Below, one piece after another: positions 1 through 64,000 of a DNA stretch of 64,000 bases. The notes beneath the pieces are model-generated. The model had not been told where the DNA came from and ran no database searches. It saw nothing but the letters and a program-made list of their open reading frames with translations. Both the position numbers and the translations under genes were made by a program. How positions within the stretch are numbered: the stretch's first letter is position 1; each line of letters opens with the position of its first letter. Source of the stretch: Podarcis muralis (lineage: Eukaryota); contig NC_135663.1 of NCBI RefSeq assembly GCF_964188315.1, positions 124,001 through 188,000 of the forward strand. Direction: 5' to 3'.

Positions 1-2909
1 AAATACTTCAAAAAGTTGTATACACAAGGGCCTGAGGAAGTGTCTGAGATGGAATGATTTTTGAAACTCAATGGCTTACCAGAACTGTCTCAGGAGAAGA
101 GATCAATCTTGGATTGCAAAATAACACAACAGGAAATGGAGGATGCCATTCAGAATATGCAGTTGGGCAAATCTCCAGGCCCAGATGGGCTTACCTCCAA
201 ATACTATAAGACATTAAAAGACTATTTGATTCTACCACTAATGGAGGTTTGCAATCAGATTATGGGGGGAGGAAGGGCACCGGAAACGTGGAAAGAAGCT
301 TTCATCACATTGATACCCAAAGTGGAAACTGAAAAGACTCAACTTAGGAATTACCGTCCCATCTCACTCCTAAATGTGGATTATAAAATATTTGCAGACA
401 TTTTGGCAAGTAGACTGAAAAAGGTGTTAAATGAAGTAATTCATAAGGACCAAGCAGGCTTTCTTCCTGGCAGGCATTTGTTTGACAATACTCGGAATAT
501 TATCGATATTCTGGAACTTTTACAAACAAATATTAACACTAAAGCAGTGTTAATCTTTATTGATGCCGAGAAGGCCTTTGACAATATTTCTTGGAAATTT
601 ATGAAGAAAAACTTGGAAGGGATGGGAGTGGGACGAGGGTTTGAAAATGGTATAGAAGCAATTTATTCAGAACAAAAAGCTAAGTTGATAGTGAACAATG
701 TGGTGACAGAGGAGTTTTATATTGAAAAAGGAACACGCCAGGGGTGCCCCTTATCCCCCCTATTATTTATATCAGTCCTGGAGGTTTTGCTGAACATGAT
801 CAGGAGGGACCGGCAAATACAGGGGATTACGGTCGGAGTGAAACAATATAAACTGAAAGCATTTGCAGATGACTTAGTAATAACATTACAGGAGCCAGAA
901 TCTAGTACAAAAAGAGTTCTGGAACTGATACAAGAATTTGGTCGGGTGGCAGGATTTAAGTTGAACAAACAAAAAACCAAAGTTTTGGGGAAAAACTTGA
1001 CGCCTTTAGAAATAGAGGGGTTTCAGAAGGAAACAGAGTTAACTGTGGTTAAGAAAGTGAAATACCTGGGGGTAAACTTGACGCCTAGAAATTTGAATTT
1101 GTTTAAGGACAATTATGAGAAATGCTGGTCAGAAGTTAAGAAAGATTTGGAAACTTGGTCGAGACTGAAGCTTTCCTTGCTGGGCCGAATTGCTGCTGTC
1201 AAGATGAATGTTTTGCCAAAAATGTTGTTTTTATTTCAAACCTTGCAGGTCGTGGACAGAGTGGAATGTTTTGGAAAGTGGCAGAGGGATATCTCAAAGT
1301 TTGTCTGGCAGGGCAAAAAGCCCCGAATAAAGTTCAAAATACTAACTGATGCAAAAGAAAGAGGGGGGTTTGCCCTGCCAGACTTAAGGTTATACTATGA
1401 GGCGGCAGCCTTCTGCTGGTTGAAAGATTGGATTCTATTAGAGAATACAGATGTCCTAGACCTGGAAGGTTTTAACAACTCGTTAGGATGGCATGCTTAT
1501 CTGTGGTACGGCAAGGCAAAAACACATGGAATGTTCAAAAACCATATTGTCAGGAAAGCAATTTTTATGGTCTGGCAGAAATACAAAGACTTACTTGAAA
1601 GTAAGACTCCGAGGTGGTTATCACCAGTGGAGGCTAAGGCGTGGAAAAAACCCAATATGGAGACCGGCTGGCCGAAATATTGGGAACTAATAGAAAAAGT
1701 AGGTGACAATTGGAGGTTGCGGAGCTTTGAAAATTTAAAAGATAAGGTGCGAGATTGGTTTCACTATGCCCAAATTAATGAGGTGGTTAAGTTGGACAAA
1801 AAAACAGGATTCCAGGTGGAAAAATCGAAACTTGAGACAGAATTGTTAGAACCAAAGACCAAGGTTTTATCGAGAATGTATAACTTGCTGCTTAAGTGGA
1901 ACACCCAGGATGAGACAGTTAAATCAGCCATGATAAAGTGGGCTCAGGACATTGGTTACAATATCATGTTTGAAGACTGGGAAAGGTTATGGACCACCGG
2001 TATGAAATTTACGGCATGTAATGCCTTGAAAGAAAACATTATGAAAATGGTATACAGGTGGTACATGACCCCAGTCAAGCTTGCTAAGATATACCATTTG
2101 TCTGATAACAAATGTTGGAAGTGCAAAGAGGCTGAAGGAACATTCTTTCACCTTTGGTGGACTTGCCCAAGAGTGAAGGCCTTCTGGGAAATGATCTACA
2201 ACGAGTTAAAAAAGGTGTTTAAGTACACCTTCCCTAAAAAACCGGAGGCCTTCCTCTTGGGTATTGTCGGCCAAAAGGTTTTAAAGAAGGATAGAACGTT
2301 TTTTATGTATGCTACCACTGCAGCAAGAATTTTGATCGCCAAACACTGGAAGACTCAAGATTTACCCACGCTGGAAGAGTGGCAAATGCAACTGATTGAC
2401 TATATGGAATTGGCCGAAATGACTGCCAGAATCCGAGACCTGGGAGAAGAAGCAATGGAGGAGGACTGGAAAAAATTTAAGAATTACTTGCAAAAATTTT
2501 ATAAGTTATATGAACTATAAAATGATGCATAATTTGAAATGCTAGCCCCAGCAATGAGAATGCAACATTTACGGAATTGGATAACATTATTGAAAGAATC
2601 AATGTTTAAATGTTAAAAATGATAATATATTCTGTTTTTAGAGTAAATGGATAACAAGGGATTTAAACTTAAACTGCAATTGAAAGTATAAAAGAAACAC
2701 ACGAAACAAGGTTATAATTTGCTGATAAATTTATTGTTAAGAATGCATTGTGCGGGAGATGCGGGGAAGCTCGATAGAAATAAGTTGTTGAAAGGTTATG
2801 ATTCTTTGTATTTGCTTTTTGTTTTTTTTTTCTTTTGTTTTTTTCTGCCTATGTCTGAAAAAATGCAATAAAAATTATTTTAAAAAAAAAAAAAATAAAA
2901 TAAAATAAA
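1..2909 (+). mobile_element. L1-clade LINE, 3' part (ORF2 reverse transcriptase and C-terminal Cys/His knuckle, 3' UTR, poly(A) tail); 5' end lies outside the window
   Basis: ORF 61-2520 has RT motifs (KSPGPDG, YRPISLLNVDYK, GTRQGCPLSP, FADD) and CWKC...HLWWTC. The same frame is open from base 1 except TGA at 55-57. AATAAA at 2867-2872, A-run 2882-2895, then (TAAAA)n. Confidence 0.95.
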
Positions 2910-5688
2910 GACAATGAAAGGATGCCACTAATTGAAGCCCACCCCGACCAGGCGGGGAGGAGAAATTGACAGAAGAGGCTTGCCAGAGATCTGCGCTGGG
3001 ACCTCCCAGGCTGCTCAGTTTTAGCAGAGAGCAGCTGGAGAGGAACCAGTTGAATCTGGCTGGATTAGGAGGAACTTAGGTAATTGCGCTTGAGTGTCAC
3101 CTAAAAGGGTGACACTCAGGGCAGAGACGGGTTTCCCGGGGCATCCAGGGCTGCTCTTTGCTGAGACTTGGAGAGTCGCGAGATCCAGTCGCAGATCTTG
3201 GTGCTCAGTGAATAATTCATGCCTCATCCCAAGCTCTGCTGAGGAGGAAGCACTTAGAGGCGGAGGAAGCCGCTCGGCCCAAAGGGGGAAACCTCTAATT
3301 AAAGGCGCGAGAGCCCAGGAAAGCCTCTGCGGCACTTGGCCTGCCCCCTCTGGGCTGGCTGGCGCTGGCGCTGAATTTTAAGTGGGGGGAAATCACCACA
3401 AATCAGATCTTGGGGGGAAAGGCAGGAAACTCTGGCGCACAGCTGTGGGTTGGCACCAGCAGCGCCTGAAAGGGAGCCGGCAGGAGCCTCGGGAGGGCAA
3501 GAGCCAGGGCAGCTCTTTCTGCAACCATCACACTGCCGGTTGCAAAGAGATCGCGAGAGGGCCGTGGGCCAGACAGGCCCCAGCAGAGGCGACTTGACTT
3601 GATGTGGAGAGACAAACGTACTCCCCACCCCAAGTCACCCTTTGGCCAGGCCGGATGACAGAAGCCCTTCTCTGGGGAAAGCCAAAGAAACCGCAGGGGA
3701 CTTTTTGCTTTCAGTCTCAGATGCAGAAGGGAAAGCAGCGAAAGGGGCCCAGCCTTGGTGTGTGGCTGGGCTGTGCTTTGGGTCTGCTTCCTCCCCTCCC
3801 GTTCGGAGGTCTCTTGCTAGCTGCAGGGAGCCTTGATCCACCTGGGTCTCTTGAGGAGCTGGAGTGTGGCTCCCTGACAGGACTGGGGCAGAGCTCTGCT
3901 GGATCAGAACCAAGGCCCGGCCAGTCTGCCCAGCCCCCCACCCTGGCCCCCCAGATGCCCCTGGGAAGCCCCACAAAGTTCAGAGTGCCCCTGGTGCTGG
4001 AGGCACCAAGTAGCAGATTCCAGGCTAGGGCTCCTAGGAAGGGAAGCGAAAAGAGACAGGAACGCCTTGCTGCAGCCGCCAGGATTTTTAGCAATGGCCT
4101 TCTGCTGCCCCCTGGTGGGCACGGCCACCCTGCCTCTGCCCTCGCTTGGGCTGCCGGCTCTTCCCTTTGCAAGGTGGCTGCCCCCTGGCTGGGCACTGGA
4201 GGGCTGCGTGCTCCCTGCCTCCTCAGTGGGGCTGCTGGGGAGGGACAGATGGTGGCATCTGTCGTTCTTAATCCGGAGCCGCCTCCTTCTCAGGCGCAGA
4301 TTTTGGCCCCCACCCCCTGCTGGCCTGATCCCCCTGCTCAGCCCGGATTAAGCCAGCCACCCTCCTTGAGCTGTGACTGGTCCTCTCTCTGTTGCTAACC
4401 AGGCAGGCAGGATTCCCACTTCTCCTTTCTCACAGCCACCACTTAGGGCTCTGCTTCCAGAGAGGGACAGGCTTCCTGCAGGGAGAGACCCCAACCCCTG
4501 CTGGGTGCCTGCTTCTGAGCAGCAGTGGCCGGAACCGTGGCCCTCATCGTCTTGTATTCCTGCAGCAGCAGCTGGTGGGCCTCCTGCCCCCAGTGCCCAG
4601 GGGGTCTCTGCACTGGGGGACGAGGTGGGACAAGGTCACCCTGGTCCCAGAGATCACCATCACCCCTGCAAGGAGCTTCCCCAGCAGAGATGCGAGTCCC
4701 AGGCAGGGTCTCTGCTGGACTTGAAATTGTCTTTAGATACACAGTGGTCTTATGTGTTCTTCTTGTCATGTGAAACCACTTCAAGGTGCTTCCTAAATGT
4801 TTTGCATCTGTGCTTGGCCTACTCTGGGCCGTTCCTCCTGTCCCCCTCAGAAAAGATAGAGTAGAGCTGCAATAAGAGACAACATTTGGCCCGGAAAAGG
4901 GCAGCCAACGTGATCCATGGGCTGGAGTGACCCTCCTCTGAGGAGAGGGCTGGCCAGGGCTCTGCTCTGCCTTTACCCTCGGAGACAGCCAGGCCTGTGA
5001 ATGCCGGAAAGCCCAGGAGGGCAGAGTCCTGCTCTTGCGCCCAGGTCCCTTGGGGCATCCCCTTGGCCCCTGCGAGAACAGGATGCTGGACTAGATGGGC
5101 CACTGGCCTGATCCAGCGGGCTCTTCTCATGTTCGTAGGAGGAGGCGTTACAATATTCGGGGCTTTTTGTTCAGAAAAATAGTAAGGCTTTGGGGGAGGA
5201 GGGGGACATGATAGCTTATAGGAGGGTGCCTGGTGCGGAGAAAGTGGAGCGAGAGTGTTTCACAAGGCTGGAACCAGAGGCCTCCAAGGAAGCTGGAGGC
5301 AGGGAGGCTCAGGACACGCAGCACAGATTTGGCCCCCAGAAGAGGCAGAGACGGCAGCCACCAAGTGGGATGACTTGGAACTCAGGCAGCTCATGGCCCT
5401 GGAGGATGGGACTCGGTTGGGTGGCACAGGATGGGCTGGCCAGGCTGGCAGCCCCTTTCCTCCTGAGGCCTGGGAGTGGGGCACTCAAAGGACACGCTGA
5501 CCCTCCAGGAGCCCCCGACTTTGCTTATGCAGCTGTGGGCATCGGGGGGGGGGGCGCTGCTCTAAGGGAGCTGTCTCTTTGTTCTGGGGGGTGGCAGGAA
5601 CTTGTTGGGATGCCCAGGCTGAGCCATTGTCGGGGGGGGGGGGTGTACCCAGGCATGTGCAGATGGGGCTCCTTTCCTCTCCCTGCAG

Positions 5689-8600
5689 AGAGCGCTGTGA
5701 CCCTGGGCGCAGTCCTTGACCTCCAGACTGTGGAGAATGATGTGGTGGCCCTGGAGACCTTCTTCAAGGGCTGGTTCCACGACCACAGCCCAGACCAGGA
5801 GCACCTCCACCTCCTCCTGCCCGCTGGAGCGCTCTGCCCCCCTGCTGCAGCCCAGAGCTGCCCAGGTAAGTGTGAGCCAGTGGGATTCCTGTGTTGCTGC
5901 TTCACCCAGACCGAAAGCTTCCTCTTCAGGGAGTCTCTCTAACTCTACGATTCCCTGCTTCTGAGAGCCTGCTGACACCACACCCAGCACTACCCTTTGG
6001 GACCCCTTGCTGTTGTGGGAGAGAGACGGGTGCCCTCCTCTCTTGCCTCCGCTGCTAAACATCTCTCTCCCATTCAGTGTTTGTCCAGTATTCTAAACTC
6101 CCTTTACATTTACAAATGTTTTGGTTTTTTAAATTGTTTCCCTGTGTGCAGTTGTTCTTGCTATTTCCGTATTTGTTTCATATAAATTATTGCATAGTAA
6201 ATTGCTTCGGCATCCCTCATGGGAAGCCACTCATAAGTGAAATTCTTATTTACACAAATAAATACACACACGTACTATAATGACTGATACAATGAAATGT
6301 TACAAGGAAGCTGACGTAAAAAAAGAATCAAAATTTAAATAAACCCAATGGTTTTGAAAAAATAAAACCAAATCTTTGACTACATATCAAATTTACATAC
6401 ATGGGTAAGCTTACTGAAGCAAATGATAATAATAATTAGGTCTCCAAAGTGCTGCAGCAAAAGTGCTAGCATCGTTCCCATCGGCACTGAGTTCCAGAGT
6501 GTTGGTGCTGTAGTCTGTGAGGGGAGAGTCCTTGGGGGCATTAAATGCCAAGAGTGGTGCCTTGAATTTGGACGGGGCCTGGCGGTGGCTGTGCCCGAGG
6601 ACCCAGGCTGAGCTGCCCCCTGCCCCGTCCCCCGCCTGAAGCTGCACCAGGCCAGGGCAGCCTCTCCAAGGGGTTCCCATGGGGTAGCGGGCTCTTCTGC
6701 CCTGGACATCGGCCCAAAGACACAAACCTGACCTCTCCAGTCCTTGGCACAGCCCTCGCCCTCTGCCCGCTCTGGCTGGCAGTGGCTCTGGGTCCTTGGC
6801 AGCTGGAGGGGTCCCCGGCTGCCATGGCTTGGCAGAAGCATTCCCTGCGCCCCCTTAGCCCTGCTGCCTTCTGCCCTTGCAGTGTGCGTGAAATGCGATG
6901 CCCAGGAGAGGCTCCTCAACCCCGCTCTGCTTACTTCCGCCTGCGGAGAGGGCCCCACCGCACAACGGGAGGATGCCAGTGGCCCCTTCTGGATGGCAGC
7001 TGGCCCAGGCCTGGTGCCACGCAAGCTCCGCATCCTCAGGTACCTGCCCAGGAGCCATCTGAGCGGGGCGGGGGGCAGACACACTGGGAGCGCCCCCAAG
7101 GGCCCCTTTGAGAAGAGGGCCAGCCTGCCTTGCCCCTCAGCCCTTCCCCAGGTCCCAGATTCCAATGGAAAAATTGTGTTGTGGCCACGTCAGCTGCCTT
7201 GGGAGCCCTGTCCCATGTTCAAGAGGTGTAACTGCAGTGAGAAGCACTCTGTCCATGCTTAGAGGCACTCTTAACCCAAAAAGGGGTTCTTGTTAAAACT
7301 CAGGAAATCTGGCTCTGGCCACTCACTCTCTGGGCTACAGGACCTTTTGGCCAAAGGGCCCCTCAGGTGGGAGGGGGGGCTGGGCAGCTGCTGTGCTGGA
7401 GCCAGTGTGCTTCTCTGCCGCTGTCCTCCCCCCCCCCCCCCGCGCTTCCTGTTCTGGGCCGGCTGCTCCCTTCCCCTGAACCTGCTCTGGCTTGCCTGGC
7501 TCAGGGGCCCTTGAGGAGGGTGGGGAGGACAAGCAGCAGCCCCCACTGGCTTCCACAATTGCAGACAGCCTGGGGGGAGGATCCTCCTCCCTTGGGAGAG
7601 CCTGAGGCAGAAGACGCAACACAAAGCCTGAAAAATAGCAACAAACAAATGGCTGCTTGGAGGAAGCCCAGCAAGGCTGTTCCTGACGGAATGGAGGAGA
7701 CCCCAACTCACCCCCCACCCCCCCACTTCCGGTTTTGCCTTTTGAAATTGTTACAGGAAAAATCCGAGGGCTCCCTTGGACAAAACAAAGACACCAACCA
7801 GGATAACTTGGAGCAAAACAGCAGCCTGTAGGCTTGGCCTTTATTGAACTGATGCATCAGGGTGTTCCCCTCACTTGCAGGAGAGAGGAAAGACCCCGAA
7901 AAAATAGTGTGCAAGGTCTTAAAAAAACTTTTGAAATTCCCCTCCTCTAGGTCAAGCCCACCCCCCAGAAACATCATGCATATATTACAGAAAGGAGGGG
8001 TTGAGGGAGGAGTTGGTGGTAACCTGAGTATCTTGTCACCTGGCTGGTTCCTCCTCTCCCCCCTCCCCATGAGTCACTTCCAGGAGACAAAGGGGAGTTT
8101 GCAGTTTCCTGCCCCCTGAGGGAAGATCTGATCATTGTCCTTTGTTTAATCCACTCCCATATGCAAGTTCTTTGTGGTCTTGATTGTCTTCTGTCTGGGA
8201 TCATCTGGGCAGGGCTCCTGCAGATGTGCTGAGACAGTGAAGGGATTTTGGCTGACCAGGGTCAAACCCCCCCTCCCCTTTTGTTAGTTCTTGTCATATG
8301 GAGTAAAATAAAAATGGAACAATGCAAATCCAATGTATGGTTGATTTTCTATGAATTTATAACAGAAATGTGGCGTATGTAGTGTGTGAGTGTGTGTGTG
8401 TGTGAAGTTTGTACAAGCAGAATGATTGGGGTGGGGGGGTTCCTGCTACAAAATGCAGCAGAGCGAGGAGTTCAGCAGCCTCTTCCCTGCTCCCCACTTC
8501 CCATCTGCATGGGGGGAGGGGGCCAAGTGCCCCCACCAGTGTGGACAAACTGTGTCATGAGGTGCAGCCACAGATCGCGAGGCTCTGGCAGGCCAGGAAG

Positions 8601-11062
8601 CCCCCCCCCCCCCGCTCCCCTTGCCATGATGCAGGAGCACCTTAAGAGCTCTCCCTCTCCACTCCCCCCCCCCCCGGGCATGGGCAGTTGGACAAAGGGG
8701 GCAGAGGAGTGGGTGTCCTAGACCTAGAAGACCTTGGAGCCACACTGGGCAAGTCACAGGCCTATCAAGTGGCCTGGTTTTTTTGTCTGCTGATGCAACC
8801 CCAGTTGGTGGCAAGATGTGCATTGCGGGGTGGGAGGGAGTGCACTGCTTGCAAAAGTGCCATGGCAGGGCAGAGGCTGGTTGGCGCTCTGCTTGGGGAC
8901 AGCCACCCCCCCCCCACTCCACCCCCAGCAGCTCAGCACAGAGCCCCCCCCAAGGGAGCTGCCAGGCAGGCAAGCAGCTGACAGGCACACAAACAGCAAC
9001 ACCAGCTTCCCCTTCTTGGCTGTTCTGGCAGTTGCTGACAGCCAGGCTGCTGCAGGTTCCCCTTTGGCGCAGGACATCCTGCCAGGAAATGCAGACTGCT
9101 TTGCAGAAATGGTCCCTCTGAGAACCCCTCTCCCTCCCAACCGAAGAGAGCCTGCATGGTCCAGCCAGTGGCTGCTCCAGCCCAGAATCCTGATGCCCCA
9201 AAGGGCTCCAAGGGCAGCTCCCCTCCTGGGGCCCCGGAGGCAGACCAGAGCCCTTGGGCCCAGGACTAGGCTCATCCTCTTGGTTAGCCTTCCAAGCTGG
9301 TGGCCATCCCTGCCTCCTGAGGGAGGGAGTTCCACTGGTGAACTCTGCTCTGCATGAAGAAATTCCTTTTATCTGTCCAGAGTCTTCCAACGTTCAGCTT
9401 TCTGCCATGTCCACCAGCTCCATGGTTTTCAGAGAGGAAATCTTTCCTCCATCCACTCTCTCCATGCCAAGCATTGCTTTATAAACTCTGATGCTGTCTA
9501 AAACTGGCCTTTTCTGCAAACTAAAAAGCTGCAGATGCGGCAACCTTCTTCCACTGGGGAGTCACTTGCCCCTAGATCATTCCCAGTCCTGGGGGGCCCT
9601 GGGTGCTGCCTGGGAGCTGGAGGCAGGCTCTGCCCCCCCGACCAAGGCCCTGCTCCCCGTCTCTTGCAGGGCCCTGGAGGCCAAAGGCCTGTGCACCTCG
9701 CTGCTCTATGGGCTGCCTCTGGTCATCCGGCCCACAAGCTGCTGGCGGATGAACTGGGATGAACTGGAGGCCAACCAGCAACTCTTCCGGGCCCTCTGCC
9801 ACTGTCTGTGGGTGAGTTGGGGTGGAGGGTGCAGAGTCGCAAGGCACTGAGTTATGGGGGGGGGGGAGGTTCCACGCCTGCAGGGCTAAGCCATAGTGAC
9901 CCCCGCCATGTGACGGTGCCTGCCTTCAGGAGAGGGCACCCCCCTTCTCCCTGGTACAGGGTCTCTGGGAAAGAGGAAGGAGAACCACACATTCCCCCCC
10001 CCCCGGGAGGGGGTGCCTGAGACTCTAATTTCCTCTTTCAGAAGCGAAACTGGCTGCTGCTGGCCAAATATGAGACCCCACCAGTGGCCCCCGGTCCCGG
10101 CTGGGGTCCCCACTGTCCGAGCCCCCTCCAGGTCCTCCTGCCCTCCGAAGGGGCCGCCTCGCTGCTGCTCTGCTCCCTGGTGGGCCGGGAGCTCCTCCTG
10201 CCCTGCAGCTTCCCTCTTCTGCCAGCAGAGCCTCCCCAGGCCACTCTCAGCCAAATGGAGGCAAGTAGCGGGGGGGGGGGGGGGGAGAGCCAGGCAGCAC
10301 ACCCCACCAGCAACCCAGTACGCCGGCACTGGACCACCAGAGAGAAAACACGAGGAAGGGGGGTGGTCCCGGGAGAGGGTCCCAGGGCTGCACCCTCGTG
10401 GTCCCACCCTCAGGCTCTGCCTGCTTTCAACCCTCCTGCCCTGGGGGGTGCGGAGATACAGGGCTTGCACCTCATCCTTGCTGGGAGGGGGCTTTGGGGG
10501 GTGGGTGGCAGGAGGGACCAGCGGCTAGGAATGCTCCCTCTGATTCCATGATGAAACCACCTTCACCCACTGGCTCCTTCCCTGCAGAACGTCCTGGACG
10601 GCCTGGACCTGGAGCCGGCCTACAGTCCCCTGAGTGGGGGGGCCCCCCTGTACCAAGCCCTGAGGAGCAGCCTGGGGCGCCCACCCCCCTCCCGGCCCGA
10701 GCGCAAGGCAGATCGGCACCTGCCCCGTCAGGTAGGTATGGCAGGCACCCGCACCCCATGGACAGGGCTGCAAAGAGCCACCCAGTGGCTGTTGGGGGGT
10801 GGAGGTCCACCCCACTTGTGCCAGACCGCTTGAGATGCAAAGGGAACCGGTGCCCCCCGGGAGTGGAAAGGGGGACCAGCCCTCGCCTGGGGGTCACACT
10901 GCCTCTTCCACCTCCTCCTTCTGCCCACAGCAGGGCAGCCGCCCCCACCTGGGCAAGGCCAGGGCCATGGTGGCCCCCCTGCGCATGGCACCCGCTGCCC
11001 CCCGCCCACCCGCCTTCTCCCTGTTCTCCGGAGACGAAGAAGAGTTCCTGGACACCATGTGA
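5689..11062 (+). CDS. M1AP: Meiosis 1 associated protein, 3' six coding exons (5' exons upstream of the window)
   Basis: Exons 5689-5865, 6883-7039, 9670-9811, 10042-10260, 10588-10731, 10931-11062 are phase-consistent. Peptides DLQTVENDVVALETFFKGW, CVKCDAQERLL, YGLPLVIRPTSCWRMNWDELEANQQ, KRNWLLLAKYE, VLDGLDLEPAYSPL and ARAMVAPL match recalled human M1AP. Tail-to-tail with DOK1 as in human. Confidence 0.92.
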
Positions 11063-11309
11063 CACCGCAGGGGCCACTCCCTTCGCCCCATGGAGGCCCC
11101 GCTGAGCCAGAGCTCCCACAGAAAGAGGAGCCCAGCCCAGACAAGCACCCCACGACAAGCACCCTGTTGAGCACCTGGGGGGGTGGGCTGGAGTTGTCCC
11201 CCCCCTTCGTGTGGCAAAACTGGAGCCTCTGCAGCAATTCCTGGATCTGTGTCTGCTTGGGGGGACGAGCGTGGCTGGAAGCCCCCTCCCGTTTCTGGAG
11301 ACCCCCTTC

Positions 11310-11315
11310 AATAAA
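11310..11315 (+). terminator. M1AP poly(A) signal
   Basis: AATAAA about 250 nt after the stop, followed by T/GT-rich sequence. Confidence 0.7.
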
Positions 11316-11898
11316 CTTTTGTCTTTGTTGCACCAAACCTTGAGCTGTGTCCTTCTGTCCCCCCCCCCCTCAAGAGCAGGGCACTCCCCCCCCCACACCC
11401 CCAGCTGTGGGGAAGACAGAAGAGGGAACCTGCTGGGAAGCCACAGAGGAGGAGGAAGCAGCGCAGGAGGCGGGGGCTGCAGCCGCTCTCTGGGCCTCTT
11501 CCGCCTTGGCACCCCCAGGCTGCATCTTTTGGGGGGAGGGAGTTCTGCCTGGGACTAGTGGAAGGAAGCGGGGGGTGGCTGATCACTCTCAGGCAGTTCA
11601 GGGGCTGGGAAAGGGGCGTCTCTCCCCCCACCCAGAAAAAAGACAGTCCAGTGCTCTGAAGCAGGACACCCCACATTGGAGGGGCCCTTAGGACCAGGGG
11701 GAGATGGGGGGAACCCACCCCCTGGCGGTTGGCAGGAGCAGAAGGCAGGGCTCCGCTTCCCCTCTCCTGGCCTGCTCCAAACTGCAGCCTCCCAAAGCAG
11801 CTCCAAAAACCTGCTTTGCTCAGCCCCACACCCACCCGTTGCCCCCTGGGGCACTCAGCCCCCCCCCCCATGCATTCAGCTTCATTGAAACAAAATGC

Positions 11899-11904
11899 TT
11901 TAAT
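11899..11904 (-). terminator. DOK1 poly(A) signal (ATTAAA)
   Basis: ATTAAA on the minus strand about 95 nt past the DOK1 stop, in an AT-rich patch within GC-rich DNA. Confidence 0.6.
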
Positions 11905-11997
11905 ATGAAAATAGACATCTGTATAAAAATATCGCCCAAGACGGATCCTGCAAGGACCCAAGGGGGTCCCCTGCCCCCCCGACTTCCCTGGGAGCCA

Positions 11998-14900
11998 TCA
12001 GATCTCACCCAGGTCTTCGTAGACGGAGGCCGGCCGGCTCTCGTCCACCGACTGCTCCTCCCGACTGCCCCCCCCTGAGCGACCGGGGCTGGCCAGGGGC
12101 GGCTTCACCACCTTGCTGTAGAGGGGCTCCTCCCCCCCGCGGCCACTGTTGTTGTTGTTGCTGTTGCCAGGGGCCGGCCTGGGGGCTCCTGGCTGGGGGG
12201 GCTTCTTGTGGGTGCGGGGGGGCTTGGGGGCAGGGCAGGGCTTGGGGGGCTTGGAGAGGCCTTGCTTCGGGGGGAAGGCCGGCACTGAATATTCCCCTGT
12301 GCCCAGCACGCAGGGCAGCTCGTAGCCAGCCGGGCTCTCCATGCCCTGCGTCCGCCAGGCCTCGCAGGGGAGGCGAGCCTCGTCGTAGATGGCAGTGGGG
12401 GTGGGCGTCGGCCACTGGGCCCGCCCCTCCGGCTCGTCGTAGATGTGCACCTTGCTGCTGTGCTTGTCCTGCCCAGGCCCCACCTCCTCATACAGCAGTT
12501 TGTCCTGGGGGGGGCAACGCTCCTTGCCCCCCTCGCGCCGGCTGTCCACGGGTTCCGCATAGAGGGCGTCCGGCTGGGGGCGAGGGGCCCTGAGCGCATC
12601 CAGAGGCTCGGAGTAGACGTTGCCCGCGTCCTCGGGGGGCAGTGCGTGTCCTGGCACCTCAGGGAGCGGGGAGCGGGGGGGAGTGCTGGGCCACTTGCCC
12701 AGAGGGTCCCGCAGGCCCAGCCCCTTGGCGAGGGCCACCACCTCCTCTTCCTCCGCAGCAGTGGCAGCGCTGAGCTTGGCCAGGGCCGGCCGCAGGCCGG
12801 GCCTCTCGGGGGCCAGAGCGGGCACCAGGCTCTCCCCCTCCAGGCTGAGCGAGCCGGCCAGGGCGCCCGGGAGCTGGCCCACCTCGGCCTCCAGGGAGCA
12901 GGTGCTGTGGCGATGCTCAACCACCTGTGCCTTCTGGGCCTGAATGGCCGCCTCCACCACGTGGAAGATCTCGTTGCCCTGCTTGGTCTCAAAGGTGAAG
13001 TTGCCTGGCCCAGACTCACAGCGCCGGCCGGCTTCAAAGGAGAACATCACCTGCGGGACAGAGAGCGGGCACAGTCAGGGGCCGCAAAGGAGCCCCGGGG
13101 GCCAAGAGGCACCCTTTGAGGGGCACAGGAACCTCCCCCGCCCCTGCTCTGCCCACGCTGAGCACAAGCCCCGCCAGCCAGGAATCCCACAGGGCCAGCA
13201 AGAGAGCTTCTGAGCTGGCCGTAAAGCCCTTGGGCAGCACAGAAGGCCGGGGGCTTCTCCCCACTGCCCCACCCAGTGCCAGCTGGGCACCTCCTCAACC
13301 ACTGAGGGAGCCCAGCCCCCCTCACCAGTTCTCCCAGGGCAGCTCCTCCTGTTCACAGAGTTGCAGAATTGAAAGGGCCCCTGAGGGGCATCTAGTCCCA
13401 CCCCCGTGCAATGCAGGAATCTCAACTAAATCACTCCTTGGGCTTCCATGGTCCTGCCCCCAGCAATGCAGCCTCGCCCCCCCCCCCGCCTACCTGCCTC
13501 TCCCTCCCACATGCACCCCTCCTCCCGGACCCACCTTGTCCCGGCCATATCTGCGCAGCAGCCGGTAGGGCCAGGTGAAGAGGGGCTGGTTGGAGTGGGG
13601 GTCCCCAAGGATGAGGCCCTCGCCAGAGGCCTTGAGCACGTAGACCCCCTGCAGCTTGCAGCGCTCAGCAGCCTCCGTCTTCTGCACCGTCACCCAGAAC
13701 TCGCTGACTGTGGCCAAGGGGGAGAGTCAGAGCTGGAGACCCCCAGGGACCCTCGGGGGGGGGGGGCAGGCACCCGCCCAGCAGCCGTCACCCCAGAATC
13801 AGCAGCCCTGGCAGCCAGAAGCCTCCCGGCCCAAGCTGCATTTCCCAAAGCGGGGGACTCCCAGCCTGCAATTCTGTCCTGCAGCAGCCGTGTCTTCCTA
13901 TGGCACTCCCTCTGCCCCACCACCCAAACTACAGGGGGGGGGGGACTGGCTGAAAGTCTGACGGGGACAGGGTGGAGCCAGCTCTGCTCCTGAGCGCCTC
14001 CTACCTTCCTCTCGGGAGTAATAAATGGCGTTCATGGCCATCTCCAGGGGTCGCCCCCCAGCGCAGTCGGCTGCAGGCTGTGCTGCTTTCCCAGGATTGC
14101 CCTGCCGGGAGAGAAGACCATCAGCAGACTCCCCCAGCCCTTCCCAGGAATGGCAGCTCCTCTGCTGCACAGCACCCCTGCCGCCCCTGAGCACGGCCGG
14201 GGGGGCCAAGGAGTGAAGTGGGGGGCTCTTCCCACCAGCCAGGGCTGACCAGCCCTCCACCGTCCCTGGAACATCGGGAGCTGCCTTATGCAGAGCCAGC
14301 ACAGTATTGTCTACACTGGCTGGCAGCAGCAGCTGAGCAGGGTTTCAGGCAAGGGCCTCTCCCTGCAAGGCGCTGAGACCCCCCCCCAACCGCCACCCCA
14401 GGGTGGGCTCACCAGAAAGGCTGCCTCGCAGAGCCTGGCCATCCAGTCGGCCGCCTCGTGGGGCTCAGCGGCAAAGAGGTAGCTGCGCTCGCTGGTCTCC
14501 AGGCGGAAGGCGGAAAGGCCCTCCTTGGGGCTGCCGTCTGGGGCGGGGGCCACGCTCACGCAGTCCGCCAGGCGCACAATCTTCTTGTCCAGGCGCCTGG
14601 TGCCCACTCGCTCCGCCGGCACAGGACCCTCCTTGCCGTCGAAGAACTCCAGGCGCGCCACACCATGCGGGCTGGCCGGGTAGAGCACAAACCAGCTCTT
14701 CTTCCATCGCTGCAACGAGAGGCAGAGGGGAAATGGGGCCAGAGGAGCCGCAGGGACACACAGTCAGTGCACTTGCCTTTCTGCAAGCAGGGAATTTGCA
14801 CATAGCCAGGGAAGGGTCTGCCCTCCCCTCGCTGCCTTCAGCTGGCATATGAGAGGCCCAACAGGTGCCTCCAAGTCAGGGTTCGAGGAGAACCCAGTGC

Positions 14901-16007
14901 ACACGCACACAGCCCCCTGGTGGCCAACATGGAGCCCCCATCCCTGCTGAGCAGGGGCTGATGGGAACTGCAGTCCAACCAGTCCCTGGAGGCCCCCTGG
15001 CTCCCCCTGCAGGAGCCGATCATCAGGGCAGACGTCCCCCTTGCGCCCCAATGGGGGCTTCACAGGCTTTAGCTTCTTTCTCTGGGGAGGGGCTCCAGTG
15101 ATGTAGGAGGAAGTGGGCCACTTATTAATAATATTAATGCTTTTATATTCTTTATATGCTGCCCAGCTGGGCTGCCCTACCCGCTTTGGGCGGCTTCCAT
15201 CAAAATGTAAAAAAGCCATAGAGTAAAGCATCAAAGATTAAGAAAGTCCCTGCAGGGGGCTTCCCCTCCCTCAGTGAGGTGTTGCGGTTCCTGTGCTCCA
15301 CTTGGGGGGAGAAGTGGTGGAAAGACCCTCCTGTCTTCCCTCCCTGAAGGAGGCAGGTCTGGGCGAAGAGCGGTCAATCCGGCCTGGTCCAGTTCTGCTC
15401 CCTGCAGCGTCCACGACGCCCCGCCCCGTCTGGGCCAAACCAGGTACCCCCCTATTAGCACCCCGGGGCGCTGGGGGTGGAAAGGGCCGGGAAGCCCTGA
15501 GAAGAGAGCACAGCCCGTCGCCGGGACCGGACCCAGAGTTGGAAGCTGGACGGGCGGCCCCGAGGGCGAGACAAGGCGCCCGAGCGGCAGGAATCCTCCG
15601 CGCGCGGCTCCTCTGCTTCGACGGGGCGTCAGAAGAAGGGAGAGCACGGGAGGTGCCCCAAGCAGCCCAGGAGCGGGTCCCGGATGGGCCTTCGGGCCGG
15701 GGCGTTTCGTCGAGGCAGAGCAGCCCACGGGGCCCCATCCCGAAGGGGCGGCGCGGACGGGGCGGGGCCGCGCTTCCGGGCCGCGCCGGGTCCAGGAGAG
15801 TCGCCCCTCGGCCGCCCGCGCTTTCGCCCGCGCAGAGACGGCGCTGCCGGCAGCGCCCCATCCCGGAAGCGCCGGCGGGCGGGTGGCGCTCGGAGCAACC
15901 CCCGCCGAGGAGCCCCGGCCGCGGCAGGACGCCCTTACCTTGGCGCCGATGCGCAGCCCCGACGGCTGCTGGAGCAGGAGCGGCCCGGCCTTGACCGGCG
16001 GGTCCAT
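11998..16007 (-). CDS. DOK1: Docking protein 1 (PH + PTB + Tyr/Pro-rich tail), 5 exons, 562 aa
   Basis: Exons (plus coordinates) 16007-15939, 14709-14413, 14101-14005, 13707-13535, 13050-11998; all GT-AG and phase-consistent. Motifs [30 protein letters not shown]|[11 protein letters not shown] and multiple YxxP sites. Confidence 0.96.
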
Positions 16008-16760
16008 CCGGAAGAGTCGCCTCGGGCAGCCCAGCCGCTCCGGATCTGTCAGCGCCGCCGCCGCCTCTCGGCGCGGGGAGGGGCTTCGCCGACGGAGCGG
16101 AAGCCGCCGGGCGGGGAGGGGCGGCTCCGCCCCCAGGCCAGGGATGGGGGCGCTCGCCTGGCTCAGCCCTGCCTCGAAGGGGCGGGCCGGAGGGGGCAGG
16201 CGGCCCTCTGGCCGGAAGCAGCCTCGAAGGACTCTGCGTTTGGGACGTTACAAGACCAGAAACATCAAAAGTTCGACGGGACCAAAACAAGTTTGAGAAA
16301 ACAGTCCGCTTTCTAGAGCGGACATTCAGGCGAGAGGCCACCTTAAAGGAAAAAATAATCCCCAACCGACGCAAAAGAAGAAGAAGAAAGAAGCGCGTTT
16401 GTATTTGGAAGCGTGGCGGCAAGTCCCCCGGGGGGGGTGTGGCTGCGACGTCAGAAACGTTGTCGAAACTTTTGCTTCGTGACTCCGGAGCTCGTAGGTC
16501 TCGGGTGGGAGCGCGTGTCCGTGGGCGGGAGGAGCCCCGCGCTGCAGGTCTGTCCTGGAGCCCCGAAGAGCTTCTCGGTCGCAATGCGGAGTCGGCCCGG
16601 GCGGAGCCCCTCGGAGATGCCCGGGCGGGGAAGCCGCGGGAGAGGAGTGGGGTCTGTCGCACTCTGGACTCGCGGGCGGGTTTCCCAGGATGGGCTCTGG
16701 CTGGCAATAGGGGGGGGGGTAGCCAGGAGGCTGGACGAGCGGGGTCCCCTTTGGGGTGAT
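15400..16760. promoter_or_regulatory. CpG island / DOK1 promoter and first exon
   Basis: Dense CpG and GC boxes surrounding the DOK1 ATG at 16007. Confidence 0.75.
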
Positions 16761-17064
16761 TCAGCAGCAGCCCCAGGGCTCCTGTTCCCTTTCCATTCCA
16801 TCATGGATGCTTTAGAGGAGGGAACACAAATGCCGCCCGGGAATGACCTGCGCTTGACCACTGGACCCTCCCAGCACAGACAACGGCCTGACCTGGGCCC
16901 TCAAGAAGGACTGGCATCCAGCTTAGGATCCCAGCAGGGCGGGGCCAAAGCCTCTCCTGCCCTTGGAGCCCAGAGGAGGCGGGCAGAGCTCCTGCAGCAG
17001 CTGCATGGCTGAGGGGGGCTGGCATGGGAAGAGCCTCTCAGCTGAGAGGCATCTGGAGTATGGA

Positions 17065-17620
17065 ATTTTTATTTTATTTTGTTTGTATACCACACTTCAT
17101 CCCTAGATTTTGGGGCAATCACAACATAAAATAAAAGAGAAAAACACAAAATATGCAATAAAAACAGGAACAAGAACCAACCAGCCAATAACCGCGTCCC
17201 CACTACATTTAAGAGAGTATCGTTGAAGGCCAGCTTGAAGGGAGCAAAGAAGGGCCTCAGAAGATGACCTCAGGGTCCAAGTACGGTCATATTGAAGGAG
17301 GTGGTTCTTGAGGTATTGCGATCCTGAGCTGTTTAAGGCTTTAATAGGTCAAAACCAGCACTTTGAATTGGGCCCAGAAACTCATTGGCAGCCAGTGCAG
17401 TTGCACCAGGATCAGTGTCATATTCTCCAACCCTCTTGCCCTGGTGAGCAATCTGGTTTCTGAATTCTGCACCAGCTGAAGTTTCCGAACTGTCTCCAGA
17501 GGCAGCCCCACGTACAATGCCTTGCAGTAATCTAACTTAGAGAGGGGGAGAGCATAGACAATGGAAGTTAGGCTGTCCCTGTCCAGATAAGGATGCAGCT
17601 GGGTCACCAGCAAAGCTGAT
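17065..17620 (-). mobile_element. L2 LINE 3' fragment
   Basis: ORF 17341-17613 (SKLDYCKALYVGLP, LQLVQNS, LHWLP, FKVLVLTY) is typical L2 ORF2 C-terminus; AT-rich tail near 17065. Confidence 0.8.
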
Positions 17621-17736
17621 GGAGGGTTTTCCCAGTTTCCACGTCACTCAGGTCACCTGAGCCTCAAAAAGTACAGTACCCACAAGCGACGTCCTCTGAA
17701 ATCAGTAGCAGGCGGCAGGGCAGGGCTGTTGTTTCC

Positions 17737-17751
17737 CCACTAGAGGGCGCT
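17737..17751 (+). promoter_or_regulatory. CTCF-like motif between the DOK1 and LOXL3 promoters
   Basis: CCACTAGAGGGCGCT fits the CTCF core CCASYAGRKGGCRS. Confidence 0.6.
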
Positions 17752-17779
17752 TGCGCCCTGCTTGCTTCCAGCACCAGCT

Positions 17780-17960
17780 ATTCCAGCCCATTTAGGATGC
17801 CTAGAAACTCGGCCTCTTCGTCGTGCCCGGAACCCACATGCAGCCCGCCTAGGTGAGCGTAGCAGAAGTCGCCCATTGCGTCCGTGCCTCTGCTTTTGGA
17901 TGCTTCCTTGATTTCATTCATCCTGTCAAGGTCTCCTTGAGCATTTGGATCAGGGGGACT
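17780..17960 (-). mobile_element. CR1 LINE endonuclease-domain remnant
   Basis: Translation EIKEASKSRGTDAMGDFCYAHLGG...GHDEEAEFL resembles the CR1 APE motif MGDFNYPHIDW. Confidence 0.6.
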
Positions 17961-18399
17961 ATGGCATGTTTCCAGGACTGAATTACTCTGGGGCTTCCAT
18001 CCCTCAATCAGTTTAAAAGCTGCCAAAAACTCCTTTTTTATTTTGGTGTCTTGGGGGTGGGGGTTTGTGGGGGAAGAAGAAAACGGGGGGATATGCTCTA
18101 GGGGAATGCACTGCATACCAGGAAAAAACCAAGCAGGCTTCTCCATGAATTTGCCGAATCCTCTTTTAAAGTCATCCAAGTTGGTGCCATCGCTACATCC
18201 TGAGGCAGGGAGTTCCAGTGCTTAATCCGGCATCCTCTCCTGGCCCACAGCTAGTCGAAGGCCCTAGAGGAGACGCCCCTTGTGGGGTCTGAGGCTGAGT
18301 CCCGACCACACCCCACTCCTTGGAGAGGGCTTCTTCCTTCGACTGCAAGGTGTGCCTCTTCCTCTCCAAGGAGGTTTTCCGGCCATTGGTCTCCGCCAT

Positions 18400-19600
18400 A
18401 GGATCACCCTGCGCGCCTCCTCTTGCCGTTGCTGCTGGCTCGAGACCCCTCTCGGCTCCCGGGAGCTCCCCGTCCCCCCTTAAGTAGGGAGGGACCTTCC
18501 AGCCAGGCTTCTCCCTCCCTCCGCCCCGCGTAAGTCCGTCCCGCCGCGGAGCTGCGCCCGCCCCGTCCGAAGCGGAGCCCCCGATGCTCTTCGGTGGCGC
18601 CGCGCCTGCGCCTCTCCCGCTGCCCGGGGGCTGCTGCCTGCGCCCGCCCCGCCGGCCCGAGCCAAGCGCGAGCAGGCCGGCCGGGGGCGGGGTGAAGGAG
18701 AGGCCGGCCGGGGGCGGCCCGTTAGTCGCCTGGCCTTGAACAGCGGGGCTCGGAGGCGGCGGCGGCGGGGACGCAGTGGAGGCGGCGCAGCTCAGCCGAG
18801 GTCAGCGGGGACCCCGGGCGGGGCGGCGAGGACGGCTCTTGCGGGGAGCGCACCGGAGGCGCGCGCTCCTTCGGGAAGAGATGGAGCTGGGCGAGCGAGA
18901 GGGGGAACTTTGAAGACGCGACGCCGCCTCCGAAGCAGGCGCCCATGGCAGAGGCCGCCCCCGAGCCTGGCTGGCTGGCCAGCCCTGCCCAGCTCCGGGA
19001 GGACGGGGGAGCTCCGGGGTCGGCGGCTGCGTGGGACCCCGCGGCATCCCGAGGCAGCTGGGAGGCGGGACAGGGGACGGGGGAGGAAGGGGACCTCCAG
19101 ACGCCTCCCCGCCCGGCCACTGGAGGCCAGGACTCCTCGCGGGGGCGGGCGGCCGCGGTTCCTCTCGCAAGGCCCCGACGGGAGAAGGTAGACGGCCTCT
19201 GCCCGTGGAGGCTCCATCTCGCTCTCCCGGCTCGCAACCACCTTCTCCTTTTAAAAGTCCCGGCTCGGCCAATGCTGCCGCCGGCTGCCTCCTCCGCCCG
19301 AAGGGCTCTCTGCCCGGCCCAGGAGGGGCCAAAGCCGCCTCCGCCTTCCTTCTCCGGGCCCTCCGCGCGTCTCAGGTTGCCCACCGGCAATCCCCCTTTT
19401 TGCGAAAGTTAAAAGCCCCTCGACAGTTCCGCAGGGTGACTCGATCCCCAAGTGGCGCCCACCTGGCCAGCGGAAGGGGCTCCTGCGGACGAGAGGCTTC
19501 TTATGCGGAGGGGGGACTTGTTCCGACCCCTTGGGAGCAGCAGGAGAAGCGGGGCGGGGCGCCTCTGGTCCTGGGCAAGGGCACAGGATGGCCGCGGGGA
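18400..19600. promoter_or_regulatory. CpG island, probable LOXL3 promoter / non-coding first exon
   Basis: CpG-dense with GC boxes, upstream of the acceptor at 19745/19746 that precedes the LOXL3 ATG. A candidate donor AG|GTAGAC lies at 19188. Confidence 0.65.
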
Positions 19601-19763
19601 TTGGCTCTCTGCTCCCGGGTGGAGGAATGGCCTCGCTGGGGCAGGACGACGAGGAGGCTGAACTTGCAGGGCCGAGACTGCCTGCCTGCCTGCCTGCCTG
19701 GGCCCTGGGGTTCTCCCCCCTCAAGCTCCCTCTCTTCCCCTCCAGGTCCAGGCAGCCAGGACG

Positions 19764-20743
19764 ATGGGTCTTGCCCTGTGGGAGGTGCTTGGGCTGCTGT
19801 GTGGTGTCTGGCTGGGGGTGGGCGCCGCCCAGCAGAGCACCCCAGCGGCACCCACAGTGCAGAGCACCCCAGCCGGCCCCAAGCTGCAGTTCCGGCTGGC
19901 TGGCTACCCCCGCAAGCACAACGAGGGGCGCATCGAGGTCTTCTACGGCCAGGAGTGGGGCACCATTTGCGATGACGACTTCACGCTGGCCAACGCCCAC
20001 GTTCTCTGCCGCCACTTGGGCTTTGTGGCCGCCACCGGCTGGACTCACAGCGCCAAGTATGGCAAAGGCATCGGTGAGCATCGAGGGCCGGGGCAAGGGG
20101 CGCTGGGATGGGGCAGGGCGGGGCAGCCCCTCCACTGCTTTGTCCTTGAGAAGAGGAGACACTCATAAGCTGCAGCCTTGATCTGATCCAGGCTGCACAT
20201 TTTAATTTATTAAATTTCTAGAAGATCCCAGGGTGTTTCACAATATAAAAATCACAAAAGACCTAACCTAGTAACAAACACACCGTGCAGTTTGAAAGGC
20301 CACAGATTGTTTAAATACCTAATATTATGTAATTGTTTATTGCACTTAAATCAGGAGCTCACAGTGGACCAGGTGCTTCTCCCACTCCTCATTTAATCTG
20401 CACAACACCCCTGTGAGGTGGGGAAGGCTGAAAGGCACGGACTGGCCCATGGTCACCCAGTGAGCTTTATGGGCAAATGGAGACTTGAACCCTGGTCTCT
20501 CCTGGTTTGACACTCTAACCACAAAACCACACTGGCTCCTCGCTTTCCACAGCTTTCTAGGCCACAATCTTGCAGAACCAGTGAAGGAATACTAAAAGAT
20601 TGTGCATTTAAGCATATGCAGAGAGCATTTCTCCTCTTTGCTGGGTAAGCACAGCCAGTCCTAAGGAGCAGGCATCCAAGATTGACTAAGGAAAAGTCTC
20701 TGGCTAGAGATGCTCTCAGGTCAGGCTGAGTGCTCTCTCCTTT

Positions 20744-20791
<48 letters not shown>

Positions 20792-23700
20792 TCCTTTCTC
20801 CCTCTCCATCACCCACCTGACTCCTCCTGGCTATGGCTTTGCAGGGCGCATCTGGCTGGACAATGTGAACTGTGGGGGCAGTGAGAAGAGCATCACGGAC
20901 TGCCGGTCGAGGGGCTGGGGCAACAGCGACTGCTCCCATGAAGAAGACGCCGGTGTCATCTGCAAAGACGAGCGCATCCCTGGCTTTGTGGACTCCAATG
21001 TGATTGAGGTGGGTGGGGGGACGTTTGCTTGGGGGCAGTGGGGGGGAGGCTGGCAGGGCTGCATTGCCAGTGGGAGCTAGGGGGACCCCCGTTCCTGCTG
21101 CAGACAACTGCTCCCTAAGCATGTGGGTCCCAACAAGGCTGCATTAGTCAGAAGTGGAAGGCTTGGAAGAGCACAGGATGTTCCCTAAAAGAGACTGGAG
21201 GAGGCCCAGGCGGGGCGGGGGGGGGGGTGGAAGGAAGGAAGAAGGGCCCCCAGCTGGGCCAGCCCTGCCTTTGTGCCTGGGCCTGTTGCCTGGGGCTCAG
21301 TCCCTCTTGAGGAAGGATTCAGCTACCCTGAATCTTCCAACCTCAGCTTCCTGGGCTGCCCAGGTGTGGGTGTTTATGCATCTATGGCAGGCGAGAAAGA
21401 GTAGGAAACAGCAAGCGAGAGCAAGGCAGCTCTGGCCAGATGTTCCTCTTGCAGCTGCCTGTGGCCAGCTGGCTGGGACGTGTTTCCTCCACGAAGGGAG
21501 AGCAAATGTTCAGTTGGAGGGTGATTTTCCAGGAAAAATGTCTCGTGGCTCCAGCGCACAGACTTTTCCAGGCGCATTCCTATGTGGGGCTTTAACGTCA
21601 CTGTTAGCACAGTCTGGGATCTAGCCCTGCGGGTGTAAGGGGGTCACTGCGGAAGCGGGGAAGGAGTGGGGGACAAGAGGGAGCCTGGCCTGAGGTGTCC
21701 CTGGGAGACCTGGCAGGGCTGCTTTGGGGACACATTCCTTCCATTTTTCCATTGCCAGTTTGCCCATATTATATTCTGGAGAAATTTGAGGTGGGTGAAC
21801 TACTCTTCCCCACCCCCAGGTTTGGGCTTCCCTGCAAGCATTTCCCAGCGGGCCAGGCCCCAGTCAGGAAGTCCTCCTGGGAAGCTACAGCAGACCCCTC
21901 ACCCCACACAGACCCCCTTGGCTCTTCCTTCCTCTGCTCAGGGCTTCCTCCTCACACCGCCCTGACGGCCTCCCGTCTCCAGCTGGCGGGGGTGACGTCA
22001 CCCCTGGAACTGGGGCACCAGCTGGGCAGGAGGCCAGAGGCGTTTTACACCCACAGCATTCCGTTCTGTGACTCGTCACTCGAGGGGAAAGTGGGGGCCG
22101 CCTGGCGTCACTTGGCCACAGCAAAGCCATGCTGCTTTCTATTAAGCAGGCCCCACACCCCTGGGGCTGCATTTTTGGGTCCAGGGATTCTTTTCTCAAC
22201 AGCAGGAGGTTCCACCCGAGCCCCAGCCGCCTCCTTCCTCTCAGCAAAAGAGTCTCTGCCCTCTTCCTCCTCCCCCCCCCCACTTTGGAGACCCTGCTGG
22301 TTTTCTGTGTGTGTTGGGGGGCGGTGTTAAAAGTTGTTTTCCCAACAGGCTCCCACCAGACAGGTCCCACCTTCCAGCCTCCAACTCCTCCTCCTTGCAA
22401 CCCTCTCCAAACCCCCAGCAATGTGGGAATCACAACTCAAACATCCTTTCTCGGGGTGGAACCCAGTCCCCTGCCAGGCCATGCAGTTGGGGCAGAGGTC
22501 TCCGGCTGGGGCTGACCCTCCCTCCCTCCCTCCAGACGGAGCAGAACCAGGTGGAGGAGCTGCGCCTGCGCCCCGTGGTCTCCCACGCCAAGCGGCCCCT
22601 GCCCGTGGCGGAGGGCATTGTGGAAGTCCGCCACCGGGGCAGCTGGGCACAGATCTGCGATGAGAACTGGAGCAGCCGCAACAGCCGCGTCATCTGTGGG
22701 ATGCTGGGCTTCCCTGCTGAGAAGAAGGTCAACCGCAATTTCTACAAGTGAGTGACTGCGTGGAGGGGGGAGAACCGAGATGCCCCCCCATTCAGACCCT
22801 TGGAGGACAGTCTTGCCACTGACCTCCATGGGGGAGGGGGAATGGACTGGTCACATGCTGGGAAATTGCTGGTTAACATTGTCTGTCTCTGGAGACAATG
22901 GAGGAGGGTGTCTTTGGGTGTGAAGCCAGGCTGTTGAAGAGTTCCAGCTGTGACTGGAGAGACCGATAGGGGAGAGACATGTTTTGTTGCAGCTGGGGCA
23001 GAGAAAGGTGGTCAGTTGCACCATGGCATTTCTTCTCTCTGCGCTCCTACCAGTGGTCATTCCCCCTCTGGTCACTGCTATAGAAGCATGACCTCACTGT
23101 CTGTCTCCAGGCACTGCGGTCATCTGTTGGGAAATCAGGAGAGGACCTTTGGGCTCTTCCCCATCCTCTGCACTTAAGTCTTGGATACTGTCATCATCAT
23201 CATAGCCATGTGTCAAGACCCCTTTAAGGCTCTGCCCCCCTGAGTGCAAATTCCTGTCAAGGATTACACCAAACTGGGAGGTGTCGCAAATGACACAGAA
23301 GTCAGAATCTGGATTCAAGATGACCTTTAACAGATTGGGAAACTGGGCTAAAACTGGCAAAATGGATTTTAATAGGGACAAATTTCAGTTTCTACACTTA
23401 GGCAGGGATAACCAGCTTTGTATATAGAATGGGGGACACCTGACTTGACAGCAGGTCATGTGAAAAGGATCTCAGGGTCTTCTTCGATCACAAGCTTGAC
23501 ATGAGTCCACAGTGTGATGCAGCAGCAAAAAAGGCTAATGCAATTCTCGGCTGCATCATCAGAAGTCTAGTGTCCTGATCAAGGGAAGTCAGAGTCCTGC
23601 TCTAGTCTGTCTTGGTCAGTCTCCACCTGGAGTCCCATGTCCAGTTCTGGGCACCAAAATTTATAGGTTTGGACTGCTGTTAATGACATCACCACCCTGG

Positions 23701-26700
23701 AGCTGAGCTATCCTACAGCTCCCGTCTAGCAATGTCTATCTTGCCTTGCAAGGAGCCAGGGTCTTTGGAGGAGGTTGCTGTCTTGCCCTGGACCTTCCTG
23801 TCTTGCCAGCTAAGCTGCTTTGAATTCAGACGGTTAGATTTGGGGAGGGTGTCTGGGTGGGAGGTGGGAAGCTGCTCAGCGGAAGCACCTCCAGCTCTTG
23901 TAGCTAGAGAACGGGAGGATTGGGGACCAACTTGGCCAGATGTTGCCCTGGGGGCTCCCCCACCCCCCACCCCGCCTGGCCCCTCGCCTGTCTCCCTGAA
24001 GAGGCCATGTTGACTTTCCTCCCGCAGGCGGGCCAAGCGAGCTGCCAAGGGCCGGAGGAAGCCAGGCCCCCGGAAGAGGTAACGGAGCCAGGAGGCCCCT
24101 GCTTCTGTGCAGCAGGCGGACCCTGCCCCCCCCCCGCCCCTGAGTCCTGCCCTACCCCCCACCTGACAGGGGGCCATGCTGTCCTGCTCAGTCCGGATTC
24201 ACTGGCTGTGGATCCAGAAGGGGAGGTGGTGAACCTCCTCCCCAAACCCAGCGCCCCTTTCCGCAATGCTTCCCCTCCAGGTTTGAGGGCAGGAGGTTCA
24301 CCAGTGACTCAGAGGCGCTGCTGGAGGGCTGAGCTCTCTGCTTTCTGCCTCCTCTGCCTCTCAGTGGGGCAGCACCTCTCTCTGGGGCGTTCCCCAGGTG
24401 CGGATGACATTTCTTGTCTTGCCAGGGGCAAGAGTGTCTCATGGCCTTAGGCTGCCCTGGAGCTGAGCCATTTCTGCTGTGCGGACGGGGGCTGGCACTG
24501 AGGAACATGGAGAGTTTGGGGGGGCAGCATTTGTCTTGATAGGACCCTTTGGAGCCCCGCCCCCAGCTATGCAGAGTTGGAATCATAGCACTATAGAGTT
24601 GGAAGGGACCTGAGGGTCATTTGACAGACAGACAGACAGGAGAGAAGCCCTCTGGCCTTGCGATGGATCCTTGCCCGTCTCCATCACCCTGACTTGGCCT
24701 GGGGAGCTGGTGGGTCAATGGCACGGGAAAACGCCGGAATGTTTCCGAGGAAAGGAGCGGGCAGGGCGGGGGGAGAAGGAAAGTGGGGCAGCACCTGAGC
24801 CATGTGAATGGGCGTCTGGCCGCGGAGGACTTTGGACAAAGGCGGCAGTGTGTGCTCTGTCTGGTCCAGGGATGTCTGAGCGGTGACTCACTGCTGGGCT
24901 GAGGGCACCTCTGTGTGCCTTCAGCTGGGAAGAAAGAGGCGTCTTTGCAGGCAGGCAAGCAAAGGTGGGCTGCAAGGGGGGGCGCTGGGAGGGAGCTGAG
25001 CACCCAGGTCCCACCGCAACACAGGCACCGTGTAACCTGGGTCCACTGTGTGGCATCATCAGTTTCCTCTCTGAGTCTTCCCTAAAAGGGCAAATTCTGG
25101 GAGGCTCTTCAGCTCAGCCTGAGGGCAAAAGGAGGTATAGGAGGAAGGTTTATAAAAGCACTCAGAAAGTGCTTCTTGGGGGGGGGGCTCCTCTCTCTTT
25201 CATAATTCCAGGACTCAGGAAGTGATCCAATGTTGGGAGAGTTCCAGTGGGCAAAAAGGCAGTTCTTCATTGCAGAACCTGGAATCCGCCGCCACAAGTC
25301 AGATGGGGGCCTCTTTAGAAGGGAATTAGGCAAATTCCTGAAGGCCAGAGGAAGTGGGTTTGCCCTGCCTCATTCGCTGGCCCATCCTGCCCTGAGCTCT
25401 CTGTTATGACTCCCCAAAGGTCCCACCAGGTGGAAAAAAGATCTTTCCCAGCCTTTTGAGTGTGTGCGAGAGATTTTTTTTTTGGGGGGGGTATCCTGGG
25501 CTCTTCTGCATTCATAGCACCATGTCCTCTGCTGCTGAGCTAGGATCCCTCCTGGCTAAATGGAGCCTCCTTTTACAGAAGCACTCTACCATCCTACATG
25601 TGCCAGCTGCTGGGGCGAAAATGGGGACTGCGATCAGCTTTGAGGTTTCTCACAGCATTTTGCATGGTGCTGTGGGGCACAGTGGGGTGGGCTAGAGGGA
25701 GGCTTTGGATGCCCAGTGAGGGCAGGAGGGGGCATTCTCCTGTTCTTCAGAGTCCCAAGGCAGAAATGAGACATTGAGCCATAGAAGTACAGAGCTGGAA
25801 GAGACCCCCCCCCTGCAATGCATGACTGCCAGTGTGGGGCTGCATGGCTTCTCTGCGCTGGGGCTGGGGCTGCTGGCATGAGTCCTGGGGGAGTGGATGC
25901 CAGGCTTGCTTCTGACAAGCCTGGGCTGGCCTGTGCGGCCTGATCCATCCCGGAGCAGTGCAAATGAGCAGAGAGTTTGCAAGGATCCGGCCCCAGGGAG
26001 GGAGGGGTGCATGGTGGGCTCGGTCACTCACCTTGTCTGTCTGTCTTCCAGGCCGGTCTCCAGGTCTCGCCCCAAACATAGACGCAGGGAGGACTTTAGG
26101 GGCACCAAGAGGTAATGGGGCCTTGAGAGTCCCTGGGAGTCTGAGGGCAGGACTGGCACCCGGCTGCTGCCCTCGGAGGGAGCCAGAGGCTCTTCTGCAG
26201 CCGTCATTCCAGGTCCAGAGGAGCCGAGGGCCCTGCTTGGTATGGGAGTGCAGGGGACGGTGGAGGGGGGGCCAGATGCTACGATGCACACCTGCCCCAC
26301 AGGTGCCCCACCTGTGTGCTCCTTCCAGCCCTGCCCTCTGACCCCCCTCCTCTTCCCTGCAGGCTCTCCCTGGAGCGGCAGCCGCTCAACTACCGCCTGC
26401 ACTCGGTGGCCTGCCTGGGGACGGAGGTGCACCTCTCCCTCTGCTCCTTCGAGTTCTACAAGGGCAACGCCACGGGCGTCTGCAGGGCGGGGATGCCAGC
26501 CGTGGTCAGCTGCGTCCCTGGGCCGCTGTTTGCCACCGGGAACGCCCAGAAGAAGAAGAGGCAGCGGCAGCAGACGGGGCAGGTGAGCGAGGAAGGAGGG
26601 AGCAGGGGGCGCTTGCCCAGCCTGCCAGCTATTTCACAGAATCCTAGAATTGTGGAATTGGAAGGGACCCCCAAGGGTCATCTAGCCCAACTCCCTGGAA

Positions 26701-29700
26701 TGCAGGACACAGCTGTTTATTATGACCTAAACATCCCTCCTTTCCTCCAAATGGAGCGCAAGTTGGCACCTCTTCCCATTTTGTCCTGCAACAACCCTGG
26801 AAGGCAGGTCAGGCTGAGAGATGGCAGCTGCCCAAAGATCGGCCCCTGAGCTCCAGGGTGGTGGAGTCTCTCCCAGGTCCCAGCTCTCAAACCACTGCAC
26901 TGCACTACCTCTGAGGACTGTGGAGTGGGGCAGCCTCAGGGCACCACCTCCTGGGCGTCTCAACTGCCCTTTGCTCCCACAGCAGCGCGTACGGCTGAAG
27001 GGAGGGGCCAAGCCCGGCGAGGGGCGGGTCGAGGTGCTGAAGAACGGCGAGTGGGGCACCGTCTGCGATGACCGGTGGAGCCTGGCATCTGCCAGCGTCG
27101 TGTGCCGGGAGCTGGGCTTTGGGAGCGCCAAGGAGGCTCTGACAGGGGCACGCATGGGCCAAGGTGAGCCGCGGGGGGGGGGGGGGCCTGGGCTGCTCCT
27201 TCGGGGTGCCCCCCAGTCCAACAGTCCCTGCACACACCCCCACAGCCGTCTGGACGGCCACAGGTGCCAGAAAGGCCTGGCACACCATGTTCATGGGGGG
27301 TCCCCCCACTCTGCATGCGCCCCCACCGGCTGAGATGTGCTCACTTTGGAAACAAGTATACTTCTACAGAAAAGACTAGCCTGGCAAAGGAAATGTGGGC
27401 GGTGGCTTGGGATGAAGAAAGGGGGCACAGGCCGTCTCTGACTCCCCACCACCACCTTCCCCATAGACTGCCCCCCAAAAGGGGCTCTCAGCTGGCCATT
27501 CCCAGAGGCCCAGCGTTTCCTCTCCTGCCACAGGAATGGGCCAGATCCACCTGAATGAGGTGCGCTGCCTGGGCACCGAGAAGTCCCTCTGGAGCTGCCC
27601 CCACAAGAACATCACGCAGGAGGACTGCAAGCATACTGAGGACGCGGCCGTCCGCTGCAACGTCCCCTACATGGGCCACGAAACCACGGTCAGCACTGGG
27701 GGCCCCAGGGAAGAGGGGCCTGGTCCTCTCTCCACCCCCCAAGTAGCAGCAGCAGCTCCTCCCAAAGGACTGGGAACTTCACTAGGCTGCCTGCAGGCTT
27801 TTCCCAGCCCACAACTCCCCCTATGCCGATTGGGGCTGCCAACCCCCAGTGCACCTGTGGGGGGGGGGCTTGGGTTGCGGCCAGGGCTGGGGAACCCTTG
27901 AGGCCACGATGACGTGCCCCCCACTCGGCTGGGGCTGAGGGCGGCCACTGCCTTCCTGGCCTTGGCTGGTGGGAAGGGGCAGCGAGCCAGGATGGGGGGG
28001 GACAGCCACCGGCTCATCACTGGGCTTCCCCACAGATCCGCATTGCCGGGGGGCGAACTGCATTTGAGGGGCGCGTGGAGGTGAAGCACGCCGGCCGCTG
28101 GGGCACTGTCTGCAGCACAGGCTGGAGCACCACCGAGGCCATGGTGGCCTGTCGCCAACTCGGCCTGGGCTACGCCATGCATGCCGTGACAGTAGGTGTG
28201 GGGCAGCCGTGGGGCTGGGAAGGAGGCAGTTGGGGGAAGGGGTTTCCTGGGAGGGCAGCTGGGTGAAGGAGAAGAGGCCCAGTGGGGAAGAAGAGGGGTG
28301 GGGGGGCTACTACTAGCCAAGAGAACTGTGGACTTGGGAGAGACGCCAGGGGCCATCTAGTCTGACCCTCTGCAATGCAGGTATGGCAGCTGAAGCAGCC
28401 CTGGCAGATGGCCACCTGCTCTGCTCCAACAAGGCAGGAGAGTCCATTGGATCTGGTGCTCTGGCCTCTGGTTGGACGCTGCAGGAACAGGATTTGGGAA
28501 CCAGCACAACAGACTCCCTCAGGAGGTTGGTAGCAGAGGCTGGATGGCCCTCTGTCCCAGAGGCTTTAGTTGCAATTCCTGCATTTCAGGGGGCTGGACT
28601 AGATGGCCCTTGGAGGGCCCTTCTGAGACCCTTCTGTGTTGGCCACAGAGAGGGGCGAAGGTGCCCCATTGCCCTGCCTCTTGTGCTCTGTCCCCAGGAA
28701 ACGTGGTACTGGGATGCCAGCAACGTGACGGAGATGGTGCTGAGTGGGGTGAAGTGTGGGGGGCACGAGATGGCGCTCAGCCACTGCCAGCACCACAGCA
28801 CCCTCAACTGCCCCAAGACGGGCACCCGATTCGCCGCTGGAGTCATCTGCTCAGAAAGTGAGGCGGGGGAGGGGCTGCTGGGGGGCAGAAAGAGACCCCT
28901 GGGGCTGCTCCTGGGAGCAAGCCCACCTGGAAGCCCGTTGGGGGTCAGGGGAGGAAGGGGCTCCCACCTTCACTGGGGGCCGGCTCTGAAGCCCCGGGTG
29001 TGGGGTCACTGAGAGGAAGAGGGGCCAGCCCCACAGCAGAGGCTGGCTCTTCAGCCGGCCCTATGCCTTGGGCTAGCCCCACAGCTGCTGGGCCCGGCCC
29101 CCTCCCCTCCTCTTCACAGCTGCCTCGGACTTGCTGCTGCATGCCCCCCTGGTACAAGAGACGGCGTACATTGAGGACCGCCCTCTGCACATGCTCTACT
29201 GTGCTGCAGAGGAGAACTGCCTGTCCAGCAGCGCCCGCAATGCCAACTGGCCCTACGGCCACCGCCGCCTCCTGCGCTTCTCCTCGCAGATCCACAACAA
29301 CGGCCGGGCCGACTTTCGCCCCAAGGCAGGGCGCCACTCCTGGGTCTGGCACGAATGTCACGGGTGAGCACCTTTCTCTCGCTCCCTCGCTCTCCTCTGG
29401 GCTCAGGGCTGGGTCTCTCGCTCTTTTTATTCTGTTGCGTTTATATCCCACCTTTCCCCCCAAGGAACTAAAGGTGGCGAAGGCATGGTTCTCTCTCTGC
29501 CCTCTTCATTTAAATACTCCCAACACCCTGCAAGGTAGGCTAGTTGCCCAGGGAGCTTAATGGACCCTGGTCTCTCCTTGTCCAATGCTCTAACCACTGC
29601 ACAACACTGCCATGTCTCACCCCAGGCACTACCACAGCATGGACGTCTTCACCCACTATGACCTCCTGACTTCCAATGGCACCAAAGTCGCAGAGGGACA

Positions 29701-31804
29701 CAAGGCCAGCTTCTGCCTGGAGGACACTGAATGCCATGAGGGTGGGTGAAGCTGCCAGGGTGCCTGTGGCCGTGGGGGGGGGGGAGCAGGGGGGCAGTGG
29801 CTGCCTTTGCTCTGAGGCTCAGAAGCCCAGATAGGAATGGGATCTAAAGGAGTCCAATGAGCTCAGGTTTGCCTACACTGATTGGCAGCAGCTTCCCAGG
29901 GGTTCAGGGAGGAGTTTGCTGCCCCCGGCATGACTTGACCCCACTCCCCTTCTTTGGACAGATGTGAGCAAGCGCTATGAATGTGCCAACTTTGGGGAGC
30001 AGGGCATCACGGTGGGGTGCTGGGACCTCTATCGCCACGACATTGACTGCCAGTGGATAGACATCACCGACGTCAAGGCTGGCAACTACATCCTGCAGGT
30101 GAGACCAGAAGAGGGAGGGGAGGGGCAGCAAACTCCTTAGGGGAACTGCAGGTGAATGGCACCTGTCAGGGATGCTATAGCTGCGGTTCCTGCATTGCAG
30201 GAGTTGGACTATATGGCCCTGAGAGTCCCTTCGGTAGGAGATGAATTGAGGATTAAATCTGTAGATTAAAATTTAAACCACCCATCCCACGTGTGGGAGA
30301 AATGGAAAAGCTAAGTGGGCTGTGAAGCCTTTTTGGCAAAGTAAACACACTTAAGTCATTTTCAGGGACGCGGACTTATAAAAAATATTGGGGGGGCCCG
30401 GGAAAGCTCATGAATAATAAATAAGCTCATGAATATGCAAATAAAGTGGCGCCGCCTCCTCGTGAGCGAATAGGGGAGAGCGTGCTGCGCCTATTAATCA
30501 GCTCCAAAGGAAATTGGGTGGAGCTTTTGCTCGGGAGGGAGGGCAGGAGGCATGCAGCCCGCCCCTCCCTGTGCATTTTGGGCTGGGGGAGGGGCGGCGA
30601 TGGCGCTCTGCTGGAGGGGCGCTGGAGATTATTGGGGGGGCAGAGCCCCCCCAAACGAATTTTTGAGGGGGCTCGGGCCCCCTCAAGCCCCATGGAGTCG
30701 GCGCCTATGGTCATTTTGCAGCTTCCTGAATTTTAGGAATGAGGCAGTTATACCTTTTTATACCTTTATTTGAGGTTCACTGACCTTCCTCTCTACCTGC
30801 TGCAGAAAAGGTACCACACGTTTTAGTAAGACAAACATACAAAAAAATTTTACTTACATTTCAATGCAGGCAGCAAATACAGGAAAGTAGAAGTATAATG
30901 ACACTTTTAAGGTTGGTAGTCTCAGAACAGGGTGTGTTTGTCTGGAGCCCCCAGGCACATGACTGCTTGAGAGCATGGCGGACAGGGAGGGCAAGGGATT
31001 GTGTCACAGAATTCCCTCCCAGAGGAGACACACACAGGGGGTCCTTCCAGCTCTCCATTTCTATTAAGGGAGTCCCTGCCAAGCCTGGTCTTATGAGAAG
31101 CAGGAAGCGATTCCCTCTCTACCCCACTTTCTGCCTTGTTGTTGTTGTTTAGTCGTTTAGTCGTGTCCGACTCTTCGTGACCCCATGGACCAGAGCACGC
31201 CAGGCCCATGGACCAGAGCACGCCACTTTCTGCCTAGTTTGTTGTAAATAGGGCCTGATCCAGCCCTGTGGCTGCAACTCTATAGACACTGACCTGGCAG
31301 CGAGCAAAAGGCCGTCCAAGGCTGGGCACCAAATCAGGCCCTGTTGAAATCAGTGGGGCAGGCATGGCAGTGGGCGCTGCACCTGTGGAGCTTCTGGCTT
31401 GCTCCCCGCTCCAGCCCTTCCTCAGGGCTTTGACGTCCAGCTCTCAGAGCACTCCCTGCCCCCCAGGATGGGTGCGTTCTTCCCAGCAGCCCGTGGGGCA
31501 CAGGGCTCCCTTCAGCCTCCCTCCCTCCCTCCAGGTGGTGATTAACCCCCGGTATGAAGTGGCGGAGAGCGACTTCACCAACAACGCCATGAAGTGCAAC
31601 TGCAAGTATGACGGCCATCGCATCTGGGTGCACAGCTGCCATATAGGTACTTTCCAAGGGGTTTTTTTGGGGGGGCTTGCTGGGGGTCCCCTCCTCTTCC
31701 TCATGCCCTCCTCTGGTCCTTCTGCTGCAGGTGATGCTCTCAGTGAGGAGGCAAACAGGCGCTTTGAACAGTACCCAGGACAGCTCAATAACCAGATTTT
31801 GTAG
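19764..31804 (+). CDS. LOXL3: Lysyl oxidase-like 3 (signal peptide, 4 SRCR domains, catalytic domain), 13 constitutive coding exons, 746 aa (783 aa with two candidate micro-exons)
   Basis: Exons 19764-20073, 20845-21008, 22536-22747, 26363-26582, 26983-27163, 27534-27688, 28036-28191, 28698-28857, 29120-29363, 29626-29741, 29962-30098, 31535-31646, 31731-31804, phase-consistent. Cu-binding [17 protein letters not shown] Lys in [11 protein letters not shown] and Tyr in [11 protein letters not shown] are present. Confidence 0.97.
20370..20540 (-). mobile_element. tRNA/CORE-type (MIR-like) SINE; related copies at about 29440-29615 (-) and 58870-59085 (+)
   Basis: CORE-like GGGTTGTTGTGGGGATTAAATGAG in the 58.9 kb copy and reverse-complement equivalents here; B-box-like GGTT(T/C)AA(A/G)TC. 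Confidence 0.6.
20741..20792 (+). repeat. (TTTC)n microsatellite
   Basis: About 13 perfect units directly visible, upstream of the LOXL3 exon at 20845. Confidence 0.95.
22850..23150 (-). mobile_element. RTE-clade LINE 3' fragment
   Basis: [20 protein letters not shown] is an RTE-type C-terminal C2H2-like motif, followed by an RTE-like 3' end. Confidence 0.6.
23245..23665 (+). mobile_element. CR1 LINE ORF2 (RT C-terminal) fragment, degraded
   Basis: Frameshifted D(Y)[32 protein letters not shown] motifs. Confidence 0.8.
24028..24078 (+). CDS. LOXL3: Candidate LOXL3 cassette micro-exon A (51 nt, phase 2-2): [16 protein letters not shown](R)
   Basis: Acceptor ctttcctcccgcag, donor AG|gtaacg; length is a multiple of 3, phases match the flanking exons, no stop. 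Confidence 0.7.
26052..26111 (+). CDS. LOXL3: Candidate LOXL3 cassette micro-exon B (60 nt, phase 2-2): [19 protein letters not shown](R)
   Basis: Acceptor ttgtctgtctgtcttccag, donor AG|gtaatg; length is a multiple of 3, phases match, no stop. Confidence 0.72.
26640..26710 (-). repeat. Dispersed CR1/SINE 3'-tail repeat (example copy)
   Basis: Motif (ga)gttggaagggacc...ggtcatctagtccaacccc(c)tgcaatgcaggaat recurs at about 13365, 24590, 28350, 34600, 41960, 44810, 46330, 53260, 55040, 57190, 60010, 60345, 61170 and 63100, in both orientations. Confidence 0.85.
30362..30710. mobile_element. Putative non-autonomous DNA transposon (MITE)
   Basis: CpG-containing block with degenerate terminal inverted ends (CAGGGACGCGGACT ... 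GAGTCGGCGCCTATG); no ORF. Confidence 0.35.
31137..31222 (-). mobile_element. Short 5'-truncated BovB/Sauria-SINE-type 3' end with 13-bp TSD
   Basis: (GTT)n-TAGTCGTTTAGTCGTGTCCGACTCTTCGTGACCCCATGG is the reverse complement of the BovB/Sauria SINE tail. Direct repeat CCACTTTCTGCCT at 31124-31136 and 31223-31235. Confidence 0.85.
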
Positions 31805-33499
31805 GCCAGACCACAAGCGCCACCGGCTGGCCTGCCCCACAGAAGGGGGGCTGAACCCTGAAAGCCCATGACAGACAGACAGCGGCTCACCTGGCGCGGC
31901 GCAGCCCTGAACGGTGCAAAGAAGCCAGTTGGCAATTGGCATAAGAAAAGCAGGCTGCTGACCCCCTGCTCCCCCCTCCATAGGGGAGCTGGGACTGAAC
32001 TGCAGGGCCAACCCCCCCCCAAACCCCCCACCTCAAAGCTGTTTTCTTTCCCACAAATGGGAGCACCTGACACGATGGAGAAATTGCAGGGGAGGGGGGG
32101 TCAGGAGGAAGGCTGTCTACACCACTCCTACCTGCCTGCTCAGGAGCTGCTCCTTCTGCCCCCCTGCACAGCCCCCCCCCCTTCTGGTGCTGCAGGCTCT
32201 GAGGCCAGTTCTTGTTTCCTATATAAAGTTCATGTCTTTTGTCCAACTTGCCTCCCAGCTGATGTGTGAGGAAGGGGCAGCTCAGCTCCAAGGCAGGAAA
32301 AGCTCCAACCCCCCCCCCTTGCACGCCCCCCAAAGGCCTTTGCATCGCCTGGCCAGAGCCAGCTGCACCTGGGAGGGGGCCAGGTCGGGCAGCCCCTCAG
32401 CGTGGTGGAGGGAAGGGTCCTGTAGCCCCCAAAGGGCTAGGATTACGCGAGATCACAAGACTCTGCAGAATCTGGCCAGTGGCCCAACATCCTGTTCTCA
32501 CAGTGGCCAATCGGATGCCCAAAGGGACGCCCACTCATTGTCATGGCAAAAGAGGGCCATCAATAATAATCTCCTCCATGAATCTGTCACTTTCTTTAAA
32601 GCCATTCCAGTTGGTGGCCATCCTGCCTCCTGCGGGAGGGAGTTCCACAGATTCACCGTGTGACGTCCTTTTACCCGTCCTGAACCTTCCAACATCCAGC
32701 TTCTTGGATGCCCACAATTTTGAGAGAGTAGGAGAAAAACTTCTCTATTTCCCCCTATTAATCTGGGTGGGGCGTCTCAGATGGAGACAGCCAAGAAGAA
32801 AAAGGGGCATTTAGGACACCGACCCCACCCCACGGGACCCCCCCTCCCTTGGCCACTTCAGAGCTATGTGAGAAATGTCCTAATGGAGCCCTGCGGTCAG
32901 TCGGCCGGCCTGGCCTAATTCTCCTGCAAGAGCCCCCCCCCTCGCCCCCCTTACTTTCCGTGTCCTGTTTTCCTTCCTGGCTGGACTGCAGAGAAACAAA
33001 TTCCACGGCTGGAGGTGAAAGAGAGGCCTGTCTGGGCAGCCGGCGGTGGCACAGAGGGACTCTCCACCCCTCCCAGTGAGACGCAGCCGAGCCCCTCAAA
33101 AGCAAACAGCCCCCCACTCCACCCCCCAAAATTCCTGGGGCTTAGCAAGACCACTTCCAAGGCAAACCACCCCCGGCAGAAATCAGCCCACTTGGGAGCA
33201 AGGACAGTGGCAGAGCAGAAAGGAATCTGTGTCGCCATCGCTAAGCGCTGAGGTGGCACGTCTCTTTGGTCAGGGGGGCGGCTCTTCTGTGCCCACCTCC
33301 AGTAGCCCGCCCTCCCTCAATGCAAGCCTTGTTTTTTGGGGGGGGGAATGAAGAGCCCCCCCCCCGTTCCTTCAGGGCGAGGCAACAGATGTGCCAGTCC
33401 TTTGAGCCGCCCGGGCAGCAGTTGTGCAGCCCCCACCTCAAATGGGGGCATCAGGAGCCACTGCAGAGCTGCTAAATTAAACACCCTCGAGCATCCCAT

Positions 33500-33505
33500 A
33501 ATAAA
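33500..33505 (+). terminator. Probable LOXL3 poly(A) signal
   Basis: First plus-strand AATAAA I found after the LOXL3 stop (about 1.7 kb 3' UTR). Confidence 0.55.
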
Positions 33506-33535
33506 GACGAAGCTGCTGCCCCCTTGGCAGAACCC

Positions 33536-33541
33536 TTTATT
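33536..33541 (-). terminator. Probable HTRA2 poly(A) signal
   Basis: TTTATT (AATAAA on minus) about 800 nt past the HTRA2 stop. Confidence 0.6.
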
Positions 33542-34335
33542 GGAGCAGAAAGGACCAAGCCACAAAGCCCGTCCCTGTCTGGTACTGGAGCAAGTCAGGT
33601 CAGGCTGAGCAGCGGCTAGCTCTGAAGGGTTTAAAAACAACTTTCTAGTCCTTAAGAACCCTGTGGATGGCACAACCACCAGCCCTCCCAGCCCCCATTA
33701 ATTTACCCCACCCTTTATGGCACCCACTGCAGACGGACCCCTCAGGCCCCCCGCTGCCGCCTTGCAGTGGCAAGAGACCCTCCTTAAGGATTCCTGATTG
33801 ACTGCAGCTCCGGCTGGGAGCAGAAGGGGCTGCGGATTGGGCCCCGCTGGGCTTGTACCACATGATTCTGAGTTGGGGGGTGGGATAGCCGAAGGGACCA
33901 CCTTGCTGCCAGTTTCCCCCAGAGGGATGGCCACTTGCCCCATGGCTTGGCCTCTTGGCCCCTTTTAAAACAGCTGGGCAAGGGGCAAACCAGAGCCCGC
34001 AGCTGGCCTGGCCTTCGATGCCCATTTGCGCAGCACCGCGACAAAGGATGATGACCCTCCACAAAATGTGGGCCTGGACAGGTCAATAGCCCACGGGGAA
34101 AGGGAAAAAGGAAAGTGCTGCCCCCCAAAGGGCCTTTCCTGCCAAGTCAGGGAGAGCCCCCAGCTGACATCACACAACCACAGAGGAGCAAGACCCACCG
34201 AACTGCCACCCGACGCCCGCTGGGCCCCCCTCCTTCTGTGGGGACAGAGGGCAGGATCAGTCCTCTCCACGCTCAAGCAAAGTCCGTCTTCCTGCCCAGA
34301 CCCCCAAACGCAGCGGCCACAACCCCCACCCGCCC

Positions 34336-37300
34336 CTACTCTGTGACTTCAGGGACAATGTTCATCAGCAGCGCCTCGTAGCTGCGCCGGACCAGCAGCG
34401 TGAGCGTCTTCTGGCTCCGCACGGCCTCATAGATGTCCTCTGCCCGCCGGGACGCCTGGCCGTTGATCTCCATGACCACGTCCCCCGCCTTGAGCCCCGC
34501 CCTGCGGTGAGAGCAGAGTAGGGGGGTGAAGGCAGAGAGACAGGCCAGAGACTCCTTGCTCTGCCCTCCAGCCAGGGGGAAGTGGGAACCCAAAGCCTAG
34601 AAGTCTAGGGTGGGGAGGGACCTCAGGGGTCATCTAGTCCAACCCCCATCAAGGCAGGTGGGCGTCACACTTACTGATGTGCCGGAGAGCCAATGATGAC
34701 CTTGTGGATGAGGACCCCGTAGGAGACATCGGGGAAGGCAGGATCCCTTATCTTCAACTCAGACAGGATGCTGGGGAGGGAGAGGGAGCCACAAGGTTAG
34801 GATTCCAGCAGGCTGGCGGGGAGGGAAGGCTCTATGCAGACACCCAAGGATGTGGGGCGCTGCTTCCCTGGGGCCAGCAGAGAAGACCCTCTGCCCCAGC
34901 CGCTTAGGGAGAACCAGGGCCCACTCTAGAAGCAACCAGCCCAAGGCGGGGGGACCTGCACTGCCGCCCCCCTAGGGCCTGGAAGGATCTGGCACTGAGC
35001 ACCTACCTGGGCGTCAAGGTCAGCATCATCACCCCAATGTAGCGCCTCTTGCCGTCTGTGCTGCCAAACCAGGAGTCTGGAGGGGGGGGGGAGGAGAGGC
35101 TGTCACTGACCCCGGGGGGAAGGAGACTCTGGGGCCCCCTCCATGCTGGAAGCCCACCCAGCCTAAGAGAGACTCAAGGCTGCCAGGAGGAACCTCCCTG
35201 GGTTGTGGGGGCTCAGGCAGCCCCACCATATAGTGGCCCATCCCACCTCTCTCCCCTGGCAGGCTCAGCACCCATGGAAGGGGGGCAGATCCTCACCCTT
35301 GCGCTTCTCCTCCTGCTCCAGGAAGGCTCTCAGTCGGTCGGAGGGGATGGCGAAGGAGATCCCGGGGGTCACCTTCATGGTGTTCACCCCAATCACCTCG
35401 CCGTCCTAGGAGGCAGGGAGAGGAGCCCCAGGGCAGCCACTTCAGGTTGGCTTTCGGGGGGGGGGGGGAGAGAAAAGCTTTGCTCCCACCCTCCTAACAC
35501 TCCTAGCCATCCAGCAAAGATGAACACTGGGCAATTCGGGACTGATAGAGGGACGTCCCTCTTTACGCAATGCATAGTTAAACACTGGAACTCCCTCCCA
35601 CAGGAGACAGGGGTGGCCGCCAGCCTAAATGGCTTTAAAGGAGGATGAGACTGCGTGGAGGAGGAGGCTGGCCGGGCTCTGCCCCCCCCCCCCAAGACAG
35701 CCCTGCTTCTGAATGCCAGTTGCTGGAAACCGCAGGAGAACAGAGTTGCTCCTGGGCCCAGATCCCTTTGTGGCGTCTGGTCAGCCACTGTGAGAACAGG
35801 ATGTGGAACCAAATCCCCCCCCCCCCCCCGGCCTGATCCAGCAGCAGCAGGCTCTTAGGAGCCAAGCCCCCTGTGGCACCTGGGAAATGAAGGGCCTGTT
35901 CCCCGACCAGTCAACGAGCAAAGACCCCCACCCTGTGCAAGCAGAAGCCCCCATTCCCAGGAAATATGCAGAGGACGGGGGACTTACCAAGTTGAGGAGG
36001 GGTCCCCCGGAGTTTCCAAACTGCAGAGCAGAAAACCGGAGAGGAAGTCACTTGGAGTGACCCAGAGCTGCCCCTGGTCCCTTTGGGCGCCCCCACCCTC
36101 ACCACAAGGGACAGGAGGGAGGCCCAGGAATCACCCAGGCCCCTCCCGCATGGCAGAGGCAGCACCTGCGCCACTCAGGGGACAGGCCAACAAAAAGCCC
36201 CCCCCCCACGCTGCCCCCCTCCCGGCTCTCATGCCCAGCAGGCCTTACGTCAATGGCTGCGTCCGTCTGTATGTACTCCATGTCCGAAGCTGCCAAGCCC
36301 AGCTCCCGCCCCCCTCGCTGGGCAGAGCTGACGATGCCAGAGGTGATGGTGTTCTGCAGGGCGAAGGGGCTGCCCATGGCCACCACAAACTCCCCCTGGC
36401 GCACATCAGAGGAGCGGCCCAGGGGCAGCGTGGGCAGCGGGCGCTGGGGGGGGAGGAGGAGGAAAGAGACAGGTGTCAGTACCAGGACACAGCATGGGAG
36501 AGCCCCCCCCCCCCCCGCATGCTGAGCTCTCCTTCCGGCCTCATCTGGACTCCTCTCTCACGGGTGAGGGGCGGAAGCCTGGCCCCACTTCTGGGGGTCA
36601 GGAAATCATTAGGAGACTGGCGTCAGCCCAGCTTGGGAGGGGGGAGGAGTTGGTGTTGGGCCCCTGAAGCTGGTTGCCCTGCATGCCCCCACCCAACCAG
36701 GACCTGCTCTTGGCTTCTGGCCCACCAATCTCAACTTTCCAACAGGCTGCCCCCTCCCTGCCCAGCTCACAGAGCCAAGGGGCACTGCTGCAAATCACCC
36801 GCTGCCCCAGTGCACTCACCTTGGCATTGATCTTGATGGTGGCGATGTCGGCCACCTGGTCCACCTGCCTCACTACGGCGTCATAGAGCTCCCCGCTGGC
36901 CAGGCGCACCCGCACCCGCTTCCGGTTGGCCACCACGTGGGCGTTGGTGACTATCAGCCCATCCGCAGACACCACGAAGCCGGAGCCGTTGGAGATGGGC
37001 ACCTCCCGGCCGGAAAATGGGTGCCTGTGGGAAGCAGGAGGGAATGAGGGACATGGGGACCAGGACCAGGCAAGGGACACACACAGCCGGGCACACGTCA
37101 AGGACTCCAGCAGGGCCAGGATCAGTTCTCACAGTGGCCAACCAGGTGTCCCCATGGGAAAATGTAAACAGGACAGGGCCTTCTGGGTGGTGGCTGCTGC
37201 CAGACCACTTGGAACTCCTTCCCTAGAGAAGCCGGACTGGCTGCCTGCTTGCTGTCCCTCTACTTTTGGAAATGCACTGCTTTGAATGGAAAAGCTGGTG

Positions 37301-38301
37301 TGGTGGTGTTTCTACGGTTGGGATCTTCCTGCTCTCCTCCTTCTTGCATCTGGCAGTGGCCACATAACACTGGTCCTGAGAGATCTGCATTGGCTCTCAG
37401 TATGTTTCTGAGCACAATTCAAAGCGTTGGTGCTGACCTTGAAAGCCCTAAACAGCCTCAAAGGCCCAGTAGACCTGAAGGAGCGTCTCCATCCCCGTCG
37501 TTCTGCCTGGACACGGAGGTCCAGCACCGAGGGCCTTCTGGCGGTTCCCTCATTGTGAGTAGACAGAGGGCCTTCTCTGCAGTGGCACCTGCCCTGTGGA
37601 GCACCCTCCCTTCAGATGTGAAGGAAATGAGCAGCTATCCTATCTTTAAAAGACATCTAAAGGCAGCCCTGTTTAGAGAAGCTTTTAGTATTTCATGCTG
37701 TATTGTTTTTAACACTCGATTGGAAGCCGCCCAGAGTTGATGGGGAAACTCAGCCAGGTGGGCGGGGTATAAATAAGAAATCATCATCATCATCTTAATT
37801 CTACCCCTTTTCACGGCTTCTCGGCTCTGGCTTCCTCGCCCCGCCGCCTGGGCGGGAGTCTCTGCCCGGGGAAAAGGCGACCCCCCCCCCCCAGTACCTG
37901 CCCAGGATCTCGATGTAGACCAGCGCCGGCGCCGTCCGCTCCACCACGTCGGCGATGAAGTTGTAGGTGGCGCGCGGGGAGCCCGGCGGGGAGGAGGGCG
38001 AGGGCGGCGGCGAGGGCACGGCGGCCAGCAGCCGAGGGAGGCCCGGCCAGAGGGAGGCCCGCCGCGCCCCGCCGCCGCCCTCCTCGCCCCGCAGCAGCCA
38101 CCAGCCCCCCAGCAGCGCCCCCGCCCCCGCCGCCCCCCAGCGCCACCCTCCGGGAGGAGGAGGAGGAGGCCGCCTCTGCCCGCCGCCGCCCCCGCCCAGC
38201 CCCGGCCCCGCCGCCCAGGCGCCCCCGACCCCGCTCCGCAGCCCCGCCGCCGCCCAGCGCCGCGCCACCCGAGACCCCGCCGCCGCCGCCGCCGCCGCCA
38301 T
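34336..38301 (-). CDS. HTRA2: Mitochondrial serine protease HtrA2/Omi, 8 exons, 425 aa
   Basis: Exons 38301-37898, 37024-36820, 36443-36249, 36020-35988, 35405-35297, 35076-35007, 34770-34675, 34501-34336. IAP-binding AVPS, TNAHVV, DIA and GNSGG catalytic motifs, PDZ ending PEVTE. Confidence 0.97.
37290..37790 (+). mobile_element. L2 LINE 3' fragment in HTRA2 intron 1 (other L2 pieces at about 39660-39860 and 63550-63990)
   Basis: [18 protein letters not shown]...[11 protein letters not shown]2 C-terminal motif plus squamate L2 tail (aagccgcccagag...gcggggtataaata). Confidence 0.75.
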
Positions 38302-38500
38302 GCTGCTGGGGCCGCCTCGCGGGGCACGCCGGGAAACGGAGTCCGGGCGGGCGGCGGCGGAAGGGGCGGGGCGGGGCGTCGGGCGCGGTGACGCGCTTCC
38401 CCCGGAGCGGGCGCGACCAAGATGGCAGCGGCGGCCCGTCAGGCCCCGGCCGTGTCCCGCCCCGCTTCCCGCTGAGCGGCGCCTCCGGACCGCGGGCAGC
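38302..38500. promoter_or_regulatory. HTRA2/AUP1 bidirectional CpG promoter
   Basis: Only 199 bp between the divergent ATGs; GC boxes, TGACGC, and a YY1-type AAGATGGC at 38419-38426. Confidence 0.85.
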
Positions 38501-41500
38501 ATGGACGCCTCCGCCGCCGCCCCCGTGGCGCCCGACCGGCTCTTCGACGCGCACCGGTGAGGGGGGGGCCTCCGGGGCGGGGGGGCGGCGGGGGGGGGCG
38601 GGCCTCCCTCCCTCGCTCCCTCCCTCTTCCCCGCTGACCCCTCGGCGCCCTTCTCCTTCTCCCCCCCGCAGGCTCCCCGGCGGCGAGGGGCCGCGCCTGC
38701 TGCTCTCGCTGCTCCTCTACGCGCCGGTGGGGCTGGCGCTGCTGCTGCTGCGCCTCTTCATCGGGCTGCACGTCTTCCTGGTCAGCTGCGCGCTCCCGGA
38801 CAGCGCCCCGCGCCGCTTCATCGTGCGCGTCATGTGCTCGGTGCTGGGCGTGCTCGTGCGCCAGGCCGACCCTCGCCAGCGCAGCCTCCGCGCCCGCGTC
38901 TTCATCGCCAACCACGTCACCCACTTCGACCACAACGTCCTCAACCTGCTCACCTCCTGCAACGCGGTGAGCGGGGGGCGGGGGGCGGGGGGGGGGAGGA
39001 GAGGCTGCCCCTCGAGGGGGAGGCAGGAAAGGCCGGGCCGGGGAACAGCGCCAGGGGCCGGGGGCACGGCAAAGGATCCCCCCCCCCCTTGGCACGCTTC
39101 TGCCCCAGGAAATGCGCCTTCCGGGAGGTGCAGAGGCTCAGCCGCCTCCGGGCCTCACGCAATTTCTCCCCTTGCTTCAGAGAGAGGCAGGTCTTGTTAG
39201 CGCAGCCTGTGGCAAGGTAAGAAGCACCCGCTGGATCAGGCCCCTGCTCTCCCACCAGATGCACAAGAGCCCTCGCCCCTCCTCTGGTTTCTGGCATCCA
39301 GAAGTGTCATTGCATCTGACTGTGAAAGCAGAGCCGAGCCATTGTGCTTAGCGCAATGCAGGTCTCTCATTCCCTTTAAAAACCATCCGGGCTGGTTGCC
39401 AGCACTGGCTCCTGCAGCAGGGAGTTCCATAGTTTAACTGTGCACTGCATGAAGAACAACTTTATTTTATTCGTCCTGATTTTTCCAACTCTCAGCCTTG
39501 AATGTCCACCTTTGGGAGTTCACCTTAACGGAATAATCATTGCCATTTGTGTGTGTGTGTGATTGTACGTGTATTCATGTACACAAGAACGGGCCTTTTC
39601 TGGGGTGGCTCCCCATTTGTGAAATGCTCTCTCTAGGGATGTTCGGCTGGAACCTTCATTATACACCTTTAGGCGCCAGGTGAAAATGTTCCTCTTCAAG
39701 CGGGTCTTGGGCCGATTGACCTTTTAAGTCTTGGGGATTATTGGGTTGTCTTTGTTTTTGCTTTTATTGTGTAGTTTGTGATTTTTACGTTGTAACTTTA
39801 TGTTGTGAATTGCTACAGATACAGGGCAGAATGAAATCTTAAGAAATAATAAGAAATAATAATGGATACAGTTTCATGCAGCACATAATTTAAACAATGG
39901 GTTTAGCTCCCGCCAGAGTTTGTGCTGGCCCCCAACTTGGATGGCTTTAAAAGTGGATGAGACAGATTCACAGCAGGGGGGGGGGGGCTCTAGCCCTGAT
40001 GCTGCCCCCTGCCTCTGGGGCAGAAGGCAGCGCATGCATGCCCTTGAATGCTCATGGCCTTGGGATCCCTGGGGGCTGGCTTCCCCAGGGCTGCAGGTCC
40101 CAATCCCCACCAGGGGAGAGCCAGGCCGGCCCTGACGGATTCTCTTCCCAACAGCCCGTGCTGAACGGCACCTCCGGCTTCCTCTGCTGGTCCCGGGGCT
40201 TCCTGGAGGTGGGGGGTGCAGAGAGCCGAGCCGAGCTGCTGGAGTCCCTGAAGGCCTACTCCTCCCAGGGGGGCAACCCGCCCCTGCTGCTCTTCCCCGA
40301 GGAGACGACCACCAACGGCCGCGTGGGTCTCCTGCGCTTCAGGTGGGCAGAGCCTCTGGCCTGGCGCCAGGCACCAGAGAAGATCCCCCGGGATCAGGCC
40401 AAGGGCCGGCCAGCCCACGATCTGGTTCTGATTTTGGCTGACCAGGTGCCTCAGGGGGAAGCCAGCAAACAGTGGGGTGGGGGGAGTCTCCTGCTGAGCG
40501 TTGCCCCACTGACTGCACCCTTCCCTCTCCAGCTCATGGCCCTTCTCCATCTTGGACAGCGTCCAGCCAGTGGCTCTGCAAGTCCAGAGGCCTTTTGTTG
40601 CTGTGGTGAGTCGGGGGGGGCTGTCTATTTGCTGCTGTTAAGCAGAACGCACAGGAACATCCCCCCAGCAATGGGTGTTTGTGGTGGGTGCTTCCTCCCC
40701 CATCCCAAGGGCCAGGCTTGCACTTGCAGCAGCCCCCACCCCTCTTGGCTTTTTACTCTTTTCTTTCTCCCCCCCCCCCCCAAGAGTGTGGCTGACGCCT
40801 CCTGGGTGACAGAGCTGCTCTGGACGTTCTTTGTGCCCTTCACTGTTTATCAAGTAAGGTACTAACAGTCTCTGCTACTTCCTTGCATGGGGGAGGAGGG
40901 GGGGGGCTGGACGGAAGGAGAGGAGAGAGGCTCTCAGAGCAGAAGGGAAGGAAGCCTCTGCCCTTGAGCCCCTCTCTCTGCCTTTGCCAACGGGGGAAGT
41001 TTGGTCCTCGTTTTGGGAAAGGGGAGGCAGGTCACCTGGGTAGCCTGGGGCTTGTCCTCCCCTCTTCCCTTCCTTCCTCCCCAGGTGGCTTCCGCCCATC
41101 GCCAGGCTAGTTGAAGAAACCCGCGAGGAGTTTGCGCTGCGGGTTCAGGAGGTAGGAGCGGAGGGCTTGGGGGGGCGGCATGAAAGACTGACTGGCACGG
41201 CCGTGGTCTTGCATGTTCCTCAGCGGGGGGGTGGGAGGGGGCGTGATGCCCGTGCTGAGGTGCTGCCTCTGTCCGCTCAGGCTGTGTCAGAGCCTGTACT
41301 GGGGAGCTTCCCAGCTAGCCCTGGCCTGCGTCTCTCCTCCCTGCAGCTCCTGGCCCTGGAGCTGGGTGTGGTGTCAACTCGACTCACTGCTGCTGACAAA
41401 GCCGAGCACCTGAAGCGATTGCGCCACAGCCCCTCAGCCCCCTACAGCCCCCCAGGTGAGTGGGGCGGAAGCGGTTCGTCTCCCCTGCCTCCATAGGCCT

Positions 41501-42624
41501 GCTTGCTGGCAGAGCTCCAAGCCCTGGGGGGGCTCCTGCCTGGGCTCTGCCTGCTCCCAGCTCTCTCCTGGTGGGTGGCGAGGGTCTTGCCCACTCTGCT
41601 TAGCAGTAGCTGGCAGGGAGGCAGGGAGGATCCAGGCCACCATGGGGGCTGTGCCCCCCCCCCCCGGCCACTGTGCCTCAGCCGCCCCCTTTCCCCTTGC
41701 CTTCCTTCCTTTCAGCTCCAAGCCAGCCTTCGGGGACCCAGGACCGAGCTTTTCCCAGTGTCGCCTCTGCAGAGGATGTCCGCTGGAGTGGCATGGCTCA
41801 GCGTGTCAAAGAAGTCCTGCCCCACGTGCCCCTGGCAGTCATCCGCAAGGATCTAGGTGCGTGGTGTGTGTGGGGGGAAGCATTTGGATAAGAGCTTGAG
41901 GGGGGATTCTCATACCCAGGAGGGTTGGGGAGGGCAGTAGAAACACAGAATTGCAGCCCTAGTCCAGCCCCTGCAATGCAGGCGTTCCAACTGAAGCGCT
42001 CCTGAGAGAGGATCACGCAGCCTGTGGTCAGTGATCTGGTCTCCTTCTCTCTCTCTTCCAGCTCGGACGAACTGTGTGGATGCGACCATTGCCAATCTCC
42101 TGGAGGGGCGGGTTCCCTTCATCCCCAGCGAGGCGGAGGCAGAGGATTCCTCGGCTGCCCCGTCCGTCTCTGGCGCTCACTACCTCGCCTCTGCTCCCCT
42201 GACCCCGGTATCCAACACCCCCCATCCCAAGGAGGAGGGAGGGAACAGGCGCTGGGGGGCCATGTGGGGGGGGGGCTGAAGAGGCGCTGGGGCTTCTCAA
42301 GGCTGAGCTCCTGCCCCCCCCCTCTCTCTGCAGGCCCCCATGAAGCTCTTTGCCCGGTCCCCAGAGGCAAGGCACCTCTCTCTCCAGGAGCGGAAGCGGC
42401 TGCTGTACGACTACGCCAGGAGGTGAGGCCGGGACCCTTTCCCTGTTGCAGAGGAAGCAAGGGACCCCCCCCCCAGCAGTCTCTCTCTGACCCCCCCCCA
42501 GCCCATCCACGCTTGCTCTGGCTGAGCAGCTCTGTGCCGCCATGTGCTGATGAAAGGCTCCTCTTGCCTTTGCAGGAGATTCATGGAGAAGCATGGGATG
42601 GCGCCGAAGGAGGGGAGCCACTGA
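38501..42624 (+). CDS. AUP1: Ancient ubiquitous protein 1 (lipid droplet/ERAD; acyltransferase-like, CUE, G2BR), 11 exons, 428 aa
   Basis: Exons 38501-38556, 38672-38966, 40155-40342, 40533-40605, 40785-40858, 41085-41151, 41347-41455, 41716-41856, 42062-42207, 42334-42422, 42576-42624. Motifs [54 protein letters not shown] at 42919-42924. Confidence 0.96.
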
Positions 42625-44448
42625 CCAGCTGGTGTTTTCCTTGAGGACTGCTGGCTTGATCAACTCTGGATCTTTGTGGAGGGTTGCTGCGGACACTGCT
42701 GCCCCGCTGGACCTGTGTGGGGTTGGCAGTGTGCCCGTGGCTGCCCTTGAGTGGTGTGCGCCCATCCCGCCTGACTTCTCCGCAGGGCAAGAGGGAGGCT
42801 CCCAGCCCCCACCCCGCCCGCTGCAAGGCCCGGACTCCACATCGCCCTGCCGCACAGCCGGGGGCCCCGACGGCCTGCCTCAGAGTGTGGGTGGGAGGGG
42901 GCAAGCTTTCACTATCAAAATAAACGTTACTCTAATTCTCATCCTCTCGGACGCGCCTTCCTTCGCTGCTGTTGACTCTGCTTGAGAGGCAGCAGAAGCC
43001 CCGCCAAGGGAGACACAACGGGTCCTTGTTCCGCCACCGCAGCTGCTGCTAGGACGGGCCGGGGGGGCCAGGCTGCCTTCCCTCTGGCTCTCCCCTCTGT
43101 GCCCTGGCTCCGGAGGGGGTGGGCCCCTGAGCCACTCAGCTGGCGGGCTGAGCTGTCTCCTGCCTCCAGCCAGGCCCTCCTGTCCTGACCCAGCCTGAGC
43201 CACACGAAGCTCTATCCCAAGTGCTTTTGAGTGGCTGTTTTGTGTGTCCTCGCCGTCTTGCGTCTCTAATTTCTGTTTCTGTGTGGTGAGAGTCTGCTTT
43301 AGCTTTGCGCGCTTTACAGTGGAGGGGCTGCTGGATAGTGGGGTTGGGGGTGATTCTTGCATTGTGAGGGGTGGACTAGATGACTCATGGGCTCCCTTCC
43401 AAAGCCTGACGGCCTTTTATAGCTGCTCTTCGCTTAGCAGGGTGGCTGCTGCTTTCCTTTGGGGCGGCAGTCTTGCCGCAGAATGCAGAGCAGGTGCCCA
43501 AAGGGGACGCCTTTGGATCCTTGAGGAGGGTGGTGGGGCCAGCCCTTCTGCTCCCCCCAGAAAAGAAAGCCCAGCCACTGCATGCTGTTTTCCTTGAGGG
43601 GGGGGGGGTCCATTACAAGCAACCTGAGCCTTGAAAATCACATGGGAGTTGAAAGTGGGCGGTTGTCACTCTGTCCAATTGGCTGCCTGTGCTTTGGACA
43701 AAGGGAACCTTCCTGACCACCTGGGGGGGGGGTCTTAGGCGACCCTGAGGAGGCAAGGGGGTGCTCCCCACACCTGCCAGAAACCAGTGGCTTCGAGTGT
43801 GGCGGGAGGAACTCTGCATCCTTGCTGCCTGTATTCTGGGCATCCTTTCCATGAGCGCTTCCTGCATGAGGGGGCGCTAGACTAGATGTCCCTTGTGGGG
43901 GGTCCCCTTCCAGGTCTCTGAATCAGTGGGGCAGCCTAAATTGTTCAGGTTCCCATCGCCCCGCAGTCGTGAGCAGATGATGCTGCTGCGAGGAGGAGAG
44001 GGGCGAGGAAGGCTGTCTGGGAGACGGGGGCGCGCGGCGCGCTCCGGAGGATGCTCAGCTGTTCCCTTCTGCTCGGCTCGCGGGGTCGGCCCAGGTCAGC
44101 CTCCTCCTCCCGGGCGGGAGATGCGTGCAGCTCGGCATGTCTGGCTGCGCCCCTCCCGGGCGCGCATTCATTCATGGAGCACGTAGCCGGCTACTCTTAA
44201 AGGGGCGACAGGAGGCGGCCCGCACTTGCCTTCCTCCGGCTCCCTCCTTCCGTGGCTTCGGCGGCGCCCCGCTCCTTGAAATACCGAAAGAAACAGAGCA
44301 GGACTAGGACTTCTCTGGATGCAGCCTGGAAGAGCATTCGCCCCTTTTTGCTGCTGCCTCACACTGTGGACTCGCGTGAAGCTTGTGGTCCAGGGAGACC
44401 CCGAGATCCTTTTCACATGCCTGCCAGTGAGCCAGGCGTCCCCCGCCT

Positions 44449-44638
44449 CAGGGCCGGATTGCGGTTTGATGAGGCCCTCAGCTCCTTTCCTTTATGTGCC
44501 CAGCTGCCCGTTGTCAACAACAAATTGTCGCTGTTTTTTGTGTTGAAGGCAGTATATGCTGTATGGTAACTTTGGGGGCCCCAAGAGAGGGGGACCCTAA
44601 GCTACAGCTTGTTTAGCTTATACTTAAATCCGGCGCTG
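44449..44638. mobile_element. About 190-bp MITE (hAT-like)
   Basis: TIRs CAGGGCCGGATT (44449-44460) and AATCCGGCGCTG (44627-44638), 11/12 complementary; flanking 8-mers CCCCGCCT / CCCGTCCT may be a decayed TSD. Confidence 0.6.
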
Positions 44639-44649
44639 CCCGTCCTATC

Positions 44650-44770
44650 TTTGGGCACCTTGTTCTTCCTGCCTAAGTGCAGAAACCAGCATTTGTCCCT
44701 GTTGAAATTCATGTTCTTAGCTTGCGCCCAGTTCTCCAATCTGTTCCGGTCATTTTGAATTCTGATTCTG
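44650..44770 (-). mobile_element. CR1 RT fragment
   Basis: Reverse strand reads QNDRNRLENWAQAKNMNFNRDKCWFLHL, a CR1 ORF2 motif. Confidence 0.75.
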
Positions 44771-45143
44771 ACTCGACGGTGTGATGTTCAGAAAGCCTTC
44801 CCCTCAGAGCCCTAGAATTGCAGAGATGGAAGCACCCAAGGGTCATCTAGTCCAACCCCGGCAATGCAGGCATCCCTGCCAAAGCATCCCTCCTACGAGG
44901 GAGAGACGCCGCTGCTTCCGAGGCAGAACGGCTCTTCCTGTCGAAAGACAGAATTTCGTTTCTTAGCCTTTGGATCCAATGGTTCGGGACGGCTTCTCCC
45001 TTCCGGAGCAGCTGGAAATGAGCCCGTCCGATATTGGCATACGGAGCGGCGCCCCCTCCCCTGTCCCTTGCCGGCTGGGGTCCCCACCCCTCCCCGGAGC
45101 AGGCTGGCGTCGCCCTTTTAAGGCGCGAGGGTGCCCGGCGCTT

Positions 45144-45180
45144 CTGTTTACAGAAGGGAGCCGGCTGGGCGTCACGTGGC
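45144..45180 (+). promoter_or_regulatory. Promoter motifs of the BNIP3-family gene: FOXO-type CTGTTTAC (45144-45151) and GTCACGTGGC E-box/HRE/CLEAR-like (45171-45180), inside a CpG island
   Basis: Motifs read directly, 70-110 bp upstream of the ATG at 45251. Confidence 0.5.
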
Positions 45181-45250
45181 CTCCAGCTGGCCGGCTGGCT
45201 AATGGGACGGGCACCTGCCTGGCACCGGAGGGAGCCCAGGCAGCGGAGCG

Positions 45251-48134
45251 ATGGAGGCGCCCCGGGAAGACGCCCTGCAGAGTGAGTGGCCCTGGGCGGG
45301 AGGGGGGAGGGAGGGAGGAGAAGCGCGCTCCCGCGCCGGGTCCCTTGCGGGGCCAGACTGGGGTAGGGGCTCTGGGGCTCCCCCCCCCAGCAGCTGCAGC
45401 AGCATCCCCCAGGCGGTGGCGGGGGGCGGGATCCAGTTCGGCCCCTCTAACTGCCTCTTCCCGCCTGCCTGCCCGCTTCCTAGGCTCCTGGGTGGAGGTG
45501 CCCCCACTTGACCTGGAGGAGCCCCCCACGCCGGCCTGTGCGCCCCACCGCGACATGGAGCGGATCCTGCTGGAAGCGCAGCTGGAGATGGAGCCGCCGC
45601 GGGCCGAGGGGTAGGTGGTCGTGGGTAGATGACTCTTTCGTGGGCAGCGGGGTCGGCGGAACTCCTTGCAACTGGCTGTGAGCGCAGCAGGCGAAAGGGA
45701 GGCTCTGCGGTGGACAAGCGGGCGGCGGCTGCTAGCTCCGAAGGGCCGGGAAGCGACGACACCGGGGGGCGGCGGGAGAGCAAGCTTGGACTGCCGGGTC
45801 TCGGGTGAGGGGACGGCAGATCAGCCTCTCGGAGTCAGACAGGCGCTACTGGGCATCCCTGGCTCTTCGCTCCTTCCTTAACCCCTGCTCAGGGCTGCGT
45901 ACCCAGGGGGCGGCCCACTGCCTGGGGGAGGCCAGCTCTTCCTTCCAAGTCCTCCCGCGAGCCTGACTCGACTCCCCCCCCCCCCCCCGGCTATGGGGCT
46001 GCATGAGGGGCTCCTTAGGCTTTCACTGGAGTTGGCATAACTGCGCTCCTAAGCAAATTCCGGTCAGCTCCTTTGAATGCTAGGTAATTATTGCACGGAT
46101 GTTCCCTCAGGACTCGCGGTTCTCTTCCCTTCCCTTTTGGGATGCTCTGAAACGTCAAAGTTTGAACCAAATCGCCTCTCTTGAGATTTGTATTTCTGAA
46201 CTTCTCACTGAGAAATTGGAAAGTCTGGCTGATTTTCTTTGGGCTCCACCTTGCCACACGAACCTGAGGATGTGAACCCCACATCCTGCCATTATAAATG
46301 TACCAGAGCTGGAAGAATCATGGAATCACAGAATTGTAGAGTTAGAAGGGACCTCCAAGGCCCATCTAGTCCAACCCCCTGAAATGCAGGAATCTCAACA
46401 ACATGACTGATGCCATCCAACCTCTGCTTTACAATCTCCAAGGAAGGAGACTCCACCGCCTCCCTAGAGAGTCTGTTCCACTGTCAGCCAGCTCAGAAAG
46501 CTCTTCCTGGGGTTTAGTCACAAGGAGCCTTTGCTGTGTGGGCTCTGGTTTCTACAGCTGCTCCCCCAGAAAGACCGGCCTGGGAGTGGCCACCAGACGT
46601 CTTCCAGGGACTGCCACAGTCAGGACACACAAACCCCCTGCAAGGCTGACCTGGGCTTCTTCTGTGGGTGACAACTCGGCTCCCTTCTCCTGTCTGGGCT
46701 CCATTGGCCAGCCTCTTCACCTGCCCAGGAGGACAGGAGGCTCCTGCCTTCTGAAGGGCTCACCTGAGCATCCTGCAGGCTGTGGACAGGTCTGGCCTGG
46801 TAGAGATTTAGGTCCACTGAGGGCATCAGCCTCTCAAGGGCTTCACAGCAGCTTCTGAGCATGCTCACAAACAGCATGGCAGCAAAATCTCTCTTGTGCC
46901 TGAACACACAGACAGCGAGAGCAATTTCTCACCAGCAGATTCCATTTCTTGTGTTTCCAGCTCCTTCCGTGCACTGAAGGCGCCTGGTGTGGAGGACCTG
47001 AGCCCAGGGCAGGTGAGTGTCAACGCTGAGGTGTGCAAAGGAGCCACCTGGGCCATGGGCTTGTGGTCTTGTGGCCTCAGAATGAGAAGGCGCCAACCAA
47101 ACGGGGGTCTTGAAAGGTTTAATCTCAGGGGTCATTGTGGTGCCTGACCCATGAAGCACCTCAAGTTCCATAGACAAGGTGTGTTCACACCCACCCACAA
47201 GACATGCCCAGATGGTTGCCCAGGTGATATGCCCCCCTTCATCCTTAAAAAAAATTATGGGGTGCTGCACTTTCTCTTTGCAGAGGGAAGACGCTGAAGG
47301 GTCTGTCCAGCTGGGGACCCTGCCCTGGTCGTGGCCCAGCCCCCCTGAGCACCAAAAGTAAGGATGGCTCTTCACTGGCTTTCCCCGGGGGTCCTGGCTT
47401 CAGGCAGCCCCCCCAAAAACTCTCACCCCACTGCTTGCTCCACTTTGGACTCTGTCTGTCTGTCTCTCTGCAGGGAGCTGGCCTGCCTGCCCCCTGCGTG
47501 TGCCCCCCTGCTCAGCCCAGTTCTACACAGGAGGAGGGGGTTGCGGGACCCCCAGCTGCTGCTTCTGGTCATCCCCTCTCTGCTGCTCAGCCACGTCTTG
47601 GCCTTTGGCCTTGGGTGAGTCGGGGGGGGAGGGGGAGGCAACGAAGCAGGCACAGTTAGCGCCTCCAAACCTCTTGCCTGGACTCCTCTCTCACACACAG
47701 CAGTGGCCCACCAGCTGAGGAGAAATGGGATCGTGGCAAAACATGGGGATGGGGGTTGATTTTTCTCTCCCTTTACGGAAACACCCTTAATTCTGCCCAG
47801 TGCAGGCAGCCCCCTATAGTGTCTGTCTCCTCCCCCTCCCCTCCAAAACGTCTTGAGACCTGCGGTGAAGTCTCTGAGCACCTGGCTGGCTGCTGCAGAA
47901 GCGGATGCTGGATTAGATGGGACTCCTCTGGCCTGATCCAGCAGCCTCTTCTCATGTTCTTCTGCTGCTCAGAGCCTTCCTTGCCTCTCCCACTTGCCTG
48001 GAGGAGCGTAGCAAGAGAGGAGCTGAGGCCTGGCCTCTCCTGAGCAAGCCCCTCACTCACTGCCCTCTTCCTCTCCTCTCTCCAGCATTTGTATCGGGAA
48101 GCGTCTGGCTGCCTCCCCATCAAGCAGCCTGTGA
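45251..48134 (+). CDS. BNIP3/BNIP3L(NIX)-family paralog, 6 exons, 157 aa
   Basis: Exons 45251-45281, 45484-45610, 46961-47012, 47284-47357, 47474-47614, 48086-48134 total 474 nt, all GT-AG, phases 1,2,0,2,2. Protein MEAPREDALQSSWVEV...DMERILLEAQLE...LPWSWPSPPEHQKE...VIPSLLLSHVLAFGLGICIGKRLAASPSSSL versus BNIP3 SWVEL / DMEKILLDAQHE / WDWSSRPE / [29 protein letters not shown] at 48615-48620. Confidence 0.9.
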
Positions 48135-49158
48135 GAAGACGCGAGGGGCCTCCTGGGACACCCCACCCCCCACCCCAGCTCCCCTTTCTCCACGCTCCAC
48201 ACCAAACTGTTGCACGGCCCCGTCTTGCCCAAGACCACCTGAGAAGCGGTGCAGAGCCCGGCATCAAACCTGATACCCTCACCCACCCACTTCCGTGTAC
48301 ACAACCTTCCTTGCCTCTGCTGTGGGGCCCAGCCTTCATAAAGACTTAGCCCCAAAGCCCCCTCTCCACTTTCCCTGCTGCAGTGGGGCAGAGGGGATTG
48401 GGTTGCTGGACTCCAGTGGCGGCGGCAGCAGCTCCCTTCCTCCCCCTCCTCTCCCAGCTAGCAGCTGGGAGTTAGAGCCTGGACACATCTGGAAGGCCAC
48501 ACCTGGAGGTTGTGCTACCCCCCCCCCACCATGCCAATCCAAGGAGCTTCGGAAAGACAATCTGCAGCAAAGCATGGCAGCTGATCTACTGGAACATGCC
48601 GTTGCTTCATTCAAAATAAATCCTGTTTTTCAAAATCCTAAAAAAGTCTACCAGGCATTTATTTTTAATGTATGGGGGAGAGTAGTTGTGCTTTGGGTGT
48701 GGAGTGAGGGGCACCATGTCCTGGCAATGCCATGGGGTAAGAAGCCCCCTCAAATATGTTATTGGTGGAGCCAAAGGGACCTCAGACCCTAGGAGTTGGC
48801 TCCTGTGTGGCTGCCTTGGATTGAGGCCTCCTCCGTCACTGGGGGGAGCACCCCATGTCACTGGGGGGAGCTGCTGCTCTCAGCCTGGCTGGGGGCACCT
48901 CTCTTTTCTCCAGTCCCTGGCTGGACCCCACACTGCTCTTATTTTTGTCTATTTGGTTTTCAAAAGTTTACATACTTTAACATCTAATTTATCCAGTGTT
49001 TGTTTTCTGGGGGGCGCAGCGGTACGATTTGAACTATAAAATTGTGATTTTCTTGAGTCAAAATGAGAGTACCCCTCAACATTTTTTTTAATAGAAAAAA
49101 GCACTGAATTTATTCACTGACTTCCCCTTCCCCTTCCATGATGTTCTATATTTATCCT

Positions 49159-49368
49159 GTTACAGATAGGTAGCCGTGTTGGTCTGCCATCGTCAAAACA
49201 AAAAAAATTCCTTCCAGTAGCACCTTAAAGACCAACTAAGTTAGTTCTTGGTATGAGCTTTCGTGTGCATGCACACTTCTTCAGATACACAGATACACAT
49301 GCATGCACACGAAAGCTCATACCAAGAACTAACTTAGTTGGTCTTTAAGGTGCTACTGGAAGGAATTT
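49159..49368. mobile_element. Penelope-like element remnant: 70-bp perfect inverted repeat with 12-bp TSD
   Basis: Arms 49204-49273 and 49300-49369 are exact reverse complements; TATATTTATCCT at 49147-49158 and 49369-49380. Sequence resembles reptile Penelope-like pseudo-LTRs (gtagcaccttaaagacc...agctttcgtg). Confidence 0.8.
49251..49288 (-). ncRNA. Minimal type I hammerhead ribozyme motif (Penelope-associated)
   Basis: Minus strand GUAU-CUGAAGA-A-GUGUG(CAUG)CACAC-GAAA-GCUC/AUAC: stem I GUAU:AUAC, core CUGANGA and GAAA, palindromic AGCU for helix III. Confidence 0.65.
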
Positions 49369-51269
49369 TATATTTATCCTTTAACTTTTGACACTCCATA
49401 GAGAGCCCGCACATCTCCTTGCCACCAGCAGAGGGTGCTGCAGACCAGCATTTGGCTTCTCCTGGCGCCTCCATGCTGGTCTGCAAGCCAAGCTTTCCTA
49501 ATCCTGACCTTGTTGCACAAGGCAAAACCGAGGGAAGGTTCCACTTGCCTCAGTGAGCCCAACATAGCCCACTCTGACTGGCAGCTCCTCCCTTCCCTGG
49601 CCTTGCTACTAGAGCTGCTTATCTGGACATGCATCCTTGGAAGCTGAAATCATAGCCAGAGATTTGGAACAGGCAGGAGAACGGACTTCACACAGCCCCT
49701 CGATAGACCTGTGGAACTCACTGCCACAAGAGGGAAAAGCCCACTTGGATGGCTTTAAACGAGGTTGTGGAAAAGAAGGCTAGGAATGGTCACTAGCTAC
49801 AATGGCCGTATCCTGCTTCCAGAATCAGAGGCAGAGGTCTCTCAATACCAGTTGCTGGGAATCACAAGGAATCAGAGTTTGGCTCTTGAGCTTCGGTTCT
49901 GCTTGTGGACTTCTTCCCATTGGCTGGCCACTGGCCTCATCCAGCAGGCTCTTCCTGGCCTCTGGGCACCCCCCAGCACCTTCCATAGCCCCACCTCTGG
50001 GACCGTGGGGGCTGACAGCCTCCCTGCCAAGCAGCTCAGTCTCTTCCTCACTGGATCCCTCCGTGGGGGGCAAAGGGGGCAGGCAGGACACAAGCTTCCT
50101 TGGCTGCTGCTGCTGCTGCTGCCCAGGCCCTTGAGATGCCCATCGGGGATGCCAAGCCCAGGGGTCAGGAGCCCACGTGGGCCTGGTTCCCTGCCAAGCC
50201 CAGGCCAAGCCCAGACCTCCAGCAGCCTCACTCTGTTGGGCCAGGAAGAGGTTGGAGGTTCGTACTCACCCTGAGGGCCTTGCGGGTGCAGGAAGGGACC
50301 CTCCCCAATCAAGACTGGCCATGGCAGATGAGGGCAAGGGGGTTGCCCCTCCCCTTTAGCTCCTCGGGGCCACCAGAAAGTGTCTCCTCACCCAGGCACT
50401 TGCCTCTGGACTTGATCCTCCGGCCAATCAATTTCACTGGGTGACGACAACCCATTTTTTTTCTAGCAGATGAGACAGAAGGGGAGGAATCTCTCCACTC
50501 CAGCTACAATTTTAAAAACTGCTGGTTAAATTCCCATGTGGGTCTTTGATTTTACACACTTTGCATCAGTTGTGGCCAAAATATTTCAGAGCTTGAAACA
50601 ATAAACCCAAATGTGGGGGTCACTTCCCCAACAGTCAGTATCTTATAATAAAGATCATTGGTTGAACTTTACTGGTGCCCCAATCCGGGTCCTGCAGTGC
50701 CCCCCCCCCTGCCAGGTGACTTGGAACAGCAGCATAGCTAGCCACTCAGGTGCCTGGGGTGGTGCGCACGCCCTGCAGCCGGGGGCAGAGCAAGCCGCCC
50801 ACGGGGATGGGGCGAGCTAAGACCCTCTCCACAGCCTCCTCTCAGCTGTAGGCTGGCTGAGGCGGTGGGCAGACGCAAGCCCTCGAAAAAGCAGTGTGGA
50901 GCTTGCAGGCAGTCCGCCCGCCGCCCCCCCCCTCAGGAAAGATGCGTGGCTCAGGCAGGCTGCAGGCCCCCCGGTGTGGCGCCCAGTGCCCCCCACCTCA
51001 CCCAGCTACCTGGGCTTCTGCAGTGGCGCAGGAAAGGGCGTGTGGTGGGTGCGGGAGTTATTTTTTGTCACCCCCCTCAGTGATGACACCTGGGGCGGAC
51101 CGCACCCCCTGCACCCCCCTTCCTCAGCCACAGAGTAGGAAGTTACATTGCTGCCAGGGGTGGGGAGGGGCTTGTGCTGATTCTGGGATAAAGCAGCCTT
51201 CCCGCCCCCCCCCCCCCCGAAGAAAGACTCTGAAGGAGAAGCAGTTTGAAAACAGGCGCCTCACAGGAG

Positions 51270-51275
51270 TTTATT
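51270..51275 (-). terminator. Poly(A) signal of the INSYN2-family gene
   Basis: AATAAA on the minus strand about 240 nt past the stop at 51515. Confidence 0.6.
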
Positions 51276-51514
51276 GAGACCTCCTCGGATACAGTGTGTG
51301 TGTCTTCCCTTCTCTCCCCCATCCTTTCATTGGGGGGGGGGGGTGCTCTGCAAGTTAAACTGGACAGATCTGAACAATAAAAAGGCTGGTGCAATCCCTC
51401 CATGCTGCGGCTCTGTGGCAGGTTGACTGGTGTGGACTGATGGGGGGAGGCAGCCCCCTCACCCCATGGCTCCTTGGGGAGGGAGACCCCCGGACCCTTC
51501 TGGGCACGGCACCA

Positions 51515-54500
51515 TCACAGGAACCAAAAACACTTTCGCCGGGACTTCTTGGCCTCCGCTTTCACCACGGGCAGATTCAGCGTTGGCGACGGCTCCTGGT
51601 GGCTTGGCGTGGCAGCTCGCGTGGCCACCGGGGGGCTGTGGCTCAGCTCAGGCTCAATGGTGCTCAGCACCTGCTGCAAACGCCCCTCCTGCTTCCGGAA
51701 ATCATGTTCCACGCTGCGGGGAGGCGGGGAGCAAGTCAGAGGGAGGCGTCTCCCAAGGAACCCCACTCAGCCAACGCTCGTGATTGGGGACAGAGATGGG
51801 GGTCTGGCTGGGCTGCCCCCATCCCTCCTGGGGGGCCGTGGGAGCTGGTGCAGAGGAGGCAGGTCAGCTGGCAGGAGCCTGGGGAGGCCGCCAATGGGAG
51901 CCCGTCTGCCTCCGCCGACCCTGGCATGTCTCACCCGTCGCCGCAGCGGCAGAGACAGACCCGTCAATCCCAATTAGCACTGATGCCTTGTGCGAAACAC
52001 ACAGGCAGGAGGCCAGAAGGAGCCGGCGGGCGGGCAGGCAGGCAGGCAGGCAGGCAGGGTGGCGGGGAGAGGAAGAGGGCCCAGTCCTGCCAGGGAGGCT
52101 CTGCACAGCCAGCCAGCCAGACCCCCCACCCCCAAAACAGCCTCCGAGGGTCAATGGAAACGTAGGGGAGGAACCCAGAGAAAAGGCTCCAAGGAGCAGA
52201 GGCTGCCGGTCTCTCCTTCCTTGGAGGTTTTTAAACGGAGGTCGGGAGGCCGTCTGCCAGGGATGCTTGCGGGGGGCTGGTCTAGAAGACCCTCAGGGGT
52301 CCCTTCCAACTCTACAAGTCCAGGATTCTTTGGTCTGTGGAAGATGTCTTCCTTGTGCCAAACAGCCCTCTAGGACTCTGATTCTATGGAACCCAGAGCG
52401 CAGCCCACCTCTGCCCCCGGCAAGGAACTGGCAGAGACACCCGCCTCTCCCTGGGCATGGAGGCCCTTTCACCATCCTGGCTCACAGCCCTCCTCTAACC
52501 CCTCCTTAACAAATTGTCCAGTAGCACCTTAGAGACCAACTCCGTTTGTTCTGGACAGAAACTTCCGTGTGCATGCACACTTCTTCAGGTAATAGAAAAC
52601 TTAGACCCAGAACAAACGGAGTTGGTCTCTAAGGTGCTACTGGACAATTTTTAAATTTATTTTGACTGCGTCAGACCAACATGGTTACCTACCCTCCTTA
52701 ACACCCACTGAAGCAAGGGGCACCATAGATAGATTGGTGCCCAGGGCTGGGGGGGGGGGGCTCCTGGCATCCCTCCCCAGCTTCAAGGCAGTGGGAGTCA
52801 TTGGCTGACTCAGCGTCCCAGGACTAAAGCGAGGGAGGAGCAGGGCCAGAGACGCAGCCTCTGTTCTCGTGCCATGCTGGGGGGGGGGGGCTGCCACTGC
52901 AGGGACTCTGTCCTCCTGAGAAACTCCGGCAGGAGCAGACAGGCTGTGGCGGCCTGTCATTCTTCGCAGGCACCCTTCATATCACGTCTGCCAGAAACGC
53001 TTGCCTCCGCTTCCCTCAAGAACGTGATTGGGGCAGGCAGGCAGGCGGGCGGGCATGGGAGCCCTTGCCAGCTCCCTTGGGACTTCTCCAGCACCCAAGA
53101 CCTCTGGCAGCCCCCAGGGCACCCTGAACCCAGCCCACCAGCATCCGGCTGGCCACTGCGAGAGCACGATGATGGACTAGGTGGTCCACTGGCCTGATCC
53201 AGCAGCCACACTCTTCTTGTGCCACCCAACTCTATGAATGTATGAAATGTCAGTGTCAAGAATCATAGAATTGGAGAGTTGGAGGGGACCTCAGGGGTCA
53301 TCTCGTTCAACCCCCTGCAATGCAGGAATCTCAGCTAAAGCATGCAAGACAGGTGGCCCTCCAAGCAAGGGCCCAGGTGTCTCTAAGCCGGACTGGGGGG
53401 CAGCCTCACCCCCTGCCCCTGTATCTGGTATTCAGAGGCAGAACACAGCCAATGGGGCTGGTAGCCATTTGCGGCTGTCAGCTCCATGGGTCGGGGCCCT
53501 GTGGGGCTGCCCCAGCCTTGCAGTCGTTTCTGGGGTATGGTCCAAGCTCCCCACAGGCCCTGCAGAGTCTGCTTCTGCCCCATTGCGCCCCCATCAAAAT
53601 CCACTGCCCCTGCAGTGCCAGGGAGCCCCAGGATCAGGCCCAGGGCTCACTTAGTCCAGCCTCCTGTTCTCACAGTGACCAGCCAGATGCCTTGGGAAAC
53701 CCACAAGCAGGATCCGGGCGCAAGAGCAGCCCTTCCTCCTCCTGCAACTGGCCCTCTGAAGCCTGGCCACCTCCAGGGAAGGGGCTCTGCTGGAGAAGTG
53801 GGTGGTCTGGGGGGGGGAGAAGGTGAGAGGAAAATCTGCTGGGCAGGGAGGAGAGCGGTCTGCCTGAGACCCAGCAGGACCCCCAGACTGGAAAGCAGCC
53901 AAAAGACGAAGGAGCTGGGTGGGCTTAGCCTGAAAGTGGGTTGATGGAGGTGGGGAGATGCTGGCCCTTTAGGGAGGGGGGGTCCTCTTCACCCCAGGCC
54001 AACGATGCAGCCTTCCTCTCTCTCCAGAGTCCCCTTTGCCCAGGGTCATCACATCAATAATACTGAACAGGCGTACATTTTATGTTGATGTGAAATGTGG
54101 AGGTCAGGAGCCGATGTCTGGGCTGCCGGTGGATCTGTGGCCGGCAGCCGAGAGCAGCCGAGGTGGGGGAAGCCAGGGGGCACCCCCAAACCCCACCCCA
54201 CCCCCGCTCCCAGGCCCCTCCTACCTGTAGATGATGCAGGCACAGTCCCGGCACGTCCCGCAGTTGGTGGTGTCCTGCCCTGTCCGGTAGGACTGCCGCC
54301 TGAAACGGAGCAGAAGGAGCCCATGAGCAGAAGGCCCAGGCGCCCCCTCCCTGCCTGGTCGCAGGGGCCCCCTTTGGTGCCAGGGGGGCACAAGCAGCAA
54401 TGCCCAAAGGGCATCTGGTCAAGCAGCAGGGACCAGGGGGAGGGGAAGCATCAGGGCTGGCTTGGGGGGCCAGGAGACCCCGGGAGGTCTCAGGGAGGGA

Positions 54501-56657
54501 AGCGCAAGGCAGGCAGCCAGGCCAGGACTCAGGCCTCACAGCGCAGAGGCCGCCCCAAGGCAAGGGGGCTGGCCCCACAGTGGCACTGCTTCGGCTTCCA
54601 AAGTGAGCAGGCACAGTGCCAGGCGATGCCAAGGCTGGCTTGTGGCCCGCAGAACCTGCTGCTGCCACCATAAAAATGCTCCATCATTTAAAGCGCAGTC
54701 AAACCAAAAGGTCGTGTTTTGCTGGACAGCTGAAGCTCCCAGCATTTCCCTGTGCGTTTGCTGGAGAGAACTCTGAGAGAGACAGTCCCACGGTGCCCAG
54801 GCGGGCAGAGGGCACAGCCATAGAGCTCTTCTCCTTGCCTGCCTGGGCACATGCTCTCGTTTTTGTCTCTTCATCCCCAAGCCAGAAATGGGAGAACAGC
54901 TGCGAAGTCTGAGCTCTAATGTTCAGACACCATTTTAAGCTAAACTGAAGTCTGCCTCTCAAATTGGCTCATTTGGCTGGAGCCTGGTGCTGAAAACAAA
55001 GGTCACAGGTTCGATCCCCGTATGGGATAGCTGCATATTCCTCCATTGCAGGGGGTTGGACTAGATGACCCTCAGGGTCCCTAGAGGCTCGACAAATTTT
55101 GTCTCTGTAACTGAATTACCATTTTAAGCCTGCCTGAATAAAGCTGCTGTTATTCTGCCTCAGAAACTCTGAGTAGATGTTATTTTTATCTCTTACAAGA
55201 CTGTTTGTGTGATTATTGTTTTAAAAGGGGGAAATATCAGGAGAATCCAGTCTGCCTTAAAACATCCTAGATTATTAAACGGAAAGGCTAAAACTCGCCC
55301 ATCTAAGCAGCCAAAGGGATCTCACTCTGCAGAACTCACAAGTGTGAGGAAGAAGAATATCTAATAAATATAGCCTCTCCTGGCATCTATGCAACATCCC
55401 TGGCTCCAAAGAGTCAAGGCGGCTCTAGCCTGGCCAGTGGGGGCTCCTTGGGCAACCCAGACCCCCCCCAGACCCGCCTCACCCATCTCGCTGCGCCTCC
55501 TTCTTCTCCAGATCCTGAATGACATCGAGTAGCACCTTGATGGTTCGTTGGCTGGTCTCCAGCACCCCCTCGAGGGACTGCAGCTGGGAGTGGATGTCAC
55601 CCACCCACCCGGGGAGGTCCTGAGATGCTGGCGGGGGCGCCCTCTGCGCGGCAGCCACAGACACCAGCTGCAGAAGGTGGTCCTGCCCGCGGGGAAACGT
55701 CTCCCCAGGTCCAGCGGAGAGGCAGGTCTCAGGGGGGCAGCTGCGACCGGAGGAGGGCAGAAGGGGGTCCGGAGGCTTCTGGGAAGGCGTGGGGGCTGGG
55801 GGGTGGGCCTGAGTGGTGCTGAGGCTCCCTGGGGAGGCTGCAGGCGCTGCTGGTTTTCCTGACTTAGGGGGCCCTGCTGTGGGAAGCAGGAAGGCAGAGG
55901 TGGGGTCTTCGGTGGGGAGGCCCTGAGCAAGGGGGCAGGGGGCAGGGATGCCCCTCTGGGGGGCACAGGGAGGGGCTCTCGAGGCCTGCTCAGAGGGGGG
56001 TGGGCACAGCCAGGGGGCGCCAGAGCTGCTGCAGCTGCTTGGTGTGCCATGGGGCTGCGTGGAGGAGGGGGCACAGTGCTTGCGCTGGGAAGAGCAGCTG
56101 GCCGAGAGACACGGGGCCCCCCGCCCCGGGTACGGGGGGCATATCCCCCGGGGAGCTGGCAGCCCGGGGCACAGGGTGGCAGGAAGTCTGGGGCACTGCT
56201 GGGCGTGGGGTAAGGCGAGGGAGCAACCAAGGGCAGGAAGGCTGGCGGTGCCCCCCAGGGGCGGATCCTGGCTGCGGCCCACTGCACAGGGCGCCCCCTC
56301 CTGGGCGAGGTCGCAGGAGCTCTTGCTGCGGGTGGGCCGCTGCAGGCTGGGTGACGTCTGGCTGGCGGTGCTGATGCCAGTCGCCCCGTGGGGATCCGGC
56401 AGGGCGAGCAGCAGGCGGGGCCCGGATTGGGGCCAGCTCCGCCTGGCGCAGTTTGCGGCAGAGGCACGTGGGAGGTGGCTGCCCAGGGGCTCCTCTTCGC
56501 CCTCCTCTAGGTCCTTGAAGCGCACCTGCTGGGCGCGGTGGCGGCGGCGCTGCAGGCGGTCCTCAGCACCCGGCGAGTCGCGCTTGAGCAGCACGGAGCG
56601 GACCCCGGTGACAGCCTTCTCTTGCCCGGCCTCCGGGGCTGCCTCCTGGCTGGCCAT
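51515..56657 (-). CDS. INSYN2/FAM196-family paralog (INSYN2B-like), 3 coding exons, 482 aa
   Basis: Exons 56657-55483, 54299-54225, 51713-51515 (phase 2-2, GT-AG); ATG in GCTGCCATGG; 5' UTR acceptor at 57077. Motifs [87 protein letters not shown] match recalled INSYN2A/B. Confidence 0.9.
52511..52691. mobile_element. Second Penelope-like remnant: 44-bp perfect inverted repeat with 11-bp TSD, opposite orientation to the 49.2 kb copy
   Basis: Arms 52511-52554 and 52607-52650; CCCTCCTTAAC at 52500-52510 and 52692-52702; hammerhead core degenerate (GAAA changed to GGAA). Confidence 0.8.
54960..55081 (+). mobile_element. tRNA-derived SINE with CR1-type tail (POM/Squam1-like)
   Basis: A-box-like TGGCTGGAG, B-box GGTTCGATCCC (55008-55018), then the same cattgcagggggttggactagatgaccctcagggtccc tail found throughout the window. 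Confidence 0.75.
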
Positions 56658-59600
56658 GGCAGCCCCTTTGCCCCGCCAGGGGGGCGTCACAGCCTCCTGC
56701 CCCGCATGACCGCAAGCCGTTCCCCAGAAAGCGTCGATTCGGCTGCCCCCTCGGTCGGGGCGCAAAGCATCTCTCCCGTGGGTCCTGCTGCCTGGGGCTC
56801 AGCCTCAGCGACTCCCAAGGGGGCAGCCGGTGCCTCATGGCTGGAGGAGGCCTGGCCTTTGCCCCCCAGCCGGCAGGAACCCCATGGCCTGCTCTCCCCC
56901 CTCCCCCCTCTCTAGGGTCCGTCCCTGGCCTCTGAGGGCCTCTCTCTGGGCCGGGAGAAGGGAGGGGGGAGAAGGGAGCCCATCCTGCTCACGGCTGCTG
57001 CTTCCGCTTCCCGAGGGTCGGTCACTTGTGGGGCCAGCAGGCACAGCGCCAGCCCATAGCCTCCCTGGGCAACGGACCTGCAGAGAGAAGAGAGGAGATG
57101 AATGGGTGGAAACCCGTTCCAGTTATAGTCCACACTACAACCAGGGCTAAGAAAAAGTAATACAGGAGTAATGAAAATAAGAGAAGTGTTGAGCTGCAAG
57201 AGACCCTCAAAGGACGTCCAGTCCAACCCCCTGCGATGCAATGCAGGAATCCCTGACTTGTCCTATAAACTGGCCTTAACGCAGAGCAGATGGGGAGTCA
57301 TAAGAAGCAGCCTTGCTAGCCCAGGCTCACATCAAGTGGCCCAGGAGCCGAGGAGAGAGGAGAGTCTGCAGCTGGGTGAGGCTACCAGAGTGGGGCCTCC
57401 TAGTCCAGCACCCTGTTCCCCTCTGGCCAACCAGATGCCCTCAAAGGGAAGCCCTGAGAGCAGCAGCCCTCTTCCACTCTTGTTCTCCACCTTTCTAAGA
57501 TAGACTGATGCTATCCATGGAGGCTCCACTTAGGAATCACAAGAACCTAAAGGGAGCTCTGTAGGAAGAAGCCCTTTAGGAAGAACCTAAAGGGAGCTCT
57601 GTAGCAGCTGGATCAGGCCACTAAAGGGGCTGACCATTAAAGAGCAGCTGTGGGGGTGGGGGGTTGCATCAGAGTAGGGCTGAGGGGGGAGGGCTTAACC
57701 CTTTCCTTTCCATTCACTTTTCTTCTGAAATAACTCCCCAAGCCTGTCACCCACCCATCCCACCCAAGGTCTGGTGAAACAGACATTTGTGGAGGACGAG
57801 AGGGCGATCGATTGAGGGCCACTAGCCAGGATGCCGTGCTCTGCCTCCACAGTCGGAATCCAGTGGCAGGAGGGGAGCGCTGCCATGTGCTCAGCTCCTG
57901 CCTGGGGGGTTCCCACAGGTCGGCCCCTGTGAGGACAGGATGCTGGACTCGATGGGCCCCCGGCCTGACCCAGCAGGCTCTTCTGGTGTTCTTAAAGCCC
58001 CTCCCAAACGTGCCCAGTTTCCTTCCGGAGGCTCCCACAACCCCCTCTGCCACGTGGCCACCCCCTAAAAACACCCCTCTCCTGTCCCTCTGCCACCTCC
58101 AGTCTCAGGCAGGATCACAAAACACAAAGCGACAAGCTCTGGTCTTTGGTGCTGCTGCTGCTGCCTCTGTTTGGAGAGAGAGGGGGGGGAGAGAGGGAGA
58201 GGGAAAGGGGGGGGGAGAGAAGGGGCCCTTCAGCGTAAACAGGCCAGGAACGCCAGCCAGGCAGAAGCCACAGCTAAGAATAGCAGCCTGGCCTTCATGG
58301 GGAGCAGGAAGAGGAGAGGAGGATGAGAAGCCGTCCCACACACCCACCGCCTGTGTCGGCCTCCAAGAGGAGCATCAGGGAGGGGACACCCCCAAAGAGC
58401 CTTTGCTGTGCCCCCTCAAACCGACCAGGGGATCCATCTCCCAGCCCAGAGGCAGGAGGCGGCCACAGCCTCTCTTTGCCACAGAGAGCATTCCCCGGCT
58501 GGCGTCCCTTTCCCCCCGCCACTCAGTTTCCCAGCTGACCTCCAAGTGGCTGTGCCGGGGGGGGGGGAGGCACCTTTGGGAACTGGGGGGAGAAAGCAAA
58601 AGGTAGCAAGCCTGTGAACATTTTACATGGTTGCCATTATTATCAATGGCTCAATGGTCCCAGGATATAGAATGACAGAAAGGTCATCCAGACCAGCCCC
58701 CCCCCCTTGCAGGAATCACAACTGATGCCATGATTCTGACAAATGTCCATCTGACCTCTGCTTAAAAACTGACAACAAAGGAAAGGAAGGTTACAGCCAC
58801 TTAAAAATGCAGTATTGAAAAGAGTTTAAGATGAATTACTGTGGGATCTAGGTATCTACCTTCAACAGAGAGCCAGTGGTTAGTGCTGGACTGGGACCTG
58901 GGAGAGACTAGGGTTTGAATCCCTCCTCAGCCAGGAAACTCCTTGGGGGATCTTAGGGGTCCGTCAATGCTCCTCTCAGCCTGACCTCCCTCACAGGGTT
59001 GTTGTGGGGATTAAATGAGGAAGGGAGAGCCATGCACCTGCCCTCCTGAGCTCCTTGTAGAAAAAGGTGGGGTGGAGATTCAATACAGAAATTAAACCCC
59101 AGGTGTCATCGAGGGCAGAGTAAATGGTGTGTCTTCAGCATGCAATGGAACCTGTCCCACAGGACTGTCAGGTGCCATGAAAACAGGATGGCGGACTCGA
59201 TGGCCGCTGGCCTGATCCAGCAGAGCTCTAAGAAGGCCTAAAGAAGGTGCCAGGAGCCCCCTCTGTAAGGTGGGAATTCCCAGAGAGCCAAAGGAGAGCC
59301 CTTTAGCCGGGGGGGGGGGGGAGCCCCCAAAGCCGTGCCCTGTGCACAACACTCTCCCTTCCTGCAGCCGACTTGGCAGAGAGGAGGGAGAAGGAAGGGC
59401 AGGAGGGGTGTCCCAGGCAGGCCAATGCCTCCTGGCAAGAGGGCCAGGCCAGAAGAGCCCCCTTCTGCCCAGCTGCAGTGCCTCCCCCCCCCCACTGTGC
59501 CATCACTTCTCCCCAGCAGGAAGGGAGTTGCCAGCTCAGCACAGCCGCCCAGACTTTCTCCCGCACTGCTAACAAGCAAAGTTTCCAACTGCTGAGCGAG

Positions 59601-60429
59601 CGAATCACTGGCCTTCCTCAGAGCACCCCAGGAGGAGGAGGAGGAGGAGGAGGGAGCCTGCCTGCCTGCCTGCCTGCTCCCCCCACCCATTTTGCTGCAG
59701 CAGAATTGAGGATTCTGGACCACCTGCCACCCAGGCAGACACCTGGGCAATTTCCTTCCTGTTCCTGGAGCTGTGCCCAGACCCAGACCTGACTGGAAGG
59801 GCCTCTCATTAGTATTGGCAACACCGGGCGAGGAGAGTGGCGGGGGGTGGGGTGGGGCGTGCGCCTGTGCGTGGCTTACAGCACACCAAAGCCCATGATC
59901 ACAAGCAGGACCCCTCCCTGAGGGCAGATGGGGGGAAAGAGCTGTCTCCTTCCTTGGGGGCTTTCAAGCGGAGGTTGGATGAGCATCTGCCATGGATGCC
60001 TTCGTCAAGATTCCTGCATTGCAGGGGGTGGGGCTGGATGACCCTCAGGGTCCCTTCCCACCAGCATGCTGGGACTCTATGAATGTTCTGCAGACCGAGA
60101 CAACCAGCCTGGAGCAGGCGGCTGGGGGCTGCAGGCCCTAAGAGGCAATGAGCAGAAGGAGAGAGAGCCAAGAGACACAGTGGCCAGGCTCTCCCACCCC
60201 TTGGAATGTCAGTGGCAGGAGATCATCCCAAGTGCGGCTGCTGCACTCAGATCCTGCCTGGGAGCATCTGGCTGGCCAATGTGGGAGCAGGACGCTGGCC
60301 GGAAGGGGCCACCTCTTGCCTGATCCAGCTCCAGAGCTCTCAGAATATTAGAACTGCAGAGCTGGAAGGGATCCCAAGGGTCATCTAGTCCAACCCCCTG
60401 CAATGCAGGAATCTCAGCTAAAGGATCCA

Positions 60430-60585
60430 GGACAGGTGCCTCTTCCAGGTAACAGCCTTTCAGGTATTTGAAGGTGGCTGCCTCATCTCCTCTCAGTCTC
60501 CTCTTTTCCAGGTGAAACATCCTCAGCTCCTTCAACCCTTCCTCATCAGGCTTGGTTTCCAGAGGCTTCGCCATCTTGGTCTGAA
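60430..60585 (-). mobile_element. CR1 ORF2 C-terminal fragment (another CR1 3' end with ATTCTATG tail at about 61030-61245, +)
   Basis: TKMAKPLETKPDEEGLKELRMFHLEKRRLRGD...FKYLKGC is the CR1 terminal motif. Confidence 0.8.
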
Positions 60586-61899
60586 GGGCAAGAGGCAAAA
60601 AGCCTCCCCACTTCTCCCCCCTTCCCCCCAGCCCACAAGCCTGGAAACGGAGACCCCAGAAATAATGGGTGCCCAGTGAGGCAGGTGGGAGCAGGGCCTC
60701 TACCTGCGAGTCCAGGGAAGGCAGGAAGGGGGGCTCCTCCACTCCCCCCCCCCCCCGCAGGGAGCAAAGGCACTCAGGGAAAGTGAGGCAGGGGCCACAA
60801 GAGGAGACTCCGGGGGGCCCTGGAGGCCAGAAGTACAGGAGAGGGGCAGGCGGGAGCCCAAGGAGAGCTTCCATTGCCCACGCCTCAAGTCTGGTTGGCT
60901 GTGCCCCACATAAAACTGAACCTCTAGGGTGGCCGCCCTGGAAGGGGGAGACCAAGCAGTGGCCAGCCAGACGGACTGGGGGCCTTGCTCCAATGTGAGG
61001 GCCCCCCCCCGGGGGAAAGAAGCCCCTCCTGCAGGAAAAGATATTCCAACTCAACATTGGGAAGAACTTTCTGCCAGTACAAACCGCTTGGCAGCGGAAC
61101 AGACTCTCTCAGAAGGTGGGGAGGCTTCTAGGCAGCCGCTTGGTGGTCACCTCAGGGATTCTTCAGCTGCGATTCCTGCATTGCAAGGGGGTTGGACTAG
61201 ATGACCCTTGCGGTCCCTTCCAACTCCACGATTCTATGATTCTAAGTCAAGGCTGCGCCAAGAGGGAGCACCAGCCAGCCCTGCCTCAGGCTCTCACCTG
61301 GCCCTCAGGGTCACACACACAAGCAGAGAAGCGCTCCGGAGCTCCCAGCCAGAGTCCAGAGGGCGGGGGGGGGGGTAGAGATCCAGGGTCCAAGCTGTAA
61401 AGAAGGAAGGAGTGGCAAGCCCAGAAGAAGGTGGTCCCTGGCTGCCGCCCCCTTCCAAGATCCCCTGAAGGGCAGCTGGGCACTTGCATGGCAGACGCAT
61501 TTCTTAGGGCAGCATGAAGCCTGGCGGGCTGGAGCCTGCTCCCCCAAAGCACATCCCACAATGAAGGGGCAGGTCTTTAAGCCTCTGCGTTGGTCCCTGC
61601 TGCCTTGGCCTGCTGGCAAGGGGCGGGGGGGAGGAGGAGACGGGGGTCAGACATGTCTTGGGGTCCCCCTCCAATAATCCCCAGAACCCCCCTTAAAACC
61701 CCGGCGGAGCCAGCACCCGGACCGCAGGACTTTTGGCTCCCTCCTAAACTTTAAGACACCGGATAAAACAATCGTCACCACCAGCCCCCCCCCCCCCGCC
61801 AAGGGAGTTGCGGACGTGAAAGCGGCGACTCTCCGAAGTTCCCTTAAACACCGCAGGCGCCGCGGAGCAAACTTTCCACCCCCAGGACAGATCACCCTC

Positions 61900-62950
61900 G
61901 GCGCCTTACTGTCTCTTTCAAAGGGTTTTTGGGGGGTGGAGGCAATCTAACCCCCCACAGGCGCCACAGACTGGCCCCCCACCCGCTTCCAAGGGCTTCC
62001 GCCGCCCCCCATTCCGCTTGCGCGCCCAGCCGCCGCGCCGCGACCCAGAAAGGCGTTGGTTCGCAGCATCCGCCCGGCCGAGGCAGCAGCCACGGCTCCG
62101 TAGCAGGGGGTGCGTGTGTGAGTAAGTGGAGTAGCCAAGCCGAGGCTTGGTCCACCTAGCTCAGCCTTCTCGACACGGGCTGGCAGCAGCGGCTCTCTTC
62201 CGGGGAAGCCAGGCCGGCGAAGCCATTCGCATGCGAGCCTTCTGCATGCCGAGCAGCTGCCCTGGCGCGGAAGAGGGGATGCCTCCCCCCCCCCCCCATG
62301 GCAGCCACAAAAAAGACCCCTTTTGCCAATCCCGCGCCCTCCCATCCGGATCCCCTCCGTCCCCGCTGCGCGCCCCTTGCCTGCCTGCCTGCTCGCTCTC
62401 CGGCGAGAGGGTCCTCCGGCCGCGAGGAGGACGAGCCGCCGCCGCCGCCGAAGCGCTCGGCCGAGAGAGGCGGAGCCGGGGCGGACTGGCGGGCGGGGGG
62501 CGTCGCGCCTTCCCGGGAGAGCGACCGGCGCTCCGCCGCCGCCGCCGCTGCCTCCTCCCTGGGCCCGGCCACGCGGCCACGTGCGCGACACCGAGAGGAG
62601 CCCCGGCAGCAGCTGCACGTCGTCGCGGGGATGCTCCACGGTTGGCCCTGGCTCGGGAGAAGACGCCTCCGAGCATGTGCAGAGGGCGTGGCGCCCCCCC
62701 CCCCCGGGCTTAGCCGGTGGGGCTTCCTGGCAGGATTGGCCCTCTTGGGGGGCTGGGGGTTGCTGCTGCTTCTGTTCCCCCACCCCGGCCGGATTTGGAC
62801 CCCACCCCCCGCCCTGGGGCTCACGGGCCTGAGCCGATGAAGCCCCCGCTGCCCCTCGGGGCTGCCTCGTTCCGAAGGTTGGAAGGCCCCTTTCCAGCCG
62901 AGGTCCCAACAAGGGCCGGGCCAGTGTGTGGCCTGGGGCAATCTCTAAGA
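61900..62950 (-). promoter_or_regulatory. CpG island, candidate promoter / non-coding first exon of the INSYN2-family gene
   Basis: CpG-dense block upstream of the gene on the minus strand, with a consensus donor (GTAAGG at 61910-61905) facing the acceptor at 57077. No recognisable protein in its ORFs. Confidence 0.45.
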
Positions 62951-64000
62951 TGATTCAGGGGCAGAGAAATCTGATTAAAGGAATGAAATAAAACAGACTC
63001 CTTTGTGAGCCAGAAGCAGAAATGTCTCCGGGGGAAAGCCCCCCCCCCCAATAGCAAAGACATGGGTGCCACTTGTCAGGGATTCCTTAGCTGCCATCCC
63101 TGCATTGCAGGGGGTTGGACTAGATGACCCTTTGAGTTCTCTTCCAACTCTACCCTTCTAAGATTCTGTGAAACTGAGACACTCATCATTCTGAAGGTCA
63201 ACGGAGCTGCTGGAAAGGGCCACAGTGACCCTGGAGCAAAGGACAGTGGAGTAGTCCGAGGCACAATTTGTGTGAATGAAGACAACAGCTCCGCTCTGGA
63301 GGCTGATGGGAACAGAAATTGAACATTCATCAGCCGCTTGGGCGGAGAGTGCTGCTTTTGGACCCAAACTATGCCGACTCCGCCCTGCAGGGCAAAGTGT
63401 GTGGCTGGTGGCCCTTCAAGGCTCCTGATTTCAAGTGGCAAGGAAGGCAAGTGGACAAAGTCCGGCCTGTGGACAAGGACTTTTTCCTCCTTAGGTGCAC
63501 AGAGGGAAGGGTGCAAAAACTGCCCAGCTGTGAAATCAGTCCATAATTAATTACACAGTAACATCAAAACATTCTTAATTAAAATACACAATAAAATAAG
63601 CAGATAAGAAGCGAAACAATTTAAATAGGTAAAAAAAAAACTGTTAAGACAACATAATCTCAAATTCAGTGTCTTCAGGAGTCGGGGCAATGCCCCTCCG
63701 ATCTCAAAGGGAGGGCATTCTGCAACACTGGTGCCACCCATGAAAAAGGCCACCTCCATGGTATCACAAGCAGATAATCACCAGGCCAGGCCCAGACTAA
63801 CTGGGTACCATTAATTTATTTTTATTTATAAATTTATATGCTGCCCTTCATCCTAGAATCATGGTGATTTACAATACAGAAACACAAAAATGCATAGCAT
63901 AGCAACAAACAAAAACAATTCCCCCTTATAGATAGTTTAGTTAGCCCAAGCCCTGGGAGGAGAGGAATGTGTTTGCCTGGTGCCTAAAGAGATGTAATGA

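What the first reader, a model, noticed from the sequence alone, without database searches (positions are those of the whole stretch)
38501..57077. Two adjacent retained ohnologs replace DQX1 after AUP1: a fossil of the ancestral paralogon
Seen: gene order AUP1(+), BNIP3-like(+), INSYN2-like(-), with no DQX1 helicase motifs recognisable in the 21 kb after AUP1. Established: paralogs of this block co-occur in human (10q: LOXL4, BNIP3, DOCK1/INSYN2A; 8p: LOXL2, DOK2, BNIP3L, DOCK5; 5q35: DOK3, DOCK2/INSYN2B). Inference: the 2p13-type segment kept its BNIP and INSYN2 copies in squamates and both were deleted together on the mammalian lineage. It also places a mitophagy receptor beside the HTRA2/AUP1 organelle quality-control pair.
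Basis: inference. Interest (0 to 1): 0.7.

Follow-up and report, generated by a model that had tools for sequence, protein, structure and literature searches.

The report
Lost-in-mammals BNIP3 and INSYN2 paralogs
Next to AUP1 the wall lizard carries a third BNIP3/NIX-type mitophagy-receptor gene and a third INSYN2 gene, both old vertebrate paralogs kept by sharks, fishes, birds and reptiles, with no mammalian copy found in any search run here.

Summary
The window is Podarcis muralis. After LOXL3(+), HTRA2(-) and AUP1(+, 38501-42426) come a six-exon BNIP3-family gene (+, 45251-48134) and a three-exon INSYN2/FAM196 gene (-, 56657-51515). The 21.6 kb after AUP1 show no helicase, DOCK or homeobox signal.

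The ohnolog reading is largely right but needs three corrections.

1. Neither gene is special to squamates. Both orthogroups run from chimaeras and sharks to birds and lizards. No mammal appeared among the hits.
2. The ancestral block had a third gene. In a cuckoo, AUP1(+) and BNIP3-X(+) are followed by a DOCK-A gene(-) with INSYN2-X nested antisense inside it. A chimaera and a shark show the same BNIP3-X / DOCK / INSYN2-X layout. In Podarcis and Pogona the DOCK host is not found and INSYN2-X is inverted, so the lizard locus is itself rearranged.
3. Nothing shows that the pair "replaces" DQX1, whose position in this lizard is unknown.

BNIP3-X is transcribed and spliced. Its membrane anchor and tail are under purifying selection, but its central family motif has decayed in sauropsids.

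RefSeq already models both genes. The papers I found describe only BNIP3 and BNIP3L. The scan's own notes had flagged both genes separately in this window.

The parts
31529..31639 (+). Last lysyl-oxidase domain exon of LOXL3 (context)
   Evidence: Pfam Lysyl_oxidase 46.7 bits on ORF 31364-31801, residues 56-92. The name LOXL3 comes from the gene order and from PMC2446394.
34339..37101 (-). HTRA2-type serine protease exons: Trypsin_2 exon at 36601-37101 and PDZ exon at 34339-34593 (context)
   Evidence: Pfam Trypsin_2 47.3 bits and PDZ_6 31.9 bits.
38501..42426 (+). AUP1 coding region, ATG at 38501, stop at 42424-42426
   Evidence: ORF reading. Weak CUE hit. Exon-by-exon tblastx matches of 47-142 bits to the CUE-annotated neighbour genes of cuckoo L002 and Pogona L005.
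44065..44209 (+). Non-coding block conserved with Pogona, about 1.1 kb upstream of the BNIP3-X ATG; promoter-like, with two RCGTG cores and a TATA-like TTAAAG
   Evidence: blastn 81% over 150 nt and alignment A4. A promoter role is inferred, not shown.
45251..45281 (+). BNIP3-X coding exon 1 (ATG at 45251)
   Evidence: tblastn of P0006. Splice joint 45281>45484, GT..AG, in contigs of two runs.
45484..45610 (+). BNIP3-X exon 2: LIR-type motif SWVEV and the DMERILLEAQ block
   Evidence: 100% tblastn match, joints, motifs.
46961..47012 (+). BNIP3-X exon 3
   Evidence: 100% tblastn match. Joints 45609>46960 and 47008>47280, GT..AG, with the cut movable by 1-4 nt.
47284..47357 (+). BNIP3-X exon 4: decayed family motif (LPWSWPSPPEH in place of DWxWDWSSRPEN)
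   Evidence: ORF 47155-47358, P0006 residues 71-94, alignment A3. Joint 47357>47474 is also seen in raw RNA reads.
47474..47614 (+). BNIP3-X exon 5: transmembrane helix with the S-H...A-x-x-x-G-x-x-x-G pattern
   Evidence: tblastn match, motif scan. pN 0.044 against pS 0.355 versus Pogona.
48086..48619 (+). BNIP3-X exon 6: tail ICIGKRLAASPSSSL, stop at 48132-48134, 3' UTR to at least 48619
   Evidence: tblastn match. A 929-nt spliced contig of run X3 covers 48085-48619.
55482..56657 (-). INSYN2-X exon 1 (392 codons), ending in the conserved coiled-coil-like block
   Evidence: 100% tblastn match of P0007. Pfam FAM196.
54227..54298 (-). INSYN2-X exon 2: Cys-rich block NCGTCRDCACIIY
   Evidence: 100% tblastn match. 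Conserved with cuckoo, Albula and shark at 73-96%.
51515..51715 (-). INSYN2-X exon 3 with its stop codon
   Evidence: 100% tblastn match. Conserved with Pogona.
57078..64000 (.). Stretch beyond INSYN2-X with no recognisable gene (no helicase, DOCK or homeobox)
   Evidence: Pfam scan of all ORFs of 50 aa or more, motif scan. No gene is called there in the public annotation of locus L001.

Best explanation
The stretch holds two real genes of the wall lizard. Both are the 2p13-type (LOXL3/AUP1/TLX2-paralogon) members of two small vertebrate families.

BNIP3-X is a third paralog beside BNIP3 and BNIP3L/NIX. Ensembl and UniProt call its fish orthologs zgc:73226. INSYN2-X is a third paralog beside INSYN2A and INSYN2B. 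Both most likely date from the early vertebrate genome duplications.

The ancestral jawed-vertebrate layout was BNIP3-X (+), then a convergent DOCK-A family gene (-), with INSYN2-X nested antisense in one of its introns. This mirrors DOCK1/INSYN2A and DOCK2/INSYN2B. AUP1 adjacency is shown only in amniotes. The whole module appears to be absent from mammals, where AUP1 abuts DQX1 instead. In squamates the DOCK host was lost and INSYN2-X was inverted, leaving the order seen here.

Likely function (inferred): BNIP3-X is a tail-anchored outer-mitochondrial-membrane protein. It dimerises through its transmembrane helix and recruits LC3/GABARAP through its N-terminal W-x-x-V motif. In sauropsids its central family motif has decayed. 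INSYN2-X presumably acts like the INSYN2 inhibitory-synapse scaffold proteins.

Shown: gene structures, transcription and splicing of BNIP3-X, family membership, the range of species, and synteny. Inferred: the 2R timing, a single loss event in mammals, and all biochemical functions.
For: Identity and structure:
- RefSeq models of P. muralis map exon by exon (92-100% identity; exon 4 of BNIP3-X read).
- both proteins pass their Pfam cut-offs.

Expression:
- All five BNIP3-X introns appear as GT..AG joints in assembled contigs of two independent studies.
- Intron 4 is also seen in raw stranded RNA reads.

Constraint:
- Podarcis and Pogona share DNA similarity at the exons and a few short blocks, not across the introns.
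- dN/dS is about 0.36 over 113 codons. The transmembrane exon has pN 0.04 against pS 0.36.

Age of BNIP3-X:
- Relatives carrying the same tail signature (IGKRLAAS...L) occur in squamates, birds, crocodilians, axolotl, coelacanth, sturgeon, teleosts, sharks, rays and chimaera.
- The ML tree puts the BNIP3 (99/98) and BNIP3L (99/99) clades apart from these sequences.
- AU tests reject joining the sauropsid genes with BNIP3 (p 0.0009) or BNIP3L (p 0.028).

Age of INSYN2-X:
- 110 hits, essentially one per species. Their tree follows the species tree from chondrichthyans to squamates. No mammal is among them.

Synteny:
- Cuckoo: AUP1(+), BNIP3-X(+), DOCK(-, 1849 aa), with INSYN2-X(+) inside it.
- Callorhinchus: BNIP3-X(+), then DOCK(-) 5.8 kb downstream.
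- Heptranchias: BNIP3-X(+) and INSYN2-X(+) 0.54 Mb apart on one chromosome, the latter inside a DOCK(-) of 1872 aa.
- Albula: both genes on the same strand, 45 kb apart.
- Pogona: the same order as Podarcis, with no DOCK.

Identity of the DOCK neighbour:
- The cuckoo DOCK exons match the chimaera neighbour at 82% in the best exon (49 aa).
- They are about equally distant from human DOCK2 and DOCK5.
- Chicken Dock2 lies on chromosome 13 with Tlx3, whereas Aup1/Htra2/Loxl3 lie on chromosome 4 (PMC2446394).
Against: - Monophyly of all BNIP3-X sequences is present in the best tree but has only 24/24 support. The sauropsid genes sit on a long, compositionally odd branch.
- The groups for the AU tests were named after the tree had been seen.
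- NCBI names the fish and chimaera genes plain 'BNIP3'.
- AUP1 was not found within 10 kb of BNIP3-X in chimaera, shark, Albula or stickleback. Direct AUP1 adjacency is therefore shown only in amniotes.
- No true INSYN2A/B or DOCK1 sequences were available, so the separateness of INSYN2-X and DOCK-X rests on indirect evidence: hit lists, names, PDB comparisons and the literature.
- Absence from mammals rests on hit lists, not on a search of mammalian genomes.
- In a box turtle no DOCK gene is called around INSYN2-X either. DOCK loss may therefore be wider than squamates, may be independent in turtles, or the annotation may be incomplete.
Confidence: 0.78

Rival explanations
1. Mis-assigned orthology. 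The fish, shark and chimaera 'X' genes would be the true BNIP3 orthologs, as NCBI names them. The fast-evolving sauropsid genes would join them only through long-branch or compositional artefact. The sauropsid pair beside AUP1 would then be a later amniote or sauropsid duplication or translocation.
For: - Support for X monophyly is only 24/24.
- The sauropsid branch is long (0.5 plus 0.75-0.8) and its composition deviates.
- NCBI names the fish genes 'BNIP3'.
- AUP1 was not seen within 10 kb of BNIP3-X outside amniotes.
Against: - The same three-gene layout, BNIP3-X(+) / DOCK(-) / INSYN2-X(+) nested, is found in cuckoo, chimaera and shark.
- The INSYN2-X tree follows the species tree across all these groups.
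- The shared tail signature IGKRLAAS...L differs from that of BNIP3 and BNIP3L.
- The BNIP3 clade (99/98) excludes the X genes, and AU tests reject the alternatives.
- In gar, coelacanth and teleosts, bnip3 proper lies in a different, ppp2r2d-jakmip3-dpysl4 neighbourhood (PMC6142374).
Confidence: 0.1
2. BNIP3-X is a decaying gene in squamates. It would be transcribed but no longer work as a BNIP3-type receptor, on its way to the loss already completed in mammals.
For: - The central family motif DWxWDWSSRPEN is degraded.
- The Pfam score is 45 bits, against 130-180 bits in fishes, sharks and axolotl.
- Exon 2 has pN about equal to pS.
- Depth in the two raw RNA runs is very low.
- Isoforms that skip the transmembrane exon are annotated in Lacerta and Zootoca.
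Against: - The open frame is intact, with the same six exons, in lacertids, agamids, a cordylid and Anolis.
- All introns are correctly spliced.
- The transmembrane and tail exons are strongly constrained: pN 0.04-0.09 against pS 0.36-0.49.
- The LIR-type motif and the LLEAQ block are retained.
Confidence: 0.1
3. Squamate-specific insertion or rearrangement brought unrelated copies of BNIP3L and INSYN2B next to AUP1.
For: INSYN2-X is inverted and lacks its DOCK host in Podarcis and Pogona, so some rearrangement did happen in squamates.
Against: - The cuckoo has BNIP3-X directly after AUP1, followed by DOCK and INSYN2-X.
- Chondrichthyans and a teleost keep the linkage.
- The trees place the lizard genes with those orthologs.
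Confidence: 0.02

Closest known systems
BNIP3 and BNIP3L/NIX (Pfam PF06553), hypoxia-induced tail-anchored mitophagy receptors of the outer mitochondrial membrane
   Same: - Passes the family HMM.
- N-terminal W-x-x-V/L LC3-interacting-type motif preceded by Ser.
- DME.ILL.AQ block.
- C-terminal transmembrane helix with the S-H and A-x-x-x-G-x-x-x-G dimerisation pattern.
- Short basic tail encoded by a separate last exon, in a six-exon gene.
   Different: - A separate clade with its own tail signature (IGKRLAAS...L).
- It lies in the AUP1/LOXL3 block, not in the PPP2R2D-DPYSL4 or PPP2R2A-DPYSL2 blocks.
- In squamates and birds the central DWxWDWSSRPEN motif is degraded, and the protein is short (157 aa).
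- No mammalian ortholog was found.
Zebrafish zgc:73226 and its teleost orthologs (unnamed BNIP3-family gene; NCBI labels them 'BNIP3')
   Same: They share the lizard gene's tail signature, and the best tree keeps them with it on one side of a branch (support 24/24).
   Different: - The fish proteins keep the full family motif and score 170-180 bits against Pfam.
- The link to AUP1 is not seen within 10 kb in stickleback or Albula.
INSYN2A (FAM196A) and INSYN2B (FAM196B), inhibitory-synapse proteins nested antisense in DOCK1 and DOCK2
   Same: - FAM196 HMM match of 186 bits over the C-terminal third.
- The N-terminal VRSVLLKRDSP...QQVRFKD block.
- In bird and shark the gene is nested antisense in a DOCK-A gene, like its two paralogs. 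The nesting of INSYN2A and INSYN2B is recalled from human gene maps, not tested here.
   Different: - A third orthogroup with no mammal among 110 hits.
- In the lizard it stands free with no DOCK host, and is inverted relative to BNIP3-X.
- The first 350 residues do not align to the Pfam profile.
The four Lbx/Tlx (NK-linked) paralogons of vertebrates (Wotton et al. 2008, PMC2446394)
   Same: LOXL3, HTRA2, AUP1 and DOK1 mark the Lbx2/Tlx2 paralogon. LOXL and DOK have paralogs on the other three. That paper places DOCK2 on the Tlx3 paralogon.
   Different: That paper does not use BNIP3, DOCK or INSYN2 as markers, and states that AUP1 occurs at one locus only. The copies of BNIP3, DOCK-A and INSYN2 on the Lbx2/Tlx2 paralogon are not described there.

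Membership tests
BNIP3 family (PF06553) | Whole protein passes the curated Pfam threshold | tested here: met
   P0006 scores 44.9 bits against a cut-off of 26. Single exons do not reach it.
BNIP3 family (PF06553) | N-terminal LC3-interacting motif W-x-x-L/V | tested here: met
   SSWVEV in exon 2, conserved in all X orthologs that have an N-terminus. Binding itself was not tested.
BNIP3 family (PF06553) | Central conserved motif DWxWDWSSRPEN-PPKEF | tested here: not met
   The lizard has LPWSWPSPPEH-QKEL and birds are further degraded. Fish, shark and axolotl X proteins keep the motif.
BNIP3 family (PF06553) | C-terminal transmembrane helix with the S-H and A/G-x-x-x-G dimerisation pattern, plus a short tail | tested here: met
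   LLLSHVLAFGLGICIGKRL.... This exon is under strong purifying selection.
BNIP3 family (PF06553) | Outer-mitochondrial-membrane location and mitophagy activity | not testable with these tools
   Needs cell biology.
INSYN2 / FAM196 family (PF15265) | Whole protein passes the curated Pfam threshold | tested here: met
   P0007 scores 185.9 bits against a cut-off of 27, residues 352-482 on profile positions 365-489.
INSYN2 / FAM196 family (PF15265) | Nested antisense within an intron of a DOCK-A gene | tested here: not met
   - No DOCK exon or Pfam DOCK hit in 42.4-64 kb.
- No DOCK is called in loci L001 or L005.
- The feature is met by the orthologs in cuckoo and shark.
2R ohnolog of the LOXL3/AUP1 (Lbx2/Tlx2) paralogon | Forms a clade separate from its paralogs that includes both cartilaginous and bony vertebrates | tested here: inconclusive
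   - BNIP3-X: excluded from the BNIP3 and BNIP3L clades, but X monophyly has only 24/24 support.
- INSYN2-X: a species-tree-like orthogroup from sharks to lizards, but INSYN2A/B references could not be included.
2R ohnolog of the LOXL3/AUP1 (Lbx2/Tlx2) paralogon | Same position in outgroup genomes | tested here: met
   - Cuckoo: AUP1, BNIP3-X, DOCK with INSYN2-X inside.
- Chimaera, shark and Albula keep the BNIP3-X / DOCK / INSYN2-X linkage.
- AUP1 adjacency itself is shown only in amniotes.
2R ohnolog of the LOXL3/AUP1 (Lbx2/Tlx2) paralogon | Absent from mammals (secondary loss) | tested here: inconclusive
   No mammal is among the X-type hits. Mammalian genomes were not searched.
DQX1 (DEAQ-box helicase) | Helicase motifs or domains between AUP1 and the end of the window | tested here: not met
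   No DEAD, Helicase_C, HA2 or OB_NTP_bind hit among 270 ORFs, and no motif set in six frames.

The most novel reading that the evidence does not exclude
The jawed-vertebrate ancestor carried a complete fourth module in the LOXL3/AUP1 paralogon (shown directly beside AUP1 only in amniotes): BNIP3-X, a fourth DOCK-A exchange factor, and INSYN2-X nested inside it. This completes a 1:4 set for DOCK-A (DOCK1, 2, 5, X) and 3-of-4 sets for BNIP3 and INSYN2.

Mammals lost all three genes. Squamates lost only the host DOCK and set the nested gene free by an inversion. Most non-mammalian vertebrates, zebrafish included, therefore have an unstudied third BNIP3/NIX-type mitophagy receptor that could mask phenotypes of bnip3 and nix knock-outs.
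Probability: 0.55. Interest if true: 0.6.

Novelty: new member of a known kind. Interest (0 to 1): 0.5.

Why it matters
- It adds three marker families (BNIP3, DOCK-A, INSYN2) to a well-studied vertebrate paralogon, and they show a clean 2R pattern.
- It shows that the 'two-gene' view of the BNIP3/NIX family, as stated in the fish literature I could read, misses a third clade present from sharks to birds. That bears on the interpretation of mitophagy knock-outs in zebrafish, Xenopus-type and chicken models.
- It offers a natural case of a nested gene that outlived its host gene (in squamates).
- It does not reveal a new kind of molecule or mechanism, and both genes are already modelled in RefSeq.

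Tried and rejected
- Pfam on single BNIP3-X exons gave nothing. One call failed because a piece contained stop codons. Only the full RefSeq protein passes.
- The word-index search with exon 2 found only the lacertid cluster. The exhaustive representative search was needed to reach further.
- The tree with the mixture model was killed by the memory or time limit. It was rebuilt with LG+G4.
- Protein P0125 (a Callorhinchus isoform) was not on record for the contig look-up. Isoform P0196 worked.
- tblastx of bird, turtle and shark loci against each other was swamped by CR1/LINE reverse-transcriptase fragments and proline-rich low-complexity matches. Only hits filtered by score were used, and the search for DOCK exons next to INSYN2-X in the turtle locus was abandoned.
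- The 10-kb flanks of BNIP3-X in chimaera, Albula, stickleback and shark showed no AUP1.
- The Atlas look-up only confirmed the FAM196 family.
- Literature searches for zgc:73226, a third BNIP3 paralog, or INSYN2/DOCK nesting found nothing specific.
- I considered that the AUP1-linked DOCK might be DOCK2. I rejected this because it is no closer to human DOCK2 than to DOCK5 and because chicken Dock2 lies on another chromosome (PMC2446394). DOCK1 could not be compared, since no DHR-2 chain of DOCK1 came up in the PDB search.
Spliced models were handled exon by exon, or through the RefSeq proteins that the tools returned.
- No human contig was used. Human DOCK2 and DOCK5 appear only as PDB chains inside the tool's output.

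Full report
**What is there**

The window is from the common wall lizard, Podarcis muralis. The long minus-strand ORF at 55482-56765 is 100% identical to RefSeq LOC114604513 of that species. The RefSeq BNIP3-like protein XP_028600487.1 (P0006) maps onto the window exon by exon.

- A lysyl-oxidase C-terminal exon lies on the + strand near 31.5 kb.
- An HtrA-type protease with Trypsin_2 and PDZ exons lies on the - strand at 34.3-37.1 kb.
- AUP1 lies on the + strand, from an ATG exactly at 38501 to a stop at 42424-42426.

**The BNIP3-family gene (here BNIP3-X)**

It has six coding exons: 45251-45281, 45484-45610, 46961-47012, 47284-47357, 47474-47614 and 48086-48134. They sum to 157 codons plus the stop.

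All five introns appear as GT..AG joints in assembled contigs of two runs from different studies. One 929-nt contig covers exons 2-6 and 0.5 kb of 3' UTR. The exon 4-5 joint is also seen in raw stranded RNA reads, at low depth.

The whole protein passes Pfam BNIP3 at 44.9 bits against a cut-off of 26. It keeps these features:
- the W-x-x-V LC3-interacting-type motif (SSWVEV);
- the DMERILLEAQ block;
- the transmembrane helix with the S-H and A-x-x-x-G-x-x-x-G pattern;
- a short tail encoded by the last exon.

The central family motif DWxWDWSSRPEN is degraded to LPWSWPSPPEH.

Against Pogona, DNA similarity is confined to the exons and a few short blocks. A simple Nei-Gojobori count over 113 gapless codons, summed exon by exon, gives dN/dS of about 0.36. 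The transmembrane exon is strongly constrained (pN 0.04, pS 0.36). Exon 2 is hardly constrained outside its motifs. That alignment is gapless and slightly off in exon 2, which inflates pN there.

**The INSYN2-family gene (here INSYN2-X)**

It has three coding exons on the - strand: 56657-55482, 54298-54227 and 51715-51518, with the stop at 51515-51517. Pfam FAM196 scores 185.9 bits over the C-terminal third.

**No DQX1**

I translated every stop-to-stop ORF of 50 aa or more on both strands between 42.4 and 64 kb (270 pieces) and scanned each against Pfam. Only FAM196 (three exons) and a weak BNIP3 match appeared. There was no helicase, DOCK or homeobox domain. A six-frame motif scan of the whole window found no DEAH/DEAQ motif set.

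**How old are the two genes?**

BNIP3-X:
- An exhaustive HMMER search with the lizard protein returned squamate orthologs first (Pogona, Phrynocephalus, Sceloporus, Hemicordylus, Anolis).
- Next came a set of proteins sharing its tail signature IGKRLAAS...L. They come from birds, crocodilians, axolotl, Scleropages, stickleback, Triplophysa, Callorhinchus and lamprey.
- A profile search added sharks, rays, sturgeons, coelacanth and many teleosts. UniProt labels the fish genes 'Zgc:73226', and NCBI labels them 'BNIP3' or 'BNIP3-like'.
- In an ML tree of 61 family members, BNIP3L (99/99) and BNIP3 (99/98, including zebrafish bnip4) form well-supported clades that exclude all of these.
- The sauropsid genes form a long-branched group (85/99). 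In the best tree it sits with the other X-type genes on one side of a branch, though with only 24/24 support.
- Forcing the sauropsid genes to join BNIP3 is rejected (AU p 0.0009). Forcing them to join BNIP3L is rejected more weakly (p 0.028). The groups were defined after the tree had been seen.

INSYN2-X:
- The word search returned 110 FAM196 proteins, essentially one per species, from chondrichthyans, ray-finned fishes, a caecilian, a salamander, turtles, birds and squamates. None was from a mammal.
- Their tree follows the species tree, as expected for one orthogroup.
- True INSYN2A/B sequences were not retrieved, so the separation from them is indirect. The indirect evidence is the '-like' names, the absence of mammalian hits, and the different genomic host.

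**Synteny, the decisive part**

- Cuckoo (Phaenicophaeus curvirostris): AUP1(+), BNIP3-X(+), then a convergent DOCK gene (-, 1849 aa, with the DOCK_N, C2 and DHR-2 lobe A-C domains; SH3_2 only weakly). INSYN2-X(+) lies inside it, antisense.
- Chimaera (Callorhinchus milii): BNIP3-X(+) is followed 5.8 kb downstream by a convergent DOCK gene (-, 1834 aa).
- Shark (Heptranchias perlo): BNIP3-X(+) and INSYN2-X(+) lie 0.54 Mb apart on one chromosome. INSYN2-X lies antisense inside a DOCK gene (-, 1872 aa).
- Bonefish (Albula): the two genes are 45 kb apart on the same strand.
- Pogona: the order is as in Podarcis, AUP1(+), BNIP3-X(+), INSYN2-X(-), with no DOCK called.

The ancestral layout is therefore BNIP3-X, convergent DOCK, and antisense-nested INSYN2-X on the same strand as BNIP3-X. 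This parallels what I recall for DOCK1/INSYN2A/BNIP3 on human 10q26.

The squamate state is derived in two ways. INSYN2-X is inverted. The conserved DHR-2 exons that are obvious in the cuckoo locus have no counterpart in the lizard window. In a box turtle no DOCK gene is called around INSYN2-X either. I could not tell whether that reflects real loss or incomplete annotation.

**Which DOCK is it?**

Three DHR-2 exons of the cuckoo gene score about equally against human DOCK2 and DOCK5 chains in the PDB: 53/53, 77/68 and 71/72 bits, with about 70% identity in the best exon. The same cuckoo exon is 82% identical to the chimaera neighbour. Chicken Dock2 lies with Tlx3 on chromosome 13, whereas Aup1, Htra2 and Loxl3 lie on chromosome 4 (PMC2446394). 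This points to a fourth DOCK-A paralog, but DOCK1 could not be compared.

**Comparison with what is known**

The four Lbx/Tlx paralogons, with LOXL and DOK paralogs and DOCK2 on the Tlx3 copy, are established (PMC2446394). That paper does not use BNIP3, DOCK or INSYN2 as markers. A trout paper that reviews BNIP3 family history recognises only BNIP3 (ppp2r2d-jakmip3-dpysl4 block) and BNIP3L (dpysl2-ppp2r2a block) as the products of vertebrate genome duplication (PMC6142374). I found no paper on zgc:73226 or on a third clade. Both genes are, however, already modelled in RefSeq.

The finding is therefore a new member of known families and a refinement of a known paralogon, not a new kind of system.

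Four parts are not supported or not tested:
- Retention is general among non-mammals, not a squamate feature.
- The lizard locus is rearranged, not a pristine fossil.
- 'Replacement of DQX1' is not shown.
- A single joint deletion in mammals is untested.

**Function**

Function remains inferred from family features. BNIP3-X is most likely a tail-anchored, dimerising outer-mitochondrial-membrane receptor that binds LC3/GABARAP. Its central motif is relaxed in sauropsids.

- Spliced models were searched exon by exon by reference, or through the RefSeq proteins returned by the tools. I did not build or submit a joined sequence.
- The scan's earlier notes on this window had already flagged a third BNIP3/NIX gene and a free-standing INSYN2 paralog. 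I tested both here.

Noticed in passing
L002:12962-21971, all of L004, L007:29536-33730, all of L010: Cuckoo, chimaera and shark carry a full-length DOCK-A family gene (1834-1872 aa) convergent with BNIP3-X and hosting INSYN2-X. It looks like a fourth DOCK-A paralog beside DOCK1, DOCK2 and DOCK5. It was not found in the lizard window or the Pogona locus.
   Followed up: partly
window 44065-44209: A non-coding block 81% identical to Pogona, about 1.1 kb upstream of the BNIP3-X start codon. It holds two RCGTG cores (hypoxia-response-element-like) and a TATA-like CTCTTAAAGG. It may be the promoter. The motifs are short and could occur by chance in GC-rich DNA.
   Followed up: partly
proteins P0001, P0003, P0117 (Lacerta agilis, Zootoca vivipara): RefSeq isoforms join exon 4 directly to exon 6 and so lack the transmembrane exon while keeping the tail. 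If real, they would encode a soluble BNIP3-X.
   Followed up: no
window 46200-46400 and 49000-49400: Depth in the RNA-type runs jumps to thousands, with many loose ends and strand-switch joints. These are interspersed repeats expressed from many copies elsewhere, not part of the two genes.
   Followed up: no
window 44659-44763(-), 46409-46489(-), 60440-60550(-), 35517-35642(+): Fragments of CR1/LINE-type reverse-transcriptase ORFs that match similar fragments in the bird, turtle and shark loci. They dominate translated cross-species comparisons.
   Followed up: no
window 61900-63000: A very GC-rich stretch with long overlapping ORFs on both strands (up to 321 aa) and no Pfam match. It looks like a CpG island, perhaps the promoter or first exon of a gene lying beyond the window's end.
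   Followed up: no
window 51906-51988 and 51219-51285: Two short blocks, 86% and 78% identical to Pogona. One lies in the last intron of INSYN2-X and the other just past its stop codon. They may be regulatory or UTR elements.
   Followed up: no
alignment A3 and the tree: BNIP3-X evolves much faster in birds and squamates than in fishes, sharks and axolotl (Pfam 37-76 bits against 130-180). Its amino-acid make-up is deviant, in a window that is 55-69% GC over most of its length. GC-biased substitution may contribute.
   Followed up: partly
L009 (Terrapene carolina triunguis): The turtle INSYN2-X gene spans 20 kb and no DOCK gene is called over it. Either turtles also lost the host gene or the annotation misses it.
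   Followed up: partly

Follow-up and report, generated by a model that had tools for sequence, protein, structure and literature searches.

Within the window analysed here, a stretch of 64,000 nucleotides of Podarcis muralis DNA, an intact, spliced and expressed gene lies at 45251-48134 on the plus strand, after AUP1. Splicing its six coding exons in silico yields 474 nt that encode a 157-aa protein without an internal stop, and all five introns run from GT to AG, which bears out the exon model of the first-pass annotation. At every residue the product agrees with RefSeq XP_028600487.1, the 'BNIP3-like isoform X1' of Podarcis muralis, and the gene is LOC114604515. Coding exon 1 (45251-45281, plus strand like the other five) encodes residues 1-11 and is followed by an intron of phase 1; exon 2 (45484-45610) carries the LIR (S12-W13-V-E-V16) and the MER helix (residues 32-44); exon 3 (46961-47012) encodes a linker predicted to be disordered. 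Exon 4 (47284-47357) holds WSWPSPPEH, a degraded remnant of the W-x-W-SSRPEN block of the family, exon 5 (47474-47614) a basic stretch next to the membrane and the greater part of the transmembrane (TM) helix with S134-H135 and A138xxxG142, and exon 6 (48086-48134, 49 nt) the end of the TM helix (G146), K147-R148, a 9-residue tail and the stop codon.

Transcription is supported by exact splice junctions in assembled RNA contigs of five runs, with all five junctions present in runs X1, X3 and X4 and subsets in X5 and X9. The junction 45281>45484 was found in X1, X3 and X4, 45610>46961 also in X5, and 47012>47284 in these four and in X9. A single contig of run X4 (contig 1, 1185 nt) spans 5'UTR, all six exons and 3'UTR up to 48630, and full-length spliced contigs come from more than one sample and study. 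In run X23, whose raw reads are stranded, the first mates of reads spanning the junction between exons 4 and 5 map to the minus strand, and the RNA is thus plus-stranded. The 3'UTR (48135-48630, plus strand) contains an AATAAA at 48615, and contigs stop at 48619 (X3) and 48630 (X4), placing the 3' ends of the transcripts at about 48619-48630. RNA depth of the gene is low. RefSeq also lists an isoform X2 that skips exon 5 and with it the TM helix; no exon-5-skipping junction was seen in 8 RNA runs, and the TM-less isoform, used as query in a word-index search, retrieved almost nothing. Intron 2 harbours an interspersed repeat (46300-46460), recognisable by an RNA word depth in the thousands and many loose ends into unrelated sequence. 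Contigs of X1, X2 and X5 carry 13 other letters in place of 45896-46501, an indel variant.

The gene starts in a CpG island that covers promoter, 5'UTR and the first two exons (44951-45750, plus strand; GC 0.70, CpG o/e 0.66 vs 0.16-0.17 in the gene body), and its start codon stands in the Kozak context GGAGCGATGG; start context, island and polyadenylation signal had all been claimed from the outset and are confirmed. Since the contig of run X4 reaches 123 nt beyond position 45151 on the 5' side, transcription must begin no further downstream than about 45028. Downstream of that point, about 78 nt 5' of the ATG, lies the E-box GCGTCACGTGGC (45169-45182), a CACGTG with an ACGTG core within. The decamer GCGTCACGTG is found at -78 to -80 in four of four lacertids, and in the condor just upstream of the homologous Met. 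Which factor might act on the CACGTG element is a matter of conjecture, with HIF, TFEB/MITF and USF as candidates. The leader also contains an upstream ATG (45202-45204, plus strand) in weak context, which in P. muralis is out of frame and opens a 35-codon overlapping uORF; its counterpart is in frame in Zootoca and L. agilis, giving rise to longer RefSeq models there.

Judged by the predicted protein, the gene is a member of the BNIP3 family. The full 157 aa match Pfam BNIP3 (PF06553) with 44.9 bits (E 1.3e-11; gathering cut-off 26 bits) in two stretches, the N-terminal part and the TM. Single exons match weakly and colinearly, exon 2 at profile positions 28-53 and exon 5 at 143-169, and exon 4 alone gives no Pfam match; exon 5 also matches the BNIP3 TM dimer in PDB 2j5d (E 0.014). 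The LIR reads S11-S12-W13-V-E-V16 (SWVEV at 12-16), keeping the Ser before the Trp, and the MER reads MERILLEAQLE at 35-45 (DMERILLEAQ at 34-43). Across a family alignment of 16 proteins, S12, W13, L39, A42, Q43 and E45 are invariant. An AF2 model predicts one helix at 32-44, corresponding to the MER, and one at 121-150, corresponding to the TM (pLDDT about 87-94), and is otherwise disordered, with a mean pLDDT of 60.7. The TM stretch occupies 123-146, with the best 19-residue Kyte-Doolittle window at 123-141 (mean 2.36), and the tail anchor combines S134-H135 with A138, G142 and G146 in an A-x-x-x-G-x-x-x-G pattern, followed by K147-R148.

According to a review (PMC11555697), MER, BH3 and TM are the only regions of BNIP3 and NIX for which folding is predicted, and a role of the MER motif has been reported (PMC5526904; PMC11555697). 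The window protein departs from this plan in its middle: of the BH3 helix and the W-x-W-SSRPEN-[IL]PPKEF segment only WSWPSPPEH-QKEL is left, with no helix predicted and a pLDDT below 50, and in the family alignment this region is degraded in birds and alligator as it is in the lizard. Of the motifs claimed at first reading, the LIR, the MER block and the TM stand, whereas the supposed WxW and PE block amounts to this remnant. The likeness in gene structure to BNIP3 and BNIP3L extends to the intron phases: eight genes drawn from all lineages, namely the window gene, those of alligator and condor, two teleost BNIP3L2 genes, that of elephant shark, Falco BNIP3 and Albula NIX, share six coding exons with phases 1,2,0,2,2. 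The last coding exon is 49 nt also in alligator, condor, the two teleosts, elephant shark and Albula NIX.

To which branch of the family does the gene belong? In our trees it falls within a fast-evolving sauropsid clade of eight squamates, alligator and birds (support 100/99), which lies outside BNIP3 and NIX (95/84 and 94/82). AU tests reject joining this clade to BNIP3 (p=0.011) or to NIX (p=0.010). A teleost clade, here called Z, to which the zebrafish protein 'zgc:73226' belongs, forms one side of a branch together with the sauropsids (89/90). By its UniRef naming, we take zgc:73226 to be zebrafish NP_991133.2. Sauropsid and Z proteins share the signatures ILLEAQLE and KRLAAS...L; identity of the window protein is about 70% to agamid orthologs and about 35-40% to fish. 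Members were found in teleosts, squamates, crocodilians and birds, and the proteins of elephant shark, skate, lamprey and axolotl are probably members of the same third lineage. The branch that sets off the whole third lineage has weak support (82/57), in trees that have long branches and are unrooted and without an invertebrate outgroup, so that its monophyly depends on rooting. The placement indicates that the window gene is neither BNIP3 nor NIX and is consistent with an old ohnolog, of a lineage that would have split from the BNIP3 and NIX stem early in vertebrate history. The earlier proposal of an ohnolog lost in mammals and kept in this reptile fares unevenly. The separate lineage is upheld; for mammals, the finding is that no member occurs among the homology-search matches. 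Retention is not special to this reptile, as alligator and condor have orthologs adjoining AUP1, and many birds and further squamates have homologs. Zebrafish bnip4, also considered as a possible ortholog, groups with BNIP3, and an AU test rejects uniting it with the lizard clade (p=0.0012).

A third vertebrate lineage of this family has been described before as BNIP3L2, reported only in ray-finned fishes and coelacanth, gar and coelacanth members included (Wu et al. 2017, Front Physiol 8:539; PMC5526904). Their supplement lists Dre_BNIP3L2 as NP_991133.2 and Dre_BNIP3 separately (PMC5526904), and the N-terminus of medaka BNIP3L2 given there reads like those of the Z-clade proteins, with agreeing lengths (181-187 aa), which identifies the Z clade with BNIP3L2. 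Zebrafish 'bnip3', needed for Hif-induced mitophagy (bioRxiv 10.1101/2020.03.26.010405), was considered as a third-lineage member and dropped in view of these separate entries. Nor is the gene hidden, as it was first taken to be: its exact 157-aa product is already annotated in RefSeq, where 'BNIP3-like isoform X1' is the name used for P. muralis and likewise for P. raffonei, Lacerta agilis and Zootoca, and bird copies appear as 'BNI3L' in B10K naming. A literature search for zgc:73226 or a third paralog gave no match, and no functional study (localisation, LC3 binding, mitophagy) of any third-lineage member was found in the literature searched. Because the nearest relative of the window gene is BNIP3L2, and sauropsid members now join it, we regard the gene as belonging to a known lineage whose distribution exceeds the published one, and not to a new receptor class. 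Taking these lines together, we consider it likely that LOC114604515, an expressed gene, is the lizard member of the BNIP3L2 lineage and most likely encodes a mitophagy receptor.

Could the sauropsid gene instead be a fourth 2R ohnolog, an old AUP1-linked paralog apart from fish BNIP3L2, while the genes of fish, shark and axolotl belong to a different one? The first tree leaves the relation between the sauropsid and fish clades unresolved, and the axolotl, shark and lamprey proteins are not nested with the sauropsids as the species tree predicts. The neighbourhood speaks on both sides. The order is HTRA2-AUP1-gene-FAM196 in two lacertids, AUP1-gene-FAM196 in Zootoca and AUP1-gene-DOCK in alligator and condor, so the position after AUP1 noted at first reading is common to lacertids, alligator and condor. 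Adjacency to AUP1 was observed only in sauropsids and was not seen at two fish loci, those of Megalops, with an Iso_dh neighbour, and of pipefish, with FAM196 and thrombospondin. Nevertheless, FAM196 or DOCK adjacency is common to lizard, alligator, condor, pipefish (FAM196-gene) and elephant shark (gene-DOCK), which would favour a single lineage. Such adjacency is not proof of orthology, because it could be ancestral to all paralogons; a tblastn search with the 3' DOCK exons of alligator and condor found no DOCK exons in the window. Further against a fourth ohnolog stand the common branch of sauropsids and teleost Z, their shared signatures, and the fact that no sampled species has two copies that are neither BNIP3 nor NIX. 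We therefore regard a fourth ohnolog as improbable, and membership in the BNIP3L2 lineage as the better reading.

A different concern is whether the gene, under relaxed constraint, is decaying or has been repurposed, for example as a small tail-anchored membrane protein or a TM-less isoform, and has ceased to be a mitophagy receptor. The pairwise dN/dS values of four lacertids, which rest on few substitutions, are noisy (0.10-1.56) and about 0.5 overall, and the variable codons, 16 of them nonsynonymous and 11 synonymous, give p=0.07 against neutrality. With intron divergence as the neutral yardstick, however, nonsynonymous divergence is clearly lower: 0.035 vs 0.098 between P. muralis and Zootoca (p=4e-5), and likewise against P. 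raffonei (p=7e-6) and L. agilis (p=0.005). Nonsynonymous change is 2-10 times below intron change, and across the 42 codons of TM and tail the lacertids differ by only 2 nonsynonymous changes. The check by dN/dS that had been suggested for this gene is thus not decisive in itself, and intron divergence served as the yardstick in its place; constraint on the sequence is moderate. Decay would also agree with the long branches, with the loss of the BH3 helix and the degraded WSSRPEN block in all sauropsids, and with the low RNA depth, the overlapping upstream ATG and RefSeq isoform X2. On the other hand, squamates, alligator and birds retain the open frame together with all splice sites and intron phases; the LIR Trp, the MER and the Ser-His and glycine-zipper residues of the TM show no variation or next to none, and exon-5 skipping is not seen in the 8 runs. 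Decay or repurposing seems to us slightly less probable still than a fourth ohnolog. Finally, a relocated BNIP3 or BNIP3L ortholog that diverged fast after moving beside AUP1, as the names 'BNIP3-like' and 'BNI3L' might suggest and as long branches, which can mislead trees, might conceal, is very improbable in the face of both AU rejections, of Falco, which has a bona fide BNIP3 as well as a copy of the sauropsid clade, of snakes, which have a normal BNIP3 (the only squamates in which BNIP3 was seen here), and of the AUP1-linked position common to lizards, alligator and condor.

How might such a lizard BNIP3L2 protein work? From its motifs, the protein would be tail-anchored in the outer mitochondrial membrane, with a C-terminal helix that bears the dimerisation motif of BNIP3 type (Ser-His and AxxxGxxxG) and, behind it, Lys-Arg and a short tail. 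The disordered cytosolic part would expose the N-terminal LIR (SSWVEV) to LC3/GABARAP. In NIX, the MER recruits WIPI2, and the cytosolic MER helix of the lizard protein may be the counterpart of this segment. Since LIR, MER and dimerising tail anchor are all present, the protein most likely acts as a mitophagy receptor, marking mitochondria for autophagy. At the WSSRPEN...PPKEF segment, PPTC7 links FBXL4 with BNIP3 and NIX. Because the BH3-like helix is absent and the PPTC7-binding segment degraded, turnover control of the sauropsid proteins probably differs from that of BNIP3 and NIX. A bolder extension, which we put forward tentatively and think unlikely to hold in full, is that the sauropsid receptor keeps LIR, MER and tail anchor, sheds the BH3 and the PPTC7/FBXL4 docking loop, and is controlled mainly by transcription and the upstream ATG. 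Having shed the docking loop, it would no longer be subject to the ubiquitin-dependent turnover by which BNIP3 and NIX are kept in check, and transcriptional control would perhaps act through the conserved GCGTCACGTG promoter element.

Mitophagy-receptor biology has been built on mammalian BNIP3 and NIX. The third lineage is expressed and spliced in a lizard and has members in crocodilians and birds, which corrects its published distribution and, with it, misleading database names ('uncharacterized LOC', 'BNI3L', 'BNIP3', 'IF-2-like'), and bnip4 is not its ortholog. As a natural variant without the BH3 and PPTC7-binding region, the sauropsid protein could help to separate the parts of the receptor that serve mitophagy from those that serve turnover control. 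We see this as an incremental finding at the level of the family, not as a new mechanism.

Among known systems, BNIP3L2 of fishes is the closest: it too lies outside the BNIP3 and NIX clades, forms the nearest clade, and has six exons with identical phases, an ILLEAQLE-type MER, the KRLAAS...L tail and, in pipefish as in lizards, a FAM196-family neighbour. The fish proteins differ in having about 180 aa and a full W-x-W-SSRPEN-LPPKEF block, whereas the lizard protein has 157 aa and a degraded block, and evolves much faster. The bird and crocodilian genes named 'BNIP3-like', 'BNI3L' or 'uncharacterized LOC' (Gymnogyps, Tyto, Alligator) form one clade with the lizard gene, and the alligator and condor copies share its AUP1 adjacency, six exons and phases; their downstream neighbour is a DOCK gene, in contrast to FAM196 in lacertids, and the bird proteins, at about 190-215 aa, exceed the lizard one in length. 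Zebrafish bnip4 (NP_997858.2, formerly bnip3b) resembles the lizard gene in being an 'extra' BNIP3-family gene of a non-mammal, but sits within the BNIP3 clade (100/98 in the first tree, 53/98 in a later one). BNIP3 and BNIP3L/NIX map to human 10q26 and 8p21, respectively. With both, the lizard protein shares PF06553, the LIR with its preceding Ser, the MER helix, the Ser-His and AxxxGxxxG tail anchor and six exons. It differs from them in an identity of about 35%, in lacking the BH3-like helix and having a degraded PPTC7-binding segment, in a tail that ends ...SSSL instead of ...STF or ...STY, and in its neighbours, HTRA2-AUP1 and FAM196 in the lizard against PPP2R2D or PPP2R2A, with Falco BNIP3 and Albula NIX likewise adjoining B55-like WD40 genes.

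What appears to be new here is the persistence, as an expressed gene, of the BNIP3L2 lineage of the BNIP3 family in sauropsids. When 44800-48600 is read and the six proposed plus-strand coding exons are joined (45251-45281, 45484-45610, 46961-47012, 47284-47357, the 141-nt exon 5 at 47474-47614, and 48086-48134), they give a 474-nt frame of 157 codons plus stop. All introns are bounded by GT..AG, with a polypyrimidine tract ahead of each acceptor, and the start codon lies in the context GGAGCGATGG. A CpG island covers 44951-45750 (GC 0.70, CpG o/e 0.66 versus 0.16-0.17 further in) and an AATAAA is read at 48615. The first-pass annotation had proposed a six-exon, stop-free, 157-residue GT-AG gene with these flanking features, and it was correct to the base.

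The expected RNA-seq junctions are present as well: all five, at their exact positions, occur in assembled RNA contigs of three runs from the same organism (X1, X3, X4), and contigs of X5 and X9 hold subsets, these five samples coming from three studies. Contig 1 of X4 (1185 nt) begins 123 nt or more upstream of 45151, crosses the six exons and ends at 48630; contig 17 of X3 covers the stretch between exon 2 and 48619. In the run X23, stranded raw reads over the junction of exons 4 and 5 have their first mate on the minus strand, so the RNA is plus-strand. The mRNA is spliced and polyadenylated; depth is low across runs, and contigs retaining introns, which could be pre-mRNA or DNA carry-over, are present alongside the spliced ones. 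An interspersed repeat in intron 2 (46300-46460) has very high RNA word depth. In contigs of X1, X2 and X5, 13 other letters stand in place of the 606 bp at 45896-46501, an indel difference between individuals.

The gene had been put forward as apparently uncharacterised, but RefSeq already annotates it. A word search with exon 2, in its stop-free frame, led to RefSeq entries for Podarcis raffonei and Lacerta agilis, each an isoform X2 labelled 'uncharacterized protein'; the spliced product is identical to XP_028600487.1 (P0009) of Podarcis muralis LOC114604515, and the six-exon model is exactly Gnomon isoform X1. In RefSeq isoform X2 (110 aa), the 141-nt exon 5 is skipped in frame, leaving a product without the transmembrane segment; the corresponding exon 4-6 junction was not seen in eight lizard RNA runs of low depth. 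Such in-frame skipping of the transmembrane exon 5 is annotated by RefSeq both in lacertid orthologs (P0004, P0001, P0006) and in a bona fide bird BNIP3 (Falco isoform X2, P0176). Database names of the third lineage are inconsistent between taxa: the Sceloporus undulatus ortholog LOC121930524 (P0171, P0127) goes by 'translation initiation factor IF-2-like' or 'uncharacterized', bird copies from B10K appear as BNI3L ('BNI3L protein, partial'), and NCBI gives the label 'BNIP3' to BNIP3L2-type proteins of teleosts, with 'BCL2 interacting protein 4' in use for percomorph genes of the BNIP3 clade.

To which branch of the family does the lizard protein belong? An exhaustive phmmer search together with a word search gave three groups: squamate orthologs (Phrynocephalus, Pogona, two Anolis, Sceloporus, Hemicordylus), alligator together with many bird proteins, and a large teleost set with the UniRef label 'Zgc:73226'. 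In two unrooted maximum-likelihood trees (49 and 51 proteins, LG+C20), the lizard protein lies in a sauropsid clade with support 100/99. NIX forms a clade of its own (96/93; 96/88 in the second tree), as does BNIP3 (100/98 in one tree, 53/98 in the other), the latter holding zebrafish bnip4 and percomorph 'BCL2 interacting protein 4'. BNIP3 and NIX (plus hagfish) group without the sauropsid clade (95/84 and 94/82), and one side of a branch in the second tree consists of the sauropsids plus the teleost 'Zgc:73226' clade (89/90). Among the main uncertainties are the deep phylogeny, unrooted and in part weak, and a possible fourth ohnolog. Placing the sauropsid clade with BNIP3 (AU p=0.011) or with NIX (AU p=0.010) is rejected; in Falco a bona fide BNIP3 occurs alongside a member of the sauropsid clade, and snakes have a normal BNIP3. 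Orthology to zebrafish bnip4, raised earlier, is rejected too, bnip4 itself lying in the BNIP3 clade and the AU test giving p=0.0012 against the pairing; bnip4 is the former bnip3b (PMC4201762), and the BNIP3-type synteny on two zebrafish chromosomes reported in a trout study fits a BNIP3 duplicate (PMC6142374).

Cyclostomes show both tail types: the lamprey protein (Petromyzon, P0138) has a third-lineage-like tail, KRLAAS...L, and hagfish proteins (P0133, P0174), which group with BNIP3 and NIX, end in ...TTPSGNSY. This hints at a split predating the cyclostome-gnathostome divergence.

The first-pass reading of an ohnolog separate from BNIP3 and NIX and absent from mammals holds in outline, on the trees and AU tests and with no mammalian copy of the third lineage among our hits, but its novelty was overstated. 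Wu et al (2017) described three vertebrate lineages, BNIP3, NIX and BNIP3L2, so that the supposed new receptor lineage was already published for fishes (PMC5526904). Their BNIP3L2 entries include zebrafish NP_991133.2 (187 aa), gar XP_015215528.1 and coelacanth XP_006005304.2, and the N-terminus of their medaka BNIP3L2 reads like the teleost 'Zgc:73226' clade of our trees (PMC5526904). Alligator, turtle, chicken and zebra finch were in their sample, but no BNIP3L2 is reported from these four (PMC5526904). Nor is the gene peculiar to this reptile, as searches, synteny and trees find it common to birds and crocodilians; the lineage is probably also present in axolotl. Literature searches turned up neither a functional study of zgc:73226/BNIP3L2 nor any account of a third paralog from birds or reptiles.

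The AUP1 neighbourhood recurs, an AUP1-like gene adjoining the orthologs in three lacertids, alligator and condor. In P. raffonei, with whose locus the window is colinear, and in L. agilis the order is HTRA2-like (-), AUP1-like with a CUE domain (+), the BNIP3L2-type gene (+) and a FAM196/INSYN2-family gene (-); the Zootoca flank examined reads AUP1-like, BNIP3L2-type gene, FAM196. The FAM196 gene (~488 aa; from L001:15974-20887, a lacertid locus) lies downstream in all three, and in the window at about 51500-56700 (-). Its place is held in alligator, California condor and elephant shark by a DOCK-family gene, 1826-1834 aa where complete, tail-to-tail after the BNIP3L2-type gene, named 'BNIP3' in the shark (L002:12407-21434, L008:13458-21969 and L004:29536-33730, respectively). 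In alligator and condor the order is AUP1-like (+), BNIP3L2-type gene (+), DOCK (-). This archosaur neighbour may be DOCK2, or else an additional DOCK paralog that mammals have lost, and its 3' exons had no tblastn match in the window, 48700-64000 included. The pipefish BNIP3L2-type gene adjoins a FAM196-family gene (L007:1-323) and thrombospondin, and the FAM196 pairing may mark the paralogon. The Megalops gene has Iso_dh as its sole neighbour within 10 kb, and Falco BNIP3 and Albula NIX adjoin B55-like WD40 genes, in keeping with PPP2R2D and PPP2R2A as their expected neighbours. Paralogs of LOXL3, DOK1 and TLX2 (human 2p13) lie near BNIP3L (LOXL2 and DOK2, 8p21) and toward BNIP3 (LOXL4 and TLX1, 10q24-26), which makes an ohnolog origin plausible. 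The DOCK and FAM196 adjacency is maybe ancestral to all paralogons, and is therefore not decisive on orthology.

Is the gene under constraint? The coding sequence was reconstructed in four lacertids, each translation being contained in the annotated protein. In the proposed dN/dS check, pairwise Nei-Gojobori values lie between 0.10 and 1.56, with no more than 2-13 nonsynonymous and 3-9 synonymous changes behind them, and the four species together (16 nonsynonymous, 11 synonymous variable codons) give an omega of ~0.5 (p=0.07 against neutrality). Intron divergence, used as the neutral reference, brings out a clear signal: dN in P. muralis is 0.006 against an intron divergence of 0.054 for P. 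raffonei (Fisher p 7e-6), 0.038 against 0.079 for L. agilis (p 0.005) and 0.035 against 0.098 for Zootoca (p 4e-5). Changes fall mostly in linker regions, the transmembrane helix (TM) and tail having 2 nonsynonymous changes in 42 codons. The open frame, splice sites and motifs of the LC3-interacting region (LIR), minimal essential region (MER) and TM are kept in squamates, alligator and birds. Taken with the intron data, this speaks for purifying selection on these modules and fast drift elsewhere.

Upstream of the start, the decamer GCGTCACGTG (45169-45182, ~80 nt before the ATG), an E-box that contains an ACGTG core and resembles a CLEAR motif, is a candidate regulatory site. It is conserved in four lacertids, at -79/-80 in the other three loci (L001, L005, L006), and is found in condor near the homologous start (L008 about 10015-10028), where RefSeq reads it as a piece of an N-terminal extension (…GRHVTG…). 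Another candidate regulatory feature is an upstream ATG of weak context at 45202-45204, out of frame in P. muralis with a 35-codon uORF overlapping the main start. In Zootoca and L. agilis its homolog shares the main reading frame, hence the greater length of the RefSeq models there (174 and 255 aa).

Family membership is supported at several levels. The full lizard protein exceeds the cut-off of 26 on Pfam PF06553 BNIP3 (44.9 bits, E 1.3e-11), and its exon 5 has a match in 2j5d, the solved transmembrane dimer of BNIP3. All eight genes mapped by exact splicing (the window gene, alligator, condor, Syngnathus, Megalops, Callorhinchus, Falco BNIP3, Albula NIX) have six coding exons and the intron phases 1,2,0,2,2, seven of them with a last coding exon of 49 nt. 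Across a 16-protein alignment, S12 and W13 of the LIR, L39, A42, Q43 and E45 of the MER, and I145, G146 and L149 are invariant, and P129, S130, L131, H135, G140, G142, I143 and R148 nearly so. The residues of the BNIP3 dimerisation pattern are all preserved (S134-H135 and A138xxxG142xxxG146), and after G146 come K147-R148 and a nine-residue tail. An AlphaFold2 model has a helix at 32-44 (MER) and a confident one at 121-150 (TM), with disorder elsewhere. As the predicted folded parts of BNIP3 and NIX are only MER, BH3 and TM (PMC11555697), the model suggests that the lizard protein is without the BH3 helix only.

By analogy with BNIP3 and NIX, for which tail anchoring, dimerisation and recruitment of LC3/GABARAP and WIPI proteins are described (PMC11555697), the tail anchor would insert the lizard protein into the outer mitochondrial membrane, where it could dimerise via its glycine zipper, and the LIR and MER would recruit LC3/GABARAP and WIPI proteins, respectively, for receptor-mediated mitophagy. 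Its turnover control is probably different, since PPTC7 bridges FBXL4 to BNIP3 and NIX via the loop directly after the BH3 domain (PMC11555697) and this segment is eroded: the BH3-like helix and W-x-W-SSRPEN-[IL]PPKEF segment are reduced to WSWPSPPEH-QKEL in the 16-protein alignment, and birds and alligator are eroded likewise. Judged from sequence, the sauropsid form of BNIP3L2 thus appears to be fast-evolving and without the BH3/PPTC7-binding region. Compared with BNIP3 and NIX, the lizard protein keeps the LIR, the MER and the dimerising tail anchor, whereas one defining block, the BH3-like helix with the SSRPEN segment, is not preserved.

What the first reader, a model, noticed from the sequence alone, without database searches (positions are those of the whole stretch)
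51515..57077. Free-standing third INSYN2/FAM196 paralog without a DOCK host gene
Seen: a complete 482-aa gene with the family architecture (one large exon, a 75-nt exon, a terminal exon) and conserved N-terminal QQVRFKD, coiled-coil TIKVLLDVIQDLEK and YRTGQD..C..C..ACIIYSVE blocks, closest to INSYN2B. Established: human INSYN2A and INSYN2B are nested in introns of DOCK1 and DOCK2, and INSYN2A is an inhibitory-synapse protein. Seen: no DOCK-like exons here, and a plus-strand DOCK host is implausible because AUP1 and the BNIP3-like gene sit immediately upstream on that strand. Inference: a nested ohnolog that outlived its host gene and was lost in mammals.
Basis: partly seen in the sequence, partly recalled or inferred. 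Interest (0 to 1): 0.8.

Follow-up and report, generated by a model that had tools for sequence, protein, structure and literature searches.

The report
Third INSYN2 gene without DOCK host
The wall lizard has an expressed third member of the INSYN2 synapse-protein family that mammals lack, and it stands alone in lizards although its counterparts in turtles, birds and skates still sit inside a DOCK gene.

Summary
The minus strand carries a three-exon gene with CDS at 55483-56657, 54225-54299 and 51515-51713. It encodes 482 aa, identical to RefSeq "uncharacterized protein LOC114604513" of Podarcis muralis. RNA contigs and stranded reads show both predicted splice joints.

Phylogeny (57 proteins) gives three fully supported clades:
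- INSYN2A.
- INSYN2B.
- A third clade ("C") with squamates, birds, turtles, salamanders, a caecilian, lungfish, gar, paddlefish, teleosts and cartilaginous fishes. No mammal was found in it.

Birds, turtles, salamanders, paddlefish and rays have both B and C, so the gene is not a moved INSYN2B (AU test p = 0.008).

In skate, turtle and hawk the C gene lies antisense inside a full-length DOCK gene. It sits in the same intron that holds INSYN2B in DOCK2. In Podarcis, Pogona and Elgaria no DOCK gene spans it, and a BNIP3-family gene lies a few kb beyond its 3' end in the first two.

The host was lost in squamates, not everywhere. That host is probably a fourth DOCK-A gene missing from mammals; this rests on chromosome assignments, not on a DOCK tree.

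The synaptic function is inferred from homology only. I could not check whether P. muralis itself has INSYN2A and INSYN2B.

The parts
55483..56657 (-). Exon 1, coding part (codons 1-391 plus 2 nt). It holds the N-terminal motifs, a long Pro/Ser-rich region and the start of the coiled coil.
   Evidence: ORF and splice donor; Pfam FAM196; continuous RNA contig coverage.
56658..57077 (-). 5' UTR part of exon 1. The RNA contig runs at least 64 nt beyond 57077.
   Evidence: X1 and X5 contigs are colinear from 55482 to 57077 and continue past the laid stretch (table 8).
54300..55482 (-). Intron 1 (1183 nt, GT-AG). It contains a tRNA-like SINE at about 54990-55085.
   Evidence: Joint 'skips 1183' in X1, X5, X23 and X21; sequence.
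54225..54299 (-). Exon 2, 75 nt. It encodes the RQSYRTGQD..NCGTCRDCACIIY block.
   Evidence: Pfam FAM196 E 4e-11; covered by spliced contigs.
51714..54224 (-). Intron 2 (2511 nt, GT-AG).
   Evidence: Joint 'skips 2511' in X1 and X5 contigs.
51515..51713 (-). Exon 3, coding part including the stop. It holds the second helix, a variable linker and the polybasic KKSRRKCFWFL tail.
51248..51514 (-). 3' UTR with AATAAA at 51270-51275.
   Evidence: RNA contigs end at 51245-51297; sequence.
45251..48134 (+). It occupies the side where the 5' half of a DOCK host would lie.
Evidence: The transmembrane exon hits Pfam BNIP3 weakly, below the Pfam cutoff (E 0.024). The same neighbour is annotated in Pogona with 61-79% identical exons.

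Best explanation
This is the wall-lizard copy of a third, old branch of the FAM196/INSYN2 family, called INSYN2C here. It is distinct from INSYN2A (nested in DOCK1) and INSYN2B (nested in DOCK2).

Shown:
- The gene is intact, spliced and transcribed.
- Its clade spans cartilaginous fishes to sauropsids, and no mammal was found in it.
- In skate, turtle and hawk the orthologue lies antisense inside one intron of a full-length DOCK gene. This is the intron just after the exon that encodes the '..HIQ..LL..NR.VI..' stretch of the TPR region. INSYN2B occupies the same intron in DOCK2.
- In three lizard families the gene stands alone near a chromosome end. In two of them (Podarcis, Pogona) a BNIP3-family gene lies a few kb beyond its 3' end.

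Inferred:
- The guest-in-host arrangement predates the split of the paralogues and was copied with them.
- The host of C is a fourth DOCK-A gene in the AUP1/LOXL3 (human 2p13-type) region.
- Squamates lost that host, at least its 5' half, but kept the guest. Mammals lost both.

Likely mode of action, by homology only: a neuronal scaffold like InSyn2 of the inhibitory postsynaptic density. The protein has short conserved N-terminal motifs and a fast-evolving disordered Pro/Ser-rich middle. Its strongly conserved C-terminal module is two long helices, probably for oligomerisation, with the second helix carrying a Cys cluster. The tail is polybasic and ends in Cys-Phe-Trp-Phe-Leu. It may attach the protein to membrane through lipidation of the Cys.
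For: - Gene model and identity with RefSeq.
- Expression and splicing.
- Three clades with full support, each following the species tree. AU rejection of INSYN2B membership.
- Clade names anchored by koala, ostrich and teleost INSYN2A, and by marsupial, frog, salamander, coelacanth, bird, turtle, gharial, tuatara and gecko INSYN2B.
- B and C in the same species (Grus, Apteryx, Pelodiscus, Ambystoma, Polyodon, Hemitrygon).
- C nested in a DOCK gene. B nested in a DOCK gene. Same intron: with Pfam TPR_DOCK hits.
- The hawk C-host exon is only 51% identical to the crane DOCK2 exon.
- Free-standing in Podarcis, Pogona and Elgaria. No DOCK exon in the window flanks.
- Chromosomes: bird C lies on 65-96 Mb chromosomes in most chromosome-level assemblies and bird B on 16-27 Mb in most. 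Chicken DOCK1 with FAM196A is on chr6 and DOCK5 on chr22 (PMC6135963, Table S3). Chicken DOCK2 is on chr13 and AUP1/HTRA2/LOXL3 on chr4 (PMC2446394).
- Constraint: the C-terminal 123 aa are 77-78% identical to bird and turtle copies against about 40% for the rest. Among listed variants there are 12 synonymous and 14 non-synonymous changes (pN/pS about 0.4), none in the helical module.
- Two-helix model with pLDDT up to 93.
- InSyn2 as an inhibitory postsynaptic density protein: PMC10913824.
Against: - The host DOCK of clade C was never classified by sequence. Only one short exon of it could be read, and it does not discriminate between DOCK paralogues.
- Adjacency of that host to AUP1 or BNIP3L2 in birds and turtles was not seen directly.
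- Only 7 kb of window lies on the side where the 3' half of a host would be. Only the longer stop-free pieces were scanned, so remnants or a displaced host elsewhere in the lizard genome are not excluded.
- P. muralis INSYN2A and INSYN2B were not retrieved.
- Tissue of expression is unknown because the run labels are coded.
- No experiment links any C-clade protein to synapses.
- The structure model has low overall confidence (pTM 0.33).
Confidence: 0.75

Rival explanations
1. The gene is this genome's INSYN2B orthologue, moved out of DOCK2.
For: Many sources name clade-C proteins 'INSYN2B' or 'INSYN2B-like'. BLAST scores to B are slightly higher than to A. P. muralis's own INSYN2B was not retrieved.
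Against: Clades B and C are separate with full support, and the AU test rejects squamate C joining B (p 0.008). A true INSYN2B exists in gecko, tuatara, turtles, gharial and birds. In the crane it lies in DOCK2 on another chromosome from C.
Confidence: 0.02
2. The host of clade C in birds, turtles and skates is DOCK5 (or another known DOCK), not a fourth DOCK-A. In that case a rearrangement took the lizard gene out of a host that still exists elsewhere in the genome.
For: The one readable host exon finds human DOCK5 as its only PDB match, though weakly (E 0.3). DOCK5 is linked to the 2p13 genes MTHFD2 and SLC4A5 in elephant shark, gar and chicken (PMC6135963). Known vertebrate DOCK-A genes number three (own knowledge).
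Against: The DOCK2 exon of Lates also finds only DOCK5 in the PDB, so that hit does not discriminate. Chicken DOCK5 is on the small chr22 (PMC6135963, Table S3). Bird C genes lie on 65-96 Mb chromosomes in most chromosome-level assemblies, and chicken AUP1/HTRA2/LOXL3 are on chr4 (PMC2446394). The hawk and turtle host exons are only 72% alike, which is low for a conserved DOCK5.
Confidence: 0.15
3. A DOCK host still spans the gene in P. muralis but is unannotated or has its exons outside the window.
For: Only 7 kb of window lies on the 3'-half side, and hawk and turtle have no DOCK exon within 10 kb on that side either. Not every short stop-free piece was scanned.
Against: The 5'-half side holds the BNIP3-family gene, AUP1, HTRA2 and LOXL3 (earlier notes). 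The flanking DOCK exon, found 3-8 kb from the guest in hawk, turtle, crane and Lates, is absent from the window and from Pogona and Elgaria. None of the 30 pieces scanned hit a DOCK Pfam family, while all four control exons did. Three independent lizard annotations call no spanning gene.
Confidence: 0.05
4. The gene is a decaying relic, transcribed but no longer functional.
For: The N-terminal two thirds evolve fast (47% identity to Elgaria). 14 of the 26 listed coding variants are non-synonymous. The host and the mammalian copies were lost.
Against: The 482-codon frame is intact and the splice sites are canonical. The mRNA is spliced, at contig depths of 30-76. The C-terminal module keeps every column that is invariant across the family alignment. 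The variant list contains no change in the helical module. The same architecture is kept in all squamates sampled.
Confidence: 0.05

Closest known systems
INSYN2A / FAM196A (InSyn2)
   Same: Same Pfam family (PF15265). It shares the N-terminal ..QVRFKD and STxxQTSP motifs, a long disordered middle, the TIKVLL.VIQ.LEK helix, the YRTGQD..NC..C...ACIIYSVE block and a hydrophobic WFL end. It is nested antisense in a DOCK-A gene, DOCK1, in human, chicken and elephant shark (PMC6135963, Table S3).
   Different: It is a separate clade (100/100). A has three Cys in the block (C..TC.NSAC) where C has four (CGTCRDCAC). A lacks the tail Cys (RWR-LWFL). A is present in mammals. The lizard C gene has no host.
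INSYN2B / FAM196B
   Same: Same family and same module order. It shares the polybasic tail with Cys-Phe-Trp (KKCFWWI in B, KCFWFL in C). It is nested antisense in the same DOCK intron as C, within DOCK2, in Lates and crane. It gives slightly higher BLAST scores than A.
   Different: It is a separate clade (100/99), and the AU test rejects merging. It co-exists with C in six sampled species. C-terminal identity to P0001 is about 45-55%, against 61-78% with non-lacertid members of clade C. It lies on a different chromosome in birds.
BNIP3L2 (third BNIP3/NIX branch), the adjacent gene
   Same: It is also a third paralogue kept in sauropsids and fishes, with no mammalian copy found (note s1-188833). 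It is linked to INSYN2C in Podarcis and Pogona.
   Different: It is an unrelated protein family. It was never a nested gene, as far as was seen.

Membership tests
FAM196 / INSYN2 family (Pfam PF15265) | Significant match to the family profile. | tested here: met
   Exon 1 scores 62.7 bits (E 6e-17) and exon 2 scores 43.6 bits (E 4e-11), against a cut-off of 27. All homologues carry PF15265.
FAM196 / INSYN2 family (Pfam PF15265) | Conserved motifs: N-terminal QVRFKD, the TIKVLL.VIQ.LEK helix, and the YRTGQD..NC..C...ACIIYSVE.DF..QE block. | tested here: met
   P0001 has the family residue at all 25 columns that are invariant across the 55 sequences of the C-terminal alignment, which includes P0001. 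The N-terminal motif aligns with A, B and C members.
FAM196 / INSYN2 family (Pfam PF15265) | Gene structure: one large coding exon, a 75-nt exon and a terminal exon. | tested here: met
   Exons of 1175, 75 and 199 coding nt with GT-AG introns, confirmed by RNA joints. The structure of other members was not examined exon by exon.
FAM196 / INSYN2 family (Pfam PF15265) | Nested antisense in an intron of a DOCK-A gene. | tested here: not met
   No spanning gene and no DOCK exon in this window or in two other lizards. The feature is met by the orthologues in skate, turtle and hawk. It is a feature of genomic context, not of the protein.
FAM196 / INSYN2 family (Pfam PF15265) | Localisation and function at the inhibitory postsynaptic density (shown for InSyn2/INSYN2A only). 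| not testable with these tools
   Background only, from PMC10913824. The tissue of the RNA runs is coded.
INSYN2B orthologue group | Groups with mammalian INSYN2B in a family tree. | tested here: not met
   It falls in clade C (100/98). Holding squamate C together with B costs 40 lnL units, p-AU 0.008.
INSYN2B orthologue group | Lies inside DOCK2. | tested here: not met
   It is free-standing next to AUP1 and the BNIP3-family gene. The crane's INSYN2B is in DOCK2 on a 22-Mb chromosome, while its C gene is on an 83-Mb one.
Third clade (INSYN2C, unnamed in the literature searched) | Groups with the 'INSYN2B-like' genes of birds, turtles, salamanders, ray-finned and cartilaginous fishes, and shares their signature (EGVLETSQ, DLEKKEA.RDGR, CGTCRDCAC, KCFWFL). 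| tested here: met
   C-terminal identity is 61-93% within the clade, against about 50% to A and B.

The most novel reading that the evidence does not exclude
Non-mammalian jawed vertebrates (skates, turtles, birds) keep a fourth DOCK-A family exchange factor that mammals and squamates have lost. It would be the fourth duplicate beside DOCK1, DOCK2 and DOCK5, in the AUP1/LOXL3 (human 2p13-type) region. It still carries its own nested INSYN2 gene in the ancestral intron. The INSYN2/DOCK guest-host pair would then predate the vertebrate genome duplications and have been copied as a unit. Afterwards each lineage lost the guest (DOCK5), the host (squamates, perch) or both (mammals).
Probability: 0.6. 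Interest if true: 0.6.

Novelty: new member of a known kind. Interest (0 to 1): 0.5.

Why it matters
INSYN2A is one of the few newly found components of the inhibitory postsynaptic density, and its family is treated as having two members. A third, ancient member that mammals lack widens the family. It also defines the conserved core: two helices, a Cys cluster and a lipidation-like tail. It gives chick, turtle, lizard and fish models an extra gene to consider when knocking out INSYN2 genes.

The locus is also a clean case for how nested genes evolve. The same guest sits in the same intron of different DOCK paralogues. Among close relatives, the guest survives with its host in turtles and birds, and without it in lizards. 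If the host proves to be a fourth DOCK-A gene, that adds a Rac exchange factor unknown from mammalian work.

Tried and rejected
- **Classifying the C host through its one readable exon.** I searched it against PDB sequences. The exon matches DOCK5 weakly, but so does a DOCK2 exon, so the hit does not discriminate.
- **Looking for more DOCK exons.** I compared all stop-free pieces between loci. Only the one flanking exon lies within the 10-kb flanks, and the skate intron is longer than 109 kb with none.
- **Failed look-ups.** Two look-ups found nothing because the proteins were minor isoforms (Anolis and Hemicordylus).
- **Earlier notes of this scan.** They hold nothing on INSYN2 or DOCK genes in this genome.
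- **Literature.** No paper on a third INSYN2 or a fourth DOCK-A was found.
- **BNIP3 exons.** I searched for them beside the hawk, turtle and Elgaria genes and found none within 10 kb.
- **Structure.** The AlphaFold model of the C-terminal 145 aa gave two confident helices but pTM 0.33, so I ran no fold search.
- **A zinc-knuckle reading of the Cys cluster.** I consider this unlikely because the Cys residues lie on a predicted helix.
- **The midpoint-rooted 'A+C versus B' grouping.** I did not use it. With three clades and only a long-branch lamprey sequence, the root is not known.
- An early count used exon 2 shifted by one base. This was corrected. It does not affect the variants counted, which all lie in exons 1 and 3.


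Full report
**What is there**

The minus strand between 51.2 and 57.1 kb carries a three-exon gene. The coding parts are 55483-56657, 54225-54299 (75 nt) and 51515-51713. Both introns are GT-AG, and the start codon sits in a GCCATGG context.

The spliced translation is 482 aa and is identical to P0001, which NCBI lists as "uncharacterized protein LOC114604513 [Podarcis muralis]". The window corresponds to positions 124001-188000 of an 83.7-Mb chromosome record, so the gene lies about 0.18 Mb from a chromosome end. Pfam FAM196 matches exon 1 and exon 2 well above the cut-off.

**Is it expressed?**

Yes.
- Contigs of two runs from different studies (X1, X5) carry both predicted joints, 51713>54225 and 54299>55483.
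- One 2142-nt contig covers the 3' UTR, exon 3, exon 2, exon 1 and more than 480 nt of 5' UTR.
- Raw stranded RNA-seq reads (X23) cross the exon 1-exon 2 joint. They cover exon 1 only in the orientation expected for a minus-strand mRNA.
- The contigs end just after an AATAAA at 51270-51275.
- The tissue is unknown because run labels are coded.

**What family branch is it?**

A search with the conserved C-terminus returned a block of proteins 61-93% identical. They come from squamates, birds, turtles, a caecilian, salamanders, lungfish, gar, paddlefish, teleosts, sharks, rays and a chimaera. Below them there is a clear step down to teleost "protein INSYN2B" at about 50%. No mammal, frog or crocodilian was in the block.

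An exhaustive search of 1.8 billion representatives found only 158 family members. Cluster look-ups and a further search anchored the other two branches:
- INSYN2A: koala, ostrich, teleosts.
- INSYN2B: marsupials, a rodent, frogs, salamanders, coelacanth, rays, paddlefish, teleosts, and also birds, turtles, gharial, tuatara and a gecko.

A careful maximum-likelihood tree of 57 proteins over 486 columns gives A 100/100, B 100/99 and C 100/98. Each is monophyletic in all 200 bootstrap trees examined and broadly follows the species tree. Holding the eight squamate C genes together with clade B costs 40 log-likelihood units, p-AU 0.008.

Six species carry both B and C: crane, kiwi, softshell turtle, axolotl, paddlefish and a stingray. 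The gene is therefore not a displaced INSYN2B. The tree is unrooted in effect, because the only outgroup-like sequence is a long-branch lamprey protein. It cannot say whether C is nearer to A or to B. Raw BLAST scores favour B only slightly.

**The host question**

The context look-ups gave the main new result.

Clade C nested antisense in a full-length DOCK gene (DOCK_N, C2, TPR and all three DHR-2 lobes):

| Species | Host length |
|---|---|
| Skate (Amblyraja) | 1886 aa |
| Turtle (Carettochelys) | 1836 aa |
| Hawk (Accipiter) | 1834 aa |

INSYN2B nested the same way:

| Species | Host length |
|---|---|
| Lates | 1842 aa |
| Stingray (Hemitrygon) | 1821 aa |
| Crane (Grus), on a 22-Mb chromosome | 1834 aa |

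In hawk, turtle, crane and Lates, one DOCK exon lies 2-8 kb beyond the 3' end of the guest, on the opposite strand. It matches Pfam TPR_DOCK positions about 268-302 in all four. B and C therefore occupy the same intron of their hosts, which argues that the nest is older than the split between them. The hawk host exon is only 51% identical to the crane DOCK2 exon, so the C host is not DOCK2.

In lizards the picture differs:
- No gene is called across the C gene in Podarcis, Pogona or Elgaria.
- All three loci lie 0.2-0.3 Mb from a chromosome end.
- In Podarcis and Pogona a BNIP3-family gene lies tail-to-tail a few kb away, on the side where the 5' half of the host would be.
- The flanking DOCK exon is absent from the window and from the Pogona and Elgaria loci.
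- None of the 30 stop-free plus-strand pieces scanned on either side of the gene hit a DOCK Pfam family, whereas all four control exons did.

A perch copy is also free-standing.

**Which DOCK is the host?**

This step is inferred.
- Chicken DOCK1 with FAM196A inside it is on chr6, and DOCK5 is on chr22 at 0.84-0.92 Mb (PMC6135963, Table S3).
- Chicken DOCK2 is on chr13 beside TLX3, and AUP1, HTRA2 and LOXL3 are on chr4 (PMC2446394).
- In most chromosome-level bird assemblies the C genes lie on chromosomes of 65-96 Mb, and the B genes mostly on ones of 16-27 Mb.

The C host therefore seems to be none of the three known DOCK-A genes. It would be a fourth one in the AUP1/LOXL3 region. That region is the fourth member of the LBX/TLX paralogy group, whose other members hold DOCK1, DOCK2 and DOCK5.

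I could not read more than one exon of this host. That exon does not discriminate between paralogues. I give 0.6 to a fourth DOCK-A and 0.15 to DOCK5 or another known gene.

**The protein**

Alignments show short conserved N-terminal motifs and a Pro/Ser-rich middle that evolves fast (about 40-50% identity outside lacertids). The C-terminal 120-130 residues are strongly conserved.

AlphaFold, run with a 55-sequence alignment, predicts two long helices at residues 350-390 and 406-436. pLDDT reaches 93 on the first. A disordered linker and the tail KKSRRKCFWFL follow.

Clade C has four Cys in the block CGTCRDCAC, while A and B have three. B, C and lamprey keep the tail Cys, and A does not.

Variants between the reference and two RNA data sets give 12 synonymous and 14 non-synonymous changes among those listed. 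None falls in the helical module. This count is rough because the list was truncated.

By homology with InSyn2, a candidate scaffold of the inhibitory postsynaptic density (PMC10913824), I propose an oligomerising scaffold tethered to membrane by its basic, possibly lipidated tail. Nothing here tests that.

**Novelty and limits**

The gene model is already in RefSeq, and its relatives are auto-named "INSYN2B-like", "INSYN2B", "FAM196A-like" or even "basic proline-rich protein-like". Full-text searches found no paper that recognises a third INSYN2 branch or a fourth DOCK-A gene.

Not done:
- P. muralis INSYN2A and INSYN2B were not retrieved.
- The host was not placed in a DOCK tree.
- Gene order around the host in birds and turtles was not seen.
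- Absence from mammals, frogs and crocodilians rests on annotated proteins only.

Two earlier notes of this scan, on the same window, had flagged the adjacent BNIP3-family gene and the pair of genes after AUP1. They agree with what I found.

Noticed in passing
L006:24922-25029 (hawk), L005:36430-36537 (turtle); whole loci L002, L005, L006: The DOCK gene that hosts the C-clade gene in hawk, turtle and skate looks like a fourth DOCK-A gene that mammals lack. Its one visible exon is only 72% identical between hawk and turtle. It scores lower against Pfam TPR_DOCK (14-16 bits) than the matching DOCK2 exons (24-27 bits), which suggests fast evolution.
   Followed up: partly
window 54990-55085, 52296-52320, 53308-53340: A tRNA-like SINE in intron 1 and two other short repeats reach very high depth in all RNA runs, with many chimeric joints to other places. 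They are transcribed dispersed repeats and not part of the gene's mRNA.
   Followed up: no
P0001 residues 472-482 and the aligned tails of family members: The C-terminal tail is polybasic and ends in Cys-Phe-Trp-[Phe/Trp]-[Leu/Ile] in clades B and C and in lamprey. Clade A has Arg-Trp-Arg/Lys-Leu-Trp-Phe-Leu with no Cys. A lipid anchor would therefore be possible for B and C but not for A.
   Followed up: no
window 62100-62950: A GC-rich block has long open frames on both strands (up to 335 aa) and no Pfam match on the plus strand. It may be a CpG island or the first exon of the next gene.
   Followed up: partly
window 45251-48134 and L008:22399-24922: The BNIP3-family neighbour has an LIR-like WVEV motif and a conserved transmembrane exon. 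It is linked tail-to-tail to the C gene in Podarcis and Pogona. It was not found within 10 kb in Elgaria, hawk or turtle.
   Followed up: partly
proteins P0181, P0185, P0200, P0222, P0238 and others: Many family representatives are 1000-1488 aa long, with the FAM196 module at the very end. Their species were not looked up and they were not placed in the tree. The four shorter long forms that were placed (P0188, P0192, P0197, P0199; 923-1079 aa) fall among teleost clade-C genes.
   Followed up: no
P0229 (lamprey): Lampreys have a FAM196 gene that groups with clade A (95/78), but on a very long branch. It cannot serve as a reliable root.
   Followed up: no
window 51297-57077 compared with run X5: The X5 transcript differs from the reference at about 1.8% of positions. 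It also has small indels in both UTRs (6 nt at 56890, 3 nt at 51342). This suggests a divergent lineage under the same species label.
   Followed up: no
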